Below are positions 1 to 46,873 of a DNA stretch of 46,873 nt, piece by piece; positions within the stretch are counted from its first letter, which is position 1, and every line of letters begins with the position of its first letter. The position numbers and the translations under genes were made by a program. A model generated the notes under the pieces. That model was not told the DNA's origin and ran no database searches. It saw nothing but the letters and a program-made list of their open reading frames with translations. The stretch is from Chiloscyllium plagiosum. Lineage: Eukaryota. The stretch is from positions 90,118,837-90,165,709 of the forward strand of contig NC_057718.1 of NCBI RefSeq assembly GCF_004010195.1, written 5' to 3'.

Positions 1-811
1 GTATTCTGTGCAGTAAAACTGGCTGACCTCATTGCAATCACTACAGAGATAAAGAAACCAATCTCAGCCCAAAACTTTCCTTTCAAATGTCAGAGATGGG
101 GGGGAAGGGTGCGTGCCGTAAAAAGTAACTGGGGAAGGTATCAGCAGAAGTGAACCTCATCGATAAAGTGTCTCTTTAGTCAGGTCTTTCCCTTTCAAAC
201 TCTGCCCCACAGTGAGCATTTCTCTTTCAGCTCAGTGTTACAGCCAACATGCTCCTCCGGTACCATATCGTTTATTTATTTATTTTCAACTCCCAGCGTC
301 CTAATTACATGGCAGTCTTTCATGTTAATGCCACACATTTGTGTGGCAAGTATTTGAGAGACACAGTATTGGGTTGCCAATGAGCTGTGCAGTGTGGGTT
401 TGTGCCAGGATATAGCAGCTTGTGACATTATGTACCCATTAGCAGGCTTTAACTATAATGAATGTTCTGTTAGACCAGGGAAATGTAATACACACAGAGA
501 ACTACCAACCTGCTGGGTTATTCGACCGATAGGTTTCCCTTCCTCACCTCACTACATCGCTCCTTGAATTAATATAATTTATCCTGAATTGAATATTTGA
601 ATGATACTTCATCTGCAACTACTGGAGAGCAATGATTGCCCAATGTTATGAGATTTTTGTCATGTCGATGAACAATTATTTGTGTGATTTCCCTCTCCTG
701 CTTCCCCAAGAAGGCATTGCTTCATTACTGGCAGTTCCACAGACTCTAGTCACCCTCTAGTACTTCCCCTGCAATGATGAGCGTGATAGAGGTGGTCAGA
801 TAAGCTTTTAG

Positions 812-1220
812 TTTTTTTAACTTCACTCGTGGGGTGTGGGGTTTGATGACTGGACCAACACTTATGTCTGACCCTAGCTGCCCATGAGAGGGTGGTGGTG
901 AACTGCTATCTTGAATAGCTGCAATCCATGTGCTGTAAGTGCACCCAAAATGCCCTCAGGTAAGGAATCCTAGGATTTTGACCCAGGCATAGTAAAGGAA
1001 CAGTGATATATTTCCAAGTCAGGATGGTGTGTGGCTTGGAGGGGAACTTGCAGGTCATGGTGTTCCCATGTATCTGCTGCTCTTGTCCTTCTGGTGAATG
1101 TGTGTTTGTTTAAGGAGCTTTGTGTATTATGGAAGTACATCTTTTAGGTATTACACACTTCTCTTATTGAGCGTTGGTGGTGGAATGACTGAGTGTTCAT
1201 GGCTACACTGCAGTTTCTTC
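812..1220 (-). mobile_element. 3' end of a CR1/L2-group LINE ('LINE-B'; probable partner of SINE-B)
   Basis: Reverse strand resembles a decayed ORF2 C-terminus ending in an A-rich tail; the terminal segment resembles the SINE-B tails at 13720-13775 and 32190-32232. Confidence 0.65.
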
Positions 1221-1504
1221 TCAGGAGTGCATAGTTCTGCCTCACACAACATCCACACGAGCACACTTGCCGATTTTCAACGGAAAGCGAATGTGGGACG
1301 GGATCTCTGGCTAATTGTCCTCTTTCTCACCTAGTGCCTTTTGTGGCCATTTGTCCAATCCCCAATGAGACCAACCAACTCAACATAGACTGAAGCTTGA
1401 GCCTGGCTGTTGGTGACATTGGTAAGTCTGGTCGCTCAACAGCTGAATGCCTTGTGAGGACAGAGGGATAGCGAAGGGGGACAAAACACTATACAATTTT
1501 CTTT

Positions 1505-2132
1505 AACAACATGCTTGCTTTCATTTGTTGTAACATTGAGTATAGGTATTGGGACTTAATGTTGCGGCTGGAGAGAACATTGGTGAGGCCACTTTGGAAT
1601 ATTGCGTACAATTCTGATTCCCCTGCTACAGGAAAGCTGTTGTGAAACTTGAAAGGGTTCAGAAAAGATTTTTAAGGATGTTGCTAAGGTTGGACGGTTT
1701 GAGCTCCAGGGAGAGGCTGAACGGGCTGGGGCTGTTTTCCCTGGAGCATCGGAGGCTGAGGGGTGACCTTAGAGAGAGGTTTATAAAATCATGAGGGACA
1801 TGGATAGGGTGAACAGACAAGGCCTTTTTCCCTGGGGTGGGGGAGTCCAAAACTAGAAGGCATAGGTTTAGAGTGAGAGGGGAAAGATTTAAAAATGACC
1901 TTGGGGCCAACTCTTTCACACAGAGGGTGATGAGTGTATAGAATGAGCTGCCAGAGGAATTGGTGGAGGCTGGTACAATCACAACATCTAAAAGGCATCT
2001 GGATGGGTATACAAGTAGGAAGGGTTTAGAGGGATATGGGCCAAATGCTGGCAAATTGGACTAGATTATGTCGGCATGGACGAGTTGGACCGAAGGGTCT
2101 GTTTCTGTGCTGTACATCTTTATGACTCTATA
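1505..2132 (+). mobile_element. CR1 (HER1-like) LINE, 5'-truncated 3' fragment
   Basis: Decayed ORF2 C-terminus (LVRP..LEYCVQF; FTQRV..NELPEE motifs) plus 3' end ggaccgaagggtctgtttctgtgctgtac...tatgactcta. Confidence 0.9.
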
Positions 2133-2759
2133 AAAATTCCCCAATGGATGGTGCTTGTTTGGAAACTTTTGTCCTGTCCTCTAGTAAGCTACAGTATTCC
2201 TAATTTATTGCCCAATTAGAATTATGGCTGCTGTGGCGCAGCACCTTATGAGGTAAATAAAAATGATCACTATTCTCGAATCATAAATTCTGAATAATGG
2301 CAGCGGGTACATTTCCAGCTGCATGCTCTGAAGGAATTGGTCTAATTTAATCAGGTTTCTCTACTTTGACAGAAGGAGGTCATGTTTTCTGCTGAAGAGG
2401 TGTACCTTGGTCCATTGTGATTCGATATTTTCCTTCCCAACTTCTTGACAAATTGCAATGTCTGAAAAATAGTTTATGCTCCACACTCTTGAGCAATAAA
2501 CAGTCTGGAGATGTGCTTCTATTACATAAAACAGCATGTCTTTCTATATTGAACTCCTATGTTGATCTCTCTGGCTCGAGAATCGCGCCAGGTATTGTTG
2601 ACTCTCATTTCCCTCTGTTTAACCCTTCCAATGCTGACTCTTATGTGAAATTGAGGTGAACTTGCCTTGGGAAAAGGCATTCAGTCAGTTCTTCCAATTA
2701 TAAAGACCCCCCTCTAAAAAGCACCAAGAAATATGAGGAAGTGACCTCGGCATTGTGTT

Positions 2760-4085
2760 CTAGCTCAGCTTCTCTGGTCCACTTAGTCTGAATCGGACGC
2801 TGCTTTTCTGAACTGCATGAGTGAAAAATTCCTCCCGACTGAATCTTGGGAAGGCTGGAGCTGTGGACCTTGTTCTGTCCACTGAGGCCACCCCACTCCT
2901 TGGCCACTGTCTCAATCTGTACACACTGTTTGCCAGCCCGGAGTTCTGATTGGCACCAGGACTAGCTTCTGACGCCATATCTTTTCCATCACCCAAGACT
3001 GGCAGGTCATCTCCAACCCTTGCCTGAGCTCTCCTGGTGCCGAGACCCTGCTGAAATGCTGTTTGCTCCCTCAGGATTCGTCTAATCCAGTGCTTGTCTT
3101 GTCTGGCCTCCCATTATCCACCAGGTATAAACTCAATCTCATCCCAAACATTTTGCTGCTTGGATGCGACCTCTCACCATGTCCTGCCAACTGTGTATTC
3201 ACTGACCTACATTAGCTCCTCATGTCTTTAATAAATGTCTTAGTTTACAGAAAGGCCTTAGCTCCCTCAATCTTTCTTCATAAAGCCTGCCTGGACTGGA
3301 GGGCATGTCTTATGAAGAAAGGCTGAGGGAGCTAGGGCTTTTCTCATTGGAGCGAAGAAGGATGATAGGTGACTTGGTAGAGGTGTACACAATTTTGAGA
3401 GGCATAGGTAGAGTGGATAGCCAGAGACTTTGCCCCAGGATAGAAATAAGGGGCATAATTTTAAGGTGATTGGAGGAAGGTTTAGGGGAGATGTCAGAGG
3501 TAGGTTCTTTACACAGAGAGTGGTGAGTGCATGGAATTCACTGCTGGTGGTGGTAGTAGAGTCAGAGACATTAGGGACATTTAAGTGATTCTTCGATAGG
3601 CACATGGAAAACAGTAAGTATGTAGGTTAGTCTGATCTTAGAGTAGGATAAAAGGCTGGTACAACATTGAGGGCCGAAGGGCCTGTACTGTGCTGTACTG
3701 TTCTATGTTCTATATATTAACACTGCTTCCTCATCTCAAACCCCTGCATGACTTTGCTGCCCTGTGCCAGAAGCCCCCATCCACAACCTCTACCGTGCCC
3801 ACCCTCCTTCACCACCCCTGCCTGTCTGATTCCAGCAGGTTGTGCGTTGCCTACTTGAATTGAAGTAGCGTTTGTGCCCATGCCCTTTCACCTTCTAGGC
3901 TGTACGTTGGAATCCCCTTTCTAAAACACTCCACCTCTCTTTGCTGCCTTTTTCTGTGTGATGCCTTTAAAATCGGCCTCTCTGACTGTGCTTTTGCTTC
4001 ATGATCTTAAAGCCCCCTTCTATGGCGGAGTGTCGGATAATGCTCCTGTGAAGAGGGCTCGCATGTTTTATCATGTTGCGGATGT
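2760..4085 (+). mobile_element. Old L2 LINE fragment, interrupted by CR1 at 3268-3713
   Basis: Degenerate L2 ORF2 motifs (ctggcctccca..., ctgacctacattagctcc ~ LHWLP) and an L2-like 3' region continuing after 3715. Confidence 0.6.
3268..3713 (+). mobile_element. CR1 LINE 3' fragment
   Basis: ttcttacacagagagtggtgagtgcatggaat (F(F)TQRVV..WN) motif; tail ctgtactgttctatgttcta. Confidence 0.9.
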
Positions 4086-4599
4086 GAGATGTTGGGTGTG
4101 AGTGAAAGAGACAATGGCATCTGCCCATGTGTGCTGACAAGAGTTGCCATCGCAACACCAGTGACCCAATGACAAATCGACCAGATAGAAACCAGATGGG
4201 ACTTACTGTGAGCCATCTCATCCCATTCCAGTGGATGAGTGATTGGGATTAGTCACCTCTTCACATTTGTATGATATCCACAGCTCAGCTCGTTCCAGCG
4301 GTGTAAATGGGACATGGGATGGAGCTGACACTCTTCAGCAAAATGTGCTTTTAGATTGCCTCATAGCTCCCTAATGCCGTTTGAGTTGGAGTGGTTGAGC
4401 TGGGAGACTCAGGATGTGTGGCCGAAGATTGCTAGTTTCCTCTGAAACGGTTTGGTTTCCTTGGAACGCAGCCTTAGGCTTATTGCAAAAGGTACACATT
4501 TACCGTAAGCTACTCTGCTTTTCTGAAGATCCTTGAAAAACCCTCAATGTGTGCAGCTAAGAATCCCGCCTGGCACAGATGGAGCAGTGGTATTTAAGG

Positions 4600-4789
4600 A
4601 GAACGTGAGGACTGCAGATGCTGGAGATTAGAGCTGAAAATGTGTTGCTGGAAAAGCGCAGCAGGTCAGACAGCATTCAAGGAACAGGAGAATTGACGTT
4701 TCGGGCATAAGCCCTTCTTCAGGAAGGGCTTATGCCCGACACGTCGATTCTCCTGTTCCTTGGATGCTGCCTGACCTGCTGCGCTTTTC
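4600..4789 (-). mobile_element. Fold-back Penelope-like element terminus (PLE-A)
   Basis: Inverted arms ~4648-4716 / ~4723-4792; 15-bp direct repeat cagtggtatttaagg at 4585-4599 and 4790-4804. Confidence 0.8.
4695..4722 (-). ncRNA. Minimal hammerhead ribozyme motif
   Basis: Minus strand reads CTGAAGA-A-GGGC-TTAT-GCCC-GAAA-CG-TC: complete core boxes, stem II and a GUC triplet. Confidence 0.7.
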
Positions 4790-4807
4790 CAGTGGTATTT
4801 AAGGCCA

Positions 4808-4912
4808 GGGTTCTTGTGGCAGAGTGGTATCTGTGAACCAGGAGGCTTGAATTTGCAGCTGCTCCAGAAATGTGTAATAACATTTCTGAACAGATTGATT
4901 GAAAAACATCTA
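4808..4912 (+). mobile_element. Short tRNA-like SINE relic (similar copy at 17472-17587)
   Basis: gtggcagagtggta A-box-like start; shares ctgctccaga...tctgaacagattg with 17472-17587. Confidence 0.5.
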
Positions 4913-5534
4913 AGGTCAGCTGGGAACATTGAGAAGATGTGTGAGAGCACTTATAACAGCCAGCCTGGCTTTACAAGGTCAGTCTTGGTTGATTCGATAG
5001 GTTAAGTGTTAAGAACAACAAAGAGTTTTTGCAGTGATTTGGGAGGGGGAGTTGGATTTTATCACAACAAACTCATCAGGAAGCTATAGGAATTACGTTG
5101 GTTGCTGCTTTACACCCTGCCAGATTTTAATTTGCATTGGCTTCTGGAGACTGAATATAAATGGCACACCAGCCGTCAAGAGTAACTCATTTGGTCTAAA
5201 CGTAAAACATATCCTCTTTTTGTGTGCCTTGAGTTAGTTGGTGCCTGTACACATAAGTAACTCGGAGGGGTACAAAGTTCTTCTCCTGGAAATAGAGCAT
5301 CCTGTGGGTGGCTAGGTGGGTTAACCCTGCTGCTTCACAGCACCAGGGACCTGAGTTGGATTCTAGTTTGGGGGACTTTCTGTATCATGTTTGCGTGTTC
5401 TTTGTGTGGGTTTCCTCTGGGCACTGTAGATTCCTCCCCCAGTCCAAAGACGTGCAGGTTAGGTGGTTTGGCCATGCTAAATTGCCCCGTAGGGTCCAGG
5501 GATGTGCATGCTAAGTGAGTTAGCCAGGGGAAAT

Positions 5535-5655
5535 CAACTAGGCGAAAGTGAGGACTGATGAAGGGCTCCTGCCCGAAAAGTCGATTGTTTTTCTGCTCCT
5601 CGGATGCTGCCTGACCTGTTGTGCATTTCCAGCACCACTCTAATCTTGACACTAT
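5535..5655 (+). mobile_element. PLE-A terminus with hammerhead-like motif at 5555-5582
   Basis: CTGATGA-A-GGGC-TCCT-GCCC-GAAA-AGTC; TSD ccaggggaaat at 5524-5534 and 5656-5666. Confidence 0.8.
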
Positions 5656-5693
5656 CCAGGGGAAATGCAAGGATGGGGTGGGTCTGGGTGGGA

Positions 5694-5847
5694 TAGAATA
5701 TAGAACGTTACAGCGCAGTACAGGCCCTTTGGCCCTCGATGGTTTCACAGGTCAGCGCAACAATCTAAAGCCAACCTAATCTACACTATTCCATTATAAT
5801 CCTTATGTTCATCCAATGACCATTTAATGTTGGCGAGCCCACTATTG
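5694..5847 (-). mobile_element. CR1 3' tip
   Basis: Reverse (TTCTA)n tail and acagcgcagtacaggccc, also seen at 17851 and 28280. Confidence 0.8.
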
Positions 5848-6287
5848 ATGCTGTTTCGGAGAGGTATTGCAGACTCGATGGTCTACATGGTAATCAATGT
5901 AGTGATTCTATTTGCTGGAATTGCCCTGTGATGCACCCCATTTTGGCTCATTGAAGCTGTTTGTTGGCTTCTAGTCTATCCTCTTGTATCTCTCCCCACC
6001 TCAGGATAACCCCTGTGTTTGAGAAAGCCATGTTATGGATGCCCAATGAAGCAGAAGATGTGGCACACGATAAAAGGACAATATACCTGGTGATTTTCTC
6101 AGAAACCAAACTTTAAATAAGTTCATGACTGGCTTTTGACGGCAGTGAGGTTTCTCTGCAAGCAGTGAAACATTGTCAGCACATGCATCATCCTATCAGT
6201 AGGCCACAGTGACGCCTACTTTTTGTTGGCGTCTTCATTTGATGTTGTGTTCATCTGGGTTAAGGATGTTGGCAGTGGGAAATGTAA

Positions 6288-6746
6288 GGCGAGAGTGTGG
6301 TGCTAGAAAAACACAGCAGGCCAGGCAGCGTCTGAGGAGTAGGAGAGTCAACGTTTCCGGCATGAGTCCTTCATCAGAAATGAGGCTTGTGGGCCAAGGG
6401 GGCTGAGAGATAAATGGGAGGGGTGTGGGACTGGGGTGGAGGTAGCTGAGATTGTGATAGGTGGATGGAGGTGGGGGAGAAAGTGATAGGTCAGAGAGGA
6501 GGGTGGACCAGATGGTGGGAAAGANNNNNNNNNNNNNNNNNNNNNNNNNNNNNNNNNNNNNNNNNNNNNNNNNNNNNNNNNNNNNNNNTCTCAGCCCCCT
6601 TGGCCCACAAGCCTCATTCCTGATGAAGGGCTTCTGCCGGAAACGTTGACTCTCCTGCTCCTCGGACGCTGCCTGGCCTGCTGTGCTTTTCTAGCATCAC
6701 ACTCTTCGACTCTGACCTCCAGCATCTGCAGTCCTCACTTTCTCCT
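6288..6746 (+). mobile_element. Fold-back PLE-A with an assembly gap near the apex
   Basis: Arms 6290-6411 and 6589-6705 are reverse complements; TSD agtgggaaatgtaa at 6274-6287 and 6747-6760; hammerhead-like motifs on both strands (6620-6647 on +). Confidence 0.85.
6525..6588. other. Assembly gap (N run)
   Basis: Run of N. Confidence 1.
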
Positions 6747-6924
6747 AGTGGGAAATGTAATTCCTTTTCCAAGAATCACTGGAGGAAGCAGAGGCAGGTA
6801 GACCTTGAACTGCCCTCTCTGCCCCAATGGCAGGCTGCATTGGGTGCACATTGTCAAAATCCATGATGGGACTCCTCACTCACAGGGCTTAAGCATGTCC
6901 AACCATGCTGCAGACCTAATCTGG

Positions 6925-7035
6925 ATTAGAGGAATACAGTCATTGAACAGTGGTTTGGTTGGGATGCTCTTCGGAGGGTTGGTGTGGACTTGATGGGACG
7001 ATTGGCCTGTTTTCGCACAGTAAGGGTTCTATGAT
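6925..7035 (+). mobile_element. HE1/V-SINE 3' fragment
   Basis: gggatgctcttcggagggttggtgtggacttgatggg...ggttctatga. Confidence 0.75.
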
Positions 7036-7351
7036 CTTTGAGCTGGATCAAAGCATATGTTGTCATACTCAGTGCCAGAGCAAAAGTTGATCTGCACCAG
7101 TACCAGATCCCATTAGAAAACAATAGTTAGGAAGAATCCCCTTGTGTTTTCCAATCCATATCTTCAAGGTCTCAACTGAGACACGCAGAGTCTGAAGGCA
7201 ACATTTGGAGACACACATCATGATGTACTTATTCCCATGTACAGGTTTATTCCAATGTTATTGTTGCATCAACACACACATTTTTGAAGTTTGCTATGAA
7301 GCAAGAGAGGTCGATGTGTTCAGGCCAGATGCATATACAAAAGGAAGATTC

Positions 7352-7740
7352 CGTTATGGACCAGACCAGATCCCCTCAAAATATTTTAAGAAGGTATCCT
7401 AGACCCTAACCTTTTCTTATTTCAAAGGTAAATGTGAAGTGTCTGTTCCAGATGCAATGTGACTGGTCAAACAACTCGACGTTAAGCAAAACACAATTTA
7501 TTTAAACACTGTAGTTAAAATACAACCAAAGAAAGAGGAATTTAGAATAACTTGACTCTATTGGAAAACTTAACCAAATAATACATACAGTAACTATTAC
7601 TAATTAACTGTTCCAATATGGTAATCCCATAAACACGTCCCTTGACAATAAAGGAAAATTCAGACACAGATTCTGACATGCGGTTCTTCAATCCAGGAGG
7701 AAAATAGCATCCAGAGAAAATTCAGATAGAATAGCAGCTC
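7352..7740 (-). mobile_element. Possible truncated LTR (LTR-retrotransposon relic)
   Basis: Starts cgttatggacc (degenerate TG start); AATAAA on the minus strand near 7497-7502; recognised by resemblance only. Confidence 0.4.
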
Positions 7741-7742
7741 CG

Positions 7743-8056
7743 ATGTCCTCCCACGGTCCAAACAGATGCGGGTCAGGTGGATTGGCCATGCTCAAATGCC
7801 TGCTGCTAGGGTCAGGGGGATGGTCTGGGTGGGATCCTCTTCAGAAGGTCCGTGTGGACCCGATGGCCTATTTCCACACTGTTGGGATTCCCCAGAGGGA
7901 AAGGTCTGGGTCTGGATGTGCACACTTGGTGCATTAGTCCTGGGAAGTGCAGGGTTTCGGGGATAGAGTAGCGGGGCAGAGTCTGGGTGGGATGCTTTTT
8001 GGAGGGGCAGTGTGGACCCAATGGGCTGAATGGCCTGCTTCCACAATGTAGGGATT
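7743..8056 (+). mobile_element. Two tandem 3' halves of HE1/V-SINE
   Basis: Both ~7743-7890 and ~7895-8056 end in the SINE tail (gtgtggaccc...tttccacact/cttccacaat...gggatt). Confidence 0.8.
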
Positions 8057-8165
8057 GTATTGGTGTGTATGGCAAACCCTCACCCTGCCCATCCTACACC
8101 TGTTTAACAGTTGGCATGAGATCCAATTTGCACGCCTTGATCTGTCTGCTGATCAACCACCGCCA

Positions 8166-8481
8166 GGGTGGCACGGTGGCTCAGTGGTTAGCACTGCTGC
8201 CTCACAGCGCCAGGGACCTGGGTTTAATTCCAGCTTTGGGCGAGTGTCTGTGGAATTTGCACGTTCTCCCTGTGTCTGCGTGGGTTTCCTCCGGGTGCTC
8301 CGGTTTCCTCCCACAATCCAAAGATGTGTAGATCAAGTGAATTGGCCAGGCTAAATTGCCCATAGTGTTGGGGTGGATATAGAGTAGGGGAATGGGTCTG
8401 GGTGGGTTACTCTTCGGAGGGTCGGTGTGGACTTGTTGGGCTGAAGGGCCTGTTTCCATACTGTAGGTAATCTAATCTAGT
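8166..8481 (+). mobile_element. Full-length HE1/V-SINE
   Basis: A-box tggctcagtgg 8177-8187; B-box-like ggtttaattcc 8221-8231; (TAATC)n tail. Confidence 0.92.
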
Positions 8482-8519
8482 CTGTTTGCCTTCAGTTCTC
8501 CCAGTTTGAAATTAAGAAG

Positions 8520-8657
8520 TAAAATATGCTTTAGAGAAGAGAGATGCTTAACGGCCAGATACAAACAGGAGGGTGAGGAGTTCTGCTGAGTCAGGGAGCC
8601 GGCTCTGAGCTAGCTGGATCAGTGTCACGTACTATGCATGTGTAAATAAATAGTGAT
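8520..8657 (+). mobile_element. Possible LTR 3' fragment
   Basis: gtactatgcatgtgtaaataaa polyA-signal context resembles LTR R/U5 regions; weak evidence. Confidence 0.3.
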
Positions 8658-8982
8658 GAATCATAGAATCCCTACAGTGTGGAAATCAGCCCTTTGGCCC
8701 AAAACATCCACACTGACCCATTCCCCTACCAGTCACCCAACTAGATAAAATATGCACCTAACCTATACATCCCTGAACACTATGTATAATTTAGCATGAC
8801 CAATTCATTTAACTTGTACATCTTTGGACTGTGGGAGGAAACCAATGCACCCTGAGGAAACCAACACAGACACAGGGACAACGTGCAAATTCCACACAGA
8901 CAGTTGTCCATGGCTGGAATCGAACCCAGGACCGTGGCGCTGTGAGGCAGCAGTGCTAACCACTGAGCCACCGTGCTGCCCC
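8658..8982 (-). mobile_element. Full-length HE1/V-SINE
   Basis: ggaatcgaacc (reverse B-box) and aaccactgagccaccgtgctgccc (reverse head). Confidence 0.92.
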
Positions 8983-10362
8983 AAGGGGTTATTTCAAAGC
9001 CTCTTTTATGAGATGCAATCCTGGTGCGACATTATTGGTGCAAACTCAAATGCAGCACTTAGAGGCTTTTCTCTTTTAGAAAAAAACCTTCATTTAAAAA
9101 TAGGCCCGAGTGAAGGAAGATTTTGGCAGGTCCTTTATTTTGACTGAGGCCTTTGGCAGCTCCAGCTGTGCCCTGTTGGCCGCTTTCGGCCTGACAAATA
9201 CAGAAACGTGGCCAAACGTTTATTCATTTCAATCCCTGCGAAGAAGGCTTAGGATTCAGCAAAACTAGGCTGTGCAACTGTACTGTGGCACGGTTAAGAC
9301 TGAACATCGTTTATCGGGAGAAGCAGTTAAAGAATCCGGAGCCGAAGCTGTGAAATGGTGTTAAGATACAAATCAGCCGTGATGTATTTCAGTGATAGAG
9401 CAATCCAGAGGGGCCGAATGGTCTCCCTCTGTTCCTATGAACTGATATAGCGAGAAAGAATGAAAGACAAGTGGTATCGGGAGCAGGTGAAAATGTCTTT
9501 TTATCTTTACACCGTATTTACAAAGTGAATCAGTTCTGCAGGTGGCCTTCCAAACCACATGTTTCCTTCCAGGTTTTCCACTTCTATGTTCATTCCCAAA
9601 AACAAAATGATCACTGGAATTGCCTGGTCTTGTTTCCTCCCCTTGGGAACGCTGCAAACTCTCAACTTCTTCAGTGGATTGAAGTGAGTCTCAGATAAAG
9701 AACTTCAGGATGGGGATCTATGCGTTGTGAAAAAGTAATCGTGACTGTGTTTGGGTCAGGTACAGCGCAAGACAGGTGCATTGTCCCATTCCTGGCTTTA
9801 AAACAATCTCCTGTGAGGAGGTGCCCGAGTGAAACATGAAACCTTGCCTTGGAGTCATAGCGATTTTACCACATAGAAAGAGGCCCTTCAGCCCAACTTG
9901 TCCATGCCAGTCATCTGACCGAATCCCATAATCCAGCTCTTGGCCCATAGCTCTGTATGCTGTGCTCATCTAAATAGGTCTCAAATATTGCTAGGCGTCC
10001 TACCTCTACCACCCTTTCTTCAGTGTGTTCTAGATACCCACAAACTCTGTGTGAAAAAACGTTTCCTCAAAATCCCTTATAAATCCTTGCCCCTTACCTT
10101 AAATCCATACACCTTGGTTATTGGACCCTCTACCAAGAGTAAAAGCATCTCCGATCTATCCTGTACATGCCTCTTGTAATTTTCTGCACCTTAATCCGAT
10201 TCACCCCCCAGCCGTTTCTTGCTGAATCACTCCAGCCCCAGACAACATCCTGGTGAGTCTCCTCTGTAGCCTCTCTTGTGCAACCACATCCTTCCTACAG
10301 TGTGATAACAGAACTGCACACAGTACTCCAACTGTGGCCTGTTGAATGTTATATACTGAAAT

Positions 10363-10680
10363 CATCATAGAATCCCTACAGTTCGGAAGCAGGCCATTTG
10401 GCCCATCAAATCCACACCGATCCTCCGAAAAGCCATCCCACCCTGACCCACCCCCTATGGCTAATCCACATAGTCTGCACATCCCTGAATGCTACGGGCA
10501 ATTTCCCAATGTCAATCCACCTGACCTGCACACCTTTGGACTGTGGGAGGAAACCGGAGCACCCGGAGGAAACCCACGCAGACATGGGGAGAATGTGCAA
10601 ACTCCACACCTACAGTCACCTGAGGGTGGAATCGAACCTGGGTCCCTGGCGCTGTGAGGCAACAGTTAAAACCACTAAAC
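10363..10680 (-). mobile_element. HE1/V-SINE
   Basis: gggaggaaaccggagcacccggaggaaaccc; ggaatcgaacctgggtccctggcgctgtgaggc. Confidence 0.9.
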
Positions 10681-10682
10681 AA

Positions 10683-10822
10683 TTAACTTTTCGAGTCCAG
10701 TGATTCTCCTTCAGAATTGAATCTGAAGAAGGGCCATTAGACATGAAATGTTGACTCTGTTTTCTCTTCACAGATGCTGCCAGACCTGCTGAGTTTCTCC
10801 AGCATTCTCTGTTTTTTTGTTT
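10683..10822 (+). mobile_element. Second Penelope-like family terminus (PLE-B), short fold-back, degenerate hammerhead motif
   Basis: CTGAAGA-agggccattagacat-GAAAtgtt with inverted counterpart aacttttcgagtccagtgattctccttcag; cagatgctgccagacctgctgagtttctccagca. Confidence 0.65.
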
Positions 10823-10838
10823 GCTGACATTATATACA

Positions 10839-11054
10839 TTCAAGATTAGAGTGTGTTGCTGGAAAAGCACAGAAGGTCAGGCAGCCTCTGAGGAGCAGGG
10901 AAATCAACTTTTCGGGCAAAAGCCCTTCATCAGGAACGTGACCGAACGTCGATTTTCCTGCTCCTCAGATGCTGCCTGTCACGCTGTGCTTTTCCAGCAC
11001 CACACTCTCATCTTGACTCTAATCTCCAGCATCCGCAGTGCCCACCTCCGCCCA
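10839..11054 (+). mobile_element. Fold-back PLE-A
   Basis: TSD acattatataca at 10827-10838 and 11055-11066; minus-strand CTGATGA-A-GGGC-TTTT-GCCC-GAAA at 10906-10933. Confidence 0.85.
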
Positions 11055-12848
11055 ACATTATATACAGCTCTATCATAATCTCCTGGTTCATGTATTTAGT
11101 TGCTCGACTATTGTGAAGAAATAAAGGGACATAAAGGCACTCTTAGTTACATCCTTCTGGTCAAAATAGGCAAAGCCCAGGTAGCAAGCCAGAAATGGTG
11201 CATGGTGGAAGATTAAAGAGAGATAACTTGAGGATTAACTGGTACATAATGTCGATGCAAGGCAGAACACTGCATTGCACACAATGAGAGATCCTTAATA
11301 GAAATAGGACGATACAAAATAAAACACACATTAATCTGGGCATGACATAGAGATTATTTAGCATTTCTTGAAGGTGCTCATTAATGAACCACTATATTCA
11401 CCAATAATCTCAGTGATGCTGCCTGCCCCATCCTGTTGTGACATATCTTGCAACAAAGGTGACAATAACACCATCAAGATAGATGAATGCGTTCAAGTCA
11501 TTGTGATTGTGGAGTCAGTGGTTGAAAAGGCTCCAGTTGGCTTGCCAGGGACAGATCCCCTGGAAACGGAATGGAGCCTTGAGGTGGCCCTCGCTGAAGA
11601 CTAAACATTGGAAATGCTGAGAAAAGCCTCAGAAAAATGGCGGGTGAGGGGGCGTTTGGGTGGCTACCAAATTGCTAAAACAAGTGAAGATGTAAATGCC
11701 AATTAGAACTGAAGGTCATGAAATTGCCTATTCTGGATGTCCAATTGGACTTGACAGGATTGAAGTGATCTGTTTTAATTGCTCCTGACTATTTTTGGAC
11801 AAATGTCAATAATTAATGAATAGTAATTGGGGAAAATGCAATGTACTGAATTTGTAGAACGACCAGGCAGAATCCGGGGTCAACTTAGCAGTACATTAAT
11901 GCTCTTAATGTGAGTGAAGGAGTTATAAACCATGCAACAGACAGGCGGTTGCAAAGTGCATTTTACCAAAGGTTACGTGGCATTGTGACAAAATTACGAA
12001 CTCTCTACTCAAGGGGCATCCATTTTCTTGAACTCTTGTGAGTGCGTGTGAGAACACCTCCAAGGTAAAAGGCAGTGCAATGACAAACCTCACACACAGG
12101 TGACGTTTCTGCAGCCCTTGCTACATTCTGCAGGGATTTCCAGCGAAATGTGTGAGAACTCCATATTAATTTTCAGAGCCTAGGAAATCAAAATTAAAAT
12201 GGGAGTGCGGAAATGTATTTGTGGATGAGGAATTGACAATGTCACAGGAGGACACAGACCCAGGGTATAGAACTGAGAGTGCTCCTTCAAAGAGCTAGTA
12301 AATGCCCAAAAATGACACGTGGTCTCTTCCTGTGCTGTAAGATTCTATAAATTCTTTACATTCCTTTCATTTACTCTGTCCTACTTTTATTCTCTTTTCT
12401 CCAGGTCGGATTTATCCTTTTCTGTTTTCCTCGTTTTTTTAAATTTGCTGTCTTGTTTCTCTCTTTGGACTTTCTTTTTTAATTAATGATATTTTCTTCA
12501 GGTAAAGGAAAAACATTTTCTATTTTGGCAGATAGTTTCCCCTGGTTGCTATGTATAATAAAAATGGGCTGATTCCTTACATTTTACTTTTCCGTGGAGA
12601 TGTGAAGTATTCCGGCATAACAGGTTTATGATGTTTTTAGAAATAATAATCAAAGGAAGTCTTTCAGCCCTGGTTACCGGGTCACCAATACTCCCCCTTC
12701 ATCAGTTTTTATACTTTACTTTCTCACACGACCATGTGCATCTAATTATTGGCAATGCATAAAATAAAGTGGAGTCTCTCAGCGGTCGGTGAATTAGCTG
12801 GGCATCAGCAATTCTTCGAAACTTTAAGTATCTCAGCTTGTGAATTAG

Positions 12849-13160
12849 CGGCTGCGTGGTGGCTCAGTGGTTAGCACTGCTGCCTCACAGCGCCAGGGGC
12901 CCGGGTTCAATTCCAGCTCTGAGAGACTGTCTGTGTGAGGTTTACGCGTGTCTGCATGGGTTTGCTCAGGTTTTCTCCCAGAGTCCAAAGGTGCACAGGT
13001 TAGATGGATTAGTCATGTTAAGTTGCTTGTAGTGTCCCCAGCGATGTGCAGGCTAGGTGGATTGGTAGGGATGTTACAGCGGCTGGGTGGGATGCTCTTT
13101 GGAGGTCGGTGTGGACTCAGTGAGCTGAATGGCCTGCTTCCAAGCTGTAGGGATTCTATA
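12849..13160 (+). mobile_element. HE1/V-SINE
   Basis: gtggctcagtggttagcactgctgcctcacagcgccagg; ggttcaattcc. Confidence 0.9.
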
Positions 13161-13302
13161 ATGTGAGACTGCAAGTGGAAAATGTTGTACAAGTTGATGG
13201 GTACGAAGGGTTAATCCATGAGTGTGCTAGGGGCCCTGAGTGAAGCAGTTGGTAGTTTAAAGACACATAAGTCTGGTACAGTCTGCTGATGGAGAGCAAA
13301 TG

Positions 13303-13405
13303 AAAGCAAAATACTGCAGATGCTGGAAATCTGAAACAAGCACAGAGAGTGCTGGAGGAGAGGGGAAAAACAGAGTTAATGTTTCAGGTCAGTATGACTC
13401 TTCAT
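13303..13405 (-). mobile_element. PLE-B terminus fragment
   Basis: aaagcaaaatactgcagatgctggaaatctgaaac...cagagttaatgtttcaggtcagtatgactcttca. Confidence 0.6.
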
Positions 13406-13467
13406 GATGTGCTTTCACTATATCTTGTTAGTAATAGTTAATTAACCCCAAGAGTTGCCCACTGGAA

Positions 13468-13776
13468 GTGGTGATGGCCTAGTGGTATTATTGCTAGACT
13501 GTTAATCCAGAGACCCAGGGAATGTTCTGAGGGCCCAGTTTGAAATCCTGCCACAGCAGATGGTGGAATTTGAATTCAATAAATACCTGGAATTAAGAGT
13601 CTAATGATGACCATGAACCGATTGTTGGAAAAACCCAACTGGTTCACTAATGTCCTTACCTGGTCTGGCCTACACGTGACTCCAGACCCACAGCAATGGG
13701 GTTGACTCTTAACTGCCCTCTGGGCAATAAATGCTGGCCTAACCAGCAACACCTTCATCCCGTGCTTGAATAAAAA
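13468..13776 (+). mobile_element. tRNA-derived SINE family B
   Basis: A-box tggcctagtgg; body tggtctggcctacacgtgactccagacccacagcaatg; tail gggcaataaatgctggcc...gaataaaaa. Confidence 0.85.
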
Positions 13777-14007
13777 CAAAGTTGATGAATCCGACAAATC
13801 GTGTTAAAATGTAATAAACTGCATCCTGTTATCTCAGACAACAGCCTTCTCTACTGAGTTTTTATAATTTACTTTCTCTCACGACCATGTGCTTCTAATT
13901 ATTGGCAACGCATAAAATAAAGCAGAGTCTCTCAGCGGTCGATGAACCAGCTGGGCACCGGCAATCCGTGGAATCTTTAGGTATCTTAGTTTGTGAAGAG
14001 ATGAATT

Positions 14008-14497
14008 AGGAGCAGTGCGGTGGCTCAGTGGTTAGCACTGCTGCCACATAGCCCCAGGGACCTGGGTTCGATTCCAGCCTCAGGTGACTGTCTGTGTGGA
14101 GTTTACACATTCTTCCCATGTCTGTATGGGTTTGCTCAGGTTCTCTCCCAGAGTCCAAAGATGCACAGGTTAGATGGATTAGCAATGTTAAGTTGCTCAT
14201 AGAATCCAGCGATGTGCAGGCTAGGTGGAATAGCAGGATTGAAGTGTGTGGTGCTGGAAATGCACAGTAGGTCAGGCAGTATGTGAGCAGCGGGAGAATC
14301 AATGTTTCAGGCATAAGCTCTTTTCCAGCATCACACTCTCTCGACTCTGATCTCCAGCATCTGCAGTCCTCACCTTCTCCTATGGAATAACAGGGAAACT
14401 ACAGTGATGGAGTCGGCCTGGGTGGGATACTCTTCAGAGGGTCAATGTGAACTCAATGGGCTGAATGGCCTGCTTTCACACTGTAGAGATTCTATAA
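14008..14497 (+). mobile_element. HE1/V-SINE with nested PLE-A (14238-14382)
   Basis: B-box ggttcgattcc 14065-14075; insert flanked by tggaata(g/a)cagg at 14226-14237 and 14383-14394. Confidence 0.88.
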
Positions 14498-14629
14498 TGT
14501 GAGACCGTTATACGAGGTGATGGATATGAAGAGTTAATCCATTTATTTGTGGTCCATCCTTCACCACAGACGACTGAAGTCCCTTGAGCTAACACAGGAA
14601 GGAGGATTAGTGACAGTACTATGAAAGAT

Positions 14630-14816
14630 TAGTGGTGCTGGAAAAGCACAGCAGGTCAGGCAGCATGAGTGAGTCCCTCATTCCTGATGAAGGACTTTTG
14701 CCCGAACCATTGATTTTCCAGCTCCTAGGATGCTGCCTGACCTGCTGTGCTTTTCCAGCACCACTCTAATCTTATCTCTAGTCTCCAGCATCTTCAGTCT
14801 TCGCTTTCTCCTCCGT
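14630..14816 (+). mobile_element. Fold-back PLE-A
   Basis: TSD gtact(a/g)tgaaagat at 14616-14629 and 14817-14830; degenerate CTGATGA...GAA motif from 14684. Confidence 0.8.
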
Positions 14817-14883
14817 GTACTGTGAAAGATGAGGGAGGTGCCACATAAATCCAAGTTCTGAGTGAAAATTGATGTAGAACTCT

Positions 14884-15670
14884 TTCCATTGTCAAGGTAC
14901 GGGCCTGTGCTCATTGGAATGTAGAAGAACAAAAGGGAACCCTATTGAAACTTAAACAATTCTGGGGAGACTTGATATGGTCAATGCTGAGAGATTGCTT
15001 TTCCTGTGGGACCGTCTAGGACCAGATGGTATCATCTCAGAATAACAGGTCACAAAAAGACAGAGGTGAGGAAGAATTTCTTTTCACAAAGGGCAGTGAA
15101 TCTGTGGAATTCTTTACTGCAGAGGCTGGGTCAGTAAGTGTATTCAAGGCTGAGATACACAGTAAGGAAATCAAGGGCTATGGGGAAAAGTGGAGTTGAG
15201 GATTATCAGATCAGCCATGATCTTATTGAGTGGTGGAGCAGACTCGATGGGCGGAATGGCTTTACCTCTGCTCCCACATCTTTATGGCCTTAATCTGAAG
15301 GTCAAGATTGAGTAGAGTGGGCCTTTTGTTTTACTGGAAAGAATTTGAAGTGATCTTATTGAAAGGCGTAATATTCTTGAAAGGTTTGACTGGGTCAATG
15401 CTTGAAAGGCTGCTTCCCTGACTACAGGGCCTAAAGCTCAGGATCACAGTGTGTGGATATGGGGTTCAACCACTTAGAGGGCTTTTAATCTTTGAAGTTC
15501 TCTACTCCAGAGAGCTGTGAATGCTCAGTCATTGAAGTATTTAGAATTGGGATGAATAGATTTTTTGACACTAGAGATAGGCAAGAAAGAGGAGTTGATT
15601 TGACATTGTTATTCGAACAGTAGAGCAGGCTTGAGGCCTTGTGCGGCCTACTCCTGTTTCTGTTCCTTAT
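14884..15670 (+). mobile_element. Two tandem CR1 3' fragments
   Basis: ttcttttcacaaagggcagtgaatctgtggaattct; tails ending near 15290 and 15668. Confidence 0.8.
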
Positions 15671-15689
15671 TCTCTAACAGTGGTATAAT

Positions 15690-16052
15690 TGTGCGCTGTG
15701 GACAGATAGTAGGCCTTAGATGAGGAGAGCAAAAGTGTGGTAGCTAATTTAGTGGATGACACATAGATAGGTAGGAAATTATATAGTGAAGTGGTTGCAG
15801 GCAAATATAGATAGTTTGAGTGAATCGGCAGAAATCCAACTCCTATACTCAATGCACTAACCAATAAAGGCATGCATACCAAATGCTTCTTCACTATCCT
15901 CTCTGCCTGCAACTCCACTTTCCTGGTAAATTTCTGCACCTGCTTAAGTTTATCAACAACTTTCCTATAGAAGAGTGACAAGAATTCTATGCAGGATTCT
16001 AAAAGTGGCCTCACCAATGTCCTGTACAGCCGCAACATGACGTCCCAACTCC
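15690..16052. mobile_element. CR1 RT fragment (+, to 15835) followed by rearranged CR1 pieces (-)
   Basis: gtggatgacac (DD motif) on +; minus ORF contains MLRLYRTLVRPLLESC. Confidence 0.75.
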
Positions 16053-16604
16053 CAAGGTCTGCAGCACCTCTTTTGAGGAGCCAACCAGTTGTGTTCTCAT
16101 GCCCCCACTCTTTCCCTCCCCCATTCTTTGTTTCTCTTTGTGTCCTCACACATCTGTCCAAAGGCAGTTTCCTCCTCTTGGCCAGCAGGTTCCAAATCCA
16201 AACTGCTCGCTCCTTTTGTGGAAAAAATGTATAATTTTTAAATTGCCTGTGGTTCTTTTGCAAATGTTGACATAATCTAACTGTATTGTTCACAACAGGC
16301 TTCTGAATGGTCAGTGCTTTTAAACAAGATTACAAATTGCTTTTGAACAAGCCAATTAATGAGCTTGATTCCATGTATTTTCATTGTTTTTTTTCTGAGC
16401 TTTAATAACTTACTTCCTGTTTGGTGAGAAATTATTTTTGTAATGAGCTTATCTCGAGGAATAATATCTTGAATCAATTTCTCTGTGGATCTGAGCACCA
16501 GTCTGGGAATTTGATCTTCAGAAGATTACTTGATCTAAACTAATAAAACAATAAAGCATGTGAGACACAGTAATTGCTGTTTGGACTTGGTGCAGAGGCT
16601 ATTT

Positions 16605-16805
16605 ATTTGGTTTGCTCTGTTGACTGGATGGCTGGTGTGGCAATGCCAATAGTGTGGGTTTAGTTTGCACTCTGGTTTTAGTCAGCATGAAGGCCACACC
16701 TTCCTGAGACAGGGTGACCCTCAGGTTAAGCTCACCACAGGTCGTCTGTGTCTCCGTAATCAGAGAGCAGGCATATCATCCACTGGGACTAAGGTAACTT
16801 TCCCT
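16605..16805 (+). mobile_element. tRNA-derived SINE family C (degenerate)
   Basis: Reverse-complement similarity to 16970-17195 (catgaagg...cctcaggttaa..cacc...gagagcag). Confidence 0.6.
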
Positions 16806-16969
16806 TAAAGCACTGAAGGAAACCATTCAGCCAACTGTGTCTCTGCTGGTTCTCCAAATGAGCCATCCCCACCCATTTTCAGATAATAATCCAATTTTGA
16901 ATTCCTCAATTGCACCTGCTTCCTTCACACTTTGTTACCTGTGTATGTCATCCAGGTTTTACAACATCG

Positions 16970-17195
16970 AGATGAGTGTGAGTTGCCATAGTCTTACCAT
17001 GACCATAGGGACTACTCTCTCATTAGACAAAGGCGGTGGTTTAACCTGAGGTCCACCGTACCTCAGGTGAGGGGAGAGATTGAGAAGGAGAGTCCTTCAT
17101 GGTAACCTCAACCAGTGATGGGAATTAAACCCACGCTGTCTGCTTCACACTGCTTCACAAACCAACTGTCCAGCCAACTGAGCTAGACTGACCCC
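16970..17195 (-). mobile_element. tRNA-derived SINE family C
   Basis: Minus-strand head tagctcagttgg (A-box) and ggtttaattccc (B-box-like); internal acctgagg...cctcaggt hairpin. Confidence 0.75.
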
Positions 17196-17204
17196 ACACA
17201 GGGA

Positions 17205-17340
17205 TACAGGCTGCTCCAGCATCTGAGGAGCAGTGAGTGGTGCTGAACGTTGTGCAGTCAACAGTGAACATCCTCAGTCTGACCTTATGATGGAGGTAAG
17301 GTCATTGATGAAGCAGCTGAAGATGGCAGGGCCTAGGGTG
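17205..17340 (-). mobile_element. LINE RT-domain fragment
   Basis: Minus translation LGPAIFSCFINDLTSIIRS (motif preceding the catalytic DD). Confidence 0.7.
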
Positions 17341-17471
17341 TGTCATTATTCCCCTGAAGTCTATTGATATCGCCACAATTAACCAATATTGAATCCATTT
17401 TGAGGTTTAGATCCTTTTTCTTAATGCAAACATGGGGCTGTTCTGTCAGAGAGTCAGCTGTATTTATCATG

Positions 17472-17587
17472 AGGGTTTGTGTGGCACAGTCATAGTGTCC
17501 CTAGCTCTGGGGTAAAACTCCCAGGTTCAAGCTCCACCTGCTCCAGACTTGTGGTATCATATGTCTGAACAGATTGTTTACAAAAAA
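17472..17587 (+). mobile_element. Short tRNA-like SINE relic
   Basis: ggttcaagctcc B-box-like; similar to 4808-4912. Confidence 0.5.
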
Positions 17588-17689
17588 GAGATTGTTTTTC
17601 CTTTAACAAAAGATTCTAATTGGGGTAACTGTGTTAGTTAATCATTCTGACCTGTGCAGCCACTTAGTGAGGTTGCTGCTCGTCTCTTG

Positions 17690-18440
17690 CCCTTGTGTAC
17701 AGATTGGTCCTTACTTGAGGAGGGATGTAGTTGGATTGGAGGCTGTTCAGAGGAGCTTCACAAAATTGATTTCAAAGCTGAGCATTTTGTTTTATGAAGT
17801 GAGATAAACAGTTCAGGTCTATACTCTCTGGAGTTGAGAAGAATGACAAGAACATGGAACATAGAACATTCCAGCGCAGTACAGGCCCTCCGGCCCTCGA
17901 TGTTGTGCCGACCTGTGAAACCAATCTGAAGCCCATCTAACCTACACTATTCCATTATTGTCCATATGTTTATCCAATGACCATTTAAATGCCCGTAATG
18001 TTGGCGAGTCTACTACTGTTACAGGCAGGGCGTTCCATGCCCTTACTACTCTCTGAGTAAAGAGAGTACCTTTCGCGTAAGATGCGAAAGGGGATTGACA
18101 AAATAGACATAGAGATGATGTGCCCCTTGTGGGGAAATCCAGAATGAGAGGTCATAGCTTCAGGATAAGGAATGACGGATTTAAATCTGATTTGAGGAGA
18201 AATTACATCTCTCATGGGTAGTGAATCTGTGGAATTCAGCACCCCAGAGTGTAGTAAATGCTTAGACACTGATTAAATTTAAGGAGGAGATAAACATATT
18301 TTTAATTAGCAGCCGGTTGAAAGGTTATGAAGAGTGAGCAGGGAAGTGGAGTTGAGACCGAGATGAGATCAGCTAATATTGTATTAAATAGCAGAACAGG
18401 CTGAAAGGGCTGACTTGACTCCTCCCACTCCTGATTGTAA
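17690..18440 (+). mobile_element. CR1 3' fragment with an antisense CR1 tip inserted (17851-18062)
   Basis: Host CR1 motifs on both sides; insert starts agaacatggaacatagaacattccagcgcagtacagg. Confidence 0.8.
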
Positions 18441-18744
18441 TGTAAAAGAAATAAACTTTGTGAAGTGATTGCCACTTCTGAAGGTACTCAAAGCCATAAA
18501 ACTTTACAATTAATGCTGTCATAAGCTGGATCTGACAGTTAGTTGATGTGTATTGTCCCTAGCTCATCAGCCTGCTGGGTATTCAGACATTATCATTGAA
18601 AGTCTTGATGCTTAAATAAGCAACTGAGTAACAACGGCCAAAACCTGGCTTCCTGTGCCGTGCTGGTCATTAAAGTGTGAAACATTAGTCTCAAAGCCAG
18701 TCAGTGGACAATTTAAAACAAAGAGGAATATTAGGAATCCCTTG

Positions 18745-19570
18745 GTGTTTGTGTTTGTGTGTGTGTGTTTGTGAGAGAGAGAGAGAGAGTGTGTGTCTGT
18801 GTGAGGGTGAGGGAGTGTGTGTGAGGGTGAGAAGAGAGAATGTGGTTGCGTGCGTGGGGGTGAGGGAGCGTGTGTGTGTGTGTGTGAGGGTGAGAAGGGA
18901 GAATGTGTTTGTGCGTGTGGGTGAGAGTGTGTGAGTGAGAGAGAATGCGTGTGTGACAGAGAAAGTGCGTGAGNNNNNNNNNNNNNNNNNNNNNNNNNNN
19001 NNNNNNNNNNNNNNNNNNNNNNNNNNNNNNNNNNNNNNNNNNNNNNNNNNNNNNNNNNNNNNNNNNNNNNNNNNNNNNNNNNNNNNNNNNNNNNNNNNNN
19101 NNNNNNNNNNNNNNNNNNNNNNNNNNNNNNNNNNNNNNNNNNNNNNNNNNNNNNNNNNNNNNNNNNNNNNNNNNNNNNNNNNNNNNNNNNNNNNNNNNNN
19201 NNNNNNNNNNNNNNNNNNNNNNNNNNNNNNNNNNNNNNNNNNNNNNNNNNNNNNNNNNNNNNNNNNNNNNNNNNNNNNNNNNNNNNNNNNNNNNNNNNNN
19301 NNNNNNNNNNNNNNNNNNNNNNNNNNNNNNNNNNNNNNNNNNNNNNNNNNNNNNNNNNNNNNNNNNNNNNNNNNNNNNNNNNNNNNNNNNNNNNNNNNNN
19401 NNNNNNNNNNNNNNNNNNNNNNNNNNNNNNNNNNNNNNNNNNNNNNNNNNNNNNNNNNNNNNNNNNNNNNNNTATGTGTCTGTGTCTATGTGTCCATGTC
19501 TGTGTGTGTATGTGTGTGTGTGTGTGTGTGTATGTGTGTGTGTGTATATATATATGTGTGTGTATGTGTG
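18745..19570. repeat. (TG)n/(GA)n/(TA)n microsatellite spanning N-gap 18974-19472
   Basis: Directly visible. Confidence 0.95.
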
Positions 19571-19649
19571 TCCGGGTGTGGAGTGTACAATTTGCCTGCC
19601 CTGGTTGCTACATCACAAGTGCTTTGTGAAGAATATAAAACACTTTTGG

Positions 19650-19977
19650 AGATTAGATTCTCTACAGTGTGGAAACAGGCCCTTTGGCCCAACAAGTCCA
19701 CACCGCCCCTCCAAAGAGAAACCCACCCAAACCCATTCCCCTACCCTATATTTACCCCTGACTAATGCACCTAACACTGTGGGCAATTTGGCATGGTCAG
19801 TTCACCTGACCTGCACATCTTTGGATTGTGGGAGGAAACCGGAGCACCCGGAGGAAACCCACGCAGACACAGAGAGAATGTGCAAACTCCACACAGACAG
19901 GTGGGAATCGAACCCCCATAACAGAACCTCTGGAGCTGTGAGGCAGCAATGCTGACCACTGAGCCATTGTGCCACCC
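19650..19977 (-). mobile_element. HE1/V-SINE
   Basis: Reverse tail gattagattctctacagtgtggaaac; reverse head ccactgagccattgtgccaccc. Confidence 0.92.
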
Positions 19978-20169
19978 AATCTGGATGCTGTAGAGGGCAC
20001 GGTGGTGTAAATGCGAAGCTGCTTTATCATTCGCCTGTTACGAGAGCCGTGTGTTATGCCTGGAATGGCAATCAGCTTTGGGTCCAGTTAACGAGATCAA
20101 ATCGTGAGGCAGTGGGTGCATCACTTCCTCTGAGCCAGAAGCTTCAGCTTCAAGTCCCATTTACAGGAC

Positions 20170-20380
20170 TAGAAGAGATAGGAAAACACATGGAGGCCAT
20201 TGTGCCCATCGAGTCTGCTCCACCATTCAATATGATCATGGTTGATCTGATAATGCTCAACTCCACTTTCCTCCCTTTTCCCATAATCCTTGATTTACAG
20301 ATTTGTCAACCTCAGCCTAGAGTGTGCTTACTAACCCAGCCATGATAGCCCTTTGAGGTAAAGGATTCCACACATTCAGT
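20170..20380 (-). mobile_element. CR1 3' fragment
   Basis: ccattcaatatgatcatggttgatctga...ctcaactccacttt. Confidence 0.7.
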
Positions 20381-20930
20381 ACTGTCTGGATTGAGGAATG
20401 AGGCTAAGGAAACTGGTGTGTTACGGCTCACAGTCAGTATCTCAGTGTGAGACATGCTCATAACACTATAACTGTATCATACTGTCGGGGTATAAAATTC
20501 TCATTCTCCGTCTTACCTTGGATCACCTGAGCATGAGACTCCACAGGAAACACGTGCTTGTTTTGTAACTTCATTGCTTAATACACTGTGGTACCTGAGG
20601 GAATGTACTGTCCATACACAATAGTTAGCTCTAATAAACATCTGCGGGGTTCTTCAATACGATATCCTTGCACAGTTTTGTATGTTATAGGAGATAGCAT
20701 AAACAAGCATCAGATAAAACACCCCTGTTGGAGGCAGGATCACAGCTTGGTCAGTCAGAACCCTGGGACAACTGCAATGTAATAGCCTCCCACACTAAAA
20801 GACTCCCCAGGACAGGTTGTTACTGTTGGCTATACTCAGTGAGAAACATCCTCCTCACTTTGAGAGGTTGGTAGAAGAAGAAAAATTGGTCAAACTTTGA
20901 ATTCCATCTCCATTCCTCCTCTCCTCCTGC

Positions 20931-21263
20931 TAGGATAGGATGAATAGACAAGGTCTTTTCCCTGGGGTAGGGGAGTCCAAAACTAGAGGGCATAGGTTTA
21001 AGGTGAGAGGGGAAAGATGTAAAAGGGACCTAAGGGGCACCTTTTTCACGCAGAGGGTGGTGCGTGTATGAAATGAGCTGCCAGAGGAAGTGGTGGAGGC
21101 TGGTACAATTATAGCATTTAAAAGGCATCTGGATGGGTATATGTATAGGAAGGGTACAGAGGGATATGGGCCGGGTGCTGGCAAATGGGACTAGATTCAT
21201 TTAGGGTATCTGGTCGGCATGGACGAGCTGGACCGAAGAGTCTGTTTCCATGCTGTGACTCTA
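20931..21263 (+). mobile_element. CR1 (HER1-like) 3' fragment
   Basis: Closely similar to 1800-2132. Confidence 0.92.
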
Positions 21264-22004
21264 GTGAAAATAATGGTATCCTTGAGGTTACAGATAGGTG
21301 TGACGTTTTTGCAGTGAGTCTGAGTTATGTGAGTGACCCTCTTTTTGTGAAAGTCATTGTTTTGGGGAATGGAGTGTTGCAGGGGAAAGGAGAGAGAATT
21401 GCTACCCTTTGCTTCCAATCGTAAGTGCGGAACTCCCCATCTTCACTGCATCTATGCACTTTGAAGATGGTTTCTCTTGCACTTTGACTAGTTTAACAAC
21501 AATCCCATAACAGAACAGTGATGTCCAACATCTGTCTGAAAGACAGAGCTTCCCTGATAATTCGATTGGACCGTTGCCGTAAGAATTGAATTTCCCCACT
21601 TTGCAAATTGAGGAGCAGAAATATTGCACGGAAGTGGGAATGCGGTGCTAATGTTGGTTTGAATAAGCAGATGCCTTTAATTATGCAACTGGGAATGAAG
21701 GGTAGACTATTATTCAATGTGACAGGAAGATGCAGTGTCCTGTGGTGGTGTTTTCAGTAACTCAAATGATACGTTGCTTTGCGCCAGTGAAATGTAAGGG
21801 ATGCAGCATGAAACTAGTCCCTGCTATTAGCTTTTGACACATTAGGGAACATTCTAAGAGCTCTTGATAAGGCAATGGATTGAATGTAAATGTCAGTGGA
21901 GGGGGCAGGTACTTGAGGGGACAACCACTTTGTGGGGTGGGGGAGGCACTGGCAAGGACTTGAGCTGGTTCCAGGGTCCCAGAATCAGACAATGATACGT
22001 TTTC

Positions 22005-22350
22005 AGAGAATCCCCCATAGTGTGGAAACAGGCTATTGGGTCCAACAAGTCCACACCGACCCTCCGAAGAGTATCCCACCTAGACCCATTCCCTACCCTA
22101 TTCTTCTACATTTACCCCTGATTAATGCACCTAACCTACCCATCCCTGAAGACTATGGGCAATTTAACATGACCAATTCACCTAACCTGTACAGCTTTGG
22201 ACTGTGGAGAAAAAAAAAACCCAGAGGAAACTCACACAGATTCAAGGAGAATGTACAAACTCCACACAGGCAGTTGCCTGAGGCTGGAATCGAACCCAGG
22301 CCCCTGGTGCAGTGAGGCAGCAGTGCTAACCACTGAGCCATCGTGCTGCC
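22005..22350 (-). mobile_element. HE1/V-SINE
   Basis: ggaatcgaacccagg; gctaaccactgagcca. Confidence 0.9.
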
Positions 22351-22949
22351 TCTTGAAGGGTGGGTCAGTGCAAAAATAGAAAACAGCACCCCCTCGCCTG
22401 GTGGGTCAGGAGGAGGTCTTCAACGCATGTCAGCTGCAATGCGGCTACTGGAGATCAAAATCTGGGGGGATGTGACATCTATAATTCAAAACCTATCATG
22501 CCCAAAGAACCTTTTGGGAAGTTTACACCTATTTAAACAAATCTGTTTTCGGATCTCCAGCATCTGCAGTGTTTTATGTCAGTATTCCCAACACGTACAC
22601 TTCCCACAAACTCTGCTGCATAAGTTTTTGTTCTTTAATTGTGCGAATTCTTGCTGCTCAAAATAAACCCTGGCTTACAGGCTAAATAACAAGCTCCATC
22701 ATTTTGTGTTGTGCTCAGTCTCTAATTGGGAGTTAATTATATGAAGTGCGATTACGCGCTGGAAGTGGAACAGCTCCTCAGGGACGGTACCGCTGTCACG
22801 GTAACCTGCCGGGGACTTCATTACGCATTAGTAAGGATGACAGATGACTTTTGTTTTCAGTAAGTTCTGAGGAGGATGGAGGAAATCCCTTTCACAGTTT
22901 ATCAGGGCGTTTTATCAGGAGCAATACTTGTCAAAATACAGATACTGAA

Positions 22950-23440
22950 CCATGTGAGACTCGTGCCCAAGAATTGAGTGGCAGCCTGTTTTGAGGAGTG
23001 TCTTAAGAACCTAAGAACTAGGAGAGGAGTAGGCCGTGAAGCCTGATCCAACATTCAACAAGATCATTCAGCAAGACCATTTCGTGGACTCAGCTCCACT
23101 TTCCCGCCCGTTCACTGTAACCCTTATATCCTTTACTGTTCAAAGATCTATTTGCCTTATAAACATTCAACGAGGTAGCCTCAACTGCTTCACTTGGCAG
23201 GGAATTCCACAGATTCACAACCCTTTGGGAGAAGAAGTTCCTCCTCAACTCAGTCCTAAATCTGCTCCCTCTTGTAAGAAAAGAAGGCGGACAATGATAG
23301 GAGAGGCGTAGAGTGTGTGTGTCTGTGTGTGTGTGGGTGTGTCTGAGTGGGGAGGAATGGGGGGGGGGAAGCTGAGAGGGTTGTGGCTGGATATCGCGGA
23401 GTTTGGGGCCTAGGCAACTGGAGGCCAGCGGTAAAATGTT
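22950..23440 (-). mobile_element. Old L2-like 3' fragment with nested CR1 tail (23005-23272)
   Basis: gttttgaggagtgtcttaag...gagtttggggcctaggcaactggagg; CR1 minus ORF RRNFFSQRVVNLWNSLP. Confidence 0.65.
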
Positions 23441-23919
23441 GAAAATCACAGTTGCTCATGAGACCAGAGTGGGAGAAATGCGGTCAAGATTTTTGGGGGC
23501 TAGTGTATGTTTGCAGCTTTGATAATAAGATCTCCAGGGAGTGTGAAGTTGAGTAGTTCTGTCTCAAGCCTGCTGCCTCTTACACCAGTGGAGCAGGTAG
23601 AAGTCACCACCTGAAAGCAGGACCACTCACTCCTGTGAAAAAAAACCACTGGGATGTGCACTTGAGATGCTATAGCCAACAGGACTATGAACCAAGAGCT
23701 AGATGGTGGAGTTATATTGAATGGCCTCTTTTTTTTTGAGCCTTACTGAACATGATGGACCAAATGGCCTCCATCTCGGCTGCAAATGTTGTTTTATTGA
23801 CTCTTGGGACTGGGCCACGCTGGCTGGATCAGCATTGATTTCCCATCCCTTGACGCCCGTTCTTGAACTGCTACAGTCCTTGAGATCTTAGTAGACCCAC
23901 AATAGAAAGGGAAATCTTT

Positions 23920-24220
23920 CTACATTTCGAAGTTTCAGATAACTCATGTTTTTAAGGAAGTTTCGGCAATGTTTCAAAGTGCTTCACGTGAGCGATACAG
24001 ATCAGAGTTCAACACTGAGCCACATGAGAGCAGGCAGCTTAAAGCTTTCGCAAAGCAGTAGGTTTTTAGAAGGAATTAATAGAGAGGGTTAGGGAGGGTA
24101 TCCTGGAGTTTAAGGCTGAGACTGCTGAGGCACAGCTGCCACTGGTGGAGCAGTTATAATCAGAGAAGCTCCAAGGGGACAGAGTTCAAGGGAATGCATG
24201 CAGGGATCTCAGAGGGGACT
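23920..24220 (-). mobile_element. Old L2-like 3' fragment
   Basis: aacactgagccacat...gtaggttttt...gagagggttagggaggg...gcacagctgcca, paralleling 22950-23440. Confidence 0.55.
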
Positions 24221-24231
24221 GGGAAACATGT

Positions 24232-24822
24232 TAGACAATAGACAATAGACAATAGGTGCAGGAGTAGGCCCTTCGCACCTGCATCACCATTCAATATGAT
24301 CATGGCTGGTCATCCTCAATCAGTATCCTGTTCCTGCCTTATCTCCATAACCCTTGATTCCACTCTCTTTAAAAACTCTATCCAACTCTTTCTTAAATGA
24401 ATCCAGAGATTGGGCCTCCACTGCCCTCTGGGGCAGAGCATTCCACACAGCCACCACTCTCTGGGTGAAGAAGTTTCTCCTCATCTCTGTCCTAAATGGT
24501 CTACCCCATATTTTTAAGCTGTGTCCTCTGGTTTGGCACTCACCCATCAGCAGAAACATGTTTCCTGCCTCCAGAGTGTCCAATCCTTTAATAATCTTAT
24601 ATGTCTCAATCAGATCCCCTCTCAGTCTTCTAAACTCAAGGGTATACAAGCCCAGTCGCTCCAGTCTTTCAGTGTAAGGTAATCCCGCCATTCCAGGAAT
24701 TGACCTTGTGAACCTACGCTGCACTCCCTCAATAGCCAGAATGTCTTTCCTCAAATTTGGAGACCAGAACTGCACACAGTACTCCAGGTGTGGTCTCACC
24801 AGGGCCCTGTACAGCTGCAGAA
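24232..24822 (-). mobile_element. Relatively young CR1 3' fragment with an uninterrupted ORF2 C-terminus
   Basis: ORF 24320-24847: LYRALVRPHLEYCVQFWSP...RRNFFTQRVVAVWNALP; (gacaata)n reverse tail. Confidence 0.95.
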
Positions 24823-25207
24823 GAATGTTGAATGTTTTTATCCTCAATCATTGTATGAGACCGTGCCCCTGGATTGAGATTCTGTTCCTCTGGTGCTAAC
24901 CTGTTGCCTGCCTGTCCCCCTCCCTCTCGTTCAGCCTTGAAAGTTGCCACACCATGGAATTGTCTTCCTGAATGTTTCCAAACCACGGCACATCTCCCTG
25001 TTTGCAAATCCCTTGAATTGGACCTTCAGTCGCTACCCTAACTCTTGTAAGACAGCTGCCAGCTGCCAATCCATGATTGCTGATGCAAGGCTTGCTTTGA
25101 TGCAGCTTGCTGCATGCAGACTGTTCTCCAAACCCCATCATAGCCTTACCGAGAAGACAGACAGGTCTCCGTAACTCAGGGGAGCACGTGTGCAGAGTTT
25201 CCTGGAA

Positions 25208-25752
25208 CTGGGCTCAATGGTTAGCACTGCACCCTCACAGTGTGGAAAGTGAGGACTGCAGATGCTGGAGATCAGAGTCGCGAGTGTGGTGCTGGAAAAG
25301 CGCAGCAGATCAAGCAGCATCTGAGGAGCAGGAGAATCGACGTTTCGGACATGAGCCCTTCATCAGCATTCCTCGGATGCTGCCTGACCTGCTGTGATTT
25401 TCCAGCACCACACTCTCGACTGCTACCTCATAGCGCCAGGGACCCGGGTTCGATTCCAGACTCAGACAACTGTCTGTGTGGAATTTACACATTCTCCCCA
25501 TGTCTGTGTGGGTTTCCTCTGGGTGCTCTGGTTTCCTCCCACAGTCCGAAGATGTGCAGGTTAGGTGGATTGGCCATGCTAAATTGTCCATTGTGTCCAG
25601 GGATGTGCAGGCTAGTTGGGTTAGCCATGGGAAATGCAAGCTTACAGGGATAGGGTAGGGAGGGATGTGGGTCTGGGTGGGATGCTGTTCAGAGGGTCAG
25701 TGTGGACCCATTGGGCCAAATGGCCTGCTTTTTGGGATTCTATGATTCTATG
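25208..25752 (+). mobile_element. HE1/V-SINE with fold-back PLE-A inserted in the tRNA head (~25243-25418)
   Basis: Duplicated actgc..cctca.ag.g flanks the insert; B-box ggttcgattcc follows. Confidence 0.88.
25339..25366 (-). ncRNA. Minimal hammerhead ribozyme motif
   Basis: Minus strand reads CTGATGA-A-GGGC-TCAT-GTCC-GAAA-CG-TC (one G-U pair in stem II). Confidence 0.65.
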
Positions 25753-25822
25753 AAAGCAAATAGGGGATTTGAACCTTATTACCAATGTATCCTCGGGAAT
25801 GATGAGTTATTTGCAATTGGTT

Positions 25823-26153
25823 AGGCAAAAGTGAGGGCTGCAGATGCTGGAAATCAGAGTCTTGATTAGAGTGTTGCTGGAAAAGCACAGCAGGTCAGGC
25901 AGCATCTGAGGAGCAGGAAAATCGACATTTCGGACAAAAGCCCTTCATCAAGAATGAAGGCAGGGAGCCTCTGGAATGGGGAGATAAATGGGAGGGCAGG
26001 GGTGGGGCTGGAGAGAAGGCAGCAAAGAGTACAATAGGTGGATGGGGGTGGGGATGAAGGTGCAGGGCAGAGGAGATGACCTGGCGGTTGCAGTGAGAGA
26101 TAGACTCACTGAAACCCTTGTAGAGAGAGGAGGAGAACTTCTTCAAGGTAGGT
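25823..26153 (-). mobile_element. Longer PLE-A fragment: terminus plus internal sequence
   Basis: Same terminus as other PLE-A copies; G-rich internal part shared with 6405-6524; core mutated to TTGATGA. Confidence 0.75.
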
Positions 26154-26919
26154 TTAGGTGGGGTCTCTTGTTGACACTCCATTGCCTGCCTCACAACCAT
26201 GACTGCACTCCAGGGTGCATCGTCGGCTGCAGTATACTTTGAAATATCTAAGGTCGGAAAAGGTGCCACAGAAATGCCGGTCTTTGAGTAAAGCTTGGAA
26301 GAAAACTGCATGAAGCTGCGATCATTGTAATTTCACTGAATGCCGGTTTAGCTACTTAGTCGAAGCAAGCATCAATGGACACTATACTGGGGTGGCTAGG
26401 AGCCCCAGCCTTGAGGGCTGCTCACTTTGAATTAGAGGTTGAGTTTTATTTTTACAGATGAGTGGAAGCCTATTGCGCAAATTGATATTATAAGACTTTT
26501 CTAACTGATTAACCTTGTGTTTCAATCAGCCTTGTGCACATTATACCTCCACATTTATTCATTATTCCAGAGAAACGGGAAGCTCTGAAGAAATGTCAAG
26601 GAATAATGGTTATTTTTGACGAACTGCAGAAACTGCAGTGACATTTTCTTTCGGGTTTGTTTGTGTGACTGGGGAAGCCGCAGGTGGAATCAGTTGCCAA
26701 GGGAAAGGGCAATATATATATATAAACGAAAGCCGCGAGAGTTTTAACTTGAATCAGTCTGTTCGATGGCTGTTTTGTCACAGAGTTCTGTTTTGATAAT
26801 CGAATAAAGAGTAACTCAGGAATGATTTGCTAAAACTCGCGTTCCCACACTATACAACTGTATTATACAATGAAAAGTATTTCCTGTTCCAAAACATCCT
26901 TCTGGACTGAATGTTCAGT

Positions 26920-28005
26920 TAGAGTCATAAAGACGTACAGTATGGAAACAGACCCTTCGGTCCAACTCGTTCATGCCGACCAGATATCCTAACCTAATCC
27001 AGTCCCATTGCCAGCATTTGGCCCATATCCCTCTAAACTCTTCCTATTCATGTACCCATCCAGATGCTTTTTAAATGTTGTAATTTTACCAGCCTCCACC
27101 ACTTCCTCTGGCAGCTCATTCCATACACACACCACCCTCTGCGTGAAAAAGTTGCCCTTTAGGTCCCTTTTAAATCTTTCCTCACTCACGTTAACCCTAT
27201 GCCCTATAGTTTTGGACTCCCTTACCCTGGGGCAAAGACCTTGGCTCTTCACTCTATCCATGATTTTGTAGACCTCTGTGAGGTTACCCTTCAACCTCCA
27301 ATGTTCCACGGAAAATAGCCCCAGCCTATTCAGCCTCTCCCTGTAGCTCGAATGCTCCAGTCCAGGCGACATCCTTGTAAATCTTTTTTGAACCCTTTCA
27401 AATTTCACAACATCCTTCTTATAGCAGGGAGACCAGAATTGAACGCAATATTCCAAAAGTGGCCTAACCAATGTTGTGTATAGCTTCAACATGACCTCCC
27501 AATTCCTATACTCCATGCAATGACCAATAAACTCGAAAGTGTGAGTGCTGGAACGACACAGCAGGTTAGGCAGCATCCGAGAGGCAGGAGAATCGATGCT
27601 TTGAGCATAAGCCCTTTATCAGGATCCCGATAAACCCTTCATCATGATGATGGGCATATGCCCAAAATGTTGATTCCCCTGCTCCTCGGATGCAGCCTGA
27701 CCTGCTGTGCTTTTCCAGTGCCACTTTAATCTCCAGACTCTGATTTCCAGAATCTGCAGTCCTCACTTTCTCCGTTTTCTTCACTATCCAGTCGGCTTGC
27801 GACTCCACTTTCAAGGAATTGTGAACCTGCACCCTTAGGTCTCCTTGCTTGGCAATGCTCCCCAGGACCTTACCATTAAGTGTCTAAATCCTGCCCTGAT
27901 TTGCCTTACCAAAATGCAACATCTCACATTTATCTAAATTAATCTCCATCTGCCACTCCTCAGCCCATCGGCCCGTCTGATCAAGGTCCCGTTGTACTCT
28001 TGAGT
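26920..28005 (-). mobile_element. CR1 (HER1-like) 3' kilobase with nested fold-back PLE-A (27532-27773)
   Basis: ORF 26989-27576 LYTTLVRPLLEYCVQFWSP...FFTQRVVCVWNELP; continues after the insert. Confidence 0.92.
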
Positions 28006-28034
28006 TGTGTATAAACTATTGGATGCAAATCCAT

Positions 28035-28415
28035 TGATGGTGCCATGGTCATGTCAATGGACCAGCACTCTAGGGGACATGGGTTCACATGCCCAGCTGG
28101 CAAAGTTTAAATTCAATTAATTTATCATTCTGGAATTGCAAATTAGTTGTAGTAATGGTGACCATAAGACTGTCATCGATAGCTGTACAACACATCTGGT
28201 TTCCTAATGCCCTAAAGAAAGGAAACTGACGTCCTGACTTGGTCTGGTCTCCATGTGGCTCCAGATCCACAGCGATGGGTAGAACATTACAGCGCAGTAC
28301 AGGCCCTTCAGGGGGTTAACTCTTCACTATCCAGAAGGCTACTTAATTCAAGGGCAATTAGTGAAGGGCAACAAATGCTGGCCTTCCTATTGACACCCAC
28401 ATCCCAGGAAAGAAT
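28035..28415 (+). mobile_element. SINE-B with a ~29-bp antisense CR1 tip (28280-28308)
   Basis: tggtctggtctccatgtggctccagatccacagcgatg; tail gggcaacaaatgctggcc. Confidence 0.75.
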
Positions 28416-29227
28416 ATTTTACAGCACATAGTTGTAACAGTCAGTGGACACTATTGCTGTGGATATATTTCAACTTCAAAGTTGCAAAGAGAGAAACAGG
28501 CACTTCTATTGTCAAATATAGAGACAGGAAGCAGGGAAAACACTATTCTGCATCCTGCCCAGGGAGCTTAGTGCTCTAATTGAATTGGAGTCGACAACCC
28601 TTTGTTCTCTCAACCCACTTAATCTAGTGCTATGGGAATGTTATGAAACATTAATTAAGAATAGCATTGGCTGTAGATATCTATGATATCGTGTGCTTTT
28701 TAGAAAGAACACTTTAAATAAGAAACAATGCTGGCTACAGCAGCAAAAGTGTTTCATTTGTAAAGAACACAAGAAACAAAGTTTTGGGAAAAGTAGGCCA
28801 CGGGCATAATATTTTCTTCACAAAGTTCCCTTAAAATATTCCAGAGGAATCTGTGTTTTCCGGTGTAGAGATAGAGAATGGTGTGGCATTGGAATAGTTA
28901 ATATCTGCTTAGTTTGATCTTATCTGCAATCAGGGTATGTTTGACTGGTTTCATTAGTCTTAGGTTATGTTGACATACAGTTGCTGACATATTGAATGCT
29001 TTTATTTGGACTCAATATTCTGACTGTAAGCTAAATGGGTGCTCATTCTTTGCACTTTTGCAAATTACTGCGTATGACAGAATGAATCTGGCAGGTTTAC
29101 TTTTATCTTGTTGCTGTGCTGTTATAATGACAGTCAATTGGGAAGCAGTGATACTCCTGCTGTACTAGGCCCAGATCCCTACTCAAGTGTGGATTCCTGC
29201 CAGCCTCAGAATGTCCTGCACAGCCAT

Positions 29228-30185
29228 CTCAGGAAATGGAGTGGAGGGAATGTCCCTGTCTGCATCAATGGTGCTAAGGTGGAAATGGTGGAGAGCGTCA
29301 AGTTCCTGGGCATGATGGTCACCAACAATCTGTCCTGGTCCACCTGTGTTGATGTGATGGTCAAGAAAGTAGAACATCATCCCTACTTCCTCAGGAGGCT
29401 AAGGAAAGCCACCTATGTGGATGCATCGCAGCTTGGAATGGCAACTACTCTTCCTAAGACTGCAAGAAATTGCAGAGAATATAGTGAACACAGTCCAGTC
29501 CATCACACAAACCAGCCTTCCATCCATCGACTCCATCTATATTCTCATTGTCTCGGGAAAGCAACCAAATAATCAAAACCCCTCCCATCCAATTTATAAT
29601 CTCTTCCACCCTCTTCCAAGACATAAAAGTTTGAATACGCCTACAAATAGATTCAAGAGCAGCTTCTTCCCTGCTGTTGTCAGACTTTGGAATGGACCTC
29701 TCAAATGTTGATTCTGATCTCTCTCTCTCTCTCTCTTTCACACACACACTCTCTTCTCTCTCTTTCTCTCTCTATTCTCTCTCTCTCTCCCTCCCCCTCC
29801 CTTCCTCTCTCTCTCTCCATCCCCCTCCCTTCCTCTCTCTCTCTTTCTCTCTCTCTCTCTTTCTCTGTCTCTCTCTCTCTCTGTCTCACTCTCTCTGTGG
29901 CTGTAACACTGTATCTTGCACTCTATCCTCATTCCAGATGAAGAGCTTATACTTGAAAGTTAGGAGTGTTAACTCTCCTGCTCCTCAGATGCTGCCTGAC
30001 CTGCTGTGCTTTTCCAGCACCACACTTCACGACTCTGTTCTCCAGCATCTGCAGTCCTCACTTTCTCCCTCTATTCTGTTACCCTGATGGACTTTGTATG
30101 GTGTATGGCATGCAAAACAGCGCTCTTCACTGTGTCTCAGTGCATGTGGCAACAATAAATCAATCAAGCTATCAATCAATCTATC
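29228..30185 (+). mobile_element. Rex1/Babar-clade LINE 3' fragment with (CT)n tract and nested PLE-A (~29929-30067)
   Basis: INGAKVEMVESVKFLGMMVTNNLSWS...YFLRRLRK; TNRFKSSFFPAVVRLWN; tail aataaatcaatcaa. Confidence 0.8.
29717..29897. repeat. (CT)n polypyrimidine microsatellite
   Basis: Directly visible. Confidence 0.95.
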
Positions 30186-30804
30186 TCTCTTGGCTTTTGG
30201 TCTCACTGTTCAAGCGCAAAATGTTTCTGATCACTTAACCCCTGGATTCCTTGAAGCTGTCGAGAGGTTCCATTTGCGAAGTGGTGGAACAGGCATGAGA
30301 GTCTAATGTTTGCTTCAAATAACCTGCCGTGACCCTGCCCCTTGACACTGAAATGGCCCATCTTCTTTGATGGAGAAAACTTAATAATATTAGATGTCTC
30401 CAAAAATAGAAAGTGTGCTCTTGATAATCTTGGAAAAGGAGAAGGACCTTACGTTTGTAAGAGAACTCCCCGGCATCCTCTGGGTATAACAGTTTCATCT
30501 TAAGCCTCGACATGACCTTCCCAATTGGCACCTTGTGGAGTCATTTCATTAACTTCCTTTGAGGTTGGCAGCTTAACTTTTACATTAATTCCTGACAAAC
30601 AATGCAGCGATTACTGGGAATCTCGTTGCAGTGTGGAATTCATTACTTTCAGTGACAGTGACCTTGTGAAAACAGAATGCCAGTCAATCTCTTCAATTTA
30701 CTACGTGGCAATCCATTAATATTAAAATTATTTTGTGTATCACTGAAAGTAATTAAACATGTTCATTGCAGTGCATCCAACGAACAGTGAATCCTTAAAA
30801 CAAC

Positions 30805-31685
30805 TCAGGAAATCAGGGTAGACCACTCGGCCCTCGACCCTTTTCCGCCATTCAGTAAGATGATGAAAGATGTGATTGTGTCTTCAATCCACTTTCCCGC
30901 GTATTTCCCAAAAGCCTTGACTCTCTTGTCAATCTGACGAACTTGGCTTTGAAGATATTCAATGACGCAGACCCCCCTGTTGCTTGTTTGGGGCCGAATG
31001 GCCTTACTTCCCCTCCTATGTCTTATGGTCTTATGGTCTTATAATAATAATCCTCAGAGAGAAGACATTCTTCAGCCTGTTCTCCCAGGTGGCATGGTGG
31101 CTCAGTGGTAGGCACTGCTGCCTCTCAGCACCAACGACGTGGGTTCAATTCCACACTCAGCTGAGTGTCTGTTTAGAGTTTCCCCCTGTTCTCCTTGTGT
31201 CTGTGTGGGTTTCCTCCTACAGTCCAAAGATGTGCAGGTCAGGTGAATTGGCTAAGTTAACTTTTCGATAGTGTCCAGGGATGTGTAGTTAGGTGGGTTT
31301 ACCATGGGAAATATAGGGTTGGGGATAGGGTGAGGGAATGGGTCTGTGTGGGATACTCTTCAGAGGGTCAATGCAGACTCAGTGGGCTGAATGGCCACAT
31401 TATGCACTGTAGGGGGTTCTATGATTCTAGTTTGACTTTCATCCATGAGGGATGGGAAGCATCCTGTCAACTTCCAACTTGTCAAGTCTCCTTGGAATCC
31501 TGAAATATTTCAATAAGATAATTCTTTTCAACTTGAATGAATGTTGGTTAACCAGTTGTTCCTTTCCTCATAAGACAACCCCTTCAGCCCAGGAATCAAC
31601 CTGGTGAAACTTCTCCGAGTCATGTCTAAGGCATGTATGCCCCTCCTTAAATAAGGACACCAAAACTGTACTGAGTGCTCCAGTA
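30805..31685 (-). mobile_element. Old CR1 fragment split by a + CR1 tip (~30985-31042) and a V-SINE
   Basis: ccattcagtaagatg...; ccaaaactgtactgagtgctccag. Confidence 0.65.
31088..31428 (+). mobile_element. HE1/V-SINE
   Basis: ggtggctcagtgg; ggttcaattcc; tail ttctatgattcta. Confidence 0.88.
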
Positions 31686-31689
31686 CTTA

Positions 31690-32232
31690 GGGGAGCTTAG
31701 TGGTATTGTCACCAGACTGTTAATCCAGAGACCTCGGTAAATGTTCTCTCGAAACACAAACGGGAATTGTTGGAGAAACTCAGCAGGTCTGGGGAGAGAA
31801 ATCAGTCAATGTTTTGAGTCCAGTGACCCTTCAGAACGCAGTGTTTGATGTTCTGGGGACCTAGGTTGAATCCTGTCACGGCAGGTGGTGGAATTTGAAT
31901 TCAATGAAAATCTGGAATTAAGAATCTAATGATGATCATGAATCCATTATCAGTGGTAAAAACCATCTGGTTCACTCATCCTTTATGGAAGAAAATCTGC
32001 CAGTCCTTACCCAGTCTGATCTCCCTATGACTCCAGACCAATAGCAATATGATTAGATTAGATTAGATTACTTACAGTGTGGAAACACTCATCCTTTATG
32101 GAAGAAAATCTGCCAGTCCTTACCCAGTCTGATCTCCCTATGACTCCAGACCAATAGCAATATGGTTGACTCTTAACTGTCCTCTGTCCTCCAGCCAGCA
32201 TTGCCCACATCCCATGAGTGAATAAAGAAAAA
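31690..32232 (+). mobile_element. SINE-B containing a PLE-B piece (31751-31836) and a 79-bp duplication around a V-SINE tip
   Basis: Collinear with 13468-13776 outside the inserts. Confidence 0.85.
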
Positions 32233-32439
32233 GGTGTTGTTTCATCATTGTGCTGTATCATTATAGTAAGATTTCCCTATATTTATACACCATTCTAATG
32301 GCCATAGAACCATTCCATTGGGTCTAGATTGCACTATAGAGTGAAACATATTGGGGCTAATATAGAATAATCAAGCACATGTTGAACTTTCTGAATAGTT
32401 GCCTGGTCCGAAGTGTTGACAAGGGATAAACAGTAAATC

Positions 32440-33938
32440 CTGTCCTGCCAGAGAATTAAACAAGGTAAAATAACCGACTTGGAATAGAAATCCAAACCTG
32501 GGTGTGAGAAATCTGAAATCACTGGGGAATGGATGCTACTCGTTGTAGAGTGCTGGGGAACGCATTGGGTAGTGTTCTAGTATATAAATCATGTCAGATT
32601 AGTATGAAGTCTCAGCAAATAAATAGGAAAGCAAATAAAATGTTGCTGTGTATTATGAGGAGAATTGAATATAAAAATAGTGAAGTTATGCTTCAGTTAT
32701 ACAGAGGGTTGGTGTGACAATGTAGCGAGTGTGGTCCTGGAAAAGCACAGCAGTTCAGGTACCATACAAGGAGCAGGAGAATCGATATTTCGGGCATAAG
32801 CCTTTCATCAGGAAAAAATCCTGCTCCTTGGATGCTGCCTGACCTGCTGTGCTTTTCCGGCAACACACCCTCGACTTTGATCTCCAGCATCTGCAGTCCT
32901 CACTTTCTCCTTATGCACAGTTTCGGTCTCCTTATTTAACAGAAGGATGTATGTGTGTTGGAAGCTGTTCAGACAAGCTTTACCAGACTAATACCTGGAA
33001 TGAGTGGGTTGTCTTAAGAGGACATGATAGCTCAGCTGGGCTTCTATCCACAGATTGTGTATCCGTTCAGCCAAAGGTCACTGGATTTGAAACGTCTATT
33101 TTCAAGAGTCTAATGATGACTATGAATCCATTGTCAGTGCTAAACACCATCTGATTCACCCATTATTGGAAGGAACTCTGCAATCCACTGGAGTTTAGAA
33201 TCATAAGAGGTGATTTGACTGAAGAATACAAGGTCCAGAGGAAGTTTGACAGGGTAACTGTGGAAAGGATGTTTGCTTTTCTGGGAGAAATCAGAAGATA
33301 ATGTCAATTTTTAAAAAATAAAGGATCACCCATTTTGGAATGAAATTACAAGATTTTTTCTCACAGGGTCATGAGCATTTGGAATTTAGTGGTGGGAGCA
33401 GAATCCTTGATTAATTTTAAGTTAAGTGATAGTTAGATTGTTGGTAAGAAAAGTGGTATAGGTTGGCACCAGTCTCAATGGGCTGAAGGGCCTGACGTGA
33501 TATATGACTATGACTCATCTGGGATAGGTGGGAAAATGGAGTACAGAGGAACCTCGATTATCCGAACGATCCGGGCACGAAGTATTTTGTTCGGATAATC
33601 GAATGTTAGGCTAATCGAATGCTGGACAACACAGTTTGGCCAAGCATTGGGACCTTCGGATCTTGTTCAGATAATCCGAAATTCGGACAATCGAATGCCG
33701 GATAATCGAGGCTCCGCTGTAGTCAGATTGGTCCTAGTCTTATTGAATTTGATTGGATTTATGCTGTCTTTTGTCGGGGTAAATTTGAAGCAGGTTGGGC
33801 CTATAGTTTGGAGTTTAGGAAACAAGAGACGATCTTATGGAAATATATAAGATTCTGGGGGGGGGGGGGGATGTAGCAAGACAGAGTGGATGTGTCCTCA
33901 GAATTCACAACTAGGAGGATAGCTTCAAAATAAGAATT
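32440..33938 (+). mobile_element. Old CR1 fragments hosting PLE-A (~32725-32910), a SINE-B piece (~33095-33185) and a MITE
   Basis: RKANKML..IMRRIEYKNSEVMLQLYRGLV; minus-strand CTGATGA...GCCC-GAAA near 32783-32811. Confidence 0.75.
33544..33719. mobile_element. Tigger/pogo-like MITE (Tc1/mariner superfamily)
   Basis: 21-bp TIRs CAGAGGAACCTCGATTATCCG / CGGATAATCGAGGCTCCGCTG (19/21 match); TA at 33542-33543 and 33720-33721. Confidence 0.9.
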
Positions 33939-34438
33939 NNNNNNNNNNNNNNNNNNNNNNNNNNNNNNNNNNNNNNNNNNNNNNNNNNNNNNNNNNNNNN
34001 NNNNNNNNNNNNNNNNNNNNNNNNNNNNNNNNNNNNNNNNNNNNNNNNNNNNNNNNNNNNNNNNNNNNNNNNNNNNNNNNNNNNNNNNNNNNNNNNNNNN
34101 NNNNNNNNNNNNNNNNNNNNNNNNNNNNNNNNNNNNNNNNNNNNNNNNNNNNNNNNNNNNNNNNNNNNNNNNNNNNNNNNNNNNNNNNNNNNNNNNNNNN
34201 NNNNNNNNNNNNNNNNNNNNNNNNNNNNNNNNNNNNNNNNNNNNNNNNNNNNNNNNNNNNNNNNNNNNNNNNNNNNNNNNNNNNNNNNNNNNNNNNNNNN
34301 NNNNNNNNNNNNNNNNNNNNNNNNNNNNNNNNNNNNNNNNNNNNNNNNNNNNNNNNNNNNNNNNNNNNNNNNNNNNNNNNNNNNNNNNNNNNNNNNNNNN
34401 NNNNNNNNNNNNNNNNNNNNNNNNNNNNNNNNNNNNNN
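33939..34438. other. Assembly gap (N run)
   Basis: Run of N abutting the minisatellite. Confidence 1.
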
Positions 34439-35750
34439 ATGCAGTGAGGGTCCAGGGTTATAGTGCAGTGAGGGTCCAGGTTTATAATGCAGCGAGGGAC
34501 CAGGTGTATAGTGCAGCGAGGGACCAGGTTCATAATGCAGTGTGGGTCCAGGTTTATAATGCAGTGAGGGTCCAGGTTTATAATGCAGTGAGGGTCCAGG
34601 TTTATAATGCAGTGAATGTCCAGGTTTATAATGCAATGAGAGTCCAGGTTTATCATGCAGCGACGGTCCAGGTTTATAATGCAGCGAGAGTCCGGGTTTA
34701 TAATGCAGTGAGGGTCCAAGTTTATAATGCAGAGGGTGTCCAGGTTTATAATGCAGTGAGGGTCCGGGTGTGTAATGCATTGAGAGTCCAGGTTTATAAT
34801 GCAGTGAGGATCCGGGTGTGTAATGTATTGTGAGTCCAGGTTTATAATGCAGTGTGGGTCCAGGTTGATAATGCAGCGTGGGTCCAGATTTATTATGCAG
34901 TGAGGGTCCAGGTTTATAATGCAGTGAGGGTCCAGGTTTATAATGCAGTGAGAGTCCAGGTTTATAATGCATTGAGGGTCCAGGTATATAATGCAGTCAG
35001 GGTCCAGGTTTATAATGCAGTGAGGGTCCGGGTGTATAATGCAGTGTGGGTCCGGGTGTATAATGCAGTGTGGGTCCGGGTGTATAATGCAGTGAGGGTC
35101 CGGGTTTATAATGTAGCACGTGTCCAGTTTTATAATGCAGCGAGGGTCCGAGTTTATAATGCAGTGAGGGATCAGGTTTATAATGCTGTGAGGGACTAGG
35201 TTTATAATGCAGTGTGAGGCCAGGTGTGTAATGCAGTGAAGGTCCAGGTTTATGATGCAGCAAGAGACCAGGTTTATAATGCAGCGAGTGTCCAGGTTTA
35301 TGATGCAGCAAGAGACCAGGTTTATAATGCAGTGAGGGTCCGGGTGTATAATGCAGTGAGGGTCCGGGTTTATAATGCAGTGAGGGTCCAGGTGTATAAT
35401 GCAGTGTGGGTCCAGGTTTATAATGCAGTGAGGGTCCGGGTGTATAATGCAGTGTGGGTCCAGGTTTATAATTCAGCGAGTGTCCAGGTTTATAATTCAG
35501 CGAGGATCCGGGTTTATAATGCAGTGAGGGTCCGGGTTTATAATGCAGTGTGAGTCCAGGAGTATAATGCAGTGTGGGACCAGGTTTATAATGCATCGAG
35601 GGTCCAGGTTTATAATGCAGCAAGGGTCTGGTTTTATAATGCAGCAAGGGACCAGGTATATAAGGCAGTGAGGGATCAGGTTTATAATGCTGTGAGGGAC
35701 CAGGTTTATAATGCAGCGAGGGTCCAGGTTTATAATGCAGCGAGGGTCCA
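34439..35750. repeat. 24-bp minisatellite (gtccaggtttataatgcagtgagg)n, about 54 visible units
   Basis: Direct tandem periodicity; 8-aa periodicity in the ORF track. Confidence 0.97.
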
Positions 35751-36084
35751 GTTGCTGGTTGTACTCTGCCTGTGACAAACAACCAAAGAGTGTGCTGTTT
35801 GATCTGATCCATGACATGCTTGTGCAAAAAGCCCATGTACCAGACAATGCACTGGCACTGAGTGTTGCTCAGGTTTGTGTGAAAGGCAGATTATGGCTTT
35901 GGACTGAAGGTAGCTTCCTGTCATTGGGAATTTGGATTGGAGTTTTGCCAAATGCTGAGCTGACTGCTGCCCCCTGCACATGTGCAGATGGTGCCGGTGA
36001 TGTCACATGGCTGCTACGGAGCCTTCCTTACCACATTGTGTTTGCACATGTAATGAGAACCACGCCACCATCACATACATTTTA

Positions 36085-36643
36085 ACATGAGGAATGTTTG
36101 AGGACTCTGGATCTATACTCGATGGGGTTTAGAAAGATGGGGGTGTGGAATCTAATTGAAGCATGCAGAATACTGAATGGCCTGGACAGAGTAGATGATG
36201 GGAAGATGTTTCCATTAGTAAGAGAGACTAGGACCTGAGGGTTGAGAATGTGGTGCTAAAAAAGCGCAGCCGGTCAGGCAGCAACCGAGGAGCAGGTGAG
36301 CCGACGTTTCGAGCATAAGCTCTTGACTCTGATCTCACTTTCTCCCAGTTGATTAGGACCCAAGGGCACAGCTTTAGTGTAAAGGGAAGACCTTTTAGAA
36401 TAGACATAAAGAGAAACTTCTTCTGCCAGACAGTGGTGAATCTATGGAATTCATTGCCACAGAAGGCCAGGTCATTGAGTATATTTAAGACAGAGAGAGA
36501 TAGGTTCTTGAGTATCAAGGGGATCAAGGGTTACGGGGAGAAAGCAGGAGAATGGGGTTGAGAAACTTATCAGCCATGATTGAATGGGGGAGCAGGCTCA
36601 ATGGGCTGAATGGCCTAATTTCTGCTCCTGTGTCTTATGGTCT
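36085..36643 (+). mobile_element. CR1 3' fragment with nested PLE-A (36242-36350)
   Basis: Duplicated ga.taggacc..aggg at 36226-36241 and 36351-36366; NFFCQTVVNLWNSLP. Confidence 0.88.
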
Positions 36644-37208
36644 TGCACACACAGGGAGTGCTTGTGGGTTTGGTTGACCCCTTTCACCAGGGTGTTGCCT
36701 ATTGACCCGGTCAGACTGTATTTTTCACTCACCTAAAGAAGCATGAAGATTTTCATTGTGATAACAAATCGATTCATCCCATCATCTCAAAAAAAAAGAA
36801 GCCTTGGTTGTAGCCAATCAGACAGTCTAAAGTAAACTCTGAGTAAGTAACACCCGTCCCATATGTCTGCACTCCGTCTCTGGTGAGGTCCGGGAATACA
36901 GCCCAGAGATTGTGGAGCCTTGAGATCTTCAAGCTCTAAACATTTTCTTTTGCTGCTGGGCGCCATGGGACCAGATTTCCCTGATTTGTTTTAACCCACT
37001 CATGACAGTTTTCTCCCAATGTCATTATGACATTGGCATCAACCTGGCAACGTTTGCCCTCGCCACCAAAAATATTAGTAAATCTAAACTGGCAAATGGC
37101 CACCTGCCCTCCTAATCATCATTGATTGAGCCATCAAAGTACTCCTGGTGCTCAGTAAGCTGAGCCATATCTTTCTCTCACTTTAGTACAAAGCTGATTC
37201 ACCAAAAC

Positions 37209-37795
37209 CAGTCTTTGTGATATAATGCAATAGTTCCACCCTCATGCGATCACGCGATGTAAGAAAATCATGTAATAGCAGCACCATTTAAACTAATGGG
37301 ACCGGAATTGCATTATAGCCAATACAGGTAAAGAAAGTTTTATTGGTCAGGGTATTGAGTACAGGAGTTGGGAGGTCATGTTGCATCAGTACAGGACATT
37401 GGTTAGGCTGCTGTTGGAATATTGAATGCAATTCTGGTCTCCTTCCTATCGGAAAGACGCTGTGAAACTTGAAAGGGTTTAGAAAAGATTTGAGGGTGGT
37501 ATGGGTATGGAATGGGCTGCCAGAGGATGTGGTGGAGGCTGGTACAATTGCAACAATTAAGAGGCATTTGGATGGGTATATGGATAGGAAGGGCTTGGAG
37601 GGATGTGGGCCGGGTGCTGGCAGGTGGGACCGGATTGGGTTGGGATATCTGGTCGGCATGGACGGGTTGGACCGAAGGGTCTGTTTCCGTGCTGTACATC
37701 TCTATGACTCTAAAGTTTGCGTTCTACAAATAATGGTCTACATTCTTCAATCGTGTTATAGCCCATTCACATTGAAGAAACGGCAGAACCAACTG
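37209..37795. mobile_element. Probable Tigger-like MITE split by CR1 (37340-37711)
   Basis: Right end gcagaaccaactg+TA; degraded left end cagtc...gatataa; (g)cgttata-type submotifs in both halves; aaagttt duplicated around the CR1. Confidence 0.55.
37340..37711 (+). mobile_element. CR1 3' fragment with internal deletion
   Basis: Jumps from aaaagattt to gagggtggta (~37490) relative to the 1505-2132 copy. Confidence 0.9.
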
Positions 37796-38189
37796 TACTT
37801 ACAATGAAACTTTACCGCCAGCCCTAGTCATTTTAGCTCCTTAACTCACGACACAATTAATGTCTTAGCATGTGTGATGTGAGTTCTGTCAACCAGCCCT
37901 TTATTGTTAACTCCTGCCTCTTGGTGCTCAGACACAATTGTCTTTGTACCTGGAGTTTTCACTGTGACGAATACTTGTTTTCAGGGTTGATTGATGGTCT
38001 TCGTTTTCGGGACATATTTATTAATAGGTACCGTTAGCTGTCTCTATTCACCTCCCCAGCCTGAGGAAGAATGTTTGTGAGTTTTCTAATTATCGACTAT
38101 ATTTCTGTAAAGTGGTGTAACTGCTTCCATCTGTCTGTTGTTAGATCAGGTGCAGATGGGAATTGAAACCTCGGTTTTGTTACGGGTGG

Positions 38190-40242
38190 GTTTGCTGAAG
38201 CAGAGTTATGATTACATGTACCTCATTATTTTGTGGTTGCAGGGGGTTCAGGACTTGCAGTTAAACATCCAAGGCTTTACAACTTATCAAAAAGACAGGG
38301 AGGTGGGCAGAGGGGGCGGGGTGCCTTGTGAGTTAAGAATGAAATTAAATCTATGGCACTGAATGACATAGGGTCAGAAGATGTGGAGTCTGTGTGGGTC
38401 GAGATGAGGAACCACAAAGGCAAAAAAAAACATAATGGGAATTATGTGCAGACCTCCTAGCAGTGGTCAGGACCAGGGGTGCAGGATGTACCAGGAAATA
38501 GATAGGGCATGTCAGAAAGGTAAGGTCACGGTGATCATGGGGGACTTCAATATGCAACTGGAACGGGTGAATAATGTTGCGGGTGGATCCAAAGAAAGAG
38601 AATTCATGGAATGCTTACAGGATGGTTTTTTGAACAGCTTGTGATGGAGCCCACAAGGGAGCAGGCTATTCTGGGGATTTAGTGCTTTGTAATGAACCAG
38701 AGTTTATAAAAGATCTGAAAGTAAGGGAAAACTTAGGAGGCAGCGATCATAACATGATAGCGTTCAGTCTGCAGTTTGAAAGAGAGAAGGCAAAAATGGA
38801 TATAACGGTGTGACAGTTAAATAAAGGTAATTACAGGGGGATAAGAGAGGAACTGATGAAAATTGAGTGTAAGCAGAGCCTAGTGGGGAAGACAGTAGAG
38901 CAACAATGGCAGGAGTTTCTTGGTATAATTGAGGGCACAGTACAGTGGTTCATGCCTTTGATAAGATGCCTCATGGGAGGCTGCTGAGTAAGGTGAGGGC
39001 CCATGGTGTTCGAGGTGAGCTACTGGCATGGATTAACAATTAGTTGTCTGACAGAACGCAAAGAGTTGCGATAAAAGGTTCTTTTTCGGAATGGCAGCCG
39101 GTGACAAGTGGTGTTCCGCAAGGTTCAGTGTTGGGGCTGCAACTGTTCACTTTATATATTAATGATCTGGATCAAGGGACTGGGGGAATTCTGGTGAAGT
39201 TTGCCGATGATATGAAGTTAGGTGGACAGGCAGGTAGTACTGAGGAGGTGGGGAGGCTGCAGAAATATTTAGACAGTTTAGGAGAGTATTGCAGGAAATG
39301 GCTGATGAAATTCAACGTGAGCAAATGTGAGGTCTTGCACTTTGGAAAATAAAGTACAGGCATGGATCATTTTCTAAATGGTGAGAAAATTCAAAAAGCC
39401 AAAGTACAAAGGGATCTGGGAGTGCTAGTTCAGGATTCCCTAAAGGTTAATTTACAGGTTGAGTCCGTGATTGTGAAAGCGAATGTAATGTTGTCATTTA
39501 TTTCAAGAGGGTTGGAATTTACAAACAGTGATGTGCTTCCGAGACTTTATAAAGCTCTAGTTAGGCCCCATTTAGAATACTGTGTCCAGTTTGGGGCTCC
39601 ACACCTCAGGAAGGACATACTGGCACTGGAGTGTGTCAGCGGAGATTCACACAGATGATTCCTGGAATGGTAGACCTAACATACGATGAACGGCTGAGGT
39701 TCCTGGGATTGTATTCATTGGAGTTGAGAAGGTTGAGGGGAAATCTAATAGAAATTTACAAGATTAGATTAGATTAGATTACTTACAGTGTGGAAACAGG
39801 CCCTTCGGCCCAACAAGTCCACACCGACCCGCCGAAGCGCAACCCACCCAGACCCATTCCCCTACATTTACCCCTGCACCTAACACTACTGCATGGCTTA
39901 GAAACGGTGGACGCTGGGAATTTGTTTCCAGTAGGCAGGGAGACTAGGACATGTGGGCACAGCCTTAGAATTAGAGGGGTCAATTTAGAACGGAAATGAG
40001 GGGACATTTCTTCAGCCAGAGAGTGGTGGGCCTGTGGAATTCATTGCCACGGAGCGCAGTGGAGGCTGGTCCATTAAATGTCTTCAAGGCAGAGATTGAT
40101 AAATTCTTGATCTTGCAAGGAATTAAGGGCTACGGGGAGAGTGCGGGTAAGTGGAGTTGGAATGCCCATCAACCATGACTAAATGGTGGAGTGGACTCGA
40201 TGGGTCCTTACTCCCACCTTTATGTCTTATGGTCTTATGGTC
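38190..40242 (+). mobile_element. Longest CR1: APE endonuclease and RT relics with internal deletion and nested V-SINE tip (39762-39889)
   Basis: CRPPSS...VIMGDFN (APE); TSGVPQGSVLG...YINDLD...KFADDMKL (RT); stops and frameshifts; (tatggtct)n tail. Confidence 0.95.
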
Positions 40243-40357
40243 ATTATTGAGTTTAGCACTGATCTGTTCAGGATTGGTTGTTTTTAATTATTGAAGTTTG
40301 GCAGAACTTGCTTGTACTTTTCTCCCTGTGCAGTTTAGCTTTTGTTATTCAGTGCAC

Positions 40358-41015
40358 TGGGGATGTGGTGTAGTTGGTAATGTAACTGGACTAGTAATGT
40401 AAACCTCCAGGCTCATGTTCTGGAGTCAGAGGTTCACATCCCACTATGGCACTTGGTAAAATTTGGATTCAATAAATATCTGGCAGGATCAATTATCTGA
40501 TCGAATCCCTGTAGTATGGAAGCAGGTCATTTGGCCCATCAAGTCTTCACCAACCATCTGAAGAGCATCCCACTCAGACCCACCTCCCCACTCTATTCTT
40601 GTAACCCTGCATTTCCCATGGCAAACTCACCTAGCCTGCACATCCCTGCACACTATGGGCAATTTAGCCTGGCCAATCCACTTAACCTGCACATCTTTGT
40701 GACTGTGCAGGGAAACTAGAGCACCCAGAGGAAACCCACGCAGACATGGGGAGAATGTGCAAACTCAACGCAGACCATCACCAGAGGGTGGAATTGAACC
40801 TGGGTCCCTGGCGCTGTGAGCAATCCACACATGACGTAACCATTGTTGTAAACGTGCATCGGCTTTGTGAATGTCCATTAAGGAAGGAAAACTATCATGC
40901 TTACCTGGTCTGGCCCACATGTGACCCCAAACGCACAGCGATGTGGTTGATACTTAACTGCATTTGTAGGAAATAAGTGCTGACTTAGCCAGTGATGCCC
41001 GCATCCCATGAATTA
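40358..41015 (+). mobile_element. SINE-B with antisense V-SINE nested (40500-40820)
   Basis: ggttcacatccc B-box-like; ttacctggtctggcccacatgtgacc; tail gcatcccatgaattaa. Confidence 0.8.
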
Positions 41016-41109
41016 ATTCAAAACAAACTTGCGAGGTCTGTCAGTTCTGCTGTGTTTGTTTAACTGACACCTTTTCCCTTCAGACAATGATGTCATTCAT
41101 GTCGGCTGA

Positions 41110-41822
41110 CCACCGGCTATGACTGTTGCCTCTGAGCCAGTAAGTTGTGGGTTCAAATCTCACTTCAGAGGCTTGAGGCCACATGTCTACCCTGACGCTT
41201 AGGTGCAGTGCTGAGAGAGTGCTGCGTGTGGATGAGTTGCTAAACCTCATTAACCTGTGTTCAATTCCCACCTCAGGCAACTGGCTGTGTGGAATTTGCA
41301 CATTCTGTCCATGTCTGCGTGGGTTTGCTCCAGTCTCCTTCCTCAGAGCAAAGATGTGCAGGTTAGGTGGATTGGCCAGGCTCAATTGCCCTGTAGTGTC
41401 CACAAATGTGCAGGTTGATTGAATAGCCATGGGAAATGTAGGATTGCAGTAATGGGGTGGGTTTGGGTGGGGATGCTCTTCAGAGGGTCAATATGGCCTT
41501 AATGGGCTGAATGGCATGCATCCACACACTGTAGGGATTCTATGATTTGCCTGTTCACGTAGACATATAAGTTCCATGGTGCTATTTGTACAGAGAGCAG
41601 GGTAATTAAACTTGGTTAATTGCCAGTAGTTTTCACTAGGTCAGCATCATGAAATACAGATTAACTGGGTCAATATTACATTGCTGTCTATGGGAGCTTG
41701 CTGTGTGAAAATTGGCAGCTGCGTTTCCTAAGTCACAACAGTGACTGCATTTCAAAAGTAATTGATTGACATTCAGTGAGAGACATCCAATGGTCATGAA
41801 AAGTGCTATATAACTTGAGGCT
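41110..41822 (+). mobile_element. Deu-domain SINE (SacSINE1/AmnSINE1-like) with nested V-SINE (41255-41547)
   Basis: gcagtgctgagagagtgctgc; acattgctgtctatgggagcttgctgtgtgaaaattggcagctgcgtttcct...acaacagtgact; tail gaaaagtgctatataa. Confidence 0.8.
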
Positions 41823-41857
41823 TTATTTGATGTTTCAGTGCAGTTTTGGGAGGGGTC

Positions 41858-42548
41858 TTATCTGCTATCTCAGGTGGACATTAAAGGTCCCGCAGCAAAA
41901 TGGAGGAGAAGGCGAGTGACCTGGCCAATATTTCTCATTTAACCTCCACCACTTAAAAAAAAGGTCTGGTTATGATTACATTGCTAGTTGTGAGAGTTTG
42001 CTGTGTGCAAGTTGGTTAATAATTTTCTTACATTGCTACAGTGACAGCAAGTGGAAAGATTTACAAGGATGTTGCCATTGTTGGAGGGTTTGAGCTATAG
42101 GCAGGGGCATCAGAAGCTTAGGGGTGACCTTATAGAAGTTTATAAAATCCTGAGGGGCATGGATTGGGTAAATAGACAAGGTCATTTTCCCTGGGTTGGG
42201 GAGTTCAAAATTAGAGGACGCAGGTTTAAGGTGAAAGGGGAATGACATAAAAGGGACCTGAGAGGTAACCTTTTCACACAGGATGGTGCGTGTATGGAAT
42301 GAGCTGCCAGAGGAAGTGGTGGAGGCTGGTACAGTTACAACATTTAAAAGGCATCTGGATGGTCACATGAATAGGAAGGGTTTAGAGGGATTATGGGCCA
42401 AATGCTGGCAAATGGGACGAGATTAATTTAGGATATCTGGTTGGCATGGACAAGTTGGACTGAGTGGACTGTTTCTGTGCTATGTAATTCTATAACGCAC
42501 TTTAGAAAGTCCCAAGGTCATGAAAACAGCTATATAAATGCAAATTGT
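41858..42548 (+). mobile_element. Second Deu-domain SINE fragment with nested CR1 (42050-42494)
   Basis: ctcaggtggacattaaaggtccc...cctggccaatattt...acattgct; tail ggtcatgaaaacagctatataaatgcaa. Confidence 0.75.
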
Positions 42549-43319
42549 TAGTTGTTTGAAACCTGCAATCAGATTTTCCTTGATGTGAGTTCTTTTCCAA
42601 TTGAGAAGCCCTTGAACAAATTGACTTCAAGTTACAGTTTGTTCCAAATCAATGGTACGTGAAAACATCTCATTCTTAAAGATCAGAGATATAATAATCT
42701 AAGATTAGAATCATCTTCTACCAAAGCACACAAACCACAAGTACTAAAGAGTTACTCATTACTTTCTGAACAGATCAATGAAAATTCACACTGTGGCCAG
42801 AAACTGCAGCACAGTGTCACCTTGAAAGGAACTGGTTTCAGAGTATAAAAATCTTTACATTAATATAAGTTCCTTAAGTGTGCACTACTGAGTCTCCTTG
42901 GAGTGGTGATGTACCCCGTTGTCTGCAGTTAGGACATGAATCAGGAAAGGCTAGTGGTTTCAATCTTTGCAATTATTGCTCCTTTATAAAAGTAAATGTA
43001 AATAAAAACAAGTCGCAGTTAGACCCAAGCTTCCAACTTCTTTGTTTTAATGAATATAATTGCGGCAAACAATGTTGAGGAAAGAGGTAATTGGGATCCA
43101 GCAATGCAGTTTGATCTTTGCTTTGCCTTCTGTCATCAAGTCTGTTTGTTGCAATGTAAACTGGAGTGAAATTAAGTGCCAGTCTTTCTTTTCAAACTGG
43201 GAGGCTGAACATTTCCAAACCATTGAGGCTAATCTGACTGCCTGAAGTTTGTGGGTCAATCCTTGCATATTTTTCTGTATAAGGGTGTAATCTTTTAAAA
43301 TTCTCTAATTATTTGGCAT

Positions 43320-43925
43320 TACGTCCTCAGTCTAAGGAGGATTGCATGATTCTGGCCAGTCCCTCTTCAATTTCTACCCTGGCTTCAGTGTTCTCAAGTT
43401 CACTCATTTGGTCCTGGTGACTTGTCAACTTTAAATCCAGCCGGCGTTTCTCTGACCTCCCCCTTTATCAATTTCAGCCGGTCCAGCATCTCAACTGCAT
43501 TTGTTTTCACTGCCACTGTGACAGCACTTGTTTTCCTCAGTAAATGACTCATTTAGTACCTCTGTATCCAGATCCCCTTTTTCAGTCTCTAATCAGTCTT
43601 ACCCCGCTTTGTGGCCCCTTCACTGTTTATAACTTAATAAAGTACATTTTGAAAGTTTTTTTAAACTTTGGCTGCCATTGAATTTTCATATTTTCCCTTT
43701 GCCTCTATGATCTCCTTTGGCATTTGCTCTATGAATTTTCTGATTCATTTTTGTTCTCACTTGTATTATCAACCTGACCTGTGTGTCATATGTCCCTTTT
43801 TCTGCTTCTTCTCACTCTCTCTCTCTCTCTCTCTTTCATTGATTCAGGGAACTCTGGTTTAGACTATGTACCTTTTCCTCCATGTGGGAACACAATATGA
43901 GTGCATCTGCACCACCCTTCTTTAA
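43320..43925 (-). mobile_element. Very old CR1 ORF2 internal fragment
   Basis: Reverse of tttggtcctggtgacttgtcaactttaa translates LKVDKSPGPN. Confidence 0.55.
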
Positions 43926-43939
43926 TGTTCTGTTCCAGG

Positions 43940-44535
43940 CATTTGGCATGCTTGCCTTCATTGGTCAGAGCATTGTGTATAAGCATTGAGAGGTCACGTT
44001 GCAGCTGTACAGGACATTGGTTAGGCCATTCTCGGAATACTGCATATGGCTCTGGTTACTCTGCTATAGGCAGGATATTGTAAAATTGGAAAGGGTGCAG
44101 AAAAGACTTCCAAGGATGTTACCAGGACTGCAGGGTTTGAGTTATAAGGAGAGGCTAGATAGGCTGGGACATCTTTCCCTGGAGCTTAGGAGCTTAGAGG
44201 TTTATAAAATAATGAGTTAAGGTGGATAACAAAGATCTTTTCCCCAGGGTCGGGGAGTTCAAAACTAGAGGGCATAGGTTTAAGGTGAGAGGGGGAAGAT
44301 TTAAAAAGGACCTGAGGCGCAACATTTTCACACAGAGGATGGTGCGTACATGGAATGAAGTGCCGGAGGAAGCGATAGATGCAGGTACAGTTATAATGTT
44401 TGGACAGGTCCATGAATAGGAAAGGTTTAGAGGCACATGGGCCAAAAGCAGGCAAATGAGATTAATTTGGCTTGGGAAACCTGGCCGGCATGGACAGGTT
44501 GGACCGAAGGATCTGTTACTGTACTGTGACTGAAA
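43940..44535 (+). mobile_element. CR1 (HER1-like) 3' fragment
   Basis: QLYRTLVRPFSEYC; RNIFTQRMVRTWNEVP. Confidence 0.9.
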
Positions 44536-45624
44536 TTGACCATAGCCAGATCCATTCTCACCTCATTCAAATTATTCACCCTAGCCTCTCACTATTCTCT
44601 AATTTTATTATTTCTCATTGCCAATGTAAACCTGAAGATATTATGATCACTATTCCCTTGTTTTCCTTTACACTGTACTCTGTACTGCTATTATAGGGTA
44701 TTAAGACCAAAGGTATCCTTACTTGAGACAAAACGCTCAAATGTACTTCCTGGGATATTCCTTTCTGATAAGATAACCTTTGAACTCTAACATGTACTTC
44801 AACATGGCTTCAATATCACTGATGCCCTTTCATTCTTTGTGTGAACAGCAACAGAGAACCAGTTTGATCATGGCTGTGATTTTATACTGTCATCTGGAAG
44901 AGGCTCCAAACAAATAATTATGTTTCTCCACAGTTGTGTAAAGATGACATTATTTTGTCAAGTGAATGGCTGTCCTAATGGCTGTCCTTTATTGGTGCCA
45001 CCAGTTCATGTAAATAGGGTGGACCAGATTTATCAAAACATACCTAAACTGATAATAAATGCCAGATCTGTGGAGGTAGAATTATAACGTGAGGCAGAAT
45101 GGCATTCTAAATTACATCATGAGAGAAAGAAATTTGTATTTTTTGACAATGTGGGAAGGTGATACATCACATGACAGACTGGACCAGAAGAGAAGCCAGT
45201 TATTACCTGAGTACCTTAGTTATTACAAAGTCCCAGATCTTGTTTCAATGGGTCAGAAGGAGTAGAACTGAGGGGCAAAGGAAGGACAGGAGCAGGCAGA
45301 GGTGAGTGAAGCATTTGCTTTCACCAGTGATAAATGGCAACTCATGTGGTCTGCATTTATTGCTGCTAGTCATACTCAGACACTTCACCTGATCAACAAT
45401 AATCCAATAACTCGCTGATGGTCTAACTGGTAGTAACATCTTACCTGTAGCTAGTGCTCTTCCAATAACCTGTTGATATTCACCCTAAATCGTAGCTAGA
45501 CATTGGAACAGTCTAGCTTCCTGTTGATGTCACACCCACCTTCCCCCACTGTAGGCTTGGATTCTGGTTCGGATTATGTGGATGGTATCGACTCTGAACT
45601 GGGAGCTTCAGTCAATGCTAATCT

Positions 45625-46680
45625 TTACCTCACTCTGCTAGGGCTACAGGTGCTTGCTCTGTTTATGCATGACTTGGATGACAGATGTGAATGTGCCATC
45701 TCCAAGTTCATGGAGACATGGAAACAAATGGCAAAACAATTACTGGAGATAACTGGCACGGAGGCTCAGCGGCTAGCACTGCTGCCTCACAGCGCCAGGG
45801 ACCCGGGTTTGATTCCAGCCTCGGGCGACTGTCTGTGTGCAGTTTGCATGTTCTCCCCGTGTCTGTGTGGGGTTTCCTCCGGGTGCTCCAGTTTCCTCCC
45901 ACAATCCAAAGATGTGCAGCTAAGGTGAATTGGCCAGGCTAAATTGCCCCATTATGTTCAGGGATGTGCAGGTTAGGCGGGTTAGCCATGGGAAATACCG
46001 GGGTGGGGTGGAGGTGAGATGCCCTTTGGAGAGTTGATGCAGATTTGATGGGCTGATTGGCTACTTTCTGCACTGCAGGGGTTCTAAGACACAAGCAGCC
46101 TGCAGAGACTGGACAGAAACTTGACAGCTGGAATATAACATGGGAAGATGTGAGGTTATTCACTTTGGCAGGTAATTAATAAAGAGCTGAAGATTATTTG
46201 AATAAGGAAAGACGGCAAAAAGCTTTAGTTCAATGCAAATGGAATATTTGCCTTTATTTCAAAGGAAATGGAGTATAATAGCAGGGAGGTCTTTCTATAT
46301 TTTTACAGGGCACTAGTCAGACCACAGCTGGAATACTGTGAACAGTCCTCTTATCTCAGGACAGATACATCGGCATTGGAGGCAGTCCAGAGAAGGTTCA
46401 CTGGGTTGACTCCAGGTATGGAGGAATTTCCTAATGAGGAGAGGTTGACTAGGTTGGGTTTGTAGTCTATTGGAGTTTAGAAGAATTGAGAAGTGAATTT
46501 ATTGGGAGGTAGAAGGTTCTGAGGGGCCCTTACAGGGTGAGATGCTGTTTCCTCTCACAGGGGAATCTATCACCAGAGGGCATCATCTCCGAGTAAAGCT
46601 TCACTCATTTCAGACAAAGATGGTGGAGCCTCCAATTTTCATTCCATCGGGATGGGGTTGCACATTTAAGACAGATCTCC
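45625..46680 (+). mobile_element. Old CR1 RT/3' fragment with nested V-SINE (45755-46086)
   Basis: FMHDLDD..ECAISKF; YRALVRPQLEYC..LEAVQRRFT. Confidence 0.8.
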
Positions 46681-46699
46681 CTGACCTCCACACCCGGAG

Positions 46700-46873
46700 G
46701 AAACCCACGCTTTCCCCAGTCTCCTCCTGTTCCCACAGCCCTTTTCTCTAGTCTCTCCCTCTGCCTGAAACCCCATTCTCCAGTCTCCCTCTCTCCCCTC
46801 ATTCTCCAGTCTCCCTCTCTCTCCATTCCCCACACTCCCTGATCTCCCTAATCCCCACTCACCCCGACCCCCC
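46700..46873. repeat. C/T-rich low-complexity repeat (cattctccagtctccctctctc twice)
   Basis: Directly visible. Confidence 0.75.

What the first reader, a model, noticed from the sequence alone, without database searches (positions are those of the whole stretch)
4600..36350. Family of tiny fold-back retroelements carrying a minimal hammerhead ribozyme (PLE-A)
Seen: about 12 insertions of 110-460 bp (at 4600, 5535, 6288, 10839, 14238, 14630, 25243, 25823, 27532, 29929, 32725, 36242) share one terminus, mostly as head-to-head inverted arms. Near the fold apex lies CTGA(T/A)GA-A-GGGC-N4-GCCC-GAAA-CG-T(C/T), best preserved at 4695-4722 (-) and 25339-25366 (-). Established: these are the hammerhead core boxes, and minimal type I hammerheads with a palindromic near-absent stem III that act as dimers are known from Penelope-like element pLTRs. 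Inference: these are very abundant non-coding PLE termini, possibly a non-autonomous self-cleaving mobile family, that scatter ribozyme motifs on both strands at roughly one per 4 kb. Stem I pairing is short (about 2 bp), so activity is unproven.
Basis: partly seen in the sequence, partly recalled or inferred. Interest (0 to 1): 0.8.

Follow-up and report, generated by a model that had tools for sequence, protein, structure and literature searches.

The report
Twin-primed Penelope retrotransposon ends with hammerheads
These hairpin-shaped repeats are short end-pieces of a very abundant Penelope-like jumping gene in a genome whose closest protein matches are from bamboo sharks, not a separate ribozyme family; their junctions suggest that both cut DNA strands likely copy one RNA up to its probably capped start, which would explain the long-puzzling inverted ends of these elements.

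Summary
The 12 insertions and the minimal hammerhead motif are real. They are ends of an autonomous Neptune-type Penelope-like element (PLE): elsewhere in the genome the same terminus follows reverse transcriptase, zinc finger and GIY-YIG. A blind 1.34-Mb sample gives one insertion per 7.8 kb (about 440,000, extrapolated), 27% of them fold-back. Hammerheads, inverted ends and the 30-40 bp tail are published PLE features. A separate non-autonomous family is not supported: all 47 sampled junctions differ. Dispersed ribozymes decay (18% of arms intact), and the best window copy is predicted trapped in its hairpin.

Not found in my literature searches: 5' ends pile up at one base, the A of an Initiator-like motif 4 nt before the hammerhead, with excess G in front (cap signature). 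Fold-backs pair one long with one short arm (35 of 47) and carry ~14-16 bp target duplications. The three commonest junctions counted fit two run-off cDNAs annealing end to end. This supports twin priming on one capped RNA (inferred, about 60%). The scan noted PLE hammerheads in other genomes before, but no look-alike of this sequence.

The parts
4597..4792 (.). Fold-back insertion: long arm (minus, 4597-4725, runs to the far tail end), short arm (plus, 4715-4792); young CTGAAGA subfamily
4695..4722 (-). Minimal hammerhead core (C3 at 4722, predicted cut after 4695); core and stem II intact, stem I closing pair lost; predicted buried in a -132 kcal/mol hairpin
4585..4599 (+). 15-bp target-site duplication, repeated at 4790-4804
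5531..5656 (+). Short arm 5555-5653 starting at C3, with an inverted tail remnant 5531-5557
6288..6748 (.). Fold-back whose arms reach into the 3' UTR; assembly gap in the middle; 14-bp target duplication
10839..11052 (.). Fold-back, short arm minus and long arm plus; 12-bp target duplication
14243..14379 (.). Fold-back with truncated arms; 12-bp target duplication with one mismatch
14626..14813 (.). Fold-back, long arm plus (C3 at 14684, damaged core); 14-bp target duplication with one mismatch
25243..25421 (.). Fold-back inserted in another dispersed repeat; long arm minus, short arm plus
25339..25366 (-). Minimal hammerhead core, boxes intact, stem I 5' strand replaced by the other arm; box 1 predicted paired in the hairpin
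25823..26152 (-). Internally deleted copy: about 90 bp from the ORF start joined to the 3' UTR, hammerhead and tail
27534..27771 (.). Fold-back, both cores damaged (G12 to A)
29918..30066 (+). Single long arm, damaged core
32722..32909 (.). Fold-back, short arm minus and long arm plus
36238..36344 (-). Short arm with a remnant of the inverted tail

Best explanation
The repeats are terminal pieces of an autonomous Penelope-like retrotransposon with RT, zinc finger and GIY-YIG, and the fold-backs likely arise when both nicked target strands prime reverse transcription at two internal sites of one probably capped RNA and run off its 5' end. Positions are counted from hammerhead C3 = +1. Steps: (1) Shown: full-length copies read hammerhead, tail, short UTR, ORF (RT, CX4CxxC, GIY-YIG), 3' UTR, hammerhead. 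(2) Inferred: transcription starts at the A at -3 of an Initiator-like motif, so the hammerhead lies at the very 5' end of the RNA. (3) Inferred from target duplications, and from in vitro work on the anole PLE: the endonuclease cuts both strands about 14-16 bp apart, and one strand primes at about +85-89, the other at about +124-128. (4) Inferred: both cDNAs run to the RNA start, often copying the cap as an extra C, and their 3' ends anneal or are ligated. The result is one short and one long head-to-head arm, and the difference between them is the 'tail'. If only one strand primes, a single arm results; a template jump gives longer copies or internally deleted ones. (5) The hammerhead was kept under selection in master lineages (inferred from covariation) but is probably dead cargo in dispersed copies; most templates were uncut RNA. 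Odds: PLE identity about 0.97; not a separate non-autonomous family about 0.85; twin-priming run-off model about 0.6.
For: Link to the ORF: in most of 34 RT-anchored loci the terminus lies downstream on the same strand (read by eye); natural ORFs carry YIDD, CHRRNCKTC and IIYCIRCSRCGLxYIG; Pfam RVT_1 at its cut-off and GIY-YIG below it; 73,898 RT candidates in the genome; the terminus runs on into the ORF start in full-length copies. Two 3' ends: 107 short and 106 long among 230 arms; fold-backs long+short 35, long+long 3, short+short 1, other 8 of 47. Target duplication of 10 bp or more in 33 of 47 fold-backs, 20 of 80 short singles and 5 of 300 mismatched controls; 14 bp or more in 26 of 30 loci with the commonest junction. 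5' spike: 17,235 exact matches have a purine at -4, where parents have C or T, and the first 100 listed are nearly all unrelated upstream; loose ends peak at -3 in further runs, from three organisms in all. G at -4 10,695 against A 6,540, with background G/(G+A) 0.41 and 27 G in the first 100 rows at control position -2 (hand count). Recurrent junctions CAGG-ATT-CCTG 1,570, CAGGA-AT-TCCTG 802, CAGGAAT-S-ATTCCTG 435. In the first, the arm that reaches -3 is long in 14 and short in 14 of 30, as expected for repair of a central A.A mismatch between two annealed ends. Literature: both strands cut and extended, two internal RT starts, uncut RNA used (PMC11167929); extra G at capped 5' ends and twin priming with target duplications in L1 (PMC11702581).
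Against: No direct transcription-start or cleavage data: the one usable raw RNA run shows both strands, 96-98% read-through into flanks and no pile-up of molecule ends. The G at -4 can be read otherwise: in the commonest junction it is the last base of the other arm, in the third junction the central pair can be the parental C, and masters with that 5' structure would template a G. In the blind sample the 5' ends spread over about -11 to +1, and G at -4 was 5 against A 4 (small numbers). The -2 control is inflated for A by the junction itself and by loss of one T. No intact full-length ORF was recovered (longest gap-free frame 600 aa). One junction locus (L266) clearly has arms of different subfamilies and L270 differs at N7. 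Clade rests on a motif, not on a tree.
Confidence: 0.65

Rival explanations
1. The insertions are PLE ends, but the second arm is made by snap-back: the first cDNA folds on its own 3' end (3-nt loop) and is copied, and the endonuclease later trims the tail from one arm.
For: The commonest junction is a perfect hairpin with a 3-nt loop. Arms of one locus share subfamily letters more often than arms of different loci (18 of 38 against 12%) and sometimes share private changes. Craig et al. ascribe the tail to endonuclease resolution (PMC8557442).
Against: The arm that carries the loop is the short one in 14 of 30 loci, and a copy cannot be longer than its template. Junctions with 0-1 spacer bases occur at 802 and 435 sites. 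Both arm ends abut the target duplication.
Confidence: 0.17
2. The fold-backs are a non-autonomous, MITE- or retrozyme-like family that is transcribed, cleaves itself and is moved as a unit by the PLE protein.
For: One junction recurs at 1,570 sites, with target duplications. Tandem two-hammerhead minis of about 375 nt period exist (L012, L015, L022, L023). Retrozymes derived from PLE termini are reported, averaging 363 bp in one cartilaginous fish (bioRxiv 2026.07.22.740005).
Against: 47 of 47 sampled junctions differ. The recurring junction spans several loop variants and both orientations. A fold-back carries one sense ribozyme per strand, and it is predicted trapped. The mini-element junctions nearly all differ, and the one shared junction has 5 matches genome-wide.
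Confidence: 0.1
3. Head-to-head repeats come from self-priming on an antisense transcript, as proposed for rotifer Penelope elements.
For: Palindromes at the inverted junction are what prompted this model (PMC3846280 Discussion). RNA covers both strands of the terminus.
Against: It does not predict the shared -3 boundary of single and fold-back copies, the G excess, or strict long+short pairing. The antisense reads run into flanks. The anole PLE uses sense RNA in vitro (PMC11167929).
Confidence: 0.05
4. The 5' pile-up is an RT stall or processing site at the edge of the hammerhead fold in the 3' terminal repeat, so the pieces are ordinary 5'-truncated copies and no RNA start is involved.
For: Strong 5' truncation is typical of PLEs, and coverage falls steadily toward the 5' end. 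Ends in the blind sample spread over about 12 nt.
Against: The peak lies just past the structure, at an Initiator-like A that is also at -3 in the second family (TCAGTT), and has a position-specific G excess. A full-length copy (L089) and a tandem mini (L015) begin at the same base with G.
Confidence: 0.2

Closest known systems
Endonuclease-containing Penelope-like elements, Neptune (or Nematis) type (Craig et al. 2021, PMC8557442; passages read)
   Same: RT then C-terminal GIY-YIG, CX2-5CxxC linker, strong 5' truncation, inverted 5' copy, 30-40 bp tail at one end, hammerhead in the pLTR.
   Different: Extreme abundance (about 440,000 insertions, extrapolated), dominated by 90-250 bp end pieces; both arms of most fold-backs are tiny.
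Minimal hammerheads of metazoan PLEs (Cervera and de la Pena 2014, PMC4209133; first two of four parts read)
   Same: Type I core, extra base between positions 9 and 10.1, G10.1-C11.1, palindromic 15.2-16.2 with no loop III, short stem I; mostly single motifs, some near pairs on opposite strands; found in fish Neptune elements.
   Different: Stem II is 4 bp, not 7-8. That paper counts about 4,000 (coelacanth) and 9,000 (Xenopus); here 42 intact arms in 1.34 Mb would scale to about 100,000 (descriptors differ). The parts read do not mention sharks.
Anolis Poseidon element PAc in vitro (Frangieh et al. 2024, PMC11167929; main text read, supplements searched)
   Same: Two internal RT start sites that define the tail; both target strands cut and extended; uncut RNA is the main template; no RNA ends found at the cleavage site.
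   Different: Different clade; here the ORF starts about 115 nt after the cut site rather than inside the ribozyme. The text read does not derive head-to-head repeats, the RNA start or cap copying.
L1 twin priming and cap-derived extra G (PMC11702581; passages read)
   Same: Second target strand primes on the same RNA, inverted product with a 12-18 bp target duplication, extra G at full-length 5' ends.
   Different: In L1 the second primer anneals by chance microhomology and the arms do not overlap; here both starts are fixed sites about 40 nt apart and both arms copy the same stretch.
Non-LTR retrozymes (Li et al. 2026, bioRxiv 10.64898/2026.07.22.740005; first three of five parts read; supplements closed)
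   Same: Non-coding, derived from PLE termini, type I hammerhead.
   Different: Retrozymes are head-to-tail tandem units with a ribozyme in each; these are head-to-head or single.

Membership tests
Penelope-like element (EN+) | Telomerase-like RT with PLE N-terminal motifs | tested here: met
   600-aa frame with LSKGLTF, KPADKG, PKIHK and YIDD; RVT_1 E 6.6e-7; 48% identity over 453 aa to an RT+GIY-YIG protein. Motif names are recalled; no tree with telomerases was built.
Penelope-like element (EN+) | C-terminal GIY-YIG in the RT frame | tested here: met
   L062 and L059 hold both in one open frame; the Pfam GIY-YIG score is below its cut-off (19.9 against 22.6).
Penelope-like element (EN+) | pLTR: same terminus before and after the ORF, inverted 5' copy, 30-40 bp tail | tested here: met
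   tail about 40 bp
Penelope-like element (EN+) | An intact, active full-length copy | tested here: inconclusive
   None among the top 150 RT hits listed or the 20 long frames fetched; assembly gaps interrupt many.
Neptune clade | CX2-5CxxC linker between RT and EN | tested here: met
   CHRRNCKTC / CHYRNCKTC in 3 of 3 frames examined; the motif is shared with Nematis.
Neptune clade | RT phylogeny with named references | not tested
   No named reference sequences were held.
Minimal type I hammerhead | Core boxes, stem II, palindromic helix III | tested here: met
   42 of 230 arms intact
Minimal type I hammerhead | Stem I pairing with covariation | tested here: met
   Closing pair C-G, U-A, C-G, A-U, A-U in families A-E, paired in 67-100% of anchored copies although not demanded by the pattern; helix III ACGU or AGCU.
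Minimal type I hammerhead | Rfam hammerhead model match | tested here: not met
   No hammerhead family at E<=5 in the window.
Minimal type I hammerhead | Self-cleavage | not testable with these tools
   Needs a bench assay; no RNA end pile-up in a library unsuited to show one.
Non-LTR retrozyme | Head-to-tail tandem units each with a hammerhead | tested here: not met
   Window copies are inverted or single; no intact same-strand pair within 1 kb among 16 pairs; only query-selected minis are tandem.
MITE-like non-autonomous family | One fixed structure amplified as a unit | tested here: not met
   47 distinct junctions of 47; the recurring junction is spread over subfamilies and orientations.

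The most novel reading that the evidence does not exclude
This genome holds on the order of 100,000 frozen intermediates that spell out the PLE integration cycle. A dimeric protein primes both target strands at two fixed sites on one capped RNA, both cDNAs run off at a start site 4 nt before the hammerhead, and a cap-derived C makes their ends a quasi-palindrome that anneals. That would explain head-to-head pLTRs and the one-sided tail in all PLEs. It would also make the short pieces 'strong-stop' DNAs, with the 31 nt from RNA start to ribozyme cut acting like a retroviral R region for the jump that rebuilds the pLTR.
Probability: 0.35. Interest if true: 0.75.

Novelty: new member of a known kind. 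Interest (0 to 1): 0.48.

Why it matters
As an element it is an ordinary, very successful PLE. Its value is statistical. How PLEs form head-to-head inverted ends, a one-sided tail and tandem pLTRs is described as open in the papers read (PMC2377424, PMC3846280, PMC8557442, PMC11167929), and hundreds of thousands of copies here give base-level signatures that separate the models and name exact sites (RNA start at -3, primers at about +88 and +128) for a test with the existing in vitro system. Second, an estimated 120,000 hairpins of 50-120 bp per arm are a large potential source of double-stranded RNA in read-through transcripts; that consequence was not tested.

Tried and rejected
Rfam: no hammerhead hit; the microRNA hits lie far below their gathering scores and reflect the hairpins. 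PDB sequence search with the endonuclease region: nothing relevant. No RNA holder was listed on record for the mini-element. One of the two raw RNA runs gave no laid reads. A-to-G differences in RNA were not interpretable without matched DNA. Cleavage as the cause of truncation: rejected, few 5' ends lie near +29. Splicing as the cause of the -3 boundary: rejected, upstream sequences are unrelated and parents have no AG there. A longer distal stem I for the 3' ribozyme: inconclusive (covariation table 4 against 3; the upstream stretch folds on itself). Co-folding two cores gave no hammerhead-shaped dimer as the lowest-energy form, which says little for a protein-assisted ribozyme. The deleted copy at 25823 as founder of a mini family: its relatives have different junctions. 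Literature searches without a match for the model or for a shark Neptune description: and supplements. Repbase, Dfam, most subscription papers and the bioRxiv supplements could not be seen, and the supplements of PMC4209133 were not opened, so the family may already be catalogued. Earlier scan notes: none for the full word set or the sequence; the eight shown for two words concern other genomes.
Full report
Observation. The window is G000:C9:90118837-90165709 in a 3.56-Gb assembly. All 12 insertions are present. The hammerhead-like motif matches 10 times against 0.01 by chance. A structural descriptor gives 13 hits (5 strict) in the window plus 20 sampled stretches, and none in 20 Markov controls. 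Rfam has no hammerhead hit here. Below, positions are counted from C3 = +1, so the predicted cut is after +28.

Identity. Following the one window copy that extends beyond the motif led to L021, where the terminus follows frames with YIDD, a CX4CxxC motif and a GIY-YIG motif. A search with that RT piece gave 73,898 candidates, of which 150 were scored. In the 34 RT-anchored loci examined, the terminus lies downstream on the same strand in most (read by eye), and coverage falls toward the 5' end. L062 and L059 hold RT, zinc finger and GIY-YIG in one frame; Pfam gives RVT_1 at its cut-off and GIY-YIG below it. The young subfamily of the 4600 copy is linked to RT and endonuclease in L061. In full-length copies the terminus runs on through about 35 nt after the tail into the ORF start. 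The closest proteins are 90-91% identical bamboo-shark entries, so the genome is inferred to be a carpet shark's. The linker motif points to Neptune or Nematis (PMC8557442); no tree was built, and no intact full-length ORF was recovered.

Abundance. I fetched 140 ten-kb stretches at round coordinates on contigs C1-C40, blind to content. In 1,342,215 non-N bases there are 230 arms in 172 insertions, one per 7.8 kb; 47 are two-arm head-to-head fold-backs. Scaled up, that is roughly 440,000 insertions and 120,000 fold-backs. The window is about twice as dense.

The ribozyme. The genome holds at least five hammerhead families with different stems around the same core. Stem I was not demanded by the patterns, yet its closing pair is C-G, U-A, C-G, A-U and A-U in families A to E, paired in 67-100% of anchored copies, and helix III is ACGU or AGCU. 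Within this family the strongly variable non-CpG positions of the motif are N7, loop II and distal stem I. I infer selection in master lineages. Dispersed copies decay: G12 is A in 24 of 171 arms, near the level of neighbouring CpG sites; 42 of 230 arms keep core, stem II and palindrome; none of 16 same-strand pairs within 1 kb has two intact copies. In the 4600 fold-back stem II has predicted probability 0, and in the 25243 fold-back box 1 is predicted paired. Few 5' ends fall near +29, so most templates were uncut. This agrees with the anole PLE, where uncut RNA is the main substrate and cleavage needs protein (PMC11167929), and with the weak activity of minimal hammerheads (PMC4209133).

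Not a separate mobile family. The 47 sampled junctions are all different. One junction does recur at 1,570 sites, but among 45 loci with it or with a second recurring junction there are several loop variants, and both arm orientations occur. Tandem minis with two hammerheads about 375 nt apart exist, but they were selected by my query, their junctions nearly all differ, and the one shared junction has 5 matches. Inverted 5' copies and the one-sided tail are published PLE traits.

How the pieces form: 3' ends and target duplications. Arms end at two sites, 107 short and 106 long of 230, about 40 bp apart. Fold-backs pair long with short in 35 of 47, long with long in 3, short with short in 1, and 8 are unclassed; independent choice would give about half mixed. 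Target duplications of 10 bp or more flank 33 of 47 fold-backs, 20 of 80 short singles and 5 of 300 mismatched controls; 26 of 30 commonest-junction loci have 14 bp or more, and 5 of the 12 window copies have 12-15 bp. So each target strand is joined to a terminus 3' end.

How the pieces form: 5' ends. Exact matches from -3 to +14 number 83,620: 66,385 with the parental pyrimidine at -4 and 17,235 with a purine. The first 100 purine rows are nearly all unrelated upstream; about 27 of the first 100 pyrimidine rows are too (hand counts, contig C1 only). Loose ends peak at -3 in a second run and, for another subfamily, in four runs from three organisms. The A at -3 is the +1 of an Initiator-like motif (consensus recalled): TCATTCC or TTATTCC here, TCAGTT in family B. 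The D. virilis Penelope has an internal, Initiator-type promoter in its pLTR (PMC2377424, passages and Discussion). G precedes -3 in 10,695 cases and A in 6,540, against a background of 0.41 and 27 of 100 at -2. Subtracting the three recurring junctions leaves roughly 8,700 against 4,900 (my approximation; the patterns are not identical). An extra G is the known mark of cap copying in L1 (PMC11702581). Against this: the blind sample shows ends spread over about -11 to +1 and only 5 G against 4 A, and a templated G from masters with an inverted 5' end is not excluded.

How the pieces form: junctions. Two cDNAs that both end at -3 explain all three junctions counted. With the extra C, the ends GAATC anneal with one central A.A mismatch (1,570 sites). 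Without it they overlap at AT (802). Blunt joining with one C gives the third (435), though there the C could be parental. Mismatch repair predicts that either arm keeps the -3 end, and it is the long arm in 14 and the short arm in 14 of 30; for the third junction the split is 5 and 7 of 15. Snap-back predicts the long arm only. Arms of a locus agree at all 11 diagnostic columns in 18 of 38 loci against 12% between loci, and L242 and L262 share private changes, as expected for one RNA; L266 is a clear exception. The in vitro work shows both strands extended from two internal sites by a predicted dimer, which supplies the needed chemistry in another clade. The earlier proposal was self-priming on antisense RNA (PMC3846280). 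My searches found no paper with the twin-priming account for PLEs, within the limits of the library.

RNA. In one polyA single-cell run the terminus is read on both strands, 96-98% of laid reads run on into unlike flanks, and no place has many molecule ends. This fits passive read-through; the library cannot show starts or 5'-OH ends.

Verdict. A real feature and a new member of a known kind. The interest lies in the junction statistics, which give a specific and testable, but still inferred, model for PLE inverted ends.

Noticed in passing
window 10723-10814 (+), 31755-31832 (-), 13367-13403 (-): Decayed copies of a second, related hammerhead family (family B, stem II GGGTC..GACC, stem I AGTT/AACT); 130 BLAST hits in the sample, some of them cross-matches to the main family.
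   Followed up: partly
L207, L226, L145 and other sampled loci: Three further hammerhead families (C with AGCU helix III; D and E with long stem II), 83, 16 and 28 BLAST hits in 1.34 Mb, D and E overlapping; their ORFs were not traced.
   Followed up: partly
L012:1258-1818, L015:1312-1802, L022:1256-1766, L023: Internally deleted minis with two direct-repeat hammerheads about 375 nt apart: retrozyme-like, able in principle to form the dimer.
   Followed up: partly
window 34439-35751: Tandem array of a 24-bp unit, about 55 copies, with long open frames and no Pfam match.
   Followed up: no
window 8174-8483, 14009-14232, 25400-25742, 31095-31413, 41211-41533, 45756-46014 and others: An abundant ~350-bp dispersed repeat that I recall as the shark HE1-type SINE (name from memory); the 25243 fold-back is inserted in one copy and the 14243 fold-back splits another.
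   Followed up: no
window 39044-39349 (+); 1593-2126, 20933-21256, 27008-27531, 37339-37695, 42161-42482, 43957-44479: An RT fragment (Pfam RVT_1) and LINE-like 3' fragments; the CR1-type label is recalled, not tested.
   Followed up: no
upstream of the hammerhead, about -18 to -6, in L087 and similar copies: A small hairpin (AGGC-N5-GCCT) in several subfamilies just before the Initiator-like motif; role unknown.
   Followed up: partly
window 10768-10998, 25253-25446: Fold-backs score weakly against microRNA precursor models, far below the gathering scores; whether they yield small RNAs was not tested.
   Followed up: no
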